This document shows positions 1 to 64,000 of a stretch of DNA of 64,000 nucleotides, one piece after another; positions within the stretch are counted from its first letter, which is position 1; each line of letters begins with the position of its first letter. Source of the DNA: Nemertoderma westbladi (taxonomy: Eukaryota; Animalia; Xenacoelomorpha); contig JAUCBJ010007635.1 in NCBI GenBank assembly GCA_032718475.1, positions 62,001-126,000 on the forward strand, written 5' to 3'. The position numbers and the translations under genes are program-made. A model generated the notes under the pieces. The model was not told where the DNA came from and ran no database searches. It worked only from the letters and a program-made list of their open reading frames with translations.

Positions 1-3000
1 CACAGTTGTATGGCTATTCCGTATGCAATAACTAACTTTCACTTTCACAGTTGTATGGCTATTCCGTATGCAATAACTATTTTTCTCTTTCACAGTTGTA
101 TGGCTATTCCGTATGCAATAACTATTTTTCTCTTTCACAGTTGTATAGCTATTCCGTATGCAATAACTAACTTTCACTTTCACAGTTGTATGGCTATTCC
201 GTATGCAATAACTATTTTTCTCTTTCACAGTTGTATGGCTATTCCGTATGCAATAACTAACTTTCACTTTCACAGTTGTATGGCTATTCCGTATGCAATA
301 ACTAACTTTCACTTTCACAGTTGTATGGCTATTCCGTATACAATAACTAACTTTCATTTTCCTAGTTGTATGGCTATTCCGTATACAATAACTATTTTTC
401 TCTTTCACAGTTGTATGTCTATTCCGTATGCAATAACTATTTTTCTCTTTCACAGTTGTATGGCTATTCCGTATGCAATAACTAACTTTCACTTTCACAG
501 TTGTATGGCTATTCCGTATGCAATAACTAACTTTCACTTTCACAGTTGTATGGCTATTCCCTATGCAATAACTAACTTTCACTTTCACAGTTGTATGGCT
601 ATTCCGTATGCAATAACTAACTTTCACTTTCACAGTTGTATGGCTATTCCGTATGCAATAACTAACTTTCACTTTCACAGTTGTATAGCTATTCCGTATG
701 CAATAACTAACTTTCATTTTCACAGTTGTATGGCTATTCCGTATGCAATAACTAACTTTCACTTTCACAGTTGTATGGCTATTCCGTATGCAATAACTAA
801 CTTTCACTTTCACAGTTGTATGGCTATTCCGTATGCAATAACTAACTTTCACTTTCACAGTTGTATGGCTATTCCGTATGCAATAACTAACTTTCACTTT
901 CACAGTTGTATGGCTATTCCCTATGCAATAACTAACTTTCACTTTCACAGTTGTATGGCTATTCCGTATGCAATAACTAACTTTCACTTTCACAGTTGTA
1001 TAGCTATTCCGTATGCAATAACTAACTTTCACTTTCACAGTTGTATGGCTATTCCGTATGCAATAACTAACCTTCTCTTTCACAGTTGTATAGCTATTCC
1101 GTATGCAATAACTAACTTTCACTTTCACAGTTGTATGGCTATTCCGTATGCAATAACTATTTTTCTCTTTCACAGTTGTATAGCTATTCCGTATGCAATA
1201 ACTAACTTTCACTTTCACAGTTGTATGGCTATTCCGTATGCAATAACTATTTTTCTCTTTCACAGTTGTATGGCTATTCCGTATGCAATAACTAACTTTC
1301 ACTTTCACAGTTGTATGGCTATTCCGTATGCAATAACTAACTTTCACTTTCACAGTTGTATGGCTATTCCCTATGCAATAACTAACTTTCACTTTCACAG
1401 TTGTATGGCTATTCCGTATGCAATAACTAACTTTCACTTTCACAGTTGTATGGCTATTCCGTATGCAATAACTAACTTTCACTTTCACAGTTGTATAGCT
1501 ATTCCGTATGCAATAACTAACTTTCACTTTCACAGTTGTATGGCTATTCCGTATGCAATAACTAACTTTCACTTTCACAGTTGTATGGCTATTCCGTATG
1601 CAATAACTAACTTTCACTTTCACAGTTGTATGGCTATTCCGTATGCAATAACTAACTTTCACTTTCACAGTTGTATGGCTATTCCGTATGCAATAACTAA
1701 CTTTCACTTTCACAGTTGTATGGCTATTCCCTATGCAATAACTAACTTTCACTTTCACAGTTGTATGGCTATTCCGTATGCAATAACTAACTTTCACTTT
1801 CACAGTTGTATGGCTATTCCGTATGCAATAACTAACTTTCACTTTCACAGTTGTATGGCTATTCCGTATGCAATAACTAACTTTCACTTTCACAGTTGTA
1901 TGGCTATTCCGTATGCAATAACTAACTTTCACTTTCACAGTTGTATGGCTATTCCGTATGCAATAACTAACTTTCACTTTCACAGTTGTATGGCTATTCC
2001 GTATGCAATAACTAACTTTCACTTTCACAGTTGTATGGCTATTCCGTATGCAATAACTAACTTTCACTTTCACAGTTGTATAGCTATTCCGTATGCAATA
2101 ACTAACTTTCACTTTCACAGTTGTATGGCTATTCCGTATGCAATAACTAACTTTCACTTTCACAGTTGTATGGCTATTCCGTATGCAATAACTAACTTTC
2201 ACTTTCACAGTTGTATGGCTATTCCGTATGCAATAACTAACTTTCACTTTCACAGTTGTATGGCTATTCCGTATGCAATAACTAACTTTCACTTTCACAG
2301 TTGTATGGCTATTCCCTATGCAATAACTAACTTTCACTTTCACAGTTGTATGGCTATTCCGTATGCAATAACTAACTTTCACTTTCACAGTTGTATAGCT
2401 ATTCCGTATGCAATAACTAACTTTCACTTTCACAGTTGTATGGCTATTCCGTATGCAATAACTAACCTTCTCTTTCACAGTTGTATAGCTATTCCGTATG
2501 CAATAACTAACTTTCACTTTCACAGTTGTATGGCTATTCCGTATGCAATAACTAACCTTCTCTTTCACAGTTGTATGGCTATTCCGTATGCAATAACTAA
2601 CTTTCACTTTCACAGTTGTATGGCTATTCCGTATGCAATAACTAACTTTCACTTTCACAGTTGTATGGCTATTCCCTATGCAATAACTAACTTTCACTTT
2701 CACAGTTGTATGGCTATTCCGTATGCAATAACTAACTTTCACTTTCACAGTTGTATAGCTATTCCGTATGCAATAACTAACTTTCACTTTCACAGTTGTA
2801 TGGCTATTCCGTATGCAATAACTAACCTTCTCTTTCACAGTTGTATAGCTATTCCGTATGCAATAACTAACTTTCACTTTCACAGTTGTATGGCTATTCC
2901 GTATACAATAACTAACATTCACTTTCACAGTTGTATGGCTATTCCGTATGCAATAACTAACTTTCACTTTCACAGTTGTATGGCTATTCCGTATGCAATA

Positions 3001-6000
3001 ACTAACTTTCACTTTCACAGTTGTATGGCTATTCCGTATGCAATAACTAACTTTCACTTTCACAGTTGTATGGCTATTCCGTATGCAATAACTAACTTTC
3101 ACTTTCACAGTTGTATGGCTATTCCGTATGCAATAACTAACCTTCTCTTTCACAGTTGTATAGCTATTCCGTATGCAATAACTAACTTTCACTTTCACAG
3201 TTGTATAGCTATTCCGTATGCAATAACTAACTTTCACTTTCACAGTTGTATAGCTATTCCGTATGCAATAACTAACCTTCTCTTTCACAGTTGTATAGCT
3301 ATTCCGTATGCAATAACTAACTTTCACTTTCACAGTTGTATAGCTATTCCGTATGCAATAACTAACTTTCACTTTCACAGTTGTATAGCTATTCCGTATG
3401 CAATAACTAACTTTCACTTTCACAGTTGTATAGCTATTCCGTATGCAATAACTAACCTTCTCTTTCACAGTTGTATAGCTATTCCGTATGCAATAACTAA
3501 CTTTCACTTTCACAGTTGTATGGCTATTCCGTATGCAATAACTAACTTTCACTTTCACAGTTGTATGGCTATTCCGTATGCAATAACTAACTTTCATTTT
3601 CCGAGTTGTATGGCTATTCCGTATGCAATAACTATTTTTCTCTTTCACAGTTGTATGTATGGCTATTCCGTATGCAATAACTAACTTTCACTTTCACAGT
3701 TGCATGGCTATTCCGTATGCAATAACTAACCTTCTCTTTCACAGTTGTATGGCTATTCCGTATGCAATAACTAACTTTCACTTTCACAGTTGTATGGCTA
3801 TTCCGTATGCAATAACTAACCTTCTCTTTCACAGTTGTATGGCTATTCCGTATGCAATAACTAACTTTCACTTTCACAGTTGTATGGCTATTCCGTATGC
3901 AATAACTAATCTTCTCTTTCACAGTTGTATGTATGGCTATTCCGTATGCAATAACTAACCTTCTCTTTCACAGTTGTATGGCTATTCCGTATGCAATAAC
4001 TAACTTTCACTATCACAGTTGTATGGCTATTCCGTATGCAATAACTAACCTTCTCTTTCACAGTTGTATGGCTATTCCGTATGCAATAACTAACTTTCAC
4101 TTTCACAGTTGTATGGCTATTCCGTATGCAATAACTAACTTTCACTATCACAGTTGTATGGCTATTCCGTATGCAATAACTAACCTTCTCTTTCACAGTT
4201 GTATGGCTATTCCGTATGCAATAACTAACTTTCACTTTCACAGTTGTATGGCTATTCCGTATGCAATAACTAATCTTCTCTTTCACAGTTGTATGTATGG
4301 CTATTCCGTATGCAATAACTAACCTTCTCTTTCACAGTTGTATGGCTATTCCGTATGCAATAACTAACTTTCACTATCACAGTTGTATGGCTATTCCGTA
4401 TGCAATAACTAACCTTCTCTTTCACAGTTGTATGGCTATTCCGTATGCAATAACTAACTTTCACTTTCACAGTTGTATGACTATTCCGTATACAATAACT
4501 AACTTTCACTTTCACAGTTGTATGACTATTCCGTATGCAATAACTAACTTTCACTTTCACAGTTGTATGTCTATTCCGTATGCAATAACTAATCTTCTCT
4601 TTCACAGTTGTATGTATGGCTATTCCGTATGCAATAACTAACTTTCACTTTCACAGTTGTATGGCTATTCCGTATGCAATAACTAACTTTCACTTTCACA
4701 GTTGTATGGCTATTCCGTATGCAATAACTAACCTTCTCTTTCACAGTTGTATGACTATTCCGTATGCAATAACTAACTTTCACTTTCACAGTTGTATGTC
4801 TATTCCGTATGCAATAACTAATCTTCTCTTTCACAGTTGTATGTATGGCTATTCCGTATGCAATAACTAACTTTCACTTTCACAGTTGTATGTCTATTCC
4901 GTATGCAATAACTAATCTTCTCTTTCACAGTTGTATGTATGGCTATTCCGTATGCAATAACTAACTTTCACTATCACAGTTGTATGGCTATTCCGTATGC
5001 AATAACTAACCTTCTCTTTCACAGTTGTATGACTATTCCGTATGCAATAACTAACTTTCACTTTCACAGTTGTATGTCTATTCCGTATGCAATAACTAAT
5101 CTTCTCTTTCACAGTTGTATGTATGGCTATTCCGTATGCAATAACTAACTTTCACTATCACAGTTGTATGGCTATTCCGTATGCAATAACTAATCTTCTC
5201 TTTCACAGTTGTATGTATGGCTATTCCGTATGCAATAACTAACTTTCACTTTCACAGTTGTATGTCTATTCCGTATGCAATAACTAATCTTCTCTTTCAC
5301 AGTTGTATGTATGGCTATTCCGTATGCAATAACTAACTTTCACTTTCACAGTTGTATGTCTATTCCGTATGCAATAACTAATCTTCTCTTTCACAGTTGT
5401 ATGTATGGCTATTCCGTATGCAATAACTAACTTTCACTTTCACAGTTGTATGTCTATTCCGTATGCAATAACTAATCTTCTCTTTCACAGTTGTATGTAT
5501 GGCTATTCCGTATGCAATAACTAACTTTCACTATCACAGTTGTATGGCTATTCCGTATGCAATAACTAACCTTCTCTTTCACAGTTGTATGGCTATTCCG
5601 TATGCAATAACTAACCTTCTCTTTCACAGTTGTATGACTATTCCGTATGCAATAACTAACCTTCTCTTTCACAGTTGTATGACTATTCCGTATACAATAA
5701 CTAACTTTCACTATCACAGTTGTATGGCTATTCCGTATGCAATAACTAACCTTCTCTTTCACAGTTGTATGTCTATTCCGTATGCAATAACTAATCTTCT
5801 CTTTCACAGTTGTATGTATGGCTATTCCGTATGCAATAACTAACTTTCACTATCACAGTTGTATGGCTATTCCGTATGCAATAACTAACCTTCTCTTTCA
5901 CAGTTGTATGACTATTCCGTATGCAATAACTAACTTTCACTTTCACAGTTGTATGTCTATTCCGTATGCAATAACTAATCTTCTCTTTCACAGTTGTATG

Positions 6001-9000
6001 TATGGCTATTCCGTATGCAATAACTAACTTTCACTTTCACAGTTGTATGGCTATTCCGTATGCAATAACTAACTTTCACTTTCACAGTTGTATGGCTATT
6101 CCGTATGCAATAACTAACTTTCACTTTCACAGTTGTATGGCTATTCCGTATGCAATAACTAACTTTCACTTTCACAGTTGTATGGCTATTCCGTATGCAA
6201 TAACTAACTTTCACTTTCACAGTTGTATGGCTATTCCGTATGCAATAACTAACCTTCTCTTTCACAGTTGTATGGCTATTCCGTATACAATAACTATTTT
6301 TCTCTTTCACAGTTGTATGTATGGCTATTCCGTATGCAATAACTAACCTTCTCTTTCACAGTTGTATGGCTATTCCGTATACAATAACTATTTTTCTCTT
6401 TCACAGTTGTATGTATGGCTATTCCGTATGCAATAACTAACTTTCACTTTCACAGTTGTATGGCTATTCCGTATGCAATAACTAACTTTCACTTTCACAG
6501 TTGCATGGCTATTCCGTATGCAATAACTAACCTTCTCTTTCACAGTTGTATGGCTATTCCGTATGCAATAACTAACTTTCACTTTCACAGTTGTATGGCT
6601 ATTCCGTATGCAATAACTAACCTTCTCTTTCACAGTTGTATGGCTATTCCGTATACAATAACTATTTTTCTCTTTCACAGTTGTATGTATGGCTATTCCG
6701 TATGCAATAACTAACTTTCACTTTCACAGTTGTATGGCTATTCCGTATGCAATAACTAACTTTCACTTTCACAGTTGCATGGCTATTCCGTATGCAATAA
6801 CTAACCTTCTCTTTCACAGTTGTATGGCTATTCCGTATGCAATAACTAACTTTCACTTTCACAGTTGTATGGCTATTCCGTATACAATAACTATTTTTCT
6901 CTTTCACAGTTGTATGTATGGCTATTCCGTATGCAATAACTAACTTTCACTTTCACAGTTGTATGGCTATTCCGTATGCAATAACTAACTTTCACTTTCA
7001 CAGTTGCATGGCTATTCCGTATGCAATAACTAACCTTCTCTTTCACAGTTGTATGGCTATTCCGTATGCAATAACTAACCTTCTCTTTCACAGTTGTATG
7101 GCTATTCCGTATGCAATAACTAACCTTCTCTTTCACAGTTGTATGTCTATTCCGTATGCAATAACTAACCTTCTCTTTCACAGTTGTATGGCTATTCCGT
7201 ATGCAATAACTAACCTTCTCTTTCACAGTTGTATGTCTATTCCGTATGCAATAACTAACCTTCTCTTTCACAGTTGTATGGCTATTCCGTATGCAATAAC
7301 TAACCTTCTCTTTCACAGTTGTATGTCTATTCCGTATGCAATAACTAACCTTCTCTTTCACAGTTGTATGTCTATTCCGTATGCAATAACTAACCTTCTC
7401 TTTCACAGTTGTATGGCTATTCCGTATGCAATAACTAACCTTCTCTTTCACAGTTGTATGTCTATTCCGTATGCAATAACTAACCTTCTCTTTCACAGTT
7501 GTATGGCTATTCCGTATGCAATAACTAACTTTCACTTTCACAGTTGCATGGCTATTCCGTATGCAATAACTAACCTTCTCTTTCACAGTTGTATGGCTAT
7601 TCCGTATGCAATAACTAACCTTCTCTTTCACAGTTGTATGGCTATTCCGTATGCAATAACTAACCTTCTCTTTCACAGTTGTATGTCTATTCCGTATGCA
7701 ATAACTAACCTTCTCTTTCACAGTTGTATGGCTATTCCGTATGCAATAACTAACCTTCTCTTTCACAGTTGTATGTCTATTCCGTATGCAATAACTAACC
7801 TTCTCTTTCACAGTTGTATGGCTATTCCGTATGCAATAACTAACCTTCTCTTTCACAGTTGTATGTCTATTCCGTATGCAATAACTAACCTTCTCTTTCA
7901 CAGTTGTATGTCTATTCCGTATGCAATAACTAACCTTCTCTTTCACAGTTGTATGGCTATTCCGTATGCAATAACTAACCTTCTCTTTCACAGTTGTATG
8001 TCTATTCCGTATGCAATAACTAACCTTCTCTTTCACAGTTGTATGGCTATTCCGTATGCAATAACTAACCTTCTCTTTCACAGTTGTATGTCTATTCCGT
8101 ATGCAATAACTAACCTTCTCTTTCACAGTTGTATGGCTATTCCGTATGCAATAACTAACCTTCTCTTTCACAGTTGTATGTCTATTCCGTATGCAATAAC
8201 TAACCTTCACTTTCACAGTTGTATGGCTATTCCGTATGCAATAACTATTTTTCTCTTTCACAGTTGTATGGCTATTCCGTATGCAATAACTAACTTTCAC
8301 TTTCACAGTTGTATGTCTATTCCGTATACAATAACTATTTTTCTCTTTCACAGTTGTATGTATGGCTATTCCGTATACAATAACTAACCTTCACTTTCAC
8401 AGTTGTATGGCTATTCCGTATACAATAACTATTTTTCTCTTTCACAGTTGTATGTATGGCTATTCCGTATACAATAACTAACCTTCACTTTCACAGTTGT
8501 ATGGCTATTCCGTATGCAATAACTATTTTTCTCTTTCACAGTTGTATGGCTATTCCGTATGCAATAACTAACTTTCACTTTCACAGTTGTATGTCTATTC
8601 CGTATGCAATAACTAACTTAACTTTCACAGTTGTATGGCTATTCCGTATGCAATAACTAACTTTCACTTTCACAGTTGTATGGCTATTCCGTATGCAATA
8701 ACTAACCTTCTCTTTCACAGTTGTATGGCTATTCCGTATACAATAACTATTTTTCTCTTTCACAGTTGTATGGCTATTCCTTATGCAATAACTAACCTTC
8801 ACTTTCACAGTTGTATGGCTATTCCGTATGCAATAACTAACCTTCTCTTTCACAGTTGTATGGCTATTCCGTATACAATAACTATTTTTCTCTTTCACAG
8901 TTGTATGGCTATTCCGTATGCAATAACTATTTTTCTCTTTCACAGTTGTATGTCTATTCCGTATGCAATAAATAACCTTCTCTTTCACAGTTGTATGGCT

Positions 9001-12000
9001 ATTCCGTATACAATAACTATTTTTCTCTTTCACAGTTGTATGGCTATTCCGTATGCAATAACTAACCTTCACTTTCACAGTTGTATGTATGGCTATTCCG
9101 TATGCAATAACTAACCTTCTCTTTCACAGTTGTATGGCTATTCCGTATACAATAACTATTTTTCTCTTTCACAGTTGTATGTCTATTCCGTATGCAATAA
9201 CTAACTTTCACTTTCACAGTTGTATGGCTATTCCGTATACAATAACTATTTTTCTCTTTCACAGTTGTATGTCTATTCCGTATGCAATAACTATTTTTCT
9301 CTTTCACAGTTGTATGGCTATTCCGTATACAATAACTATTTTTCTCTTTCACAGTTGTATGGCTATTCCGTATGCAATAACTAACCTTCTCTTTCACAGT
9401 TGTATGGCTATTCCGTATACAATAACTATTTTTCTCTTTCACAGTTGTAAAGCTATTCCGTATGCAATAACTAACCTTCTCTTTCACAGTTGTATGGCTA
9501 TTCCGTATACAATAACTAACTTTCACTTTCACAGTTGTATGTCTATTCCGTATGCAATAACTAACTTTCACTTTCACAGTTGTATGGCTATTCCGTATAC
9601 AATAACTATTTTTCTCTTTCACAGTTGTATGTCTATTCCGTATGCAATAACTATTTTTCTCTTTCACAGTTGTATGTCTATTCCGTATACAATAACTATT
9701 TTTCTCTTTCACAGTTGTATGTCTATTCCGTATGCAATAACTATTTTTCTCTTTCACAGTTGTATGGCTATTCCGTATACAATAACTATTTTTCTCTTTC
9801 ACAGTTGTATGTATGGCTATTCCGTATACAATAACTATTTTTCTCTTTCACAGTTGTATGGCTATTCCGTATACAATAACTATTTTTCTCTTTCACAGTT
9901 GTATGGCTATTCCGTATACAATAACTATTTTTCTCTTTCACAGTTGTATGTATGGCTATTCCGTATACAATAACTATTTTTCTCTTTCACAGTTGTATGG
10001 CTATTCCGTATACAATAACTATTTTTCTCTTTCACAGTTGTATGTATGGCTATTCCGTATACAATAACTATTTTTCTCTTTCACAGTTGTATGGCTATTC
10101 CGTATACAATAACTATTTTTCTCTTTCACAGTTGTATGTATGGCTATTCCGTATACAATAACTATTTTTCTCTTTCACAGTTGTATGGCTATTCCGTATA
10201 CAATAACTATTTTTCTCTTTCACAGTTGTATGTATGGCTATTCCGTATGCAATAACTATTTTTCTCTTTCACAGTTGTATGGCTATTCCGTATGCAATAA
10301 CTATTTTTCTCTTTCACAGTTGTATGTATGGCTATTCCGTATGCAATAACTATTTTTCTCTTTCACAGTTGTATGGCTATTCCGTATACAATAACTATTT
10401 TTCTCTTTCACAGTTGTATGTATGGCTATTCCGTATGCAATAACTATTTTTCTCTTTCACAGTTGTATGGCTATTCCGTATACAATAACTATTTTTCTCT
10501 TTCACAGTTGTATGTATGGCTATTCCGTATACAATAACTATTTTTCTCTTTCACAGTTGTATGGCTATTCCGTATACAATAACTATTTTTCTCTTTCACA
10601 GTTGTATGTATGGCTATTCCGTATGCAATAACTAACCTTCTCTTTCACAGTTGTATGGCTATTCCGTATGCAATAACTAACTTTCACTTTCACAGTTGTA
10701 TGGCTATTCCGTATGCAATAACTATTTTTCTCTTTCACAGTTGTATGGCTATTCCGTATGCAATAACTATTTTTCTCTTTCACAGTTGTATGGCTATTCC
10801 GTATACAATAACTATTTTTCTCTTTCACAGTTGTATGTATGGCTATTCCGTATGCAATAACTATTTTTCTCTTTCACAGTTGTATGTATGGCTATTCCGT
10901 ATACAATAACTATTTTTCTCTTTCACAGTTGTATGTCTATTCCGTATGCAATAACTAACTTTCACTTTCACAGTTGTATGTCTATTCCGTATGCAATAAC
11001 TAACCTTCTCTTTCACAGTTGTATGGCTATTCCGTATGCAATAACTAACCTTCTCTTTCACAGTTGTATGGCTATTCCGTATGCAATAACTATTTTTCTC
11101 TTTCACAGTTGTATGTCTATTCCGTATGCAATAACTATTTTTCTCTTTCACAGTTGTATGTCTATTCCGTATGCAATAACTAACCTTCTCTTTCACAGTT
11201 GTATGGCTATTCCGTATGCAATAACTAACCTTCTCTTTCACAGTTGTATGTCTATTCCGTATGCAATAACTATTTTTCTCTTTCACAGTTGTATGTCTAT
11301 TCCGTATGCAATAACTAACCTTCTCTTTCACAGTTGTATGGCTATTCCGTATGCAATAACTATTTTTCTCTTTCACAGTTGTATGTCTATTCCGTATGCA
11401 ATAACTAACCTTCTCTTTCACAGTTGTATGGCTATTCCGTATGCAATAACTAACCTTCTCTTTCACAGTTGTATGGCTATTCCGTATACAATAACTATTT
11501 TTCTCTTTCACAGTTGTATGTCTATTCCGTATGCAATAACTATTTTTCTCTTTCACAGTTGTATGTCTATTCCGTATGCAATAACTATTTTTCTCTTTCA
11601 CAGTTGTATGTATGGCTATTCCGTATACAATAACTATTTTTCTCTTTCACAGTTGTATGGCTATTCCGTTTGCAATAACTAACTTTCACTTTCACAGTTG
11701 TATGGCTATTCCGTTTGCAATAACTAACTTTCACTTTCACAGTTGTATGGGTATTCCGTATGCAATAACTATTTTTCTCTTTCACAGTTGTATGTCTTTT
11801 CCGTATGCAATAACTAACCTTCTCTTTCACAGTTGTATGGCTATTCCGTATGCAATAACTAACCTTCTCTTTCACAGTTGTATGGCTATTCCGTATACAA
11901 TAACTATTTTTCTCTTTCACAGTTGTATGTCTATTCCGTATGCAATAACTATTTTTCTCTTTCACAGTTGTATGTCTATTCCGTATGCAATAACTATTTT

Positions 12001-15000
12001 TCTCTTTCACAGTTGTATGTATGGCTATTCCGTATACAATAACTATTTTTCTCTTTCACAGTTGTATGTCTATTCCGTATGCAATAACTATTTTTCTCTT
12101 TCACAGTTGTATGTCTATTCCGTATGCAATAACTAACCTTCTCTTTCACAGTTGTATGGCTATTCCGTATGCAATAACTAACCTTCTCTTTCACAGTTGT
12201 ATGGCTATTCCGTATACAATAACTATTTTTCTCTTTCACAGTTGTATGGCTATTCCGTATGCAATAACTAACTTTCACTTTCACAGTTGTATGGCTATTC
12301 CGTATGCAATAACTAACTTTCACTTTCACAGTTGTATGGCTATTCCGTATGCAATAACTAACTTTCACTTTCACAGTTGTATGGCTATTCCGTATGCAAT
12401 AACTAACTTTCACTTTCACAGTTGTATGGCTATTCCGTATGCAATAACTAACTTTCACTTTCACAGTTGTATGGCTATTCCGTATGCAATAACTAACTTT
12501 CACTTTCACAGTTGTATGGCTATTCCGTATGCAATAACTAACTTTCACTTTCACAGTTGTATGTCTATTCCGTATGCAATAACTATTTTTCTCTTTCACA
12601 GTTGTATGGCTATTCCGTATGCAATAACTAACCTTCTCTTTCACAGTTGTATGGCTATTCCGTATACAATAACTATTTTTCTCTTTCACAGTTGTATGTC
12701 TATTCCGTATGCAATAACTATTTTTCACTTTCACAGTTGTATGTCTATTCCGTATACAATAACTATTTTTCTCTTTCACAGTTGTATGTCTATTCCGTAT
12801 GCAATAACTATTTTTCTCTTTCACAGTTGTATGTCTATTCCGTATGCAATAACTATTTTTCTCTTTCACAGTTGTATGTATGGCTATTCCGTATACAATA
12901 ACTATTTTTCTCTTTCACAGTTGTATGTCTATTCCGTATGCAATAACTAACCTTCTCTTTCACAGTTGTATGGCTATTCCGTATACAATAACTATTTTTC
13001 TCTTTCACAGTTGTATGTCTATTCCGTATGCAATAACTAACCTTCTCTTTCACAGTTGTATGACTATTCCGTATGCAATAACTAACTTTCACTTTCACAG
13101 TTGTATGACTATTCCGTATGCAATAACTATTTTTCTCTTTCACAGTTGTATGTCTATTCCGTATACAATAACTATTTTTCTCTTTCACAGTTGTATGTTT
13201 GGCTATTCCGTATACAATAACTATTTTTCTCTTTCACAGTTGTATGTTTGGCTATTCCGTATACAATAACTATTTTTCTCTTTCACAGTTGTATGGCTAT
13301 TCCGTATACAATAACTATTTTTCTCTTTCACAGTTGTATGTCTATTCCGTATGCAATAACTAACTTTCACTTTCACAGTTGTAAGGCTATTCCGTATACA
13401 ATAACTAACTTTCACTTTCACAGTTGTACGGTTATTCCGTATACAATAACTAACTTTCACTTTCACAGTTATATGGCTATTCCGTATGCAATAACTAACT
13501 TTCACTTTCACAGTTGTATGGCTATTCCGTATGCAATAACTATTTTTCTCTTTCACAGTTGTATGTCTATTCCGTATGCAATAACTAACCTTCTCTTTCA
13601 CAGTTGTATGGCTATTCCGTATGCAATAACTAACCTTCTCTTTCACAGTTGTATGGCTATTCCGTATACAATAACTATTTTTCTCTTTCACAGTTGTATG
13701 TCTATTCCGTATGCAATAACTAACCTTCACTTTCACAGTTGTATGGCTATTCCGTATGCAATAACTAACCTTCTCTTTCACAGTTGTATGGCTATTCCGT
13801 ATGCAATAACTAACCTTCACTTTCACAGTTGTATGGCTATTCCGTATGCAATAACTAACCTTCTCTTTCACAGTTGTATGGCTATTCCGTATACAATAAC
13901 TATTTTTCTCTTTCACAGTTGTATGGCTATTCCGTATACAATAACTATTTTTCTCTTTCACAGTTGTATGTCTATTCCGTATGCAATAACTAACCTTCTC
14001 TTTCACAGTTGTATGGCTATTCCGTATGTAATAACTAACTTTCACTTTCACAGTTGTATGTCTATTCCGTATGCAATAACTATTTTTCTCTTTCACAGTT
14101 GTATGTCTATTCCGTATACAATAACTATTTTTCTCTTTCACAGTTGTATGGCTATTCCGTATACAATAACTATTTTTCTCTTTCACAGTTGTATGGCTAT
14201 TCCGTATGCAATAACTAACCTTCACTTTCACAGTTGTATGGCTATTCCGTATGCAATAACTAACCTTCTCTTTCACAGTTGTATGGCTATTCCGTATACA
14301 ATAACTATTTTTCTCTTTCACAGTTGTATGGCTATTCCGTATGCAATAACTAACCTTCACTTTCACAGTTGTATGGCTATTCCGTATGCAATAACTAACC
14401 TTCTCTTTCACAGTTGTATGGCTATTCCGTATACAATAACTATTTTTCTCTTTCACAGTTGTATGGCTATTCCGTATACAATAACTATTTTTCTCTTTCA
14501 CAGTTGTATGTCTATTCCGTATGCAATAACTATTTTTCTCTTTCACAGTTGTATGTATGGCTATTCCGTATGCAATAACTAACCTTCACTTTCACAGTTG
14601 TATGGCTATTCCGTATGCAATAACTAACCTTCTCTTTCACAGTTGTATGGCTATTCCGTATACAATAACTATTTTTCTCTTTCACAGTTGTATGGCTATT
14701 CCGTATACAATAACTAACTTTCACTTTCACAGTTGTATGGCTATTCCGTATACAATAACTAACTTTCTCTTTCACAGTTGTATGTCTATTCCGTATACAA
14801 TAACTATTTTTCTCTTTCACAGTTGTATGTATGGCTATTCCGTATACAATAACTAACTTTCTCTTTCACAGTTGTATGTCTATTCCGTATGCAATAACTA
14901 TTTTTCTCTTTCACAGTTGTATGTATGGCTATTCCGTATACAATAACTATTTTTCTCTTTCACAGTTGTATGGCTATTCCGTATACAATAACTATTTTTC

Positions 15001-18000
15001 TCTTTCACAGTTGTATGTCTATTCCGTATGCAATAACTATTTTTCTCTTTCACAGTTGTATGTATGGCTATTCCGTATACAATAACTATTTTTCTCTTTC
15101 ACAGTTGTATGTCTATTCCGTATGCAATAACTATTTTTCTCTTTCACAGTTGTATGTATGGCTATTCCGTATACAATAACTAACTTTCTCTTTCACAGTT
15201 GTATGTCTATTCCGTATACAATAACTATTTTTCTCTTTCACAGTTGTATGTATGGCTATTCCGTATACAATAACTAACTTTCTCTTTCACAGTTGTATGT
15301 CTATTCCGTATGCAATAACTATTTTTCTCTTTCACAGTTGTATGTATGGCTATTCCGTATACAATAACTAACTTTCTCTTTCACAGTTGTATGTCTATTC
15401 CGTATACAATAACTATTTTTCTCTTTCACAGTTGTATGTCTATTCCGTATACAATAACTATTTTTCTCTTTCACAGTTGTATGGCTATTCCGTATACAAT
15501 AACTATTTTTCTCTTTCACAGTTGTATGTCTATTCCGTATGCAATAACTATTTTTCTCTTTCACAGTTGTATGGCTATTCCGTATACAATAACTATTTTT
15601 CTCTTTCACAGTTGTATGGCTATTCCGTATGCAATAACTAACCTTCACTTTCACAGTTGTATGGCTATTCCGTATGCAATAACTAACCTTCACTTTCACA
15701 GTTGTATGGCTATTCCGTATGCAATAACTAACCTTCTCTTTCACAGTTGTATGGCTATTCCGTATACAATAACTATTTTTCTCTTTCACAGTTGTATGGC
15801 TATTCCGTATACAATAACTATTTTTCTCTTTCACAGTTGTATGGCTATTCCGTATGCAATAACTAACCTTCACTTTCACAGTTGTATGGCTATTCCGTAT
15901 GCAATAACTAATCTTCTCTTTCACAGTTGTATGTATGGCTATTCCGTATACAATAACTATTTTTCTCTTTCACAGTTGTATGGCTATTCCGTATACAATA
16001 ACTATTTTTCTCTTTCACAGTTGTATGTCTATTCCGTATGCAATAACTATTTTTCTCTTTCACAGTTGTATGGCTATTCCGTATACAATAACTATTTTTC
16101 TCTTTCACAGTTGTATGTCTATTCCGTATGCAATAACTAACCTTCACTTTCACAGTTGTATGGCTATTCCGTATGCAATAACTAACCTTCTCTTTCACAG
16201 TTGTATGGCTATTCCGTATACAATAACTATTTTTCTCTTTCACAGTTGTATGGCTATTCCGTATACAATAACTATTTTTCTCTTTCACAGTTGTATGGCT
16301 ATTCCGTATGCAATAACTATTTTTCTCTTTCACAGTTGTATGTCTATTCCGTATGCAATAACTATTTTTCTCTTTCACAGTTGTATGGCTATTCCGTATA
16401 CAATAACTATTTTTCTCTTTCACAGTTGTATGTCTATTCCGTATGCAATAACTAACCTTCACTTTCACAGTTGTATGGCTATTCCGTATGCAATAACTAA
16501 CCTTCTCTTTCACAGTTGTATGGCTATTCCGTATACAATAACTATTTTTCTCTTTCACAGTTGTATGGCTATTCCGTATACAATAACTATTTTTCTCTTT
16601 CACAGTTGTATGGCTATTCCGTATACAATAACTATTTTTCTCTTTCACAGTTGTATGGCTATTCCGTATGCAATAACTATTTTTCTCTTTCACAGTTGTA
16701 TGGCTATTCCGTATGCAATAACTAACCTTCTCTTTCACAGTTGTATGGCTATTCCGTATACAATAACTATTTTTCTCTTTCACAGTTGTATGGCTATTCC
16801 GTATACAATAACTATTTTTCTCTTTCACAGTTGTATGGCTATTCCGTATGCAATAACTATTTTTCTCTTTCACAGTTGTATGGCTATTCCGTATGCAATA
16901 ACTAACCTTCTCTTTCACAGTTGTATGTCTATTCCGTATGCAATAACTATTTTTCTCTTTCACAGTTGTATGGCTATTCCGTATACAATAACTATTTTTC
17001 TCTTTCACAGTTGTATGTCTATTCCGTATGCAATAACTAACCTTCACTTTCACAGTTGTATGGCTATTCCGTATGCAATAACTAACCTTCTCTTTCACAG
17101 TTGTATGGCTATTCCGTATACAATAACTATTTTTCTCTTTCACAGTTGTATGGCTATTCCGTATACAATAACTATTTTTCTCTTTCACAGTTGTATGGCT
17201 ATTCCGTATGCAATAACTAACCTTCTCTTTCACAGTTGTATGTCTATTCCGTATACAATAACTATTTTTCTCTTTCACAGTTGTATGGCTATTCCGTATG
17301 CAATAACTAACCTTCACTTTCACAGTTGTATGGCTATTCCGTATGCAATAACTAACCTTCTCTTTCACAGTTGTATGGCTATTCCGTATACAATAACTAT
17401 TTTTCTCTTTCACAGTTGTATGGCTATTCCGTATACAATAACTATTTTTCTCTTTCACAGTTGTATGTCTATTCCGTATGCAATAACTAACCTTCACTTT
17501 CACAGTTGTATGGCTATTCCGTATGCAATAACTATTTTTCTCTTTCACAGTTGTATGGCTATTCCGTATGCAATAACTAACTTTCACTTTCACAGTTGTA
17601 TGGCTATTCCGTATACAATAACTATTTTTCTCTTTCACAGTTGTATGTATGGCTATTCCGTATACAATAACTATTTTTCTCTTTCACAGTTGTATGGCTA
17701 TTCCGTATACAATAACTATTTTTCTCTTTCACAGTTGTATGTCTATTCCGTATGCAATAACTAACTTTCACTTTCACAGTTGTATGGCTATTCCGTATAC
17801 AATAACTATTTTTCTCTTTCACAGTTGTATGGCTATTCCGTATACAATAACTATTTTTCTCTTTCACAGTTGTATGGCTATTCCGTATGCAATAACTATT
17901 TTTCTCTTTCACAGTTGTATGTCTATTCCGTATGCAATAACTATTTTTCTCTTTCACAGTTGTATGGCTATTCCGTATACAATAACTATTTTTCTCTTTC

Positions 18001-21000
18001 ACAGTTGTATGTCTATTCCGTATGCAATAACTAACCTTCACTTTCACAGTTGTATGGCTATTCCGTATGCAATAACTAACCTTCTCTTTCACAGTTGTAT
18101 GGCTATTCCGTATACAATAACTATTTTTCTCTTTCACAGTTGTATGGCTATTCCGTATACAATAACTATTTTTCTCTTTCACAGTTGTATGGCTATTCCG
18201 TATACAATAACTATTTTTCTCTTTCACAGTTGTATGGCTATTCCGTATGCAATAACTATTTTTCTCTTTCACAGTTGTATGGCTATTCCGTATGCAATAA
18301 CTAACCTTCTCTTTCACAGTTGTATGGCTATTCCGTATACAATAACTATTTTTCTCTTTCACAGTTGTATGGCTATTCCGTATACAATAACTATTTTTCT
18401 CTTTCACAGTTGTATGGCTATTCCGTATGCAATAACTATTTTTCTCTTTCACAGTTGTATGGCTATTCCGTATGCAATAACTAACCTTCTCTTTCACAGT
18501 TGTATGTCTATTCCGTATGCAATAACTATTTTTCTCTTTCACAGTTGTATGGCTATTCCGTATACAATAACTATTTTTCTCTTTCACAGTTGTATGTCTA
18601 TTCCGTATGCAATAACTAACCTTCACTTTCACAGTTGTATGGCTATTCCGTATGCAATAACTAACCTTCTCTTTCACAGTTGTATGGCTATTCCGTATAC
18701 AATAACTATTTTTCTCTTTCACAGTTGTATGGCTATTCCGTATACAATAACTATTTTTCTCTTTCACAGTTGTATGGCTATTCCGTATGCAATAACTATT
18801 TTTCTCTTTCACAGTTGTATGGCTATTCCGTATGCAATAACTAACCTTCTCTTTCACAGTTGTATGTCTATTCCGTATACAATAACTATTTTTCTCTTTC
18901 ACAGTTGTATGGCTATTCCGTATGCAATAACTAACCTTCACTTTCACAGTTGTATGGCTATTCCGTATGCAATAACTAACCTTCTCTTTCACAGTTGTAT
19001 GGCTATTCCGTATACAATAACTATTTTTCTCTTTCACAGTTGTATGGCTATTCCGTATACAATAACTATTTTTCTCTTTCACAGTTGTATGTCTATTCCG
19101 TATGCAATAACTAACCTTCACTTTCACAGTTGTATGGCTATTCCGTATGCAATAACTATTTTTCTCTTTCACAGTTGTATGGCTATTCCGTATACAATAA
19201 CTATTTTTCTCTTTCACAGTTGTATGGCTATTCCGTATACAATAACTATTTTTCTCTTTCACAGTTGTATGTCTATTCCGTATGCAATAACTAACTTTCA
19301 CTTTCACAGTTGTATGGCTATTCCGTATACAATAACTATTTTTCTCTTTCACAGTTGTATGTATGGCTATTCCGTATACAATAACTAACTTTCACTTTCA
19401 CAGTTGTATGGCTATTCCGTATGCAATAACTAACTTTCACTTTCACAGTTGTATGGCTATTCCGTATACAATAACTATTTTTCTCTTTCACAGTTGTATG
19501 TATGGCTATTCCGTATACAATAACTAACTTTCTCTTTCACAGTTGTATGGCTATTCCGTATGCAATAACTAACCTTCTCTTTCACAGTTGTATGGCTATT
19601 CCGTATACAATAACTAACTTTCACTTTCACAGTTGTATGGCTATTCCGTATACAATAACTAACTTTCACTTTCACAGTTATATGGCTATTCCGTATGCAA
19701 TAACTAACTTTCACTTTCACAGTTGTATGGCTATTCCGTATGCAATAACTATTTTTCTCTTTCACAGTTGTATGGCTATTCCGTATGCAATAACTAACTT
19801 TCACTTTCACAGTTGTATGGCTATTCCGTATGCAATAACTAACTTTCACTTTCACAGTTGTATGGCTATTCCGTATACAATAACTAACTTTCACTTTCAC
19901 AGTTGTATGGCTATTCCGTATACAATAACTAACTTTCACTTTCACAGTTATATGGCTATTCCGTATGCAATAACTAACTTTCACTTTCACAGTTGTATGG
20001 CTATTCCGTATGCAATAACTATTTTTCTCTTTCACAGTTGTATGGCTATTCCGTATGCAATAACTAACTTTCACTTTCACAGTTGTATGGCTATTCCGTA
20101 TGCAATAACTAACTTTCACTTTCACAGTTGTATGGCTATTCCGTATACAATAACTATTTTTCTCTTTCACAGTTGTATGTATGGCTATTCCGTATACAAT
20201 AACTAACTTTCTCTTTCACAGTTGTATGGCTATTCCGTATGCAATAACTAACCTTCTCTTTCACAGTTGTATGGCTATTCCGTATACAATAACTAACTTT
20301 CACTTTCACAGTTGTATGGCTATTCCGTATACAATAACTAACTTTCACTTTCACAGTTATATGGCTATTCCGTATGCAATAACTATTTTTCTCTTTCACA
20401 GTTGTATGGCTATTCCGTATGCAATAACTATTTTTCTCTTTCACAGTTGTATGGCTATTCCGTATACAATAACTAACTTTCACTTTCACAGTTGTATGGC
20501 TATTCCGTATACAATAACTAACTTTCACTTTCACAGTTGTATGGCTATTCCGTATACAATAACTATTTTTCTCTTTCACAGTTGTATGTATGGCTATTCC
20601 GTATACAATAACTAACTTTCACTTTCACAGTTGTATGGCTATTCCGTATACAATAACTAACTTTCACTTTCACAGTTGTATGTATGGCTATTCCGTATAC
20701 AATAACTATTTTTCTCTTTCACAGTTGTATGGCTATTCCGTATACAATAACTATTTTTCTCTTTCACAGTTGTATGTATGGCTATTCCGTATACAATAAC
20801 TAACTTTCTCTTTCACAGTTGTATGGCTATTCCGTATGCAATAACTAACTTTCACTTTCACAGTTGTATGGCTATTCCGTATGCAATAACTAACTTTCAC
20901 TTTCACAGTTGTATGGCTATTCCGTATGCAATAACTAACTTTCTCTTTCACAGTTGTATGGCTATTCCGTATGCAATAACTAACTTTCACTTTCACAGTT

Positions 21001-23047
21001 GTATGGCTATTCCGTATGCAATAACTAACTTTCTCTTTCACAGTTGTATGGCTATTCCGTATACAATAACTATTTTTCTCTTTCACAGTTGTATGTATGG
21101 CTATTCCGTATACAATAACTAACTTTCTCTTTCACAGTTGTATGGCTATTCCGTATACAATAACTATTTTTCTCTTTCACAGTTGTATGTATGGCTATTC
21201 CGTATACAATAACTAACTTTCTCTTTCACAGTTGTATGGCTATTCCGTATGCAATAACTAACTTTCACTTTCACAGTTGTATGGCTATTCCGTATGCAAT
21301 AACTAACTTTCACTTTCACAGTTGTATGGCTATTCCGTATACAATAACTAACTTTCACTTTCACAGTTGTATGTATGGCTATTCCGTATACAATAACTAA
21401 CTTTCTCTTTCACAGTTGTATGGCTATTCCGTATGCAATAACTAACTTTCACTTTCACAGTTGTATGGCTATTCCGTATGCAATAACTAACTTTCACTTT
21501 CACAGTTGTATGGCTATTCCGTATACAATAACTAACTTTCACTTTCACAGTTGTATGGCTATTCCGTATACAATAACTATTTTTCTCTTTCACAGTTGTA
21601 TGTATGGCTATTCCGTATGCAATAACTAACTTTCTCTTTCACAGTTGTATGGCTATTCCGTATACAATAACTATTTTTCTCTTTCACAGTTGTATGGCTA
21701 TTCCGTATTCAATAACTAACTTTCACTTTCACAGTTGTATGGCTATTCCGTATGCAATAACTAACTTTCTCTTTCACAGTTGTATGGCTATTCCGTATAC
21801 AATAACTATTTTTCTCTTTCACAGTTGTATGGCTATTCCGTATTCAATAACTAACTTTCACTTTCACAGTTGTATGGCTATTCCGTATTCAATAACTAAC
21901 TTTCACTTTCACAGTTGTATGGCTATTCCGTATGCAATAACTAACCTTCTCTTTCACAGTTGTATGACTATTCCGTATGCAATAACTAACTTTCACTTTC
22001 ACAGTTGTATGGCTATTCCGTATACAATAACTATTTTTCTCTTTCACAGTTGTATGTATGGCTATTCCGTATACAATAACTAACTTTCACTTTCACAGTT
22101 GTATGGCTATTCCGTATGCAATAACTAACTTTCACTTTCACAGTTGTATGGCTATTCCGTATACAATAACTATTTTTCTCTTTCACAGTTGTATGTATGG
22201 CTATTCCGTATACAATAACTAACTTTCTCTTTCACAGTTGTATGACTATTCCGTATACAATAACTAACTTTCACTTTCACAGTTGTATGGCTATTCCGTA
22301 TGCAATAACTAACTTTCACTTTCACAGTTGTATGGCTATTCCGTATGCAATAACTAATCTTCTCTTTCACAGTTGTATGTATGGCTATTCCGTATGCAAT
22401 AACTAACTTTCTCTTTCACAGTTGTATGTATGACTATTCCGTATGCAATAACTAATCTTCTCTTTCACAGTTGTATGGCTATTCCGTATGCAATAACTAT
22501 TTTTCTCTTTCACAGTTGTATGGCTATTCCGTATGCAATAACTAACTTTCACTTTCACAGTTGTATGGCTATTCCGTATGCAATAACTAACTTTCTCTTT
22601 CACAGTTGTATGACTATTCCGTATACAATAACTAACTTTCACTTTCACAGTTGTATGGCTATTCCGTATGCAATAACTATTTTTCTCTTTCACAGTTGTA
22701 TGGCTATTCCGTATGCAATAACTAACTTTCTCTTTCACAGTTGTATGACTATTCCGTATACAATAACTAACTTTCACTTTCACAGTTGTATGTATGGCTA
22801 TTCCGTATGCAATAACTAACCTTCTCTTTCACAGTTGTATGGCTATTCCGTATGCAATAACTAACTTTCTCTTTCACAGTTGTATGACTATTCCGTATAC
22901 AATAACTAACTTTCACTTTCACAGTTGTATGGCTATTCCGTATGCAATAACTAACTTTCACTTTCACAGTTGTATGGCTATTCCGTATGCAATAACTAAC
23001 TTTCACTTTCACAGTTGTATGGCTATTCCGTATGCAATAACTAACTT
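1..23047. repeat. 45-bp tandem satellite array (about 510 units; continues beyond window start)
   Basis: Unit CACAGTTGTATGGCTATTCCGTATGCAATAACTAACTTTCACTTT repeated head-to-tail. Variants occur at a few fixed positions (GGCT/GTCT/GACT/AGCT; TGC/TAC; AACTTTCAC/AACCTTCTC/ATTTTTCTC), and 49-bp units arise from a TATG duplication. Ends abruptly at ...ATAACTAACTT|GGTAATG. Confidence 0.99.
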
Positions 23048-23141
23048 GGTAATGAATTGGTAATGCAGTAATTGCAGTACTGTTGTACCGGCTTAAACTG
23101 AAAACGCAATACAAACTGTGAATTGAATTGTATATGTTGTA

Positions 23142-23810
23142 ATGGCAGAGGAATTTATCAAACTTAATAATGATATTCTGGCAATGTTAAGGAATATTAA
23201 AGGCAAGAAAAGCGTATCCAATGATGACGAACGGGCGATAGCTGATCTTCTCGCCTCCATGACAGCCAAACACATGACAGTTATAGACAAGCTGGCGGAA
23301 TCGCGAGATAAGCTAGCTGAAGCCCGCCAGGACTCAATCACTGCCAAGGACGAACTGATCCAACACCTGAAAGGCCCCCGCCCATCCACACCTGCCGCTG
23401 CAACTCCCACCATTGGTACCCACCAGCGCCTGCATTCGCAACCCTCAGTCTCTGCCACGGAACCCAGCTACAGTGCGGTAACTACCGGCTCCTCTCAACC
23501 TCCGGCACATCCTCCTTACCAACGGCCTCCTGCTGTTCGAGGATGTAAAGCGGGCGGCTCGCTACAAGTGGTCCAATCACAACCGTCACGACAGGCACAT
23601 ATTCACATCGGGCGACTTGATCCATCAGTAACTCAAGATGACATTAAGGAATACTTACGCAAAGGAGGTTTTAACTTTGAAGATGTTATAGCTATTACTC
23701 CACTTGCAGCCTCACCGTTTCAGTGTTTTCATGTGGTCTGCAGTCAGGACGATAGGGCCATCTTAATGGACCCAGAGACATGGGAAGATGGAATCAGTAT
23801 ACGGATGTGA
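23142..23810 (+). pseudogene. Non-LTR retrotransposon ORF1-like protein (coiled coil + RRM-like C-terminal domain), cut at its 3' end by the element A LTR
   Basis: Helical N-terminus, Pro/Ser linker, then HIHIGRLDPSVTQDDIKEYL...FQCFHVVC...LMDPETWEDGISIR, resembling the C-terminal domain of CR1/L2/Jockey-group ORF1 proteins. The stop codon comes from the LTR start (TGTGA at 23806-23810). No ORF2 follows. Confidence 0.6.
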
Positions 23811-24340
23811 CGGGATCCAAGAGGGATCCCGATTTATCCGGTTGTGGTAATTTAGTCCACGCGTCCCCGCCGTGTATAAGGATGAAATAAATGACTGAGT
23901 TCTGAAGTTCGGTGTATAATAGGATGTTATAAGATATAGATATTGTAAATGTGTACAAGGCGGGATACGGTAACTAAAGTCCCGTGATCCCCTATCTAAA
24001 CTAATTGGCTGTACCCTACGCTAGCACTGCTGCACTGTGATGACTGAATAGGTAATATTACTGCCAAGTGGCTATACTGCACGGTTGGCCTAATTACTAC
24101 CTAATCGATGCCTTGCCCCCCTCTGATTGGTTGTTACCCTTGTTGGCGCCCCGTGGAGTATTCCCGTTCACTCCACCTGTTCTCTGGGTTAGGGGTTTGG
24201 CCCCTGACCCTCCATTGTGTGCTTCCTTCCCATTCTTATTGGGATGGCGCGAGTTGGTTAATTACCCAATCTCGCGGCTCCCAATATTGCTTATCGGCTA
24301 ATAACTTTATGGGGTGTTGGCGGGATTGAATAAGCTAACA
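23806..24340 (-). repeat. 3' LTR of element A (535 bp)
   Basis: TGTGACGGGATCC...GAATAAGCTAACA; matches 37620-38157, with differences confined to about the first 240 bp on the + strand. Confidence 0.96.
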
Positions 24341-24350
24341 CTCCCCCCCA
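24341..24350 (-). promoter_or_regulatory. Polypurine tract of element A
   Basis: + strand CTCCCCCCCA reads TGGGGGGGAG on the minus strand, immediately before the 3' LTR start TGTTAGC. Confidence 0.85.
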
Positions 24351-25048
24351 TGCTATCTTCCCGGTAAGAAGATAGCATCAACCAAAAAAGTGCGCTACAA
24401 TCCCGCTGGATCCCGATCTAGTATCGGGTGTGGGGTGGAAATTCTTTTCTCTCGGGGTCGGCTTTCCAGGCCGCCCCCTATGGGTATGATATCGCTACCC
24501 TGTGTGCCTGGCGTCTCATGTCGGGCCGGTCGCGCTCACCTCCCACGCAACTTTTGTTTCCCCAACATTTTCGCCCTATCTCACCTTCACTCTCACCCTA
24601 ACTCTCTCATACCCCCGGACCTCCTCGTCCCTTACTCAGCCTCTTATTCTCCCCCCCCCACACTAGAATTGCGTTCGCACTCTCTCCGCACTTCACACTC
24701 TTATTCCGAATTCTCAAGTCCACTTTGACTGTTCTATCTCTCCTGACGAACCTCCCCCCCCTCTCGTGCCGCCGCACTCAAGAAGTGTGAAATTGTCAGT
24801 TGTCTCGTCCATAGTGCCATAGTCATTGTCCCCCAGTCCCAGTAGCTAATTGAGAAAGGTTGTATGACTATAGTACTTACTCCAAACGTATGTATTTTAC
24901 TGCTAATCACTACGTACGTACATACGAATTGCACTTATATAGTTATTTGCATTAATTAAATTTATACTTAATAGTTCGTACGTTACATGCGGCGCCTTCC
25001 AGGCGCACCACGTCCCAGTCTCAGTCCCATTCCCTCTCCTCCGGGAAC

Positions 25049-27592
25049 TTATCTGTTCCTCCTCACGTCCTCTTCCCTGGCCCGTTTCTTGGTTATCACC
25101 GCTCCTCTGGCATCATCCGCTTTCTGTTTCCGGACCTTTGCTGCCACTTCCTTGCTGATCCCGGTCGTCGGCTCCTTGGGCGCTGGTGTTATTAAAGCCC
25201 GATACCGCTTCGCCGGTGGCCCCTCAGAATGGCCTGGTTGTCTCCCTCGTGTGGCGTCCCATAGGATCATCTTCATTGCCTTTGGTACGTGTTCCGCCAA
25301 GAAATCCCTAAACTCCCTCCGGTTCTCTGGTGTCCACCTGTCCAGGTACCGTTGCGTGTTCATAACTCCGGCGAACGATGCCGCCGTAGCTACCTCTTGA
25401 TAGGTAAACGGTAACCTTCGCTTTATGATTTCCATGTGGGTCTCCTGGTTTATGAGGAAGAAACCCCACTTGAACTCTTGGGCCTTCATGCGCTGGCGCG
25501 TCATAGCCCCGACGTCGGCCCACTCCTCGAACCTCGTGAACTTCTCCTCGTCGCTCATCCAGTCGCACTCGCGTCCGTAGTGTCCCCGAAAGTGGCACTT
25601 TGGACATCGGTTATGCAACCGTGGACACGCCCCCATCCTGTGACTTGGTTCTCTACAATAGAGACAAAAGGTTCCCCGTTGGAACCGGTATAGGCAGCTG
25701 CTTTCCCGATGGGTCTGTCTCCCACAGTAGTCGCAGCCGAGTACCAATGTCTCGCGTCCCACCTCGTCCTTCGTCCCAATCGATCTCCGCGGTCTGTGGA
25801 GTCGCTGGTAGGCGAACTTCTCTACGTTGCTCTCCCTGTTTACGTCTATCTCTCCGCCCCTCTCGGGCATCGTCTCCCCGAATACTATCCGTGGTGCCGT
25901 CCCCGGTTGCTCGCCCAACCTGATGGTGCTCCCCGCGAAATCCATCGCCGGCCCCTCGTGCACCCAGGTCCGCTTGCCGGATCTGTTCCAGAAGGCCCTT
26001 GCCCCACTGGCCGTCACCACCCTTCCGCCAACCCAGTCTGTGTCCGAGTGGCCTATCCTTTCGATGGGCGGTATCTCTCCGAACTCGTCGTCGTCGTCCT
26101 CCTCTTCTGGTAGTGTCTCCAATCCCGGTATCCCGATGGATCCACTATGTCCCTTCCCGCCTTGGCTCTCGCCCGTAGCTCTCCATCCCTCTAGCTCCCT
26201 TAACTTCCTTGGCGGTTGGTCGCCCTCGGCGCCCGCTGGTATGGGCGTCGTTTGCAACCCCGACGTCGACTGTTTCGGCGATCCCACCGTCCATCCCAAT
26301 TCTCGTCCTAGAGACTCCCCCGAACTCCCTGACGAAGTCCAATGAAGTTCGTCTAGGCCCGCCTGTTCCTCGAAGCCGTAACTCTGTGCCCTGGCTTCCT
26401 CTTCCCTCTCCTCTGCTTCTATCCTCTCCCGTCTAGCGACTTCTTCCAGTCGCTTTGCTTCCCGTCTATCCATCTCTAGCTGCTCCCATCTCTGATACGG
26501 TGTATCTGTCTCCCCATCTACCAGATGTCGGCTGTTGTAGTACACCGACTCGCCCTTCAGCCCCGGGTGGTCTACCAGACCGTCAAAGGCCGTCTTAAAG
26601 GCTCTCCTGTAGCTTAGGGGTGATCCCGATAGCAGAAATGCCCCTGGTTCTCTTTCGATAACTACGGTCATGAATAAGTTAAGTAAACTTATCATCATCC
26701 AGTCCTCCTGCAGGATATATCGCTTCTGATATACCTTTATCGCTCCTCTGCGAAACTGATATACCTCCTGCTTTCCCGGTCTCGCTCCCCACTTCAGCGA
26801 GTTCGCTAGTTCTGCTCCGTATTCTTCCCTAAACTTCCCCCAATCCATTGGTTTGTGGCATACGAGCCCCAATAATTGGCCCATCGCCACCGCCCCGCAT
26901 TGGCCTGGGTTCTCGACCACCCCCAATCCATCCGGTGCCGTCATAGCCATAAAGACTTTCTGCATATCCAGGAGGTTGGTGGCGTCCGGACCGATGATCC
27001 TCTCCGCGTCCTCGCGAATCGCCGATCCCACTTTCGTCGTCGACTTCTCTCTTACTAAGACTTGTACCGCTTTCGGCAGTCGGTCTAATTTCGGCCCGTC
27101 CTTCTTCCCATACGTCCCTAGGTCGAATAAGAAGATGTCCCCATTTGGCGCTGCCAAATGCAAGAGTATGGTCCTGGCCGACCCTGCCGTTCCTCGTCTC
27201 GAACCCGCTTCGTCTTCCACGGTTCCCTCGTCATCTAGGATCATATATCCTCCTCTGTTGACGGACTCTATGAATCTTTTCCAGTCCTTCCTCGGCGATT
27301 CCCTCGGATACTTCGGAATCCCGAACTTCGCCTCGTCTCCTTTCACTACGTAGTGGAAGTGTTGGAAGATCGCGTTGTCCAGCGACGGCGTCCCGTAGGT
27401 CCCAACCAACCGCTGTTCGTGCGCCTCCCGGAAGTGATCCTGCAGCGCTCGTGCCGCGTGACCCCTTTCCAACCTCTCGTAGTATCCTCTCGTCTTCTCC
27501 TCCGGGTGTCTTTCGGTGAAATCCACCAATATTTCTTTTCCTCCTGACTCCGCTTTTCTCTTCCTGATCAGCTTGCTCGCCATTCCGAACAC
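25049..27592 (-). CDS. Accessory protein of element A: DEDD-type 3'-5' exonuclease domain + acidic linker + three CCHC-like zinc knuckles (first ATG at 27583)
   Basis: ExoI MILDDEG, ILLHLA..GDIFLFDL, LPKAVQVLV, ExoII KVGSAIRED, LLDMQ, ExoIII-like QKRYILQED. Knuckles CDYCGRQTHRESSC, CLYCREPSHRMGAC, CPKCHFRGHYGREC. 847-codon uninterrupted frame, same strand as pol. Confidence 0.85.
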   Translation of the reverse strand: MFGMASKLIRKRKAESGGKEILVDFTERHPEEKTRGYYERLERGHAARALQDHFREAHEQRLVGTYGTPSLDNAIFQHFHYVVKGDEAKFGIPKYPRESPRKDWKRFIESVNRGGYMILDDEGTVEDEAGSRRGTAGSARTILLHLAAPNGDIFLFDLGTYGKKDGPKLDRLPKAVQVLVREKSTTKVGSAIREDAERIIGPDATNLLDMQKVFMAMTAPDGLGVVENPGQCGAVAMGQLLGLVCHKPMDWGKFREEYGAELANSLKWGARPGKQEVYQFRRGAIKVYQKRYILQEDWMMISLLNLFMTVVIEREPGAFLLSGSPLSYRRAFKTAFDGLVDHPGLKGESVYYNSRHLVDGETDTPYQRWEQLEMDRREAKRLEEVARRERIEAEEREEEARAQSYGFEEQAGLDELHWTSSGSSGESLGRELGWTVGSPKQSTSGLQTTPIPAGAEGDQPPRKLRELEGWRATGESQGGKGHSGSIGIPGLETLPEEEDDDDEFGEIPPIERIGHSDTDWVGGRVVTASGARAFWNRSGKRTWVHEGPAMDFAGSTIRLGEQPGTAPRIVFGETMPERGGEIDVNRESNVEKFAYQRLHRPRRSIGTKDEVGRETLVLGCDYCGRQTHRESSCLYRFQRGTFCLYCREPSHRMGACPRLHNRCPKCHFRGHYGRECDWMSDEEKFTRFEEWADVGAMTRQRMKAQEFKWGFFLINQETHMEIIKRRLPFTYQEVATAASFAGVMNTQRYLDRWTPENRREFRDFLAEHVPKAMKMILWDATRGRQPGHSEGPPAKRYRALITPAPKEPTTGISKEVAAKVRKQKADDARGAVITKKRAREEDVRRNR

Positions 27593-28089
27593 TACACTCG
27601 CTCACCTGTAGGGTGGTGCCTTACCAAGGCGCAATACAGATGAGTGATGTACTAAGATGTTTCCTACAGTTCGATAATGGCCTGCTTTTCTACTTAACTG
27701 CGCCTTTCAAGCCTAATTTAATTTAATTAATTTCGGAGCTAGTAAATCAGCCTAATTTACGATTTCTGTCCGTTACTTTTATTATGTTCTAGAACGACTT
27801 TCCTTGTGTTACCACTATTTTCGATTTTAGCCCTATTCTATTTATTTATTTATTTTTCTTTGGTTCTACTGTCCTGCTACTTACTACTGCCTATGGGTTT
27901 ATTCTGTTCTCTCTCTGATCCCTATTCTGGCCTACTCAGTGGGCCTATGCAGTACAGCAGTATGCGTCGTGTGGCCACACGATTTATCCAGCTGCACTCA
28001 TATGCCCCCCTCTCGCTACTAACTCTACTTACTCCTAACTAATATCTATATCTTATTTTACCCCCTTTTGCCTCTTACTCTCTCTCTCT

Positions 28090-28926
28090 AACTAGTGGTA
28101 CTACGTACCCTCTAACTCTAACTCTATCGGTACTACCTACCCTCTAACTCTAACTCTAACTAGGCATTACGTACCCTCTAACTCTAACTCTAACTAGGTA
28201 CTACGTACCTACTAACTCTCTAACTATCGGTACTACGTACCCTCTGACTCTAACTCTAGGTACTACGTACCTACTAACTCTAACTCTAACTAGGTACTAC
28301 GTACCTACTAACCCTAACTCTCGGCACTACCTACCCTCTAACTCTATCTAGGCATTACGTACCCTCTAACTCTAACTAGGTACTACGTACCTATTAACTC
28401 TCTAACTATCGGTACTACGTACCCTCTGACTCTAACTCTAGGTACTACGTACCTACTAACTCTAACTCTAATTAGGTACCACGTACCTACTAACCCTAAC
28501 TCTCGGCACTACCTACCCTCTAACTCTATCTAGGCATTACGTACCCTCTAACTCTAACTAGGTACTACGTACCTATTAACTCTCTAACTATCGGTACTAC
28601 GTACCCTCTGACTCTAACTCTAGGTACTACGTACCTACTAACTCTAACTCTAATTAGGTACCACGTACCTACTAACCCTAACTCTCGGCACTACCTACCT
28701 CCTAACTCTATCTAGGCATTACGTACCCTCTAACTCTAACTAGGTACTACGTACCTACTAACTAACTAACTCTAGGTACTGCGTACCTGCTAACTAACTG
28801 ACTCTAGGTACTACGTACCTACTAACTAACTATCGGTACTACGTACCTACTAACTAACTAACTCTAGGTACTACGTACCTACTAACTAACTAACTCTAGG
28901 TACTACGTACCTACTAACTAACTAAC
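28090..28926. repeat. Composite minisatellite between pol and the accessory ORF of element A
   Basis: Many copies of GGTACTACGTACC separated by CTCTAA/CTAA runs, with a higher-order period of about 180 bp (28381-28560 matches 28561-28740); a T-rich tract follows at about 28927-28962. Confidence 0.9.
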
Positions 28927-29042
28927 TTTTATTTATTTTTTTTTTTTTATTTTATTTTATTTGTGTGGGAAGGGCGTCTCGCCCTCAATCCCACCCCCCT
29001 CAGTCCAAAACTTGGACGACTAAACTTCACACTAACTCTAAT

Positions 29043-32000
29043 TTAAGGTGCCCCTTCTAGAAGACAGCATTTACCTACTGCTCTCCTGTAGGTTTTTCTG
29101 TCTTTCGCACCTATCTTTCCACCTATCCGCACTTCTACCGATCGGACTCTTCCGTCCTCGTCGGAGTAGGTGCCTACAACTCTCGCCAACCGCCATTGGT
29201 TGTTGATGATAGTATCATCCGTGACGATTACGAGATCTCCCTCTCTCAACTCCCTGTTTGGCTTCCTCCAATTGCTTCGCTTATGGAGCGTGGGTAGGTA
29301 TTCTTCTACCCACCTCCTCCAATACTCTGTGCTAATTGCTTTAGCTACTTTCCAACTTTGCCGGGAGTGTATATCATCTGGGTCTACACCCCGCATATCT
29401 ATGGTCGCTGGCCTTTCCATCAGGAAATGGCTAGGCGTCAACACGTCTAGTGACTCAGGGTCATCATTCTCCGGGTATAGCGGTCTGCTATTAATGATCC
29501 CCTCGCACTTTGCAAGTACCGTCCGTAAGACGTCTTCAGTGACCATGTGGGTATTCATCAGTTTCGTCATTAGACGTTTCGAACTGCCCACCAGTCTTTC
29601 GACGCATCCTAGTGTATGTGGTGCATACGGCGTCCGTCTCTCCCACTTCACTTGTCGTCTTCTCATGGCCGCCCTGACTTCTTCTCCCTCCAAGATGTTT
29701 AAGGCCTCTGCCATCTCACTCTCTGCACCCACAAAGTTGGTGCCGTTGTCGCTATATATCACTGCGATCGTCCCACCTTTGCGGTCCCTAAACCTTTCTA
29801 AGGCGTTAATGAAGGCTGATGCGGTTGCATCTTGGGCGAGTTCTATCCCTACCGCCCGCGTATTGTTGCATACGAAGATAATACCGTAGCGTTTCTCCGT
29901 GTGTCGCATCACCTTGATCTTTATCGGCCCGAACATGTCCACACCGCAATGTGTAAATGGCGGGTCGTGCTGTCTTACCCTACTCGCCGGTAGTGGCGCC
30001 ATCTCCTGTACGGCTCGTTCCTTCTTCGCTCGTCGGCAGGTCTGGCACTGCCCCACTACCGCTTTGACCTTCTTCCTTAGTTGTTTGACCCAATAGGTCC
30101 TCCTTATCTCTGTGAGGGTTCGGTTGGTGCCCCCATGCAGTATCGATTTGTGGGAGTCCCATATGATCTGGTGGACTATAGGCGATCCTGTGGGAATGAT
30201 GATGGGTTTCGGTGGCACGACTATACTGTTGTTATATCCCACCCTTGAATTCATTACTAGGATCCCATCCTCGTTGAGTTGTGGTGACAGCGTGATCAAC
30301 TCGCTATCCCGTCGGAGATGTTGTTGGTTACCGACACGTTCCACCTCGTCGCCATAGTTCTTGCGTTGTTCATAGCGGATCACTGCCTTGGCCGCTCCTT
30401 CCAGATCTATGGTTGTCCTGGCCTTCTTGTCCTTGCCGACTCCCGCAAGGAAATTCCCAAAGGCTCTCCAGTACGCCACTAGTTTCTTGGTCTTATACCA
30501 ACTAGAACTGTAGCTGAGGAGTTTATCCGTTGGGTTATCGCACAGTTCCCTTCCTGGTTGCACGTCCCTGATCTCCCTCACCATCTGGGAGTATATCTCT
30601 TCTCCCTCTGAATCTCCTTCTCCTTCTGATATTGGTTCCGAGCCCGGGTCCACCTTCCTCATCGGCGGCCAGGCCTCTCTATCGCTCAGAAATTGTGGCC
30701 CATGTTGCCACAATACTTCCTTCTTCAGGAAAGTGTGGCGTTCCACGCCCCTCGACAGTAAGTCCGCTGGGTTCTCATCTGTTGGGCAGTAGTGCCACCT
30801 TTCCAGTTCTGTGCTCGCCCTTATTTCGTCCACTCTATTCGCGACGAATATCGGGTATCTCGTCTTTTCGTTGTGTAGCCAACCAAGCACTACCATGGAG
30901 TCCGTCCAGTAGTGTGTCTCCACTATGTTGGGAATTGTATCCACTAGGTAGGCTGTGGCTCTAACTCCTAGTCTCGCAGCTGTCAATTCTAACTTGGGAA
31001 CAGATGCTGAATCTGGCGGCGTTGACTTAGCTTTGCTAAAGGCTAGTCTGGGCTTGTGAGGCCCCTCTCGTTGTACTAAATAGAGTGCCGCTCCGTATGC
31101 CTCTAACGACGCGTCGGAGAACATATGTAGGTCCAGATTCGTCATGTTCCCGTCCGGGAAATACACTCGCGGCATGTTGTATGTTCCCATCCTCTCCAAG
31201 TCTCCTGTCCATTTGCTCCACTGTTTCTTAATGTCTTCAGGTACCTCTACGTCCCACTCATCCTTCAACTTATATACTCTCTTGAGTATCTGTTTCCCCG
31301 TGACTAGTAATGGGGATGCTAGGCCTAAGGGATCGTATATCCTTGCTATATACGATACGTAACCCCTCTTCGTATGGGTGTCTGCACCCTCCTGGCTCAG
31401 CTGATACTTCAGTTCGTCTGTTTTCCTATCCCATACGATTCCCAACGCCTTCTGCTGGGATTCCGTTCTCTTAATCGCCATGTCCTGCCCTTTGGCTGTT
31501 GTAGGGTTGTCCATGGTCGATTCTGGTTTCTTGTCCTCTATTTCCCTGATAAATTCTTCTGAACTGGATTGGAATTTGGTCAGGTTGAAGCCGGATCCTC
31601 TCAGGATGTCGCGAACCTCGCGCCCTGTTTCCAGTATTTCCTCAACCGTATTTCCAGACTCCATGCCGTCGTCTACGTAGAAACCGCGTTTGATCATGTC
31701 GACGGCCCTACTGCTATATCTATCCTCCTTCCCCTTTACCGTGTCTCTCACTGCCATAGTCGTCGTAAATGAGGACGACTTGGCCCCCATGTTTTGTACT
31801 ACCATCTTATATGTCGGTATTATAGGCGGTTCTTCTTCTCCGTTATACCATAAGAAGCGTTGACTGTCGCTATCTTCCTCTGTTACTCGGACTTGGTTGA
31901 ACATGCCTTCTATGTCACACGTGAAGGCGTGTTTCCCATTCCTAAATCTAAGTAGTACTTCTATGCCCGAATTGTATATGTTTGGGCCCTCTAGTAGGTA

Positions 32001-35000
32001 ATCGTTTAAGCATTTTCCGTCGGTCTTTGCCGATGCATCGACTACCATCCTAAGTTTACCTTTCTTTGGGTCTAAAGCTACGTGGAGTGGCAGGTAGTAT
32101 GTCCTGTCCGTGTTCGGTTCGTCGACCGGTAACTCCACGGCCCATCCTTTCTCGACGTACTTCTTAATGGTTTTGTGAATGTACTCGTTCTTCTCGGGGC
32201 TCCGTTGTAGTGTTTGTTTCAGCTTGCGGAGTCTCGTGAGTACCATCCCTCTATTATCGGGTAGCGGTATCTTCGGCAGTTTCCACACCATTCCTATTGT
32301 ATACCGCCCCTCATCACATGTCATGGATTCCTCCACACTTTGTAGAGCCTGCTTGTCTTCTACCGAGGTCCCGACTCCGGTCTCTTTCAGTCCCTCGAAG
32401 TCCTGCCTGAGCAGTCTTTTAAGCTGCTCCTCTGCTCCCTCGTCACCCATTTCCTGCATTGTTCCTGCGAACATGCATCCTGATGTCTCCGACATCCTGA
32501 ATGGTATCTTGCTCTTAATTGGACCACTTAGCGTCCACCCGAATGGCGTTAGTATGGCCACCGGGTCGCTCTGCTTGTCTTCGCCGAAGACCGTTTGCAT
32601 TCTCTCGTGGGCTGTTGGGCAGTCCATGCCTACTATGATGGATACCTTCCTAACGTCCACGTCCGGGATTGAGAAGTCAATGTTGTCCAGGAATTTGTAT
32701 TGCTCGACCTCGATGTTGGTTGGCCGCCTGGCATTGATGTTTATTGACTCTATTACTTGGATGGGGTCGATGGTTGCCCCATAATCGCATCCTGGTGCCA
32801 CTGCTGCAATTGCGCACCGTCCTGTCCTCATCTCTAGGATCTCGTCTTTGCTAGAGATGGTTGTCACCGCCATCCTGCTTGGCCTCGTTCTCAACCCTAT
32901 TTCTTCGGCTACCCATTCCTCAACTAATGTGAAGGCAGCTCCACTATCAACCAGCATTAGTGTTGTTACTGATCGATTGCCTTCTCCGATCACTCGCACT
33001 GGTACTACTCCAAGTAGCACTGTTCCTCTCTTCTTCGCCCCTATTGTGCTTGTTGCCATCGTCTGGCCTCTCCTTTGGCCAAACTTGACCGGCTTCTCCT
33101 GGCATTCCCTGGCCTTGTGTCCACTCTTCACACATCGCGAGCAGATTTTATTGCTCGACGCGTAATCTATCTGGTCTTGCCTCGGTAGCGCCTGCCAGTA
33201 CCTGCAGTTCATGGTTTTGTGAAGCGCATTTGCGTGTAACTGGCACTTGCTCTTTGGGTCGTAGCCCTCTTTATACAATGCGTTGCGTATCGCAGTTATG
33301 TTTGTACCAAAGTCCCTACTATTCTTATTGACTGGGTTTGACCTACTGGACGTACTGGGGTTATATTTATTCATGTTGTTATTGTTCCCCTGTCCGTCCC
33401 TTGATGTCGTCCTATCTTCGCTTGCCTGTGGACTTGCAGTCCCCTGCGTCGCTGCATATGGCAATGATTGCCTGAGTCTCGGTAACGCGTTCGATGTATT
33501 GTGCTCTGGTTTGGGCCTGTAGTGATCTGTCTTTGGTCCCTTTCCCAGGCTATCTTCACTATAGACTGGGTCCGTTATTAGTTCAGCCTCGTAATTTAAG
33601 AAGTTTGACATTTCTTCTAAACCTGGTTCCGCACCCTTCTTGTCTCGGGTGGAGAAAGCGATCTTCCTCCATTTGTTGCGCAGCCAGCTCGGTAGTGCCT
33701 GCGCTATCGTGGTGATGTTATTGGACGCGTTGAGTTCGTATGGTGCGTCTAGCGTCTTCAGCACGATCAACGCCTTCTCGACTTTGTTAGCAAACGTCTT
33801 AATGCTAACGGGATTATCCTGTAGGCCACCCGATGTTATGCCTCTCAGCGTCTGCCTGATGATCTTGGCCGGGTGCCCGTATTCCCTGTCCAGTGCCCGC
33901 CATGCTGTCGTGAAGCCGCCCTCTATTCCTTGGTATTGCCTCACGATATCGTATGCTGGGCCTCCCGTGTACACTTGTAGATACTTTAGGCACTCCGCCT
34001 GCGTCAAGTTTTTTGTTAGTATTTCGTTACTATACATTCGCCGAAACTGCAAGTATTCTTCCGGCCTGCTCCCATCGAATTTGAACGGTTCCACGGGTGG
34101 TAATTCGATCCTTGTTTTCAACGCATCGATCAACGTGGCCATCCCCATTGCCTGCGCTTCTAATGGATTCGACGGATGCTGTATAGTTTCCCCTGTCTGG
34201 TGCGGTTCGTCCGTCCTATTTCTTAATCTTCTCTGACTCGGATATGTCATCGGGGGTAGCGGCCCCCTCCATATGTCTGTATCACACGACCTGTTTTCGT
34301 CCAAGGGTTTCATTGTTCTTGCTACCATCGGGGTATATTGTTGATATTGTGATGGGGGAATGTCACCCTGTCCCCCCCCCACCGGTATGTCTGGTACTGG
34401 GGTTGATGTTAATACGTTGGGGCCCATGCACCTATCCGCGATAATTCCCCCTTCCCCTGGGTATATGTTATGTCCCTGCATGCTGTAGTCATACTGCTGT
34501 GCTGGTACCGGTATAGGCCTATCAGCTTCTGGCCTACTCGCCGGTATGTATTCCGCGACTTCCGGGTTTAATCCCGTTGTCCGCGCCATCCTATCGCCTA
34601 CATTGCCTCTCTCAGTATGGCCTACGGTATGTGCAGTAAGACCTACAGTATGCCCTACAGTCTGCATGTGTTGCTCGGGATCGAAGTTTATTCTTCTCGA
34701 ATAATCCTCCCCGCGGCTACCGTATTCTCGATCGGTAGATACATTCCGTCGGAAAGTTTCTCTTCGGCCCCCCTCTCTACTGTTCTCTTCTTCGTACCGG
34801 TACATCGCGTACCCCTCTCTCGGCGTGTAATGCGTCTCATCGGATCGCATCCCTCCGGGGCGACGGCAATCTCCCGGAGTCCGACCCCACTGACTCTCCG
34901 TTCTCATCTCGATTACCGACGGCTCGCTGTCCGTCCTCGCTCTTCTATCGTTTGCGGCGATACTTCTACTACTCCCTTCCTCTCTTCTCCTATCAGTGGA

Positions 35001-37541
35001 ATATTCCCGCTCACGAGATCTCTCGTCGACCTCCCGGTTAAACCCCACTGTTCTTCTTTCCTCCTCTGATCGGGCTCGACGCTCCGTCTGCCCTCCCGCG
35101 ACGTCAACCTGTCTTTCTCTGCTCGATCGTACGTCGCTGGGGATACTCGCAATCCCCCTATTACTTTCCGTCGCCGGTTGTTGCGGTTTACCTTGTTCGG
35201 CCCTCGCATTGTCCGCTGACGGCTGTGGGACACTCTCTGCCCCCCCCCTCTCGCCGCTAACTCTCTGTTGTGGGGCCCTCGTAGCCCCCCCCCACTCGCT
35301 ACATCTAACTTCGCTACCTCTCTCCCCGCCATTATATACCTCTCTAGTCGACACATCAACCCTACTACAGTCTGGTCTATTTACCCCCGCCTCTCCCTCT
35401 GCTATTGCGTGGCCTTCCAGGCCCTCTACTCCCTGCCTACCAACTACGTGGCCTACCAGGCCCTCTGCTCCTTGTCTACTAACTACGTGGCCTACCAGGC
35501 CCTCTTCTCTTTGTCTACTAACTACGTGGCCTACCAGGCCCTCTTCCGGCTGGTTATGTAGGCCCGACGTGTTCACATTAATAGCACCCATATTGGAAAC
35601 GGAATTAATTTGCTCGTTCGAAACAAAACCATTCGCATTATTCTGCGCGACTACGTTATCTGAATTATTTTGTAAATTCGGGCATGGATCATTATTTAAA
35701 TTATTTGGATTATTTTGTGTAATCGCGTTATTTAGATTATTTAGTAAGTTCGAATTTGGGTTATTATTTTGATTATTTAAATTATTTTGCGTAATTACAT
35801 TAATATTAGAATTATTTTCTACATTAATACTAGGATTGTTCTGATTTAAATTTAAATTACTACCACTAGGTAAAGTATTTCCTGCAATAAAGGTTTGATT
35901 AAAGTTATCCCATACGGTACTATTAATATCAACAACTTCTACTGTACCATCATTATTACCCCTCCCGCCCGTACGGTCACACCAGTTTTGGGTCTGTCGT
36001 GCGGTCCCTGTCAGTGGGGTATTAATAAACGTATCTAGGGCCCCCGGGTCCTCAAAAATACTCGAGCCGGCCCCGCTTGCAGACGGCGACGCTTGCGCCA
36101 GTCGCAGCTCGTGCGCCCGTCTAATCTTACGTTCCGCAAGCACACTTTGGTGTCTCTTTATTTTCTCTTGCTCTCGCTCAGCCTCTGCCCTTCTCTTCTC
36201 ACACTCCTGGGTGTCCCGACTGCCCGACTCTACTATACTCCTAGCGCTCTCCCTTCGTCTCGCCTCACGCTCTTTGCGTTCCTTTTCCCTTCTCGTCTCA
36301 TATTCCTTGCGTTCCTTTTCCCTTTTTGCCTCACATTCCTTGCGTTCCTTTTCCCTTTTTGCCTCACGTTCCCTGCATTCCCCGTCCTCCCTTTCCTCAC
36401 GCTCTCTGCGTTCCCTTTCCTCCCTTTCCTCACGCTCTCTGCACTCATTTTCCTCTATTTCGTCTCTCTCCCTAAGGCTTCTCAAAGCTCTTTCGACCCT
36501 TTCTCCGGTCTCCTTAATCAATTCCGCTTCCCTCATTAACCGCACTCTCCCCTCCTCTAACCGTTCCTCCATTTCCTTCTGACCTTGCTCTACCACGTTG
36601 AGACGGTATGCGGCACCTATCTCTCTCACCACTCTTCCTTTCGCGGAGGATGTAGCAGACTTATCGGTTGCGACGGACCCCCTCCGCCTTCCCGACCTAC
36701 TAACTTTCCCCCGCTTCCCGGAACTTTCTCCGACCGACGAGGCCGAATCCTCGTGGTTAACCTCGGATTCGCCCCCCTCAGGTCTCCTCCAACCCACTGG
36801 TTTTACTCCCCGGGCATCGACCAAGTATGGCCCTATGTACACTGGCGCTACGCTAGGTTCCATACTCCCACACTCCCATAGTTCAAACAGTTCGCCTGCA
36901 ATTCCCTTTGCTCTCTCCCCGGCTAGTTCTCTCTGCCCAAAACGTATCAGGTAATTTAAGTGTCTGTCCGACTCACCTAGTCGCTTTCTCAGTCTCACCT
37001 CGTCTACCTTCGCCCCTTGCTTCTTGGCGTCGTTTATCAGCTTCCGGGTCGCGTTGTAGGCCCGTCGAAGTCGGTCAGAAACCCCGACGTCCTCGTCGCC
37101 GACCTCTCCTCCGTCCCTCCGGGTCCGACGTCGTACCGGCGGCTCCACCGTCGCCGTTCCGGTGGGCCGCTCGTCGCCCTCGGCCTGTAGCTGGCCGGCG
37201 ACATCGGTACCGATCTCTCCTCCGTCTCTTCGCGTCCGGCGTCGCACCGTCGGCCCCACCGTCGCCGTTTCGGTGGGCCGCTCGTCGCCCTCGGCCGGTA
37301 GCTGGCCGGCGACATCGGCGCGCCGTTCTCCGTTCCGTGTCGACTCATCTCCTTCTCCCTCCGTCTCGCTCTCCCTTTCCCTCTGCTCGACTTCGGGTTC
37401 CAGACCCTCCTCGTTCTGGACTTCCGGTTCGCCCGTTATCGATGGCTCCGGTGTCGTGGGCCTGTATCGCTTGGTCACGGCCTCGCGGATCGTTAGGTCT
37501 TCGTCCGGGGTCCGCGGCGGTGTCTCGCCCGATTCACTCAT
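29043..37541 (-). CDS. BEL/Pao Gag-Pol polyprotein (2832 aa) with a low-complexity N-terminal extension of about 1100 aa
   Basis: Gag LPPVEPFKFDG; knuckles CQLHANALHKTMNC and CSRCVKSGHKAREC; protease LVDSGAAFT; RT FTCDIEGMF...FYVDDG; RNase H LHMFSDAS...WTDSMVV...ENPADLLSRG; integrase H-H-CQTC, GVDMFGP, YSDNGTNF, GCVERLV. Confidence 0.96.
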   Translation of the reverse strand: MSESGETPPRTPDEDLTIREAVTKRYRPTTPEPSITGEPEVQNEEGLEPEVEQRERESETEGEGDESTRNGERRADVAGQLPAEGDERPTETATVGPTVRRRTRRDGGEIGTDVAGQLQAEGDERPTGTATVEPPVRRRTRRDGGEVGDEDVGVSDRLRRAYNATRKLINDAKKQGAKVDEVRLRKRLGESDRHLNYLIRFGQRELAGERAKGIAGELFELWECGSMEPSVAPVYIGPYLVDARGVKPVGWRRPEGGESEVNHEDSASSVGESSGKRGKVSRSGRRRGSVATDKSATSSAKGRVVREIGAAYRLNVVEQGQKEMEERLEEGRVRLMREAELIKETGERVERALRSLRERDEIEENECREREEREERERREREEREDGECREREAKREKERKECEAKREKERKEYETRREKERKEREARRRESARSIVESGSRDTQECEKRRAEAEREQEKIKRHQSVLAERKIRRAHELRLAQASPSASGAGSSIFEDPGALDTFINTPLTGTARQTQNWCDRTGGRGNNDGTVEVVDINSTVWDNFNQTFIAGNTLPSGSNLNLNQNNPSINVENNSNINVITQNNLNNQNNNPNSNLLNNLNNAITQNNPNNLNNDPCPNLQNNSDNVVAQNNANGFVSNEQINSVSNMGAINVNTSGLHNQPEEGLVGHVVSRQREEGLVGHVVSRQGAEGLVGHVVGRQGVEGLEGHAIAEGEAGVNRPDCSRVDVSTREVYNGGERGSEVRCSEWGGATRAPQQRVSGERGGAESVPQPSADNARAEQGKPQQPATESNRGIASIPSDVRSSRERQVDVAGGQTERRARSEEERRTVGFNREVDERSREREYSTDRRREEGSSRSIAANDRRARTDSEPSVIEMRTESQWGRTPGDCRRPGGMRSDETHYTPREGYAMYRYEEENSREGGRRETFRRNVSTDREYGSRGEDYSRRINFDPEQHMQTVGHTVGLTAHTVGHTERGNVGDRMARTTGLNPEVAEYIPASRPEADRPIPVPAQQYDYSMQGHNIYPGEGGIIADRCMGPNVLTSTPVPDIPVGGGQGDIPPSQYQQYTPMVARTMKPLDENRSCDTDIWRGPLPPMTYPSQRRLRNRTDEPHQTGETIQHPSNPLEAQAMGMATLIDALKTRIELPPVEPFKFDGSRPEEYLQFRRMYSNEILTKNLTQAECLKYLQVYTGGPAYDIVRQYQGIEGGFTTAWRALDREYGHPAKIIRQTLRGITSGGLQDNPVSIKTFANKVEKALIVLKTLDAPYELNASNNITTIAQALPSWLRNKWRKIAFSTRDKKGAEPGLEEMSNFLNYEAELITDPVYSEDSLGKGPKTDHYRPKPEHNTSNALPRLRQSLPYAATQGTASPQASEDRTTSRDGQGNNNNMNKYNPSTSSRSNPVNKNSRDFGTNITAIRNALYKEGYDPKSKCQLHANALHKTMNCRYWQALPRQDQIDYASSNKICSRCVKSGHKARECQEKPVKFGQRRGQTMATSTIGAKKRGTVLLGVVPVRVIGEGNRSVTTLMLVDSGAAFTLVEEWVAEEIGLRTRPSRMAVTTISSKDEILEMRTGRCAIAAVAPGCDYGATIDPIQVIESININARRPTNIEVEQYKFLDNIDFSIPDVDVRKVSIIVGMDCPTAHERMQTVFGEDKQSDPVAILTPFGWTLSGPIKSKIPFRMSETSGCMFAGTMQEMGDEGAEEQLKRLLRQDFEGLKETGVGTSVEDKQALQSVEESMTCDEGRYTIGMVWKLPKIPLPDNRGMVLTRLRKLKQTLQRSPEKNEYIHKTIKKYVEKGWAVELPVDEPNTDRTYYLPLHVALDPKKGKLRMVVDASAKTDGKCLNDYLLEGPNIYNSGIEVLLRFRNGKHAFTCDIEGMFNQVRVTEEDSDSQRFLWYNGEEEPPIIPTYKMVVQNMGAKSSSFTTTMAVRDTVKGKEDRYSSRAVDMIKRGFYVDDGMESGNTVEEILETGREVRDILRGSGFNLTKFQSSSEEFIREIEDKKPESTMDNPTTAKGQDMAIKRTESQQKALGIVWDRKTDELKYQLSQEGADTHTKRGYVSYIARIYDPLGLASPLLVTGKQILKRVYKLKDEWDVEVPEDIKKQWSKWTGDLERMGTYNMPRVYFPDGNMTNLDLHMFSDASLEAYGAALYLVQREGPHKPRLAFSKAKSTPPDSASVPKLELTAARLGVRATAYLVDTIPNIVETHYWTDSMVVLGWLHNEKTRYPIFVANRVDEIRASTELERWHYCPTDENPADLLSRGVERHTFLKKEVLWQHGPQFLSDREAWPPMRKVDPGSEPISEGEGDSEGEEIYSQMVREIRDVQPGRELCDNPTDKLLSYSSSWYKTKKLVAYWRAFGNFLAGVGKDKKARTTIDLEGAAKAVIRYEQRKNYGDEVERVGNQQHLRRDSELITLSPQLNEDGILVMNSRVGYNNSIVVPPKPIIIPTGSPIVHQIIWDSHKSILHGGTNRTLTEIRRTYWVKQLRKKVKAVVGQCQTCRRAKKERAVQEMAPLPASRVRQHDPPFTHCGVDMFGPIKIKVMRHTEKRYGIIFVCNNTRAVGIELAQDATASAFINALERFRDRKGGTIAVIYSDNGTNFVGAESEMAEALNILEGEEVRAAMRRRQVKWERRTPYAPHTLGCVERLVGSSKRLMTKLMNTHMVTEDVLRTVLAKCEGIINSRPLYPENDDPESLDVLTPSHFLMERPATIDMRGVDPDDIHSRQSWKVAKAISTEYWRRWVEEYLPTLHKRSNWRKPNRELREGDLVIVTDDTIINNQWRLARVVGTYSDEDGRVRSVEVRIGGKIGAKDRKTYRRAVGKCCLLEGAP

Positions 37542-37610
37542 CTCGTCTGCTCGGTGGAGTTCGACTAGCTAGCGTGGGGTTCTTTGAGTTTAACTAGGGC
37601 GGCAGCTCGG

Positions 37611-37619
37611 TTTAGTTAC
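37611..37619 (-). promoter_or_regulatory. Non-tRNA primer-binding position of element A (GTAACTAAA), complementary to an LTR-internal 9-mer
   Basis: Minus strand reads ...GTCACA|GTAACTAAACCG with no TGG. On the same strand the LTR contains TTTAGTTAC (37794-37786; also 23978-23970). Confidence 0.6.
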
Positions 37620-38157
37620 TGTGACGGGATCCAAGAGGGATCCCGATTTATCCGGTTGTGGTAATTTAGTCCACGCGTCCCCGCCGTGTGTAAGGGTGAA
37701 GTAAAGATAATTGAGTTCTGAAGTTCGGTGTATAATAGGAAGTTATAAGATATAGATATTGTGAATGTGTACAAGGCGGGATACGGTAACTAAAGTCCCG
37801 TGATCCCCTATCTAAACTAATTAACTATTATCCTACGCTAGCACTGCTACACTGAGATGACTGAATAGGTAATATTACTGCCAAGTGGCTATACTGCACG
37901 GTTGGCCTAATTACTACCTAATCGATGCCTTGCCCCCCTCTGATTGGTTGTTACCCTTGTTGGCGCCCCGTGGAGTATTCCCGTTCACTCCACCTGTTCT
38001 CTGGGTTAGGGGTTTGGCCCCTGACCCTCCATTGTGTGCTTCCTTCCCATTCTTATTGGGATGGCGCGAGTTGGTTAATTACCCAATCTCGCGGCTCCCA
38101 ATATTGCTTATCGGCTAATAACTTTATGGGGTGTTGGCGGGATTGAATAAGCTAACA
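37620..38157 (-). repeat. 5' LTR of element A (538 bp)
   Basis: TGTGACGGGATCC...GAATAAGCTAACA, upstream of the gag ATG (37541) on the minus strand. Confidence 0.96.
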
Positions 38158-38377
38158 ATTGCGCCTATGGCGTTTTTTCGGTTATGTCTATTTTTCGAGC
38201 CCACGGCTCATGGACGAAATAGCGGAACATACCAGGGACCTTAGAATCGCGGTATCCAGCCGCTGTGAAAATTTCATCAAAATCGTTAGAGTAGTTTTGG
38301 CTATAGATTAACCAGCCAGTCAATCAATCAATCAGCCAACAATTCTTACAGTAATGAACCTCTCGGTTCCTAACTAG
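38158..38377 (+). mobile_element. Short non-autonomous Helitron-like repeat, copy 1 (5' part lost at the element A junction)
   Basis: Near-identical to 38466-38695. Contains TGTGAAAATTTCATCAAAATCG, a (CAGC/CAAT)n microsatellite, a hairpin GAACC-TCTC-GGTTC, then CTAACTAG. Confidence 0.6.
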
Positions 38378-38441
38378 AGACGGCGTCAAGACGCCGTTAA
38401 GCAAGTTGGAAGTCATCAATCCAATGTAAATTCCATCAACA

Positions 38442-38695
38442 AGCTGTCATTGGTGTTATTTTACCATTGCGCCTATGGCGTTTTTTCGTTTATGTCTATT
38501 TTTCGAGCCCACAGCTCATGGACGAAATAGCGGAACATACCAGGGACCTTAGAATCGCGGTATCTAGCCACTGTGAAAATTTCATCAAAATCGTTAGAGT
38601 AGTTTTGGCTGTAGATCAGTAAGTCAGCCAGCCAGCCAGTCAATCAATCAGCCAACAATTCTTACAGTAATCAAGTCCTACGACTTGCTAACTAG
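38442..38695 (+). mobile_element. Short non-autonomous Helitron-like repeat, copy 2 (uninterrupted)
   Basis: AGCTGTCATTGGTG...microsatellite...hairpin CAAGTC-CTAC-GACTTG, then CTAACTAG. A hairpin plus CTAG end is the Helitron 3' signature. The repeat itself is certain; the class is inferred. Confidence 0.6.
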
Positions 38696-40105
38696 TGACG
38701 GGCCTAGCGTATACGCCCGATAAGGAACCGACTTTTTATTTTAATTAAAAGAGACAACGAGAATTAGTATAGAACTAATAATTATGTAAAAATACAATCA
38801 TATTTCATACAATAATTATTAATAAATTTGATCTATTATTAGTTGCTCAATTCTAGAACAAAATCGACCTGCAACTAGTGAAGACCTCGTTTTGGAATTT
38901 CGAAACCACGCTGGTGCGATGCGCGATATCGTGTTTGGTTAATAAATTGAAAACTCCATCAGTTCATGTGCAACCAGTAATAAGAAATCGCGATAAATGT
39001 AATTAAATAAAAATTAATCTAGAAAAATTTTCCTCAAAAAGTATGAAGTCTTGGCATTGGTGACGCGAAACTAGGCTATTGAGATTCAGGATATTGCGTT
39101 TAATATAAAAATCGAAAACGCTATCGAATTCCGTAAAGGCATTAATAAAATACTGCAACTTTTTTGAATTTGTAAAATTCTAGAACTAGAAAAAATTAAT
39201 TTTTGAACGGCGGCGCTGTTTGGGGTTTCGAAACATGGATAGGCTGAAAGAGGACATCGAATTAAGTTGAAAAATGAAAACCCCATCGAATTTGGACCAA
39301 GCGTTCCGGAGTTATAGCGGATCGAAAAAAATTGACCCCCCCCAGTCGCCAAAAATTTACAGTAATTTAAAATTTTGCAAAAAAAATTTTTTGCGTTATT
39401 TTTGATGGCGAATCGATTGGCAGTACTGGCTACGAAAAATTTTTTTTTGAAATTTTAGGTCAGAAAAAAAAACTTATTACTTACGTATATTTTTAAAAAG
39501 ATTTCATGTCTTTGCATATGGTCAGAGAATGATCCAACTCTGTAACTTGGCAATCGCTCAAATCCATTCAGCTGAATGGCACAGTAGAGTAAACTAAAGT
39601 AAATTCCCAATACAATGTTCTGAAGGGGATACTGACAGAGAGTAATCCAACAATAAAACACTTTGCAATAATGTTGGCATTAATGTAGCCAAGAAGTGAT
39701 TTTTATATTTCAAACTATAATGTTAGTCTTAGCCTTACAGAGTATCAGTATAAGGCTGAGTAAACATTCCACCTTATAAGCATACAGCCTCCACAGTATT
39801 AATGTTGGCATTAATGTAGCCGATACACTGTATACCTAATAGTCATTCAGCAGGGGGAAGAGTTATTCAGCTGAGGCGGTAATAGATTGCAAACTAAACC
39901 AACCAGTTGGCAGCCTCATCGATTTATACTAAGCCTGTGTAGAACCACAAACTAAATCAACCAGTTAATATTTGCTTTGACAGAGAGTGCAGGGCCTAAA
40001 CAAACAGTATGGGTGTACTAAGTACAATAATCTTGGCAACCTCATCGATTTATACTAAGCCTTGTGTAGAAATGCATTACATAAGCCATTTTTCATCAGG
40101 ACACC

Positions 40106-40142
40106 AGCTGTCATTGGTGTTATTTTACCATTGCGCCTAAGG
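40106..40142 (+). repeat. Helitron-like repeat copy 3, left part (continues at 63132 after element B)
   Basis: AGCTGTCATTGGTGTTATTTTACCATTGCGCCTAAGG matches 38442-38478. Confidence 0.9.
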
Positions 40143-41374
40143 TGTAAAAGCCTTTGCTGAATTGCCCCGTTATTTTTATTATCTTTTACATTAAAATACT
40201 CTGTAGTTGATTTAATAAGTGTAAGAGACCGTATTATTGCTGTATCAGTGTTTTTAGAGGATCTAAGACTTATTTCCTCCGTATGTGTACTGTGAAAGGT
40301 ATATTTTATGATTCTATGGCAATTCGTGACGCAAAGGGGTGATAGCTACTCTTGAACAGTAGTTACTATGACTACGGTTAACAGCTGACATTCATACGTG
40401 TTGATTTCCTTTGTTCTACGGCGTCTCTCAGTTCAGTCAGCCAATGAGAGCGTTTTTGTGGCTCCTTGTAGAGAAAATTTCCGAGAAATGACGCAATGCC
40501 TATGTGCAGTGTTTACATTCAGTCCTGAGCCTAAGAGAGAACGGCTTGGAAGTATTTTTGTGCTATACTGTTTTTTAGTCGTACACTAGTAGGTTTAATT
40601 ATAAAGGGCATATATCCTTTAACATGCCTATGTATCATACATCCTGACTGCTGAAACATTGCAAACTCGTAACAATCAGTGTTCAGTTGTTGTTTTATAC
40701 TGCTATTTACTGTCAGTTCTTCATAATATGGTTGATGAATTATTATATTTGGAATAACGATAAATAACCCCGCAACCCAATATTCTTGATATACCGAAGG
40801 TAAGAGAGAAAGGTTACCAATAACGATTGTGACTTATGTTAAAGTGGTTTGAAGTGAATCTAATGTTATTTGATAGACCCTACAGGGTCAGCCTGTGTTC
40901 CTTTTATATGTGACTAAAATCAGTGAAGATTGGCAGATTAGTGTGCAGTATTGTGCAGCATTGTGTATGAGCGAGTCTGTTAAAGAAGCAATTCCTAAAG
41001 AATGCGCCATATATGTGAATTATAATTGAGCCATATCGTTGTGAGTAGTTTAAGTCATAACTCTGTTTATATAGATAAAGCGCCACGTCCTAAAGGAACT
41101 GTTAATATTACCAAAGGTGAATAATATTGTCAGAGATTATATAATACTGTCAGTCGAATAATACATTAGGCTTACATAGCAATAAAAATTAAACCGTCGA
41201 ACCCAATCTCCCGGGAATATCCAGCGGGTGAATGGTCGCGCACGGATTGGTTTCGACTAGTGTAGTGAATCAAGTACTTGTCATAGACTAAAAAACAGAT
41301 TTAATATCTAGAAGACCTGAATCCAAGATCTTAATTTGGTGGGTTAAACTGCCAAAGGTCTGAAAGCGCGAACA
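40143..41374 (+). repeat. 5' LTR of element B (1232 bp)
   Basis: TGTAAAAGCC...AAAGCGCGAACA. TATAAA at 40600-40605. Only a few visible differences from the 3' copy. Confidence 0.97.
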
Positions 41375-41386
41375 TTAAAGGATATA
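41375..41386 (+). promoter_or_regulatory. Non-tRNA primer-binding position of element B (TTAAAGGATATA), complementary to an LTR-internal 12-mer
   Basis: ...GAACA|TTAAAGGATATAGC with no TGG. The exact reverse complement TATATCCTTTAA is at 40611-40622 and 62378-62389. Confidence 0.7.
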
Positions 41387-41651
41387 GCTTCTTTATTGCA
41401 GTAAGCAATAAAGTCGAAAGTACCGGTCGACCGGTAACCAGTAGGCCTGACTGCCTGATCATCCGGACCGGTACCTATTTCCGTATAAGTACAGCAGTAT
41501 TATTCGATTTGATTATATATGCCGGTAGGTCTTAATAATTAATCGGGGACGCCTGGTTTTTATTGGGATTTTACTTAGGCCTATTTCTGTCAGTTTTATT
41601 TGTTTGTAGGCAAGTATTGAACAGAAGGCGTGTAAACCTTATCAGATTGTA

Positions 41652-42225
41652 CAGACAATTTGTAGGCTGAGCTGTTGTCTGATTGCTGTTAAGTCCGAAC
41701 GAATTGCAGTGTGTGTAGAGCACCTGTCCGATTAAGTACGATTAGGCAGTAGGGGCAGTGAATACTGTAAGGTAAACCCCCAATTAAAGAATAAGTCGCA
41801 CTACTGGGTTAGAGCGCATACTCCCTAATCATTTCGGAGTCTGCATGTCCTGTGGTTTATTTAGGCTTGAGAGTAGTCTGCCATCGTTTGGTCTGTACTT
41901 TGTTTGTGTAAGTCTGTACAGGTAGCGTATAATTTATTTAGATAATTTGTAGGCTGGATAGTTGTCTGGCTGTTATTAGGTCTGAACGGATTGCCGCGTG
42001 TGTAGAGCATCTGTCCGATTAAGTACGATTAGGCAGTAGGGGCAGTGAATACTGTAAGGTAAACCCCCAACAAAAGAATAAGTCGCACTACTGGGTTAGA
42101 GCGCATACTCCCTAATCATTTCTGAGTCTGCATATACCGTAGTTTGTTTAGGCTTGATAGTAGTCTGTCAGTGTTCGGTCTGTATTTTGTTTGAGTAGTT
42201 TGTACGCGTAGCGTAATATTTATTA
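41652..42225. repeat. Two tandem direct repeats of about 288 bp in the 5' leader of element B
   Basis: AGACAATTTGTAGGCTG... (41652) recurs as AGATAATTTGTAGGCTG... (41940), with a long shared core CTGTCCGATTAAGTACGATTAGGCAGTAGGGGCAGTG...GAGCGCATACTCCCTAATCATTT. Confidence 0.9.
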
Positions 42226-43159
42226 TTCAGAGTTTATGCGATTATCCGCAACATTCATTCCCCAAGTTTGTTCCTACAGTAATTGTGTTTGTTATACATA
42301 CCGCTATAGTTAAATTAACCCCGGTACTACACGGGCTGCTCGGCGTAGGTAAAGACTGGTGATTTTGTGCATCGGTCACTCCAGCAGATGCCGTGGTTCT
42401 TTTAGCTGTTCAAGTATATTTAACTACTGATTATCTGTTGTACAAGTACTCGTACCTAATTTAGGGTTTAGTGTACAGTACTTTCCGAAGTAATTATTGT
42501 AGGCATTATATTTGTGTTGTAAAGTGGTTGATAGGCACATTGGATAGCTCTATTAACTTCTAGGTAGGGACAATCCGTGATACATAACGTTGCACCTATA
42601 GCGATACGGCTATAGGTCGTCAGGCGGTGGCATTTTCCTATCTAGACAACGCAGTGTATTTACTACTACTTATTATTTCAAACACCGTAATACCCTGTCC
42701 GTGTAAAAACCAGTTTTCTAACCCTTTGTTAGACTGGTTTGTAGACTTCTTGTAAAATTACCCTAAAAATTCGTATTTGTGTTTTTGTAAATTTTTGTGT
42801 TTATTTAGAGATTGTAATCTCAACCCGATTTGTACGTAATTTGTAGTATTAAGTAACTTAGGTAAATTAGTATTATTTGTTTTAGTGTCCTGTACGTAAC
42901 ACTTCACTGAAAGCGCACCGCTTTGTGTAGTGATTACTCCCCAGAAATAATAACATTTATTTCAACATTGACGAAACCCATTAAAACGGGTATAAATATA
43001 TTATAAATCAAATCCAACGATTTATAAATAGTAGGCCTACCATCTAACCATTAGGTCTCAATATCAGTTGGATTACTGCTTAAATAACGGTAATAAAGTA
43101 AGTTAAAGTAACCAAGTAACCCTTTAAATTCAGAAATTCAGTTATTTTTAAAATAATTG

Positions 43160-43456
43160 ATATACCGGTATTTACGATAGGCCTATTATCTTATTTCTAT
43201 AAATCTAGGCTGAAATTATACCGGTACTTGTAATTAATTCTATTTCAGAATTATATATCCTACAAACTGAAAGCTGTATACCGGTATTCCAGATAAGCCT
43301 ATTATATATTTGTATATATTTGTGCTAAAATTATACCGGTATCCTGTGATAAACCTAGTCTGTGATAATACTTATATAGTTATATATACTATAAGTATAC
43401 CGGTATTCTAATATATTATATATATATCAAGCTACACTGAGTAGCAGTACCGGTAA
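43160..43456. repeat. Degenerate array of about 57-bp period with six TACCGGTA palindromes upstream of gag
   Basis: TACCGGTA at about 43163, 43219, 43279, 43334, 43398 and 43448 in an AT-rich background. Confidence 0.75.
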
Positions 43457-43545
43457 TTGATTACTAGGCTAGCAATTAATACTGAGTTACTAGACTTGCT
43501 TAGACTGTAATATAGCAGTAGGCATTCAACTGTACATACCTAGTC

Positions 43546-46500
43546 ATGTCTGATACTAAACAGAACCTGTCAGACAGTTTATTAGATGTAACTATCTGCG
43601 ACTCAGATAGAGACGTACAACAGTCTGGTCGTAAATCCAGTTCACCTCCCACTGTGAGGAAGGTCATCCCTCCAGTAGTAATAACAGAACCTAGGCTAGT
43701 CCAACATCGTAGGTCTATCATAGGCACCCGGGCTCAGGTGAAGCGGGACAAACAAGCAGCGGAACAGCAACAACCCGCTAGTCAAGAACTTATTCCTCAG
43801 CGGCCCAGCAGCTCCAGTAGTGATGATACTGTAGAGTTGACACCCGAGCGCGGAGCAGAGATGACGGATGCGGTTTATACGGATCCCCTTCTCATCCTTC
43901 CTGCAGCCGTGCTCGCTGAGTTATTAATAGCGGTGGAAGAACACCAGATTGATTGGGCGAGAAGTCAGCGCTCAACGAGAGATAGTTATGCGGGGTATAC
44001 GAGTGAAGAACTGAAGTCTATTGTCGAGTCGCAATGGAACTTCCCCGGACCCGGACTCCCGTTTGATTTATCAGAAGCTGCCTGGGAAGACATACACCGG
44101 ATGGGAGTAGCCAAGGAAACCATCGATCCAGCTGTGTGGAAGAGGTCCGCAGCCGGATACGCACAGGGATTCTTCAGCTCTATGGAGCGAGTTGAAAGAC
44201 AACTGTTTCAACAACCTCAAGGACCTCAAGAGCAGGGATCGCTGCTTTATCAAGTTAGAGAAAGAGTTCTGCGGATTAGGCTAATCTTATCCGCCTTTGA
44301 GGAGGCTTCTAAACGAAGACAAGACACGTCGTTGCAAGTTGCCGTGAAGACTTGGTTTCAACGGGTGAGTCGCCAGGTTCAAGGAGCAGCTCAGTGGAAA
44401 GCTCAGTTGGAGGAGCGCTCAACCCATGGAGAATCAACAGACGCTACTTTTTCCCAAGTGGAAAGTGAAGCGACGGCAGAGAAACCACATAAGAAGGATG
44501 CCATTGATATCTATCTGTCAGACTATCAGCGTTTTGTGGGAGATGAAGAGTTGAGGAGAAGGCTAGAGGGACTTAGCCCTAATAGCGAAGGAGCCAAACT
44601 TGTGTTAGATGCGATTGATGTGGATAGGTTAGCGGCGAACCAAGCTAAATTCGATGAACAACTCCGCATCGTTAGAGAACAAGAAGAACAAGTAAAGAAA
44701 AAACGTATAGAAGACAGAAAGGCCGCAGCAAAAGCAGAGGCAGAGGCAAAAGCGGCAGCAGCAGAAGCAGCGGCAGAGGCAAAAGCAGCAGAAGCAGCGG
44801 CAGAGGTAAAAGCGGCAGCGGCAGAGGCAAAAGCGGCAGCAGCAGAAGCAGAACGGAAAGCGGCTGAAGAGATCGCCCAACTGGAGTTGGAAACGCTTCA
44901 AGAGAAGCAAGACGACTTCAGTAAACAGTTAACAGCTAGTAATATGCGGATGATGAATCGATCTACTCCCAAAAGACAGGGATATACATCATCTGAAGAA
45001 GGCGATACCACCGATACTGAAGGCAAAGGAAATAGATCTCGTCTAAGCAGACACAAAAGAACATTCCACCGGCAGAAATTGCCTGATTTGCCTCCAGCTG
45101 TTAGAAGGCAACTAAATAACACCAAAGTAGGTAGTACAGAGCCCGCAGACCAAATAATTAAAATAGAAAGACTCCCTACGATAGTAGATGAGCCTGAAAT
45201 AATTAGGCCTGTTCTTGAAATCACCCCTTCGGTGATAGACGCACATGTGCTCCCTGAAACTACCTCTAAATTCCCTCTGCATAGCACTAAGCTACCTGTG
45301 CCCCGCAGAACTGCCCAAGAGACAGTTCAGGTCCTGGACCCCGAGCGAAATATTCACAATTTGTCGCCCGTTGTCCCTCGTCCGCCCGCTACAACGTTGG
45401 CGACTCCCGCTTCGGCGGTCGAATGGGTGGACGAGAGACGGCGGGGGATGGATATCCTGCTCGGACAGATGCAGGAGACTGTCCAGCAGTTCAAGGGCAC
45501 AGTAAGGGAAAGTAGGCTAGAGTTGCAAGAAGTGCAGCAAAGTATCGCGCTAGAGCGCGATAAATTAGTAAACACCCAAAAGGGTATACCACCACCCTCT
45601 GTAACAATGTGTCAACCCGTTAGGTCTGAAGTATCTCATGCGCAAGGTGTGGAGCCTACACGCATTTATACTGCTAGCGAAGTAGAAACTCCTATAGTGA
45701 ACCCTATTAAGGGTAATTATAGACATGTTGATAATGATATCCCATATAGAACTGATCATAATCCGAGAAATTTATATACCGATAACTCGATATTAAATAG
45801 CACGATGGCCCAAGAAAGTTTTACGCGTCAAATGGCTAGAACCGAAGCCCGGCAAGCGGTAAAGGTTGGAGAGATCGTCAAGTTCAATGGAGATGAGATG
45901 AAGTGGTTACCTTTTAATGAATATTACAAAGATAACATACAGAACTCTGTACTATCTAATGGAGAAAAACTTAGATACCTCATCGAGTGCTTGGAAGGAT
46001 CTCCCAAGTTAATGGCGTTAAAGTTTATTGGACATCCAGACGGATTAAGACAAGTTTGGGATACACTAAACATCAGGTATGGTAATAGGACTAACATAGC
46101 TAGGTATTTATATGCGAAATTAATGGCGCCCCGAAAGTTTCTTAGCAGCGGGATTATAGAGTTTTCCGATGAGATTCAGGAGATCTGTAGACAACTAGAT
46201 TGGTTAGGTAAGTCTCATGAATACCAGAATTCTATGGTTGTAGGAGCCTTAGCATCTACTTTGCCCAAGGGTGGAGTAGGTACACGCTGGGACAAGAAGG
46301 TGTTATATATGATGGAACAACAACAACGAGACCCTACCATGACTGATCTCATGTCATTCTTAGATAGAGAAGTGAAATTACAGCTCCTAAGGCAGTCCAG
46401 AGAGAAGACATTGGAAAACAAGGTAAGTGAGAAACCCGTTTCTAGGAGAAGGGTAACACCAGTGTGTTATACCGACGACGGCGAAAGCCAAGTTTCTCAA

Positions 46501-46878
46501 GAAGAGGACAGCGGGAAAGACACTGAAAGATCTTACTATGTCAACAAAGCGTCAAAGGACGTAAGTAAATTTAAGTCTCGAACCAATGACAGGAGAGAAC
46601 AGGTTACTAAAACTCCTCCTACGTCTCCTAACAGAATTCACGGAAGAAAGCCCGAGGAAAGAACGAGAGTGTATAACCTTACCCAAGGTAAGGCGAGTAA
46701 CATCAAACCAAAATGTGCGCTGTGCGACAGGCCCCACCGTTTGAGTGTGTGTGCTGAATTCCTAAATCGTCGGTATGTTATACCGACGACGGTGAAAGCC
46801 AAACTTCCCAAGGAGAGGACAGCGGGAAAGACACTGACAGATCTTATTATGTCAATAAAATGCCTAAAGATCAGGTAA
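43546..46878 (+). CDS. BEL/Pao Gag of element B (frameshifted at its C-terminus)
   Basis: Ala/Glu/Lys coiled coil; Gag core EIVKFNGDEMKWLPF...KLRYLIECLEG...LNIRYGN; first knuckle CALCDRPHRLSVC; reads out of frame after about 46770. Confidence 0.85.
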   Translation: MSDTKQNLSDSLLDVTICDSDRDVQQSGRKSSSPPTVRKVIPPVVITEPRLVQHRRSIIGTRAQVKRDKQAAEQQQPASQELIPQRPSSSSSDDTVELTPERGAEMTDAVYTDPLLILPAAVLAELLIAVEEHQIDWARSQRSTRDSYAGYTSEELKSIVESQWNFPGPGLPFDLSEAAWEDIHRMGVAKETIDPAVWKRSAAGYAQGFFSSMERVERQLFQQPQGPQEQGSLLYQVRERVLRIRLILSAFEEASKRRQDTSLQVAVKTWFQRVSRQVQGAAQWKAQLEERSTHGESTDATFSQVESEATAEKPHKKDAIDIYLSDYQRFVGDEELRRRLEGLSPNSEGAKLVLDAIDVDRLAANQAKFDEQLRIVREQEEQVKKKRIEDRKAAAKAEAEAKAAAAEAAAEAKAAEAAAEVKAAAAEAKAAAAEAERKAAEEIAQLELETLQEKQDDFSKQLTASNMRMMNRSTPKRQGYTSSEEGDTTDTEGKGNRSRLSRHKRTFHRQKLPDLPPAVRRQLNNTKVGSTEPADQIIKIERLPTIVDEPEIIRPVLEITPSVIDAHVLPETTSKFPLHSTKLPVPRRTAQETVQVLDPERNIHNLSPVVPRPPATTLATPASAVEWVDERRRGMDILLGQMQETVQQFKGTVRESRLELQEVQQSIALERDKLVNTQKGIPPPSVTMCQPVRSEVSHAQGVEPTRIYTASEVETPIVNPIKGNYRHVDNDIPYRTDHNPRNLYTDNSILNSTMAQESFTRQMARTEARQAVKVGEIVKFNGDEMKWLPFNEYYKDNIQNSVLSNGEKLRYLIECLEGSPKLMALKFIGHPDGLRQVWDTLNIRYGNRTNIARYLYAKLMAPRKFLSSGIIEFSDEIQEICRQLDWLGKSHEYQNSMVVGALASTLPKGGVGTRWDKKVLYMMEQQQRDPTMTDLMSFLDREVKLQLLRQSREKTLENKVSEKPVSRRRVTPVCYTDDGESQVSQEEDSGKDTERSYYVNKASKDVSKFKSRTNDRREQVTKTPPTSPNRIHGRKPEERTRVYNLTQGKASNIKPKCALCDRPHRLSVCAEFLNRRYVIPTTVKAKLPKERTAGKTLTDLIMSIKCLKIR

Positions 46879-48767
46879 GTAAATCCGAGTCTCGACCCAA
46901 TGACAGAAGGGAACCGGTACAAAAAACCCTTCCTACGTCTCCTAAAAGAATTCAGGTGAGAAAGCCCGAGGAAAGAACAAGTGTGCACCACATAGCACAG
47001 GTTAAAGTAAGTAACATCAAGCCGAAATGTGTGCTGTGCGACGGGCCCCACCGTTTAAATGCGTGTGATAAATTCCTGAGGAAATCACTCGAGGATAGAC
47101 GTGAAGTCATGTGGAATAAGCGGTTGTGTTATAATTGCCTCAGACGAGGACACCAACGGCGAACCTGTAACTCCGACGCAAGGTGTGCAAAGTGCGGCGC
47201 AAAACATCATATCTTGTTGCACACGGAATTCGAACGAAACAGCTCGAGTCAGGTAAGTGAGTCCGAACTACATGTCCAATTCAGTGATGTGAACGACACT
47301 GATCAATCTGAGATGGAAGGATTCTATACGGACGAGTTCTCCGACCAAAACGAATCCTGTTACCTAATAAACACCACCGCAGTGTATCGAGCACTCATGT
47401 ATGAGAAAGACACAGACAGCGACCTTACCTTAACTACTTCCGATCAACAACCATCTTGGAAAGCGCCAACTTCCAATATAGGAATCCGAGAATTTCCTGT
47501 AGTCCAGTTACGGGTCCACGGACATCAGAATAGCTATATAGTGAGCGCCCTCCTGGACTCCGGTAGCACAGGAACATTCATCGATAAAGAGCTAGCCGAA
47601 AATATATTTGCTGGACAACCCAAGTTCCAAACTAAGCTCAACATGTCAGGCATTATGCAAGTTTGGAAATCTACAATAACAGCTGATTATTATGTCGGAG
47701 CGTTGTCCACCCCCCAGGACGAATTAGGAGAACACAGCATAAGGTCAGTGAAAATGGTGGCTATAAAGAACTTCGCTACTACTCAAGCAGACCTTTATGA
47801 TTGGGACGAGGATGAGAGCATCCAACATCTTAACATACCTCGATTCCAGACTGATTATCCTGGAGTGCAAATACTCATCGGCCAAAACGCGCATGAGGCG
47901 CTGGAGACATTAGAGAAACGACCTGCTCAACCGCAACCACTTCATACCTATGCGGTAAGAACTAGAGTAGGTTGGTACCTTACTGGACCTTCCCGTAGCA
48001 CGCTCAGAGAAAGACTGCTTCAAGATCGCGTCTGCCAGCGGAGTAAATGGGAAGATGATACTAGTGAGGGAGACGACCCAACTGAGGGAACACCATACTC
48101 CTCAGATAATGACGATATTAGCTCCAATTTAGATCAATGGAGATATTGCCCCAAGAAGTTTAATCCAGCGGACATCGCTTCCAGAGGAGTAACTCCTCAA
48201 GAACTGACAGATACTATGGACCGGTTAGGTGAACCCGACTTCCTGAGTAAGGAGAATGAATGGCCTCCCCATCTTACTCCGACTGAGATTAGACCAGCCA
48301 AGGGAGCGGAGAAAGTCGAACCTGAAACCCGGACGGGTGGATCGGAGTTATTTGAACCCGGGATAGATCTGTCGGTATTACATATTGCCAGGGACGACGC
48401 CGTGGATCTGGACCTCCCCACCGCGAGTGGACCCTTCATGAAGATCAAAGAGAGCGATTGGAGCTCTGGAACATCAGGCGTCTCGCAGGGACTCTCACCT
48501 CTCCTGCAGGGAGCGACGGACCACTATAGCTTCTGGAATCGGCTTTGTAACGCCGTCATATACTTAGAGCGATGTTTCTATCGTCACTATTCCAGGACGA
48601 AGAGGAAACCTGGAATTGTATTCGGGATGCAGCGACTCAATCACCCAGTCGGTCGTTTGTGTTTACCGGAAGGGAATGGAGGACTCTCCGGAAACTGTGG
48701 AAGGCAAGATTCTCTTCCCACGACCACCTCCCTAATCCTTCAAACATCTAGGGACTCCATAACGTAA
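46860..48767 (+). pseudogene. Gag knuckles + aspartic protease + remnant of deleted pol, element B
   Basis: CVLCDGPHRLNAC, CYNCLRRGHQRRTC, CAKCGAKHHILLH; protease LLDSGSTGT; TRVGWYLTGP is followed within about 50 aa by QWRYCPKKFNPADIASRG (end of RNase H region). No YxDD and no integrase DDE core. Confidence 0.88.
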
Positions 48768-49832
48768 CAACATATGGAGTGGGTGTGTGACTCGATTATT
48801 TTATATTATATTATTATTTTTATATTTATGTATGTATTACTATGTAATTCTATTATAATCGTTTTCTTTAATTTTATTCAGTAGAATGTTATTTTAGCGA
48901 TTATTTAGTAGATTAGTGCAATATATATTCGCGTTTATTACTTAATTACGTATATATTATATTAGTGCGACGGCGAAGAAATAATTATTTTTTCCCTTTC
49001 CTTACTGTCCGTATTATATTATAAATACGTAACTACAGTAAGAGGAAATGTCTGTACTTATTAAAGTACAATAAAGCCACTACTATATTTAAGTATTATT
49101 GGTAGGCAGAGTATTAGGAATGCAAAGTTCAGATCCTCGTGTCTCGGCTAAACCAAGCTCTGGGTAGACCTTGGAAACGACTTGCCTCTTCACACTGACA
49201 TTGCTTCGTGCGATATTGCTCTCATACCGTATATTAAATAATACATATAGTAGTGTGATGTCACTTTAACAGTAGCGTATAACGCAAAATAAATCTGTTA
49301 AACCCTTTGACCATCTGTAATTCTAGTCGATTAAGATATCGTGGCACCCACCGATATACTTGAAAGACAAATTATAGAATCAGTGGTTAACGTCCCCAGA
49401 CAAGTTCTGGAATAAATCGGTGCCCATCTCAAATATTAATTATTTAATATTTGCAAATCTAATAAGTCAAAATCTGTAAAATTCAGATCCTTTAACAATT
49501 CTAGTCAATTAAGATATCGTAGCATTTACCGATATTCTTAAAGAGACAATGTGCTTAGAATTAAGGATCTTGTGTCCCTAGACATGTTCTAGAATAGAAT
49601 TATGTCCATTTAATTATCAAATAATAAAATTTCAGGGAATCAATTTAAATTCATGCCTTTTAATGAATTTAATAAATTGCCATTTTTACGCAATTTATAA
49701 CATTCCCAAAATTCCATTAATTAATAGATCAAGGGAGCGGAGATTTATCTTATTATGCATATGAGTGTGCGAAAGTCTCCCAAACATAGTCAATAGCCGA
49801 TAAAATTCATAAAGTCATGTATAAAACAGAAC

Positions 49833-50258
49833 TGTCATGACAACCAATATGTGACGTCATACAATATTGCGGTGGACGGGTGTTGTAATTAATTTAATAT
49901 CATTTAAATTGTTAACCGTGCACAATGTGTCGTCACCCTTATGTAATACTGTTTGTATAGTGACAACTCCACATTCTGTACACCACAACATTCAATATCA
50001 GACCGTTAATTAACAATTAATTAAGGTCATGTTGATGCCTATGTGAATACTACAGATAAAAAGGCTTTGCCAGGTTTGGCAGAATGCACTCACTATCTTC
50101 CAAGCTCTGTCACTGTACATACAGTAGGGGCTTATTTACATGTTTAGTACAGTAGATTATTCTTAAGTTAATATAATCAATTAAAGTCATCTTTCAATTC
50201 ACTTTCAATTCATGGAGAGCGGCAATAACTTGGGCTTACTTACGCTACTTCTATGACA
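49833..50258 (+). repeat. 5' LTR of element C
   Basis: Identical by eye to 56553-56978. Confidence 0.97.
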
Positions 50259-50276
50259 TGGCGCCCGATAAGGGGA
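50259..50276 (+). promoter_or_regulatory. tRNA primer-binding site of element C (tRNA-Lys-like)
   Basis: TGGCGCCCGATAAGGGGA directly after the LTR; resembles the tRNA-Lys PBS TGGCGCCCGAACAGGGAC. Confidence 0.85.
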
Positions 50277-50491
50277 ATCCGACAACATCCAACAAAAATA
50301 AATCCGGGTGAGTTCTTCAATTTAAATCACACCGCTGCTCTGTCATTTATTATTCATATCAACTTACCTGAGTATCTCTGTCTACAGTACCAGTACGTTA
50401 CAAGTAGGGTACTGGCAATCCAACTTCGAACGGTTTCTGTCTCCTTCTCTTTTCATTCAACCAGGGTTCTCCCACCGCGACCAATAACCGT

Positions 50492-53400
50492 ATGATGAGT
50501 GAAGGAAACGATGACGATGCTCTCAATCTCATAAAGGAAAAGCGGATTCGAGGTGTTGTTCGCGGAAAGGTAACGCGATTGTTGAAGCATGTTGACTTAA
50601 CATCTCATCTCACTGATCTCACAACATGGATCGACGACTTAACCGATCTTAGGAAGAGGCTTGATGAGGCGGATCTCACGGTCGGATCATTTATGGACGA
50701 AGAGGATATGGAGGAAGACCTCGAGACACAAGATGAGTACCAAGTAAAAATACATAACTGTTTATCTCAATTAAAGCAAACTGTAAGTGCACCCTCAGGT
50801 CTTTCACAAAACTTGAATACTTCAACGTTCCCACGCACCAATCCCATATATAACTCAACCAATCAAAATACTTCTCTATCCTTTCTCCATTCAGGAGTTG
50901 AGGGTAGAGTACTAGCCCGATCAATGTTACCAAAGCTAAGTCCTCCCACGTATAGTGGCAATTTATTGCAATACAAGGGCTGGCATGAAGCCTTTAAGAC
51001 GGCAGTGGATGATGCTGACTTACCCGAGATAACAAAATTTCAGTATCTAAAACAAAGTTTGAGAGGGGATGCCCTCGACACAATTGGGGGTTTAGCTATT
51101 AATGGAACAAATTACGCAATAGGGCTTAAACTTCTCGAGGACAGGTATGGAAATCCTGACCAAATAATAGCAGCTCATATCGAGCAAATGCGATTAGCTG
51201 GCAAAACACAGCCGTCGCTGCGAAAGGTATATGATCACTGCCTTACTCATTCCCGGGCCTTAGAAGCATTGGGTGTAGCAATGCTTGAATATCAGCGTAC
51301 TGTTGTGCCAGATATTATTAGGGCAATCCCTAGCGGGATGGCCGAGGAAATGGTTCTGAAAAATGGGGGCAGGATCGGTGATTTGCAATGGCTGTTAGAT
51401 GAATTAGGCAAATATGTAACCGCAAAAGAGGCAATAAGAAATGCAATAAACCCCACAACTTCTGCCGCCACATCTCAACAAATACCCGCACCATCTCCAC
51501 AAAACAACCCCCCACAAAAGCATACTCGTCCCAACACACCTACAGTATCTAATTTTACTGTTGCGACAAAACAAGCTCCCAACAAGCACAAATATAGACT
51601 GGCCGCGCAGCAAGGGCAAGCACCATCAGATAGTCGTGTAATTCAATCAGCAATCAAGATACCAACTTGTGCATTTTGTAATGAAAGACATTTTTCAAAT
51701 AGTTGCACATATATAACGGAGCCTTCCAGTCGCCGACGTGTTTTGAATGAAAAATCACGTTGTACAAAATGCTTGGCAAATGGCCATATGGCAAACCAAT
51801 GTTCGTCTACGAAATTGTGTCATTTTTGCCAAAGCCCATCTCACAACTCAGCAATTTGTCCCAACTCTCGACGCATGTTATCAGGCAATTCTAACACCAT
51901 TCCTCCCGTGCCAGTCAGTGCAGTCGCTTGTGAAAGCAATGCAAATGCGGTTTCGTCAATGATAACACCTGTAAAGCAAATAAATCAAGATACCACATTA
52001 CAGACAGCTACGATTCAAGCATTTGATAAATCAAATAATATGTTTATGATAAACACTTTATTTGATAACTCGGCGCAACGCAGCTTTATCAGCAAGGCGA
52101 TTTGTGACGTCTGGAACCTTCCTGTTGTTGCTTCAGAAACACTCATAGCCAAAGGATTTCTGGGCAAAGGAAATCCGAAAGTCTCAAACGTTGAACAAAG
52201 ACATGATTTAGTGGAATTAAAATTAAAATTGCGTAACAATAAAGTCGCTACAATTAACGTACTTGTTACTGATGCAATTTGTGAACCAATCAACAATAGT
52301 GTCCCAGCTAATATGATCAGTGAAAGCAGGAAATTTAAGCATTTACCATTAGCAAATCCTAATGTTTCAAGCACAGATCCTTTCGATGTCGAGCTCCTTA
52401 TTGGAGCTGATTTATATTGGTCATTAGTTACAGGAAACATTTTGCGCGACCACGGCAATAGCTTGGTTGCTATAGAAAGTTGTTTTGGATATCTATTGAA
52501 TGGACCTGTTTGCAACAACTTTCAAACAACCTTCCAAGTAAACAATAACGACAAACCAGATCCCATAATTTCGGCTAGCTTATTGGTTCACAGTAACCAA
52601 CCAAGTCAGTGTGTCTCTGTCAATAACACAGAGACACAAATATTAACACTACTACAAAACTTCTGGTCCCTGGAATCCATTGGCATTTCACCAAAGGATA
52701 CCGCCCCAGAGATTGACTTAAAGATCGAGTTCATAGATGGGATTTATCAGGTTGCATTACCTTGGATTCGAGACGTTTCCTCTCTCCCACACCATTACGG
52801 ACGATGTGTGGCTCAGTTGAAAACTCTCCTGATCAAATTGATAAACACTGACTCGCTGCACAGCTACGATGACGTGTTTCAAGAACACTTTCGTAATGGT
52901 TACATTGAAAAGGTCGATATCAACAATTCTGAAAATACATTAATACATTATATCCCACATAGAGGAATAATTCGAGAGAATCACGGCACAACAAAACTCA
53001 GAATTGTATTTAATGCAAGTGCAATCGATCGCAACATTGGTATTTCACTAAATGATTGTCTACCATCTGGTCCAAATCAGTTACCCTTAATTTTTGATAT
53101 TTTACTGCGTCTCAGGACGTACCGCATAGCCCTGGTAGCTGATATCAAACAAGCATTCATGCAATGTGGCATTAAGCAGCGTGATCGAGATCTGCTTCGG
53201 TTCTTGTGGGTGAAAGATATAAACAATGTTGACCCACACAATCCAGATATTGTAATATATCGTTATACAAGAGCTATGTTTGGACTAACCGTTTGCCCAT
53301 ATGTACTAGGTGATATAATTAAATCACATTTAAAAGGTAAATTACCAAAAGTCACTAACGCCATGCATAGTGCAATAGACAAATTATTGCAAGATTTATA

Positions 53401-56173
53401 CATGGATGACCTTGTATCCGGCGCAAAAGATTTTGATACAGCATTTTCATTGTACAAAATTGCCAAATCGTCTATGTCCGAAGGAGGTTTTGATTTAAGA
53501 AAATGGGCGACAAATTGCGTAAAGTTACAAACCATCATTGATGAAATCGAAACACCACAAATATTCCCCATGGACGTTAACTCAGTCCCTGTATTAACGG
53601 AAGAGGACACAACTTACGCAAAAGAATCCCTAATGTTACCAAACCCTGATGGCAAGGCAACTAGAGTGTTGGGTCAAATTTGGAATACATCCACGGATTG
53701 CTTAGGTTACAATCTGGATCATATTCACGAGAGTATTGCAACACTAAAACCTACCCGCAAGTCTCTGCTGAAACTCATAGCTCGAATCTATGATCCTCTC
53801 GGATTATTGTCGCCGTGGTTGGCACCATTAAAAATAGCATTCAGAGAAATTACCCAAGCAAAGTCTTTAAATTGGGACTCACCACTTTCTGACAAAGTGA
53901 CATCACAATGGCAAAAATGGGTCTCTGATTTACTAGTATTGAATAATGTCACTGTCCCACGTTGCATTATAGGCCCACAGGAACCAACACAGTATGAATT
54001 GCATATGTTTGCAGATGCAAGTTTACATTTGTACGCTGCAGCTATTTACATTAGAATAACCTATGAAGATTCCACAATTACCTGTCACTTAATAACAAGC
54101 AAGTCTAAACAAGCACCAAAAGATGGTTGCTCTACTCCCCGCAAAGAACTTCTAGGTGCATTTATAGGGGTCCGTTTACTAAGAAACGTGGCAGCAAATA
54201 TTGCGCTCAAAATATCACATAGCTATTGTTGGACAGATGCAATTGATGTCCTTTATTGGGTTAAATCACCTGATCCAAGCAGATACGGTCAATTTGTTCA
54301 TAACAGGTTGAAAGTAATTTTAGAATTAACAAAGGCCACAGATTCAATTTGGCGTCACTGCCCAGGAGTTTTAAACCCAGCAGATTTACCAACGCGTGGC
54401 ATGTCTGCAGTTAATTTAGTTAGAAGCAAACATTGGTTTCAAGGACCACCCTTCCTGTTGGATGAGGAGTCCAAATGGCCCACATCACCTGTGATACGGG
54501 AATCACGTGTGTCACGTGACTGTTTAAAAGAATTTAAGTCAACCCCAATTGCTGCATTAGCTGTCACAGTGTCAAACAAGGAAGAGTTTAATGTAATAAA
54601 TGTTGAGAAATTTAGCAGCAAACAGTCCCTTCTACGTATCATGGCCTGGATTCTTAGATTCAGTAATAATTTAAAAATAAGAACTTTTACCCAGAAAGGG
54701 TGTGACAAGCAGCTGTTATTACTTCCTTATATTACAGCACTCGAATTACAACAAGCAGAAGTACTCATATTATATAAAGCCCAGATGTCCGCCTACCCTT
54801 GTGCTTTCGAATATTTGCATAAAAGGTCAACCTCTTGCCCAAATATTGTGAAACAGCTCAATCTGAAGATTAACAATAATGGCCTGCTTGTGTGCCAAGG
54901 CCGTGTTGCAAATGAATTAATTCCCTTACACACGCAAAACCCTATATTGCTACCACCAGACTCGCACTACACTCGTCTAGTCATTCTTAATTCGCACGAG
55001 CGTGTTTTGCATGCCAGAGTCAGAGATACACTTGTGGATGTTCGAGAACGCTATTGGATCCCAAGTGGGCGGCGGGTTGTCAAACAAATGATTTCTTCTT
55101 GTTTTCAATGTAAACGAATCCAAGGAAAGCCCTTTACGAAACCAGAAGTAAGTCCATTGCCACATCCAAGAACTACTCAATCGTCAAGTCCTTTTGAAGC
55201 AATTGGCGTGGATTTCGCAGGTCCTTTAAAAGTGATTTCAAAACCACATGATGCTGACCAAACAACAGGAAAAATGTGGCTCTCACTCTTCACCTGTGCA
55301 GCTACTCGAGCAATTCATCTAGAGTTAGTTGGTTCACTAACAGCCATTTCGTTTATGAATTGTTTCAGACGGTTTATAGCCAGAAGAGGTATCCCATCCC
55401 TCATTTACAGTGATAACGCAACTAATTTCAAAAAGTCTGCTAAAGAACTTAGAGTCTATCGCGCATTTCTACAAGATCCCGAGGTAGTTAGACTTTTTGG
55501 TGATCTCAATATTCAATGGGAGTACAATGTTGCACGCAACCCATCAGCTTTTGGTTTCATTGAACGCCTCGTAGGCACAGTAAAAACAGCCGTTTATAAA
55601 GTCATAGGAAGGGCTGTTCTGACGGCTGATGAACTCCATAGTGTTATTTTAAGCGTAGAAGCGGCTATTAATAGCCGACCAATCACGTACGTGTATTCTA
55701 AACTTGACGATGATATTCGTCCACTTTCGCCAAGTTATTTCCTTGTTGGCAAACGACTTTGTGCTTTGCCTGATACAAGCGTAAAGGGAACTTTACCAAA
55801 TCCAAATTCAAAGATCAAAAGATCGAACATATTAGATAGACATGGTTACTTAGAGAAAGCACGGAATGCTTTCTGGAAGGCCTGGCGTACAGATTATCTT
55901 CGAGAATTAAGAAGTTTCCATATCGCAAACAATCTACCCCCTCACACTGCCCTATCTCCCAAAGTTGGCGACGTCTGTTTATTACACAATGAATCACTTC
56001 CGCGATGTCTATGGAAACTTTGCCGTATAACAGACTTGATTGTTTCCAAAGACGGCCGAATCCGTTCCGCTAGAATCACGATTGCCCCTCGGAATCGGGA
56101 AGCAAAGAATTTAATTCGCTCCATTGGTCAACTTTACCCTTTAGAAATATTAGATGATGCAGAAAACAACTAG
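50492..56173 (+). CDS. BEL/Pao Gag-Pol polyprotein (1893 aa)
   Basis: Gag LPKLSPPTYSGN; three knuckles CAFCNERHFSNSC, CTKCLANGHMANQC, CHFCQSPSHNSAIC; protease LFDNSAQRSFI; RT ADIKQAF...LYMDDLV; RNase H LHMFADAS...LNPADLPTRG; integrase GVDFAGP, YSDNATNF, GFIERLV. Confidence 0.97.
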   Translation: MMSEGNDDDALNLIKEKRIRGVVRGKVTRLLKHVDLTSHLTDLTTWIDDLTDLRKRLDEADLTVGSFMDEEDMEEDLETQDEYQVKIHNCLSQLKQTVSAPSGLSQNLNTSTFPRTNPIYNSTNQNTSLSFLHSGVEGRVLARSMLPKLSPPTYSGNLLQYKGWHEAFKTAVDDADLPEITKFQYLKQSLRGDALDTIGGLAINGTNYAIGLKLLEDRYGNPDQIIAAHIEQMRLAGKTQPSLRKVYDHCLTHSRALEALGVAMLEYQRTVVPDIIRAIPSGMAEEMVLKNGGRIGDLQWLLDELGKYVTAKEAIRNAINPTTSAATSQQIPAPSPQNNPPQKHTRPNTPTVSNFTVATKQAPNKHKYRLAAQQGQAPSDSRVIQSAIKIPTCAFCNERHFSNSCTYITEPSSRRRVLNEKSRCTKCLANGHMANQCSSTKLCHFCQSPSHNSAICPNSRRMLSGNSNTIPPVPVSAVACESNANAVSSMITPVKQINQDTTLQTATIQAFDKSNNMFMINTLFDNSAQRSFISKAICDVWNLPVVASETLIAKGFLGKGNPKVSNVEQRHDLVELKLKLRNNKVATINVLVTDAICEPINNSVPANMISESRKFKHLPLANPNVSSTDPFDVELLIGADLYWSLVTGNILRDHGNSLVAIESCFGYLLNGPVCNNFQTTFQVNNNDKPDPIISASLLVHSNQPSQCVSVNNTETQILTLLQNFWSLESIGISPKDTAPEIDLKIEFIDGIYQVALPWIRDVSSLPHHYGRCVAQLKTLLIKLINTDSLHSYDDVFQEHFRNGYIEKVDINNSENTLIHYIPHRGIIRENHGTTKLRIVFNASAIDRNIGISLNDCLPSGPNQLPLIFDILLRLRTYRIALVADIKQAFMQCGIKQRDRDLLRFLWVKDINNVDPHNPDIVIYRYTRAMFGLTVCPYVLGDIIKSHLKGKLPKVTNAMHSAIDKLLQDLYMDDLVSGAKDFDTAFSLYKIAKSSMSEGGFDLRKWATNCVKLQTIIDEIETPQIFPMDVNSVPVLTEEDTTYAKESLMLPNPDGKATRVLGQIWNTSTDCLGYNLDHIHESIATLKPTRKSLLKLIARIYDPLGLLSPWLAPLKIAFREITQAKSLNWDSPLSDKVTSQWQKWVSDLLVLNNVTVPRCIIGPQEPTQYELHMFADASLHLYAAAIYIRITYEDSTITCHLITSKSKQAPKDGCSTPRKELLGAFIGVRLLRNVAANIALKISHSYCWTDAIDVLYWVKSPDPSRYGQFVHNRLKVILELTKATDSIWRHCPGVLNPADLPTRGMSAVNLVRSKHWFQGPPFLLDEESKWPTSPVIRESRVSRDCLKEFKSTPIAALAVTVSNKEEFNVINVEKFSSKQSLLRIMAWILRFSNNLKIRTFTQKGCDKQLLLLPYITALELQQAEVLILYKAQMSAYPCAFEYLHKRSTSCPNIVKQLNLKINNNGLLVCQGRVANELIPLHTQNPILLPPDSHYTRLVILNSHERVLHARVRDTLVDVRERYWIPSGRRVVKQMISSCFQCKRIQGKPFTKPEVSPLPHPRTTQSSSPFEAIGVDFAGPLKVISKPHDADQTTGKMWLSLFTCAATRAIHLELVGSLTAISFMNCFRRFIARRGIPSLIYSDNATNFKKSAKELRVYRAFLQDPEVVRLFGDLNIQWEYNVARNPSAFGFIERLVGTVKTAVYKVIGRAVLTADELHSVILSVEAAINSRPITYVYSKLDDDIRPLSPSYFLVGKRLCALPDTSVKGTLPNPNSKIKRSNILDRHGYLEKARNAFWKAWRTDYLRELRSFHIANNLPPHTALSPKVGDVCLLHNESLPRCLWKLCRITDLIVSKDGRIRSARITIAPRNREAKNLIRSIGQLYPLEILDDAENN

Positions 56174-56543
56174 ACTGATAATTAAATGGAACTATTATCA
56201 TATTCTCCAATCACATAGAACAAGTCAAACTTAATCCCAGAACAGTAACAGTACAATTATAAAAGTGTCTCATTGATTGTTTCCTTTTTTGATTGTTAGC
56301 ATGTATAATTATTTATATATTCCTTTTTCGAATGTTTATATCTATATGTCTTTATCTTATATATATACGTATTTATCTTACCCTTAACCCTATTAGGTTA
56401 ATATCAATTTGACCTACTGTGTGCAATAAATACCTCAATTATTTTTGAATTTAAAGCATAAATACAGTAGTTGGTATTGTATTCATAATTAGACGGTGTT
56501 ATGTAAAAGTTGTCATTGAAAATAATGCAAAACATTATCTTTC

Positions 56544-56552
56544 AAGGGGGAC
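56544..56552 (+). promoter_or_regulatory. Polypurine tract of element C
   Basis: AAGGGGGAC immediately before the 3' LTR. Confidence 0.8.
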
Positions 56553-56978
56553 TGTCATGACAACCAATATGTGACGTCATACAATATTGCGGTGGACGGG
56601 TGTTGTAATTAATTTAATATCATTTAAATTGTTAACCGTGCACAATGTGTCGTCACCCTTATGTAATACTGTTTGTATAGTGACAACTCCACATTCTGTA
56701 CACCACAACATTCAATATCAGACCGTTAATTAACAATTAATTAAGGTCATGTTGATGCCTATGTGAATACTACAGATAAAAAGGCTTTGCCAGGTTTGGC
56801 AGAATGCACTCACTATCTTCCAAGCTCTGTCACTGTACATACAGTAGGGGCTTATTTACATGTTTAGTACAGTAGATTATTCTTAAGTTAATATAATCAA
56901 TTAAAGTCATCTTTCAATTCACTTTCAATTCATGGAGAGCGGCAATAACTTGGGCTTACTTACGCTACTTCTATGACA
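56553..56978 (+). repeat. 3' LTR of element C
   Basis: TGTCATGAC...CTATGACA followed by TSD AGAAC. Confidence 0.97.
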
Positions 56979-57577
56979 AGAACATTGACTATTAAAGAAT
57001 ACTATTAAATAACATCCCAGATCTGTATGCATTGGAATTACTCTAATTCTACCGCTAGCTTTGCATAATGTCACCATAGCAACAACCACGCTAGAATTAG
57101 AATTGAGTTAAAAGAACAATAGAAAGCTTGTCCCATTGAATAGCATAGGGAATAAATAGCGCACTACTAGTATCCAAGGATACATAATAATACAGTGACA
57201 TTCTGGAAGGCATTGACTAACGGACAAGTGACCCGAGTGTGTAATTTGTGACAAGTTGTGTGTGTGGTATTTGTGAGTTTATAGGCGAATGTTACTACTA
57301 AGGTGTGTTTACAGTAGCTAGTCGCAATCGTGAAAGTAACCTAACTCTCCAACGAATACCTGAAGTACATCTAAGCCTTTGGGACGGACAGTGGAGTGAC
57401 TTGTGTCGGTTATCGTTGTAGTTGTACGGCTACGTCGTTGGCGAAAGTACAGCTACAGCGGTACATCGGCGCTGAGAATCTCTTACTGTCCGGGGGCGAG
57501 GGAGAAATAGGCAGCGACGCCCGCTCGCCTAACGATATATAAACTCATTATAATATTGGTGAACTCTTATAGCAGAT

Positions 57578-60500
57578 ATGACTGAATTAATAGAAGATGA
57601 TCTTGGTATCAGGGAGAGATATACTCTACCTTTACAAGCATTTGTCGATAGCTTGATACGCGGCGACGCAGATCCAACTACTACGGAGGACGATGGTCGT
57701 TATATCGAACCGCCAATGTCCCAGGAGCAACTTACGCGTGAATTGGATTATAGAAAGTTCACTGCTCGCTACACGCATCGTAATGGTACGTATATGGACT
57801 TCTTGACCACTGGTCATCCTATTGATTTACACGACACTGACGATGTAGACACCGAAAGGGAAATGGTTTTGTTTAAATATCATGCCCAGCGGAGTCGAAA
57901 CGATAAATCGAGAATAGAACACGAGAACTCTATTCGAAACAAACTCGAAAGAGAAGACGTTGAAGAACCTGATAAACGTAACGGTTTCAACGATTATCTA
58001 GAATTCTTACGAGAGACCTATCTCAATGTTGCTAGTCAACAAAACCTCGAAACTCGATATCCCCAAGGTATACATCCAGATCCTATAATGGAACTCAAAC
58101 GGCTCTATTTTACGATGATGTATCTTACCGCCGATCGACCACTCCCTGTCGTTCCAGATACCTTCGAACAGATGGAGGAATATTGTAAAACTGGAGAGCG
58201 ATCACCCGCGTTTCCCCTTCAAGACGTGCGTCTTTGGTATTACTGTGACGAATGCCCTAGACCTAACCAGCAAATCGAAAGGCATAAACATCCTCGGAGA
58301 CGTTGCGCTAAACACAGTTTTACGCGATATACTTATGGGAGTTTCGAGCGTAACCTTTTCGGCGTATCGCCTACGGTCGCACGCCTTAAGCGATCATTGA
58401 ATAAACCCATGATCAGAGTTCCGGAATACTCGGTCAGACCTCCCCATTCACAAGTGATACCTCAAACTCTAGATCCTAATAGTATTACGGATCCTCCCGA
58501 ACTGTACTCACTGTTCAAAGATCTAGTGTTACCTGAACAGCTGATTGGTGGCACTCCGGTAGTGGGTTCGTTGGATATTCGCCAACCTTACCTCGCTGGA
58601 CTAGGACGCGGTCATTTAATATCACCGTTTAACCCCTACAACCGTCCTGGTCTTCCTCCGATCCAACCTGTTACAGAAGTCGAAGAGAGCGTGATACGAA
58701 ATGCATTGGACGCTATTCGGCAGAAAATCGGGAAAGGAACTTACGATTGCTTGGAGAAACGTAAATTGCAACAACAAGTCCAAGCGGTGAAAGAACTAGC
58801 TTTACCCCAGTTCGATAGAGAAATACAAAATCTAGAGGAGGACATCGAATGTGGACGAACCTACTCTTTACAGGAATTCCTGGACGAGCGCTTGCAGCAA
58901 CAAGCGGAGGAAAATCAGCTCGAGGAGAGACATATAGAGCTGACTGAGAGGGAGGAAGCAGCTTTAGCCCAACCAGAAGCTCAAATTCTCGTAACGGATC
59001 TCTATTCCAAAACGATTCTTCACCCCTCGATGGTTCCTCATTTTAAAGACAAGCTCTTTGCTACAGTACAGCCTCAACCGGTTAATACTGATCTCAGATC
59101 TCACGAGCTCGTTGCTGACGCTCCCATGCTACAACGTCCACCCGTAGAGGCTGCCCGTGTCGATGGCGTACTTGTTGAGCCTCCGGACAATAGAGCGGAT
59201 CTTGTCCGTCGCATGGTGCACGATGTTAACATACGCGCCAGACCTTTGCCGGACTCGTTTTATGGAATTAAGGATCATCCTTATTACGTCAATTTAAAGC
59301 AATATTACATGGTGAAACCAGAAGATCCTACGCATAGTCTGAAGTTTCTACCATTGATCAATCCTCTCGACCTTGTTGAACTCGAACAACTACAAAAACA
59401 CCTAGATCAACTAGTTAAAATAAACTCATTTAGAAAACCGTATAATATTTCTAGAATAGAGAAAGAAATATCACCTCCGTATAATCTTGATGGCTTTATT
59501 AAAACTCGATTGGTGCACTGGAATCTTGACGTGTTATTCGAAGAAGAAAGAATAAAACGATATGGCGATGTGGAAACCTATACTACACAATGCTTAAAGT
59601 ATGGAGATTTACCCAATGCTAACGAGTGCGCTACTTTGTGGCATCCAGTGGGAATGACTCTCGAAAACGCCACTAAAGAATGGAACGAGACTCTTAACGT
59701 TATCGAGATGTATGGCGTTGTTACTTACGACAACGAAGGTAGCGTTCCGGTGGGAGAATTAGGAACTACGCGAATGATACATATACGAGGACTCGCTGGT
59801 TCTACCCACGTATTCACTCGAGCGTGTTCTGACGTGATTGATTATTCTTTTGAAACTCTTACCGAGATACAAAAGAAACTTCGACATGGACAATTTGAAC
59901 TCGCGCAGCGTTACGTCACCGACACCGAACGCAAACCGGCCATGGGTATCGATGGATCAATGTTACCCCAACCTGTACTCGCAATGTTGTTTAACGAAAG
60001 AATTCTAAAAATTGGCTCAGCTGTTTATGGAGATCTCCAAAACGACTTCCGGAATATGGAGAACATTCCATACCCTTTCGTTGATACTCAGCTGATTGCT
60101 CCTTGGGCCGAAGGCCGAGGTTTCTTTCGCACTATGTATGCCAATACACCCAGCAGCATTACTAAAGTACAACGGACATCCATCGGACATCTTGCCTTTC
60201 AAGAATATGGTTGGAATTTCAAAGTTGGAAATCCTATAAATTACCAGCAAGTATATGGAGATCATTACTCTCGTTTATATTTTGATGGACCATTAACCGC
60301 GCCTGGTGCCGTATATAGCTTTATGAGTGTTCCACTTCGCCCTTCCTTAGCTATATACACGATCTTTGAGAACGCAGCACTTGCCGGTTGGCTAGCCGAT
60401 GTGTGCAGTCGTACCATACGCGCTCATCCCTTAATACTTGGAACTAAACTCGCCAAGTTAGACGAACACAATAAGTTTATACGTTTCGAATGTTTCCGGC

Positions 60501-61831
60501 GCTTTCTGACTCCGTTCCGTAACGTCGATAGTCAGTTCAAAGATCGCGCGCTGACCAAGCTCAGTCTTAGAGACTCAGCTGCGGAGAAACTGAGTAGCGC
60601 TGGATTTGCCGTGTTTCAAGACGTTTGTATACAGAACTCACATTCATCTGTTATACAAAGACCCCGAATACCTACAGGTTATTCTGTCGTGGAAATACAG
60701 ACAGTGGGTCCACTTACGGAAGCTGACGCACCCACTTCGTCTATGCAACTGGAGGATGAACCAGTATGCTTGGAATCAGAAGCGATTCAACCCACGGCTT
60801 CTCGTAGCAGTGACAATGATTATGTCATAGAGTGGTATCAAGGTCCACAGCGTCTCACAGCGTACGATTATCGACACGCCAACTACGTTTCCCGAAAACG
60901 TTGTCGATTATGCGCGTCGAGAGACCACTTCACTCCTCTCGATTCGAGCGTACCTTGTTCCTATTTCCTCGAACAACCGATGATGGAAATATATTGCGCT
61001 TATTGCCGGCTTAATAACTCTCATATATTTGCCGTCTGCCCACAATTTATGACTCAATGTCACTACTGCCAACTTAAAGGACACGAAAGTTACAATTGTC
61101 CCTTTAATCGCGATTTAGAGAGCGTAGGCGAGATGATCACCCTGAGATACATCCGAGCTTGGGAAGCGAACGCCGATTTACATTGCGAATCCCGACATCG
61201 CTATTACCCTGGACGAGCTTACGAGGGAGTTTACGCGTTCCATCCCTATCTATTCGCATCGATTGAACAGAAAACACGCGTACCAAGTTACGAGTTGATG
61301 AAGCGTGTTGGTGAGTGTATTTCCACCAAGTTTGTCAGGAAATACCTTAGAAACGTTAATCCTAATGATATAACCACATATCACCTGATCAATTTTATCC
61401 GTCAGGACCCTGAGTACGGCGACATTTTCGTGAACTCGCATCCTGAACTCCAGGAAGTATCTCGGCGCCCATATGAATATCGAACCCGAGAACGCGAGCT
61501 GGAGAGAACCATTAAACCGAGAAAGTTCCTCACCACTCACGGTCCACCCACCGCTAGTGTCCAGACGACCCGTCAAGGACCCGTAGGAGCTGCTGTCCTG
61601 AGACGCGCTCTAAAGGCCGTTAGACCTCACTCCACTGAGGTTGATATTAATCAACCAGGTACTTCGACCGGCGGGTATACCGATCGTAACCCTGCACCTT
61701 CTGATGCAATTATATTGCACCCTTCACCTAGGAGCTACAGCCCTCCTCGTAAAGTGGCTCGCCCCAAAGAGAAAATGACTCTTGCTAGCTTCAAGAAACT
61801 GCGTAAACGCCGTCCGCGCAAGAAAGACTAA
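57578..61831 (+). CDS. Accessory protein of element B: unknown N-terminal half + DEDD-type 3'-5' exonuclease + three CCHC-like zinc knuckles + basic tail
   Basis: ExoI VVTYDNEG, RMIHIRG, LPQPVLAMLF, ExoII KIGSAVYGD, FVDTQ, ExoIII-like AIYTIFEN. Knuckles CRLCASRDH...C, CAYCRLNNSHIFAVC, CHYCQLKGHESYNC. C-terminal KKLRKRRPRKKD. 1417 codons intact, ending about 80 bp before the 3' LTR. Confidence 0.85.
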   Translation: MTELIEDDLGIRERYTLPLQAFVDSLIRGDADPTTTEDDGRYIEPPMSQEQLTRELDYRKFTARYTHRNGTYMDFLTTGHPIDLHDTDDVDTEREMVLFKYHAQRSRNDKSRIEHENSIRNKLEREDVEEPDKRNGFNDYLEFLRETYLNVASQQNLETRYPQGIHPDPIMELKRLYFTMMYLTADRPLPVVPDTFEQMEEYCKTGERSPAFPLQDVRLWYYCDECPRPNQQIERHKHPRRRCAKHSFTRYTYGSFERNLFGVSPTVARLKRSLNKPMIRVPEYSVRPPHSQVIPQTLDPNSITDPPELYSLFKDLVLPEQLIGGTPVVGSLDIRQPYLAGLGRGHLISPFNPYNRPGLPPIQPVTEVEESVIRNALDAIRQKIGKGTYDCLEKRKLQQQVQAVKELALPQFDREIQNLEEDIECGRTYSLQEFLDERLQQQAEENQLEERHIELTEREEAALAQPEAQILVTDLYSKTILHPSMVPHFKDKLFATVQPQPVNTDLRSHELVADAPMLQRPPVEAARVDGVLVEPPDNRADLVRRMVHDVNIRARPLPDSFYGIKDHPYYVNLKQYYMVKPEDPTHSLKFLPLINPLDLVELEQLQKHLDQLVKINSFRKPYNISRIEKEISPPYNLDGFIKTRLVHWNLDVLFEEERIKRYGDVETYTTQCLKYGDLPNANECATLWHPVGMTLENATKEWNETLNVIEMYGVVTYDNEGSVPVGELGTTRMIHIRGLAGSTHVFTRACSDVIDYSFETLTEIQKKLRHGQFELAQRYVTDTERKPAMGIDGSMLPQPVLAMLFNERILKIGSAVYGDLQNDFRNMENIPYPFVDTQLIAPWAEGRGFFRTMYANTPSSITKVQRTSIGHLAFQEYGWNFKVGNPINYQQVYGDHYSRLYFDGPLTAPGAVYSFMSVPLRPSLAIYTIFENAALAGWLADVCSRTIRAHPLILGTKLAKLDEHNKFIRFECFRRFLTPFRNVDSQFKDRALTKLSLRDSAAEKLSSAGFAVFQDVCIQNSHSSVIQRPRIPTGYSVVEIQTVGPLTEADAPTSSMQLEDEPVCLESEAIQPTASRSSDNDYVIEWYQGPQRLTAYDYRHANYVSRKRCRLCASRDHFTPLDSSVPCSYFLEQPMMEIYCAYCRLNNSHIFAVCPQFMTQCHYCQLKGHESYNCPFNRDLESVGEMITLRYIRAWEANADLHCESRHRYYPGRAYEGVYAFHPYLFASIEQKTRVPSYELMKRVGECISTKFVRKYLRNVNPNDITTYHLINFIRQDPEYGDIFVNSHPELQEVSRRPYEYRTRERELERTIKPRKFLTTHGPPTASVQTTRQGPVGAAVLRRALKAVRPHSTEVDINQPGTSTGGYTDRNPAPSDAIILHPSPRSYSPPRKVARPKEKMTLASFKKLRKRRPRKKD

Positions 61832-61909
61832 CTGTTTAGAGTATCTTTAGGTTTTAGAAACTGTGATTTTTATATTTTATAGACTGAAAATCCCATTTTC
61901 TGGGAGCGG

Positions 61910-63131
61910 TGTAAAAGCCTTTGCTGAATTGCCCCGTTATTTTTATTATCTTTTACATTAAAATACTCTGTAGTTGATTTAATAAGTGTAAGAGACCGTA
62001 TTATTGCTGTATCAGTGTTTTTAGAGGATCTAAGACTTATTTCCTCCGTATGTGTACTGTGAAAGGTATATTTTATGATTCTATGGCAATTCGTGACGCA
62101 AAGGGGTGATAGCTACTCTTGAACAGTAGTTACTATGACTACGGTTAACAGCTGACATTCATACGTGTTGATTTCCTTTGTTCTACGGCGTCTCTCAGTT
62201 CAGTCAGCCAATGAGAGCGTTTTTGTGGCTCCTTGTAGAGAAAATTTCCGAGAAATGACGCAATGCCTATGTGCAGTGTTTACATTCAGTCCTGAGCCTA
62301 AGAGAGAACGGCTTGGAAGTATTTTTGTGCTATACTGTTTTTTAGTCGTACACTAGTAGGTTTAATTATAAAGGGCATATATCCTTTAACATGCCTATGT
62401 ATCATACATCCTGACTGCTGAAACATTGCAAACTCGTAACAATCAGTGTTCAGTTGTTGTTTTATACTGCTATTTACTGTCAGTTCTTCATAATATGGTT
62501 GATGAATTATTATATTTGGAATAACGATAAATAACCCCGCAACCCAATATTCTTGATATACCGAAGGTAAGAGAGAAAGGTTACCAATAACGATTGTGAC
62601 TTATGTTAAAGTGGTTTGAAGTGAATCTAATGTTATTTGATAGACCCTACATGAGTCAGCCTGTGTTCCTTTTATATGTGACTAAAATCAGTGAAGATTG
62701 GCAGATTAGTGTGCAGTATTGTGCAGCATTGTGTATGAGCGAGTCTGTTAAAGAAGCAATTCCTAAAGAATGCGCCATATATGTGAATTATAATTGAGCC
62801 ATATCGTTGTGAGTAGTTTAAGTCATAACTCTGTTTATATAGATAAAGCGCCACGTCCTAAAGGAACTGTTAATATTACCGAAGGTGAATAATATTGTCA
62901 GAGATTATATAATACTGTCAGTCGAATAATACATTAGGCTTACATAGCAATAAAAATTAAACCGTCGAACCCAATCTCCCGGGAATATCCAGCGGGTGAA
63001 TGGTCGCGCACGGATTGGTTTCGACTAGTGTAGTGAATCAAGTACTTGTCATAGACTAAAAAACAGATTTAATATCTAGAAGACATCTTAATTTGGTGGG
63101 TTAAACTGCCAAAGGTCTGAAAGCGCGAACA
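61910..63131 (+). repeat. 3' LTR of element B (1222 bp)
   Basis: Matches 40143-41374 apart from an 11-bp deletion near the end, a small indel near 62651 and a substitution at 62881. Confidence 0.97.
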
Positions 63132-63357
63132 TAAGGCGTTTTTTCGTTTATCTCTATTTTTCGAGCCCAGAGGCTATGGACGGAGTAGCCGATCATGCCA
63201 GGGACCTTAGAATCGTGGTATCTAGTCGCTGTGAAAATTTCATCAAATTCGTTAGAGTAGTTTTGGCTGTAGATCAGTCAGTCAGTCAGTCAGCCAGCCA
63301 GTCAGCCAGTCAGTCAACAATTCTTACAGTAATCAAGTCTAACGACTTGCTAATAAG
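63132..63357 (+). repeat. Helitron-like repeat copy 3, right part
   Basis: TAAGGCGTTTTTTCGTTTAT...TGTGAAAATTTCATCAAA...(CAGT/CAGC)n...hairpin CAAGTC-TAAC-GACTTG; colinear with 38474-38690. Confidence 0.9.
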
Positions 63358-63423
63358 CGCGAGAAGAATAAGAAGGCAAATCTCCTAACTTTCCTAACAA
63401 ACGCAATTATTTGGCTGACTCAA

Positions 63424-63696
63424 ATGAAATGTGATAACCCCCATAAGTGGCAACGTGGCTTCTACGAAAGTGACAGTTGTGATTCTGTAGTTCCAGGCCC
63501 AGGGGCCTTTGTCCACCACTCCCTCACACTAATTCCACCAACACCGAAGGTTCGCAAACCAAGAAACCGTTGCCGATTGTGTTACTCTGATGGGTGCAAA
63601 GAAAAACTGTCACGATATTATTGCCCGCAATGCCCCTCTAAACCATCTCTATGTCTGGATTATGCGACTCCGTGTCACAAGAACATAAAACAATAG
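63424..63696 (+). pseudogene. piggyBac-like transposase C-terminal cysteine-rich domain remnant
   Basis: HSLTLIPPT..VRKPRNRCRLC...SRYYCPQCPSKPSLCL...PCH matches the piggyBac C-terminal zinc-binding pattern. No catalytic core upstream. Confidence 0.7.
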
Positions 63697-63774
63697 GTAT
63701 CTGTTCACTATAATACCAATGTAATATCAATCAATCAATCATTTAATATATTTTTAACTATATTAGTCATTTTT

Positions 63775-64000
63775 TTATTCGATAATTTTAACAGACAGAC
63801 TGACGACAGATAGACAGACTGTAAACCGACAGGGTATATTCAACCAAACATGAGAATTGACTTCAGAAATGCAATCAGCGTCCAGAAAAAAAACCCCCAT
63901 GGCGAACGTTTTAGCTGCATGGTAGAATTTTTTTAATTTTGACAGACAAATTGACCGACAGACAGACAAAACAGTAAACCGACAGAATATATTTAACCCT
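63775..64000. repeat. Degenerate repeat of about 150 bp with (GACA)n microsatellite, runs off window
   Basis: ATTTT.ACAGACA...GACAGAC..GTAAACCGACAG..TATATT.AACC occurs twice (about 63785-63847 and 63935-64000). Confidence 0.6.

Follow-up and report, generated by a model that had tools for sequence, protein, structure and literature searches.

The window, a stretch of 64,000 nucleotides from Nemertoderma westbladi (contig JAUCBJ010007635.1), was found to carry three LTR retrotransposons, termed A, B and C, of which C is nested in B. Their features, by position in the window, are as follows.

23806–38157, minus strand: element A (BEL/Pao), 14.4 kb
37620–38157, minus strand: A 5′ LTR, 538 bp, TG..CA ends
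37786–37794, minus strand: A LTR oligo, 9 nt, LTR position 364–372, exact complement of the post-LTR site (16/5000 shuffles)
37625–37645, minus strand: A predicted 8-bp hairpin, U5-IR-like, stopping 5 nt short of the LTR end (fold prediction only)
37611–37619, minus strand: A post-LTR site at the primer-binding site (PBS) position, without TGG
29043–37568, minus strand: A gag-pol, one open frame of 2841 aa with DUF1759, protease (PR), reverse transcriptase (RT; YVDD), RNase H (RH) region PF05380, integrase (IN) and DUF5641
28991–29000, minus strand: A G-rich tract resembling a polypurine tract (PPT), directly past the pol stop
28076–28930, minus strand: A tandem array in the pol-ORF3 interval
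25049–27601, minus strand: A ORF3, 850 aa, with a DEDDy-fold domain (D123, E125, D198, Y295/E299) and three Cys/His knuckles (623–679)
24341–24349, minus strand: A polypurine tract
23806–24340, minus strand: A 3′ LTR, 535 bp, with an oligo copy at 23970–23978
40143–63131, plus strand: element B (BEL/Pao)
40143–41374, plus strand: B 5′ LTR, 1232 bp, with TATAAA at 40600–40605 and AATAAA at 41181–41186
40611–40622, plus strand: B LTR oligo, 12 nt, LTR position 469–480, exact complement of the post-LTR site (3/5000 shuffles)
41375–41386, plus strand: B post-LTR site at the PBS position, without TGG
43522–46878, plus strand: B gag frame 1 (DUF1759)
46758–48767, plus strand: B frame 2, encoding protease and three knuckles, plus a short stretch from where the RNase H region ends
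49833–56978, plus strand: element C, nested, with 426-bp LTRs, a TGG PBS at 50259, a single gag-pol frame (50408–56173) and target site duplication (TSD) AGAAC, without ORF3
57563–61831, plus strand: B ORF3, 1422 aa, with a DEDDy-fold domain (D723, E725, D824, Y932/E936) and three knuckles (1114–1179)
61910–63131, plus strand: B 3′ LTR, 1222 bp, with an oligo copy at 62378–62389

TG..CA LTR ends and a PPT, as in BEL/Pao elements, are present in all three. Gag and Pol domains of the BEL/Pao type are complete in A and C, in the order PR-RT-RH-IN, while in B they are limited to DUF1759, knuckles and PR; a search of B for Pol domains found RT, the RNase H core and integrase absent. By their predicted proteins A and B are BEL/Pao elements, yet they depart from the ICTV description in the PBS. 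The LTRs of A are 97% identical (538/535 bp) and its reading frames are fully open; a comparison of its ends gave no TSD and unlike flanks. The LTRs of B are near-identical (1232/1222 bp) and those of C 100% identical, and both elements have a 5-bp TSD (for B, TAAGG at 40138–40142 and 63132–63136). The G-rich tract of A at 28991–29000 is possibly an older element end which predates the gain of ORF3. As the sequence-only reading had reported, A and B have different LTRs (538 and 1232 bp) and unlike Gags, with an E-value of 0.12 in a comparison of the Gag knuckles. Its use of C as an internal control holds in that a TGG PBS is present in C and ORF3 is missing, but the control is weak because the Pol proteins of C and A are just 27% identical.

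A search for TGG in the first 60 nt past the LTR found none in A or B, whereas in C it starts at the first post-LTR base. The post-LTR bases are instead exactly complementary to the element's own LTR over 9 nt in A and 12 nt in B when anchored at the first post-LTR base, compared with 4 nt in C. The observed length was attained by dinucleotide shuffles in 16 of 5000 cases for A, 3 of 5000 for B and 2924 of 5000 for C. On scanning start offsets from −12 to +39, the complement of either element was longest at offset 0, falling to 5–6 nt at −1; among 7970 internal positions, complements of at least 9 nt to the A LTR occurred at 5 and of at least 12 nt to the B LTR at 2. The earlier observations that both elements lack a TGG PBS and that the duplex ends exactly opposite the first post-LTR base were thus reproduced, and the data support for A and B a self-complementary site, in exact register and beyond chance, where a tRNA PBS would be. 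When the post-LTR sites were compared with 37 tRNA genes of bins G001/G002, which are not those of the host, A and B matched over no more than 4–5 nt; the comparison is uninformative, as C also reached only 6 nt.

Folding predicts the oligo:PBS helix of B with a probability of 0.74–0.96 if the RNA starts 0–10 nt before the oligo, and of at most 0.10 for starts at least 20 nt ahead of it. The TATAAA of B lies just 11 nt upstream of the oligo, and normal TATA spacing would set the RNA start about 8 nt past the oligo; this would put the oligo in U3, against the Tf1 geometry. Stems are also predicted in the U5 of B. The predicted fold of A combines the oligo:PBS helix, an adjoining stem and the U5 hairpin, with a duplex of only 9 bp whose predicted pairing varies from 0 to 0.81 depending on the chosen window. 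Local alternative hairpins are predicted for both oligos, and that of B can pair with the TATA stretch. Among B-like copies, none of the 40 variant places listed, of 1752, falls in the two B sites.

The product of ORF3, which is open in both A and B, is supported by sequence profiles and structural modelling as having an exonuclease-type domain of the DEDDy fold. The ExoI D-x-E, ExoII D and ExoIII Y-x-x-x-D motifs were identified, with E as the final residue in A and B (Y-x-x-x-E); across the ORF3 family either D or E fills the fourth acidic position (DEDD or DEDE), and the knuckles are accompanied by a conserved helix. A Pfam search of both ORF3 proteins gave no match, single-sequence PDB searches missed the exonuclease, and word-index protein searches gave no match, although a full HMMER search did. 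A profile of the family matched EXD2 (4.8e-8), WRN (2.6e-7) and Egalitarian (4.6e-5). Single-sequence folding reached a pLDDT of 31.7, compared with 70.8 for a model of the A domain, and the best Foldseek matches to this model were the apPol exonuclease, T. brucei RNase D, Egalitarian and EXD2. With E-values of 5e-5 to 1e-3 to DEDD exonucleases, the fold is DnaQ-like, and a check of this fold gave Atlas values of 0.94 and 0.93. Direct similarity between the two ORF3 proteins is significant in the knuckles only (E 4e-7; exonuclease E 0.12). The homology of this ORF past pol, as claimed from the letters, is upheld, for the exonuclease part through membership in a shared family and not through a direct match.

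A motif scan that covered 26 of 64 parts identified at least 124 ORF3 loci, 33 of them adjoining a BEL/Pao pol. Judged from these sequences, ORF3 is a widespread accessory gene of animal BEL/Pao elements, likely with a role in RNA handling; in one clade the catalytic residues are lost and the ORF is still open. Wherever the leader was readable, a TGG PBS was found (28/28); grouped by the identity of their knuckles, the loci fall into 21 clusters with a cutoff of 70% and into 10 with one of 50%. An intact ExoI D-x-E lies on the same contig in 11 of these loci and another 11 fall in the clade without it. A 9-nt anchored self-complement was detected in none of the 14 such loci with ~800 nt upstream (7 start positions). 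The contig order is linear (PBS-gag-pol-ORF3) in 16 cases; in the other 12 the contig is permuted or collapsed and the leader comes after ORF3, so that its link to the same element is one we infer. None of the 28 belongs to the Y-x-x-x-E subgroup of A, whose members P0121, P0127, P0129, P0133 and P0135 have no genomic context and are outside the PBS count. The Gag knuckles of B are nearer to those of TGG elements (E 4e-16) than to those of A (E 0.12). In the best ORF3 tree A and B are not sisters, with an A+B clade not rejected (p-AU 0.28). No further ORF3-linked leader was found on the Gag-bearing contigs of G001/G002, scans with Pol through viral and prokaryotic collections gave no relative, and a knuckle motif scan of viral contigs gave no match. 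Short stretches in L079 and L088 hinted that the TGG relatives might encode a tRNA-like primer of their own. As a general feature this was discarded, because anchored complements over whole loci were only 4–9 nt and relaxed ARAGORN output was noise.

The sequence-only reading had joined the exonuclease and self-priming into one system, with the primer made by exonuclease trimming. The ordinary TGG PBS of all 28 readable relatives, 11 with ExoI intact, is an outcome that this reading had itself named as refuting it; the coupling is not supported, and ORF3 is likely not the primer source; what stands of that reading is the identity of the exonuclease and the register-exact self-complement. The explanation preferred here, at close to an even chance, is that A and B are BEL/Pao elements with two separable traits, an accessory gene for RNA binding or trimming and a Tf1-like self-priming site. 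On sequence and by analogy, both are likely candidates for tRNA-independent self-priming with a Tf1-like RNase H cut. Transcription would begin at, or just upstream of, the LTR oligo, the RNA 5′ end would fold onto the post-LTR site and the element RNase H would cut behind the oligo and free a 3′-OH; for B, which has no RT, RNase H would come in trans. The cases of self-priming considered here number two, one copy being without RT and IN and the other without a TSD. ORF3 would act as an RNA-binding accessory factor, in the handling of element RNA or in escape from small-RNA silencing, and 3′ trimming would be confined to forms that retain the active site. Egalitarian is an inactive RNA binder with a DEDD fold. 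EXD1 is another (PMC5408684), and the suggested RNA binding by ORF3 would resemble that of these two proteins.

A narrower form of coupling, in which the Y-x-x-x-E exonuclease trims the 3′ end of an LTR-derived RNA to the oligo:PBS duplex and so makes the primer, would give BEL/Pao a third primer route, by neither tRNA nor RNase H cut. Y-x-x-x-E and the loss of the TGG PBS are indeed common to A and B, whose joint ORF3 clade is not rejected, the TATA spacing of B would place the oligo at the U3 end, near the RNA 3′ end, and T. brucei RNase D, an exonuclease with a knuckle, is among the best fold matches. It is nevertheless improbable given that the ORF3 family keeps a TGG PBS whether or not the catalytic residues are present, that A and B have unlike Gags and are not sisters in the best tree, and that trimming ~570 nt from the poly(A) signal of B would remove R. 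This R region is needed for first strand transfer.

Loss of the tRNA PBS in rearranged copies, with complements due to chance or to local rearrangement, is likewise quite unlikely. The absence of a TSD and the 3% LTR divergence of A, the missing RT and IN of B and the spotting of the pair after the fact are in its favor, but the shuffle results concern two unrelated LTRs and the frames of A are open. The TSD of B and the close identity of its LTRs make it most likely that the present leader was copied along with the element, and B-like sequence filled 30/30 bins in 3/4 runs with numerous variant copies. More plausible than either, though still on the unlikely side, is that the complement does form a structure in the RNA, serving dimerisation, packaging or translation control, and that priming relies on some host RNA not yet recognised, for example a fragment of a tRNA. 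Other superfamilies include elements primed by half-tRNAs (PMC6317226), the fungal copia element GalEa has a conserved hairpin and no PBS (PMC5445492), and both oligos have their local hairpins available. However, the duplex stops exactly at the LTR boundary in A and B, a register that a primer needs and a stem does not.

If A and B self-prime as preferred above, a third superfamily of LTR elements would have evolved tRNA-independent priming, and a single host may have seen this happen twice. Silencing by tRNA fragments acts at the PBS, as shown in mammals (PMC7472051), and escape from it may be a driver of PBS loss. With at least 124 loci, a large accessory-gene family occupies the env slot of BEL/Pao elements, against the env-only description (PMC8742986), and its active-site-intact and dead forms offer a natural comparison for the role of a retroelement DEDDy protein, a role left open for the rotifer DEDDy ORFs (PMC5408684). 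A search of published papers found neither an ORF3-type gene nor self-priming described for BEL/Pao.

BEL/Pao elements are described in the ICTV profile as primed by a host tRNA (Arg or Gly), with a size of 4.2–10 kb and env as the sole third gene (PMC8742986). Element A shares with the Belpaoviridae the LTRs, PPT, DUF1759, PF05380, DUF5641 and PR-RT-RH-IN order, and differs in its 14.4 kb, lack of a tRNA PBS and exonuclease-type ORF3. Self-priming from a complement in the own LTR, 11 nt in Tf1, is described in PMC7175516, and the systems named in it and in PMC4600332 and PMC6317226 are Tf1/sushi, Tj1 and Tcn1 (Ty3/gypsy) and TAR/Houba (copia). A and B similarly have a post-LTR site which pairs with a short stretch of their own LTR (9–12 nt) up to the LTR boundary, and a counterpart of the Tf1-type U5 hairpin is predicted in A; they belong, however, to another superfamily, and the TATA position of B argues against the oligo as RNA 5′ end.

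Juno and Vesta of bdelloid rotifers are Ty3/gypsy lineages. Their DEDDy ORF3, also found in Terminons and functionally untested there (PMC5408684), bears out the mention in the sequence-only reading of such extra ORFs in rotifer LTR elements. Like ORF3 of A and B it lies 3′ of pol in the env slot, and both genes are common to distant retroelement lineages. The rotifer hosts are separate LTR lineages and Penelope-like elements with the motif DEED, whereas here the hosts are BEL/Pao and the motif DEDD or DEDE; neither DEED nor a Juno/Vesta LTR or Athena host was found for the present ORF3, which differs further, in a comparison by description, in its C-terminal triple knuckle and one catalytically dead clade. 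Among cellular proteins, EXD2, WRN exonuclease, T. brucei RNase D, Egalitarian, Nibbler and EXD1 share with ORF3 the fold and the ExoI-III motifs, and T. brucei RNase D also the joining of exonuclease to knuckle (CCHC). ORF3 is distinguished from these DEDDy proteins by an identity of only 11–18%, by its three knuckles and conserved helix and by being element-borne.

Three BEL/Pao elements were found in the window after a satellite array, and two of them, A and B, carry ORF3, an accessory gene placed after pol in the env slot, with a predicted exonuclease fold and three Cys/His knuckles.

1 to about 23050: 45-bp satellite, at least ~470 copies
23806-38157, minus strand: element A, LTRs of 538/535 bp, one open gag-pol of 2841 aa, ORF3 of 850 aa
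40143-63131, plus strand: element B, LTRs of 1232/1222 bp, 5-bp TSD, gag, protease, ORF3 of 1422 aa
49833-56978, plus strand: element C, nested within B, identical LTRs, TGG primer binding site (PBS), no ORF3

The unlike LTR lengths of A and B and the TGG PBS of the ORF3-less C agree with the sequence-only reading. The LTRs of A differ at 16 positions, every one inside LTR positions 303-468, and those of B by 2 substitutions and 2 indels. No TSD was detected when both ends of A were compared, and its flanks are unlike (a dispersed repeat at one end, an unrelated ORF at the other), so two insertions may have recombined to give A. The nearest relatives of its Pol share at most 37% identity. A 227-aa ORF (23127-23810) adjoining the 3' LTR of A resembles by eye, with no Pfam support, the ORF1 of non-LTR elements. 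Measured against copies of one dispersed repeat, the 5' end of A and the insertion points of B lie ~9 bp from each other, within or next to a short palindrome (38158-38180, 40120-40142, 63132-63350), a possible target preference. The gag frame change of B is spanned by an old 314-bp tandem duplication (81%; 46462-47077), and its 2.1-kb leader has a 287-bp duplication (87%; 41653-42224).

ORF3 is, by prediction, a DEDDy-fold protein, and its exonuclease-like character in A and B was upheld. The domain was missed by Pfam in both elements; the Atlas tied it to PF01612 clusters in A (0.94, 25/30 hits) and in B (0.93, 24/30 hits). Among the 18 hits of a full HMMER search, 12 were full-length with both exonuclease region and knuckles; the rest include one knuckle-only fragment, and four hits (repeats or Gag knuckles) were set aside as unrelated. 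The B domain matched the relative P0129 at 6.5e-13 (20-sequence database). The family retains D-x-E, K-x-G...D and Y-x-x-x-D/E, its profile matches EXD2, WRN and Egalitarian, and a structure model of the A domain (pLDDT 70.8) resembles DEDD exonucleases. One clade, with no readable leader, has H for Y in ExoIII (H-x-x-x-D; L003, L004, L007, L008, L012, L022, L056, L089, L091). Another, with long open frames, has lost the ExoI and ExoII acidic residues and is likely a pseudo-nuclease (L014, L019, L039, L043, L045, L046, L049, L050, L074, L081, L092).

A knuckle-motif scan yielded 12 loci from genome bins and at least 120 from metagenomes (26/64 metagenome parts scanned), flanking sequence being taken for 80 of the latter; 124/132 loci matched the ORF3 profile. 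BEL/Pao RT-RNase H lay on the same strand as ORF3 in 33 loci (30/35 among those of at least 6 kb), and DUF5641 was present in 4/4 further upstream ORFs tested. ORF3 is a widespread and apparently undescribed BEL/Pao accessory gene. An exonuclease-knuckle ORF (507 aa) or knuckle alone with no detected pol occurs at L020, L044, L084 and L147-L150, flanked by inverted repeats or within 20-kb repeated units, and these are possibly other types of mobile element. In 21/26 locus Pols the RT active-site motif is T-L/I-V/I-D-D, missing the aromatic of Y-x-D-D, in open, apparently young elements (L014, L025, L030, L038, L041, L043, L045 and others). L144 (293-2062, minus strand) and L145 show a BEL/Pao element with, in the usual slot of ORF3, a 590-aa ORF that is fusion-glycoprotein-like by eye (no Pfam hit). 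In bins G001 and G002, both classed as bacterial, there are retrotransposon contigs of eukaryotic type that the two bins share in near-identical form (L003, L004, L007, L008, L010, L012, L140-L150), likely contamination.

The sequence-only reading had coupled ORF3 to self-complementary priming, with the exonuclease perhaps making the primer 3'-OH. At the family level this coupling is not supported: the LTR end and the leader before gag were readable in 28/124 ORF3 loci (elsewhere the sequence stops short of the leader or has only a 3' LTR, and L034, with a rearranged LTR, was left unscored), and TGG stood at most a few bases from the apparent LTR end in 28/28. The PBS type of exonuclease-bearing relatives, set beforehand as the refuting test, was therefore the ordinary one. 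Leaders began with TGGCGCC or TGGCAGCC, which we take to be tRNA-Lys-like, in 26/28, and with other TGG types in L063 and L035. Sixteen loci are linear (PBS-gag-pol-ORF3) and 12 are permuted or collapsed contigs; clustered by knuckle identity, the 28 give 26 groups at 90%, 21 at 70% and 10 at 50%, and since a few assemblies supply most of them, they are not independent hosts. A 9-nt self-complement was found in 0/14 loci having about 800 nt upstream. ExoI D-x-E is kept in 11/28 and ExoI is not displayed in 6/28; since the former also have TGG, tRNA priming need not be lost where the exonuclease gene is present. A further 11/28 belong to the acid-less clade, and their mostly open frames argue that one successful lineage can do without ORF3 catalysis. 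Short stretches labelled, on our assumption, tRNA-Lys-like lie between ORF3 and the PPT in L079 (930-950) and L088 (4000-4012; both oriented), and are not general among relatives.

Our leading reading, held tentatively, is of two separable traits, with ORF3 likely not the primer maker and the A/B site likely priming in the manner of Tf1. Coupling restricted to an ORF3 subgroup is improbable. In the ORF3 tree (46 rows; 18/64 left out, one for poor alignment and 17 as near-copies) A joins P0121, P0127 and P0133 (95/88) in a group containing no TGG locus, B is a long, unplaced branch, and an A+B clade was not rejected (p-AU 0.28). In the RT-RNase H tree (40/88 rows, quick search) A stands separate from ORF3-bearing loci; a clade of A with 16 such loci was rejected (p-AU 0.009), and the same clade plus three Pols of unknown ORF3 state was not (p-AU 0.10). 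The Gag knuckles of B are much closer to those of TGG loci than to those of A. Taken together, these comparisons suggest that modules were exchanged and that the self-complementary site arose more than once.

As had been read from the sequence, A and B lack a TGG PBS, and each has a post-LTR site complementary to an oligo in its own LTR; no TGG lies in the first 60 nt past the LTR of either. With its anchor on that first base past the LTR, the complement ends exactly at the LTR boundary and measures 9 nt in A (16/5000 shuffles) and 12 nt in B (3/5000), against 4 nt in C (2924/5000). That A and B are merely damaged copies is improbable. RT, RNase H core and integrase were all absent from a domain search of B, and the gag-pol of A is open. 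B-like DNA covered 30/30 bins in 3/4 runs (runs being contigs) with many variants, 40 being listed of 1752 places. It is somewhat unlikely that the complement serves RNA structure or that another primer is used. The oligo:PBS helix of B is predicted by folding at 0.74-0.96 only with an RNA start at most 10 nt from the oligo, falling to at most 0.10 for starts at least 20 nt upstream; a TATAAA 11 nt upstream of the oligo, and able to form a local pairing with it, speaks against Tf1-type priming in B. For A the predicted helix probability spans 0 to 0.81; in the predicted fold the helix is joined by a neighbouring stem and by a hairpin lying 5 nt ahead of the post-LTR site. Comparison of both sites with 37 non-host tRNAs was uninformative.

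No report of a DEDDy ORF3 or of self-priming in BEL/Pao was found in the literature searched (few subscription papers, without Repbase). Cer7, a BEL element of C. elegans, reportedly has its own tRNA-like primer, proposed as element-encoded; the search gave no confirmation. A and B are good candidates for tRNA-independent priming in BEL/Pao. DEDDy ORF3s are known from rotifer Juno/Vesta elements and Terminons (PMC5408684), and self-priming from Tf1/sushi, Tj1, Tcn1 and TAR (PMC7175516, PMC4600332, PMC6317226). In Tf1 the PBS anneals to the first 11 bases, and RNase H cleaves behind the eleventh (PMC7175516), a scheme which the complement register and predicted folds of A and B would fit.

What the first reader, a model, noticed from the sequence alone, without database searches (positions are those of the whole stretch)
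25049..27592. Element A env-position ORF is a DEDD exonuclease with three zinc knuckles, not an envelope
Seen: motif order DxE (LDDEG, about 27235), LHLA..IFLFDL, LP..V..LV, KVG.AI..D, LDMQ, then Q..Y follows the RNase D/WRN/mut-7(Nibbler)/EXD exonuclease pattern (about 26690-27260). Three knuckles lie at about 25560-25740. There is no signal peptide or transmembrane segment, and both ends are basic (KLIRKRK; KKRAR). Known: extra ORFs in BEL/Pao elements such as roo, Tas and some Cer elements are env-like. Inference: an RNA-binding nuclease acting on element RNA or host small RNAs.
Basis: partly seen in the sequence, partly recalled or inferred. Interest (0 to 1): 0.8.

Follow-up and report, generated by a model that had tools for sequence, protein, structure and literature searches.

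The report
Retrotransposon carries exonuclease instead of envelope
Where related jumping genes sometimes carry an envelope gene, this BEL/Pao retrotransposon and dozens of distant relatives carry a separate gene for a protein predicted to fold as a 3'-5' exonuclease joined to three zinc knuckles, which likely binds and trims RNA ends and may help the element evade the host's RNA-based silencing.

Summary
Confirmed. ORF2 (25049-27583, minus strand, 844 aa) lies between pol and the 3' LTR of an intact BEL/Pao element. It has no transmembrane segment. Its N-terminal domain is predicted as a DEDDy exonuclease (Z about 15 to Nibbler/NrnC, 14.4 to WRN; family profile hits EXD2 at E=1e-9), with D117, E119, D192, Y289 and E293 (Glu where Asp is usual). 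Three CCHC knuckles and a conserved helical module follow. Variants among copies are mostly synonymous (34 of 40 shown). It belongs to a family that Pfam misses: a second, 17%-identical member lies in element B of this window; 40 metagenome loci have integrase upstream (37 with Pao-specific domains); ORF2 and integrase trees agree in 11 of 13 strong splits. Catalytic residues are lost in 30 of 76 non-redundant relatives that keep the domain, so RNA binding is likely the core. Function is untested; my best guess is counter-silencing on RNA 3' ends (0.4). Self-primer trimming fails as a general role (24 of 25 relatives have tRNA-type PBS), although A and B themselves look self-priming. Precedent: DEDDy ORF3s in rotifer LTR elements. 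Verdict: new variant of a known kind.

The parts
37620..38157 (-). 5' LTR of element A (538 nt, TG...CA)
   Evidence: 97% identical to 23806-24340; ends shown
37611..37619 (-). PBS position of element A: no tRNA-type TGG; perfectly complementary (9 nt) to LTR positions 364-372 (37786-37794), a likely self-priming arrangement
   Evidence: 75 of 20000 resampled LTRs contain it; paired in the MFE structure
29043..37568 (-). single gag-pol reading frame of BEL/Pao type (DUF1759, knuckle, protease, RT, Pao RNase H, integrase, DUF5641)
27584..29042 (-). 1459-nt spacer between pol and ORF2, with an A-rich/AATAAA tract (28927-28962) and an 830-nt tandem array (28086-28919)
25049..27583 (-). ORF2, 844 aa: DEDDy exonuclease, coiled helix, disordered linker, three CCHC knuckles, helical module, basic ends
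26651..27382 (-). predicted DEDDy exonuclease domain (about residues 68-311): Exo I D117/E119, Exo II D192, Exo III Y289/E293
   Evidence: 34 of 40 shown variants synonymous
25565..25735 (-). three tandem CX2CX4HX4C zinc knuckles (residues 617-673)
25250..25552 (-). conserved helical module after the knuckles (E..x.D.G..T..R...WGF pattern), pLDDT about 80-95, no known family found
24341..24349 (-). polypurine tract
23806..24340 (-). 3' LTR of element A (no target-site duplication found)
57578..61831 (+). second family member: exonuclease + three-knuckle ORF of element B (Exo I near 59729, Exo II near 60032, Exo III near 60356, knuckles from 60902), 17% identical to A's exonuclease domain
40143..63131 (+). 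element B: BEL/Pao-type element with 98.9% identical LTRs and a 5-bp TSD; gag and protease present, RT and integrase missing; 12-nt PBS complementary to its own LTR; interrupted by element C
49833..56978 (+). element C (control): intact BEL/Pao element without ORF2, tRNA-type PBS, identical LTRs

Best explanation
ORF2 is a separately encoded accessory gene of BEL/Pao retrotransposons whose protein is predicted to be a DEDDy 3'-5' exonuclease joined to three zinc knuckles, and it likely binds single-stranded RNA ends and trims or holds them so as to shield the element from host RNA-based silencing. Shown here: position, open frame, motifs, no TM segment, purifying selection, co-inheritance with pol, and repeated loss of catalytic residues in relatives. 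Predicted: the fold. Inferred step by step: (1) ORF2 is made from its own spliced or internally promoted mRNA, because it has its own ATG 1.46 kb after the pol stop. (2) The knuckles and helical module grip an unpaired RNA stretch and feed its 3' end to a two-metal site (D117/E119/D192/E293), as the knuckles do in trypanosome RNase D. (3) The substrates are RNAs that restrict the element: small RNAs aimed at it, or decay-marking 3' tails on its RNA. (4) Catalytically dead relatives do a similar job by binding alone.
For: Fold and motifs. Selection: 34 of 40 shown variants synonymous against 33% expected, p=2e-11. Co-inheritance: 11 of 13 strong integrase splits recovered, 27 elements. Not needed for core replication: element C, with identical LTRs, lacks it. 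In all 30 relatives checked, ORF2 is a frame separate from pol. The domain persists after catalytic loss in 30 of 76, with at least 8 state changes on the tree. Precedents: knuckles raise RNA binding and cleavage in TbRND (PMC7797062); arenaviral ExoN suppresses innate immunity (PMC7968707).
Against: No activity, substrate, expression or localisation data exist. Exo III has Glu for Asp, and mutating the equivalent Asp nearly abolishes TbRND activity (D230A), so A's enzyme may be weak. In A the knuckles lie about 300 residues from the domain, against about 28 in TbRND. TE-encoded anti-silencing is rare and narrow in the literature (PMC6719617). Stable co-divergence and purifying selection are not the signature of an arms race. 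In rotifers DEDDy ORF3s did not clearly correlate with copy number.
Confidence: 0.4

Rival explanations
1. A replication helper: co-packaged through its nucleocapsid-like knuckles, it trims primers or polishes or proofreads cDNA 3' ends. In the Glu-bearing (DEDE) sub-lineage that includes A and B, it may trim the self-primer back to the PBS duplex.
For: A and B, the two exonuclease-bearing elements of this window, both have a PBS complementary to their own LTR (9 nt, 75 of 20000 resamples; 12 nt, 6 of 20000), while exonuclease-less C has a tRNA-type PBS. The six DEDE proteins group loosely, and one clade is not rejected (p-AU 0.61). The fold is also that of WRN and Pol I proofreading domains.
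Against: 24 of 25 relatives' leader regions have a TGG tRNA-type PBS, 10 of them with all four acids intact. A 12-element clade with intact pol has lost catalysis. ORF2 is not fused to Gag-Pol. In Tf1 the self-primer is made by RNase H (recalled, not checked here). No DEDE relative with a visible PBS was obtained.
Confidence: 0.3
2. An RNA adaptor of the Egalitarian/EXD1 kind: the domain binds a structured signal in the element's RNA for export, transport to the germline nucleus or packaging, and catalysis is incidental.
For: Repeated catalytic loss with the domain kept. Egalitarian and EXD1 are among the structural matches, including an Egalitarian complex with I-factor RNA. A has a long helix (362-410) and basic termini.
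Against: 42 of 76 relatives keep all four acids. Basic C-terminal tails are seen in only some relatives.
Confidence: 0.22
3. A captured host gene carried passively, or a cryptic envelope.
For: No function has been shown; one clade (L008/L032/L072) has no pol in the 0.9-1.9 kb upstream.
Against: Purifying selection; deep co-divergence with integrase; no TM segment (5 of 47 relatives reach hydropathy 1.8); no glycoprotein match in the viral structure library at E<=0.001, where the 3 hits are exonucleases.
Confidence: 0.04

Closest known systems
DEDDy ORF3 of bdelloid rotifer Juno/Vesta LTR retrotransposons and Terminons (PMC5408684; PMC6431247)
   Same: RNase D-like DEDDy exonuclease as a separate ORF in the env position of an LTR element, without TM; function unknown; the same hypotheses (3'-end processing, silencing) were offered.
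   Different: Those lineages are not BEL/Pao (Ty3/gypsy-like, recalled). Their motif is given as DEED. No triple CCHC array in ORF3 is described (only a Cys-His-Cys motif in two families). Acquisition there was judged recent and repeated, whereas here the gene co-diverges with integrase and has dead clades. I could not compare the sequences.
Trypanosoma brucei RNase D (TbRND; PDB 7c42/7c45; PMC7797062)
   Same: RNase D-type exonuclease followed by a CCHC knuckle array; top profile and Foldseek hit.
   Different: A cellular gRNA U-tail trimmer with four knuckles on a short linker. Here there are three knuckles after a long disordered linker, plus an extra helical module. Identity is 16-17%, so convergence of architecture is as likely as descent.
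EXD2 / WRN-exo / Nibbler (mut-7) / NrnC / Egalitarian / EXD1 (DEDDy, PF01612-like)
   Same: Fold (Z 13-15) and motif order; both active and dead members occur.
   Different: 10-17% identity. These are cellular genes. A has Glu at Exo III. The source lineage is not resolved here.
env-like ORFs of BEL/Pao elements (roo F-like; mosquito chuvirus-like glycoproteins; PMC13524379)
   Same: Same genomic slot, downstream of pol.
   Different: No signal peptide, TM segment or fusogen fold.

Membership tests
BEL/Pao LTR retrotransposon (element A) | TG...CA LTRs, PPT, gag-PR-RT-RH-IN order | tested here: met
BEL/Pao LTR retrotransposon (element A) | Pao-specific domains (PF05380, PF03564, PF18701) | tested here: met
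   E=1e-39, 1e-10, 4e-23
BEL/Pao LTR retrotransposon (element A) | tRNA primer-binding site (usual, not strictly defining) | tested here: not met
   no TGG; PBS position complementary to own LTR
BEL/Pao LTR retrotransposon (element A) | assignment to a named superfamily (BEL, Pao, Tas, Suzu, Sinbad...) by RT phylogeny | not testable with these tools
   no reference elements available as sequences
DEDDy 3'-5' exonuclease | DnaQ-like fold | tested here: met
   predicted model; WRN Z 14.4, rmsd 2.9 over 180 residues; Nibbler Z 15.1
DEDDy 3'-5' exonuclease | Exo I DxE, Exo II D, Exo III YxxxD | tested here: inconclusive
   D117, E119, D192 and Y289 are present; Exo III acid is E293 in A. DEDD in 41 of 91 family rows, DEDE in 6
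DEDDy 3'-5' exonuclease | acids clustered in one metal site | tested here: inconclusive
DEDDy 3'-5' exonuclease | metal-dependent 3'-5' activity | not testable with these tools
   needs an assay
Envelope glycoprotein | signal peptide, TM anchor, fusogen fold | tested here: not met
Rotifer retroelement DEDDy ORF3 pool | sequence kinship with Juno/Vesta/Athena DEDDy ORFs | not testable with these tools
   sequences not available as tool records
ZFD-containing RNase D (TbRND type) | exonuclease plus C-terminal CCHC array | tested here: met
   (architecture only; orthology not tested)
ZFD-containing RNase D (TbRND type) | uridine preference | not testable with these tools
   needs an assay

The most novel reading that the evidence does not exclude
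BEL/Pao elements have carried, since early in their diversification, their own nuclease/pseudo-nuclease counter-defence protein against animal small-RNA silencing. In one sub-lineage (DEDE, including A and B) it accompanies, and may have enabled, a switch from tRNA priming to self-priming, which I found no report of for BEL/Pao.
Probability: 0.2. Interest if true: 0.88.

Novelty: new variant of a known kind. Interest (0 to 1): 0.66.

Why it matters
A 2019 review (PMC6719617, passages) lists only three TE-encoded anti-silencing mechanisms, all from plants. A widespread, enzymatically assayable accessory gene with natural active and dead clades gives a direct way to ask whether animal retrotransposons fight small-RNA silencing. 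It would also give the unexplained rotifer DEDDy ORF3s a tractable counterpart. It shows as well that ORFs in the env slot of BEL/Pao elements should not be filed as env by position: this family is nearly invisible to Pfam (3 of 45 relatives hit PF01612, all below the cut-off).

Tried and rejected
Self-primer trimming as the family's general role: rejected, because 24 of 25 leader regions have a tRNA-type PBS (L079, the exception, probably does not include its leader). Read-through fusion to Pol: not supported; ORF2 is a separate frame with its own ATG, although 7 of the 40 loci tabulated continue in frame after the pol stop. A VANC-like role for the tandem array before ORF2: not general; 1 of 24 relatives' spacers has any array, and it is tiny. 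Single-sequence fold: failed. Word-index protein searches: nothing at E<=0.001. Related-locus search with the single protein: nothing. Knuckle pattern in viral contigs: 0. Atlas: exonuclease domain 0.94-0.95 to 3'-5' exonuclease clusters; knuckle module under 0.9, a lead only. Rfam: 0 matches in 23000-64000; tRNA genes: 0. Earlier findings: none. Expression: no RNA holder listed. Docking of the knuckle module on the exonuclease domain was not obtained, because the complex predictor was not available. The wide structural search was not obtained, so the helical module's fold is untested. No host genome was held.

Full report
Observation. Element A is a minus-strand LTR retrotransposon. Its LTRs lie at 37620-38157 and 23806-24340 (97% identical), with a PPT at 24341-24349. 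One gag-pol frame carries Pao-specific Pfam domains (PF05380 E=1e-39, PF18701, PF03564). After a 1459-nt spacer comes ORF2, ATG 27583 to stop 25049, 844 aa. The three knuckles are CX2CX4HX4C at residues 617, 640 and 660, and the highest hydropathy window is 1.3, so there is no TM segment or signal peptide.

Identity of the domain. Alone, the protein hits nothing in Pfam or PDB sequences, and it folds badly. A search of 1.84 billion representatives gave 72 hits, 71 of them through the knuckle region. Many carry an alignable N-terminal domain with DxE, KxGSxIxxD, DTQ and YxxxD motifs. A profile of 27 of these sequences hits TbRND (6e-10, both domains), EXD2 (1.1e-9), WRN (1.5e-5) and Egalitarian (9e-4). 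With a 62-row alignment, AlphaFold2 gave a mostly confident domain at about residues 68-340 (core blocks pLDDT 85-96, loops lower), a disordered linker (409-608) and a confident knuckle-plus-helical module. Foldseek returned 32 matches at E<=0.001; those listed are all DnaQ-like. Re-alignment gave Z 15.2 (NrnC), 15.1 (Nibbler), 14.4 (WRN; rmsd 2.9 over 180 residues). The viral library gave three exonucleases and no glycoprotein at E<=0.001. The catalytic positions in A are D117, E119, D192, Y289 and E293; Exo III is Glu, as in 6 of 91 family rows. I could not measure distances between them in the model.

Selection and abundance. Contigs of two DNA runs give a summed depth of about 40,000-60,000 over ORF2, similar to pol, against 28-51 over the 23067-23633 flank. 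The tool warns that this is no copy number, so it is only a hint of a large family that mostly includes ORF2. In the exonuclease region no indels were listed. Of the 40 best-supported variants shown (of 98), 34 are synonymous, against 33% expected for random transitions.

A family, tied to BEL/Pao. The window holds a second member in element B (57578-61831, +), 17% identical in the exonuclease domain. A degenerate knuckle pattern retrieved 120 metagenome loci (about 300 estimated), 80 with long flanks. By my count, 97 of the 120 come from eight assemblies with neighbouring accession prefixes, so they are not a broad sample. Forty-eight of the 80 have the exonuclease domain in the same frame. 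Forty have a same-strand integrase upstream, and 37 of these 40 hit PF05380 or PF18701. Of 34 loci with at least 4 kb upstream of the knuckles, 30 have a Pao hit; of the other four, one is filled by the ORF itself and three lack the exonuclease. For 27 elements, 11 of 13 well-supported integrase splits recur in the ORF2 tree, and all conflicts involve L076. Of 76 non-redundant domains, 42 keep all four acids, 30 have lost at least one and 4 are truncated. One dead clade of 12 rows is supported in the integrase tree (quick search), and at least 8 intact/dead changes are needed on the 74-row tree (2 rows dropped). Bias: retrieval was by knuckles and the context queries were Pao proteins, so knuckle-less forms and other hosts of the gene would be under-seen.

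Priming. A and B have no tRNA-type PBS. Their first 9 and 12 post-LTR bases are complementary to a site inside their own LTR (75 and 6 of 20000 resampled LTRs), and these bases pair in the predicted RNA structures. Element C, which lacks ORF2, has a TGG PBS. This suggested self-primer trimming. However, 24 of 25 leader regions of relatives have a TGG PBS, 10 of them with intact catalytic residues, which rejects it as the family's role. A narrower version stays open: the six DEDE proteins, including A and B, group weakly (SH-aLRT 71-87; one clade not rejected, p-AU 0.61), and none of the other four has a known PBS.

Mechanism. The constant features are an RNA-binding-type architecture and a frame separate from Gag-Pol. 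Catalysis is dispensable in several lineages, and the gene is dispensable for transposition in C. In TbRND, knuckles bind the RNA and raise cleavage. I therefore favour action on RNA 3' ends in defence of the element (0.4) over a replication helper (0.3) or an Egalitarian-like adaptor (0.22). All substrate claims are inference; the points against are listed with the best explanation.

Literature. PMC5408684 (parts 1-3 of 5 and passages) reports DEDDy ORF3s in rotifer Juno/Vesta elements and Terminons, and says none had been reported in retrotransposons before. PMC7797062 (abstract and sections 13, 14, 16, 20). Passages only: PMC3118150 (BEL/Pao survey; no 'exonuclease' in the main text; its supplements were not read and could bear on prior annotation), PMC13524379, PMC3601003, PMC4600332, PMC11599104, PMC5718144, PMC6719617, PMC6431247, PMC7968707. 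The listings of ten searches showed no report of an exonuclease-knuckle ORF or of self-priming in BEL/Pao. Subscription papers, Repbase and GyDB were not searchable, so prior annotation cannot be excluded.

Verdict. The feature is real and correctly read. It is a new variant of a known kind: a BEL/Pao accessory DEDDy-knuckle gene family with active and dead clades, function untested. Interest 0.66.

Noticed in passing
window 37611-37619 with 37786-37794; window 41375-41386 with 40611-40622: Elements A and B lack a tRNA PBS. The first 9 and 12 bases after the 5' LTR are perfectly complementary to an internal LTR site, and A has an 8-bp hairpin at the U5 end. This resembles Tf1/Tj1-type self-priming (PMC4600332); searches showed no BEL/Pao report in their listings.
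   Followed up: partly
window 40143-63131: Element B lacks RT and integrase (protease runs in frame into the RNase H tail) yet keeps an open 1418-aa exonuclease ORF with a roughly 700-aa unexplained N-terminal extension; LTRs are 98.9% identical.
   Followed up: partly
window 1-23047: A 23-kb array of a 45-nt satellite.
   Followed up: no
window 23048-23805: A short low-depth stretch with a 227-aa open frame (23127-23810, +) between the satellite and A's 3' LTR; A has no TSD, so it may be a recombinant or its flank may be rearranged.
   Followed up: no
window 38155-38701, 40100-40142, 63132-63353: A short dispersed repeat of about 230-300 nt (SINE- or MITE-like) flanks A; element B is inserted inside one copy.
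   Followed up: no
L008, L032, L072 (one 507-aa ORF; L032:1908-3431): The same family member occurs in three metagenome contigs with Asn at the Asp positions, ends right after the knuckles, and has no pol in 0.9-1.9 kb upstream: a non-autonomous or domesticated copy.
   Followed up: partly
L005, L015, L043, L051: ORF2 relatives with N-terminal extensions of about 500-900 aa of unknown nature, like element B.
   Followed up: no
window 28927-28962: Clustered AATAAA and an A tract just after the pol stop on the sense strand: a possible internal polyadenylation site separating gag-pol from ORF2.
   Followed up: no

Follow-up and report, generated by a model that had tools for sequence, protein, structure and literature searches.

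Two BEL/Pao retrotransposons of Nemertoderma westbladi, elements A and B, probably prime reverse transcription without a tRNA, with a primer made from their own RNA. We consider such self-priming likely on the strength of sequence comparisons: the primer-binding site (PBS) of B matches a segment of its own long terminal repeat (LTR) beyond chance, the same signature is found in A, none is found in an element nested in B, C, and six of nine relatives carry a signature of this kind. How the primer is produced can be stated less firmly, and the evidence on its formation is weighed below.

The window, by which we mean the whole stretch of 64,000 nucleotides that was analyzed, contains the three BEL/Pao elements 3' of about 23 kb of a 45-bp satellite. 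Element B (40143-63131, + strand, as are all features of B and C given here) is a young, non-autonomous BEL/Pao retrotransposon with LTRs that are 98.9% identical and a 5-bp target duplication, TAAGG. Its 5' LTR (40143-41374) is 1232 nt long, has TG...CA termini, and ends in ...ACA. The 3' LTR spans 61910-63131 and differs from the 5' LTR by four events, each downstream of 40883. A gag-like ORF with a DUF1759 match (43546-46878; Pfam E 1.8e-13) is followed by a second frame (46758-48767) with zinc knuckles, a protease-like region that matches BEL loci (best E 1.5e-23), and a short remnant of the RNase H end. An extra ORF of 1417 aa occupies 57578-61831. No reverse transcriptase (RT) or integrase was found in B outside the nested element C, and the long gag-pol at 50408-56173 belongs to C. 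Because an RNase H-end remnant is all that B has of the RT-RNase H-integrase segment, we classify it as a non-autonomous derivative. Its DUF1759 gag, related protease region, TG...CA LTRs, and 5-bp duplication are those of BEL/Pao elements, the Belpaoviridae. In contrast to the usual BEL/Pao elements of 4.2-10 kb, as given in the available text of a survey (PMC3118150), B is about 16 kb long even when C is left out of account; it has no RT or integrase, its extra ORF is not an env gene, and its PBS is not of the tRNA type.

Several other features of the window were recorded. Where the gag and second frames of B overlap, a stretch of about 300 nt is duplicated (46462-47077), the copies being 82% identical, and the 2.2-kb leader of B contains two 287-nt direct repeats (41653-42224). 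The satellite (window positions 1-23000) is followed by a 227-aa open frame (23127-23810) that is truncated near the 3' LTR of A and has no Pfam match. The A 5' LTR and B both lie inside copies of one host repeat, 8-13 nt apart in register. The insertion point in this repeat is a small palindrome, CGCCT(A)xGGCG, and an empty copy is present between A and B (38158, 38431-38542, 40138-40142, 63132). A target preference shared by these two divergent BEL families is possible.

The sequence TTAAAGGATATA begins at 41375, the first base past the 5' LTR of B. Its reverse complement is found at 40611-40622 and again at 62378-62389 in the 3' LTR, and nowhere else in the 64-kb window. An earlier note on this DNA had pointed out this perfect 12-nt complement (40611-40622 with 41375-41386), flush with the LTR, and our analysis confirmed it. 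The note had also reported that pairing continues past a 1-nt bulge. It does: the putative primer arm (40606-40622; second copy at 62373-62389) consists of the 12-nt core and, across a bulged A, GGGC, which includes two G-U pairs, so that 16 bp are formed in all with the PBS at 41375-41390. On its other side, the pairing ends exactly at the LTR boundary. The earlier estimate that such a match would arise by chance at about 7e-5 was too low by roughly 5-fold, since a Markov model gives 3.5e-4, but the match is still rare. In the composition-preserving shuffle test that the note had suggested, a complement of at least 12 nt arose in 6 of 20000 dinucleotide-shuffled versions of the LTR. Among about 2100 leader start positions, a 12-nt complement in the B LTR occurs at +1 only. 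The complement is thus beyond chance.

Three further candidates were set aside. A longer duplex that takes in ATAAAG would reach 21 bp with two bulges, but it is weak, as 73 of 1216 and 99 of 2088 controls do as well; inclusion of TATAAAG has a p value of only ~0.05, and the same bases are explained by a local hairpin at 41391-41413. A primer made by splicing was discarded for both B and A, in which the best junctions (7 and 8 nt) do not improve on the contiguous match. Finally, a tRNA half was considered as the primer: the B site starts like a half-tRNA-Lys site given in the accessible portion of PMC5445492 and diverges from it after five bases.

Element A (23806-38157, - strand) carries the same signature in different letters. 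It encodes an intact 2841-aa gag-pol and an 850-aa extra ORF (25049-27601), between which a tandem array (28076-28927) is located; its LTRs span 23806-24340 and 37620-38157 (the 5' LTR). The PBS of A starts at 37619, lacks TGG as in B, and is complementary from the first leader base to a 9-nt arm at 37786-37794 (- strand; 5' LTR positions 364-372). This match was reached in 71 of 20000 shuffles and is the best among about 1090 leader starts. Across gag and protease, A and B are 23% identical. Because A is no close relative of B, the covariation of site and arm is one between families and not within the family of B. Element C (49833-56978) is nested in B and is a very young complete element, with identical 426-nt LTRs, the duplication AGAAC, and an intact gag-pol. 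Both A and C show the BEL/Pao domain order of DUF1759 gag, Peptidase_A17, RT, integrase, and DUF5641. The C PBS, TGGCGCCCGA, is of the tRNA type, presumably that of tRNA-Lys, and finds only a 4-nt match in its own LTR.

Relatives from metagenomes extend the comparison. [quoted passage not shown] Six of the nine (L004, L009, L013, L040, L061, and L072), all with non-TGG sites, have a PBS complementary to a predicted GT-AG junction within the element's own LTR, with matches of 10-15 nt at offsets of 0-4 that were reached by 0-2 of 500 shuffles. In the remaining three, the site is of the TGG type and no junction match is present. Unlike these junction-type relatives, A and B have a contiguous arm for which no splicing is needed. 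A blind scan of nine loci, kept outside this count and including three windows that were too short, recovered two known cases and added L005 and L055 (11 nt, 0 of 20 shuffles); L011 was not significant in it, and a match in L078 was dismissed as a false local hairpin. The junctions of L055 and L072 are almost identical. In a tree built by a quick method (66 rows, 14 short ones dropped), A sits on a long branch, apart from the clade that unites most loci, and the TGG-type L058 falls among junction-type elements.

TGG is the mark of a tRNA 3' end. If a host small RNA or tRNA fragment primed these elements, the LTR match would be a structural switch, for packaging or dimerization, or a product of chance. 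We regard this as improbable. It would accord with the shortness of the A match, only 9 nt, and with the folding predictions for B described below, in which the helix is unfavored in cis. It is opposed by the position of the match, which runs from the first base past the LTR in A and B and is offset by 0-4 in the six relatives, and by its absence where the site is of the TGG type. Further, no tRNA gene was found in the window, no Rfam family in 40100-43600, and no TGG within 179 nt of the LTR end in the B leader, where the first occurs at +180.

Upstream of the arm, B has a CCAAT box (40439-40448, CCAAT at 40441), which we take to fit an NF-Y-like consensus, and, 80 nt farther on, a candidate initiator, ATTCAGTC (40516-40526), whose motif predicts a start at ~40521. 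The same CCAAT-(80-85 nt)-ATTCAGTC arrangement is present in A (209 to 294), likewise upstream of the arm. From this pair, transcription would be expected to begin ahead of the arm, by about 70 nt in A and 90 nt in B; given this spacing shared with A, the 12-mer would lie inside R. The TATAAA that the earlier note had placed close upstream of the 12-mer is indeed there, at 40600-40605, and may be either the TATA box of a downstream start or a variant poly(A) signal. Its context, TATAAAGGGC, looks like a true TATA box and is similar to the TATA of L072. If it were used, transcription would start near 40630 and the arm would fall outside the 5' end of the RNA. Motifs therefore give starts at ~40521 or ~40630, and none gives a start at 40606-40611.

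Four of the six junction-type relatives have a TATA-like motif upstream: the junction lies ~110-125 nt past the predicted start in L013, L061, and L072, and at the start in L009. L004 and L040 have no TATA upstream of the junction. Because the distance is ~110-125 nt in three of the four, internal primers appear to be the rule. Two of these relatives, L013 (7.0 kb) and L072 (7.7 kb), are complete elements into which an extra ORF would not fit, and neither gave a match to one; the signature therefore does not depend on the product of such an ORF, a predicted exonuclease in A and B.

These observations lead us to favor, at about even chances, a mechanism in which B primes with its own RNA after a cut predicted at 40622/40623, right behind the arm. 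Transcription would start upstream of the arm (CCAAT at 40441, initiator at ~40521), placing it ~90 nt inside R. The arm would anneal to 41375-41390, stacked on the hairpin at 41391-41413, and the RNase H of a helper element's RT would cut behind it, as in Tf1, releasing a capped primer of ~100 nt whose 3'-OH would be extended into U5. B would provide Gag, protease, and an exonuclease-knuckle protein, with RT and integrase supplied in trans. A non-priming mRNA may come from a second start downstream, directed by TATAAA at 40600, as with the alternative starts in Tf2. The exonuclease would be an accessory, for end polishing or for countering small RNAs, and not the primer maker. An upstream start with a Tf1-like cut is favored because relatives that lack the exonuclease also show the signature. 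It is further consistent with a complement at leader +1 beyond chance in A and B and absent in tRNA-primed C, with junction sites in six of nine relatives, mostly internal and including L013 and L072 without the extra ORF, and with the CCAAT-initiator pair common to A and B. Against it, short motifs are the basis of the initiator and CCAAT calls, and TATAAAGGGC resembles a TATA box. Moreover, the cut is known from Tf1, whose primer is at the extreme 5' end of the RNA, and the primer proposed here would carry a long 5' tail.

Differences between the LTRs of A bear on the same mechanism. Sixteen positions differ, all within 303-468 of 538, whereas 1-302 and 469-538 are identical and no difference falls in 336-394, the arm region; the chance of such clustering is ~8e-7. 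The differences begin just past the initiator, and the cluster fits a U3/R border near 296-302. It fits a chimeric element as well, which is conceivable because A has no target duplication. That the differences may stem from chimerism, and that A is so distant from B, weakens the support that A gives to a cut behind the arm in B.

Additional evidence comes from runs X1-X3, which consist of contigs and whose RNA nature is a guess. One X1 contig differs from the B LTR by 8 changes in the 483 nt up to 40623, none of them in the 12-mer, and then by 19 changes and several gaps in 40624-40679; from 40695, it is again B-like. This border is directly behind the arm, at the point where a junction would be expected if a cut had been followed by a strand transfer from one variant to another. 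However, it is a single contig picked post hoc, and the border at 40623/40624 could equally be that of R and U5. No contig at 88% likeness covers 40480-40694, and no contig of X2 or X3 aligns to the B LTR region. Depth rises from ~15 to ~40 across 40695-40742, which is too coarse to place a start.

Predicted folding differs between the two elements. In A, the arm-PBS helix forms in cis with a probability of 0.6-0.85 for the predicted start, in keeping with a cut behind the arm. In B, the probability is 0.00 for starts at 40430, 40521, 40608, and 40611, which counts against this mechanism: in the full transcript, two 8-nt segments (40978-40985 and 41009-41016) are predicted to pair with the arm and cut site. 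Forcing the helix would cost 3.5-11.5 kcal/mol, the lowest value being that for a start at 40608. Fold predictions spanning 750 nt are unreliable, and Gag may act as a chaperone of a fold switch in B. For a B fragment ending at 40622, in contrast, the predicted energy of binding to the PBS is about -9 kcal/mol, and the duplex would directly abut the hairpin at 41391-41413; the release of such a fragment by a cut would suit the favored mechanism. This hairpin has 9 bp with pair probabilities of 0.94-1.0, hides an AATAAA, and competes with the ATAAAG extension of the duplex. The predicted failure of the B helix in cis makes a separate, short primer RNA somewhat more plausible.

Such a short RNA could also be made by polyadenylation and trimming. 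TATAAA can serve as a variant poly(A) signal, and it lies 17 nt before the CA (40623-40624) that directly follows the arm. An RNA started upstream would then end near this CA, as an LTR-only RNA of ~100 nt or as the genomic 3' end, and the exonuclease would trim its tail back to the duplex, so that it primes in trans like a tRNA. We give this route a minor share of the probability, well behind a cut behind the arm. A short RNA ending at 40622 would avoid the competing fold and sit on the PBS directly next to the hairpin; the route is also compatible with the X1 border as the R/U5 border, and it would employ the intact extra ORFs of A and B. On the other hand, A has no signal before its arm, and its candidates are ~120 nt behind it. 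In B, canonical AATAAA and ATTAAA signals are present at 41181 and 41188, and U5 would have to be 750 nt long. Relatives with the signature but no extra ORF argue against it too, and the exonuclease call consists of language-model features and motifs.

The extra ORFs of A and B are predicted to encode a 3'-5' exonuclease domain. In B, a putative DEDD-type 3'-5' exonuclease (~59630-60460) precedes CCHC knuckles (~60900-61090), and the 850-aa ORF of A is of the same predicted type. The two products align by BLASTP over the CCHC cluster (E 5e-7) and are 21% identical over the upstream domain. Atlas language-model features assign both to the PF01612 3'-5' exonucleases (0.93-0.94), and all 10 of the 10 best named matches are in this family or clan. 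For PF01612, there was no Pfam match, the best E in a PDB profile search was 0.44, and AlphaFold models (pLDDT 29) were unusable. The two-sequence alignment, at 21% identity, contains D-x-E, K-[IV]-G-S-A-x3-D, and Y-x3-E, which we take to be the acidic ExoI, ExoII, and ExoIII motifs, with E in the third where D is usual. Homolog searches returned no homologs of the extra ORFs apart from one low-complexity match, and none was found in the 78 BEL loci or in the viral contigs searched. In B, the exonuclease ORF has stayed open although pol was lost, a point in favor of trimming. A strong splice-donor-like motif occurs at 40800 in the B LTR and an acceptor/donor-like motif at 41400, in the loop of the hairpin behind the PBS; judged by sequence, these could yield a spliced mRNA for the extra ORF.

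A BEL/Pao lineage with a home-made tRNA substitute, in which a polyadenylated LTR RNA or genomic 3' end is trimmed by the element's own exonuclease to the PBS duplex and then primes, is a speculative proposal that we think doubtful. If true, exonuclease trimming would join tRNA and RNase H self-cleavage as a third way of priming and would give the exonuclease ORFs of LTR elements their first function.

The earlier note had suggested another form of trimming for the case that the TATA box is used, with the 12-mer absent from the RNA 5' end and the transcript tail trimmed back. In this scheme, RNA would start at ~40630, the 12-mer would be confined to the U3 at the 3' end, and a copy of the RNA would lose its poly(A) tail and R, down to the 12-mer. 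The underlying notion of self-priming without a tRNA gained support from A, from C as a control, and from six of nine relatives, and a 3'-5' exonuclease is predicted in the extra ORF. This particular scheme, by contrast, proved the weakest option and is very unlikely. Removal of ~580 nt plus all of R would be needed, so that a second RNA would be required for strand transfer. The good TATA match at 40600, the predicted exonuclease, and the failed cis fold of B speak for it. The changes in the X1 contig begin at 40624, ahead of the expected start; the best duplex takes in 40606-40609, directly behind TATAAA; the A arm is ~70 nt behind a TATA-like motif and initiator; and the primers of relatives are downstream of TATA. 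All four points speak against it.

The cut behind the arm that we prefer has its closest parallel in other retrotransposons. Self-priming has been proposed for a copia lineage, and it reportedly requires RNase H, as the title of one study has it. For the Tf1/sushi group of Ty3/gypsy elements, including Tf1, Tf2, and Tj1, it is described, and for the plant Tcn1 and TAR lineages it is predicted, in the accessible text of PMC4600332, PMC6317226, PMC5445492, PMC3601003, and PMC5443660. A and B resemble this group, as portrayed in the available parts of PMC4600332 and PMC6317226, in having no tRNA site, a PBS complementary to the LTR, and a primer that would come from the element's own transcript. 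Both have BEL/Pao polyproteins, however, and B is at most Tf1-like in its working, not a member. The primer of Tf1 is the first ~11 nt of the transcript, whereas in A and B the predicted position of the arm is internal, 70-100 nt into R and, in B, 750 nt from the PBS. The extra ORF for a predicted exonuclease is a further difference. In Tf2, according to the part of PMC5341516 available, a downstream start gives non-priming RNA alongside a priming-competent start. An exact Tf1 geometry in B, with a TATA-less start at 40606-40611 and the arm as the first 12-17 nt of the RNA, is very unlikely: the duplex length is that of Tf1-type primers, the forced helix would cost only 3.5 kcal/mol for a start at 40608, and the primer of L009 is at its TATA-predicted start, but B has neither a TATA nor an initiator for such a start, and the arm is 70-125 nt inside in A and three relatives.

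The gypsy-like lineages Juno and Vesta of bdelloid rotifers provide a parallel for the extra ORFs. By description in the accessible text (PMC5408684), they are LTR elements with an extra downstream ORF for a DEDD-type 3'-5' exonuclease. The ORFs of A and B differ from these DEDDy ORF3s in being much longer and in ending in CCHC knuckles. The available text of PMC5408684 and PMC6431247 draws no link between the rotifer ORF3s and priming, and the main text of the former contains neither "self-prim" nor "PBS." Surveys of BEL/Pao (PMC3118150, PMC554778, PMC8220671) make no mention of self-priming in their main text, while their supplements may list primer sites. We found no report of self-priming in BEL/Pao in the literature searched, the coverage of which excludes most subscription papers. 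What is new here is likely the combination of an intron-less internal arm with a putative exonuclease ORF in BEL/Pao.

Because the signature occurs in two divergent families and in six of nine relatives, our results suggest that tRNA-independent priming is common in BEL/Pao across animals and that the primer can sit inside R. Priming of this kind would free elements from the supply of tRNA and from silencing by tRNA fragments. Together, the arm and the predicted exonuclease ORF point to a role, open to testing, for accessory genes of a kind that has lacked an explanation.
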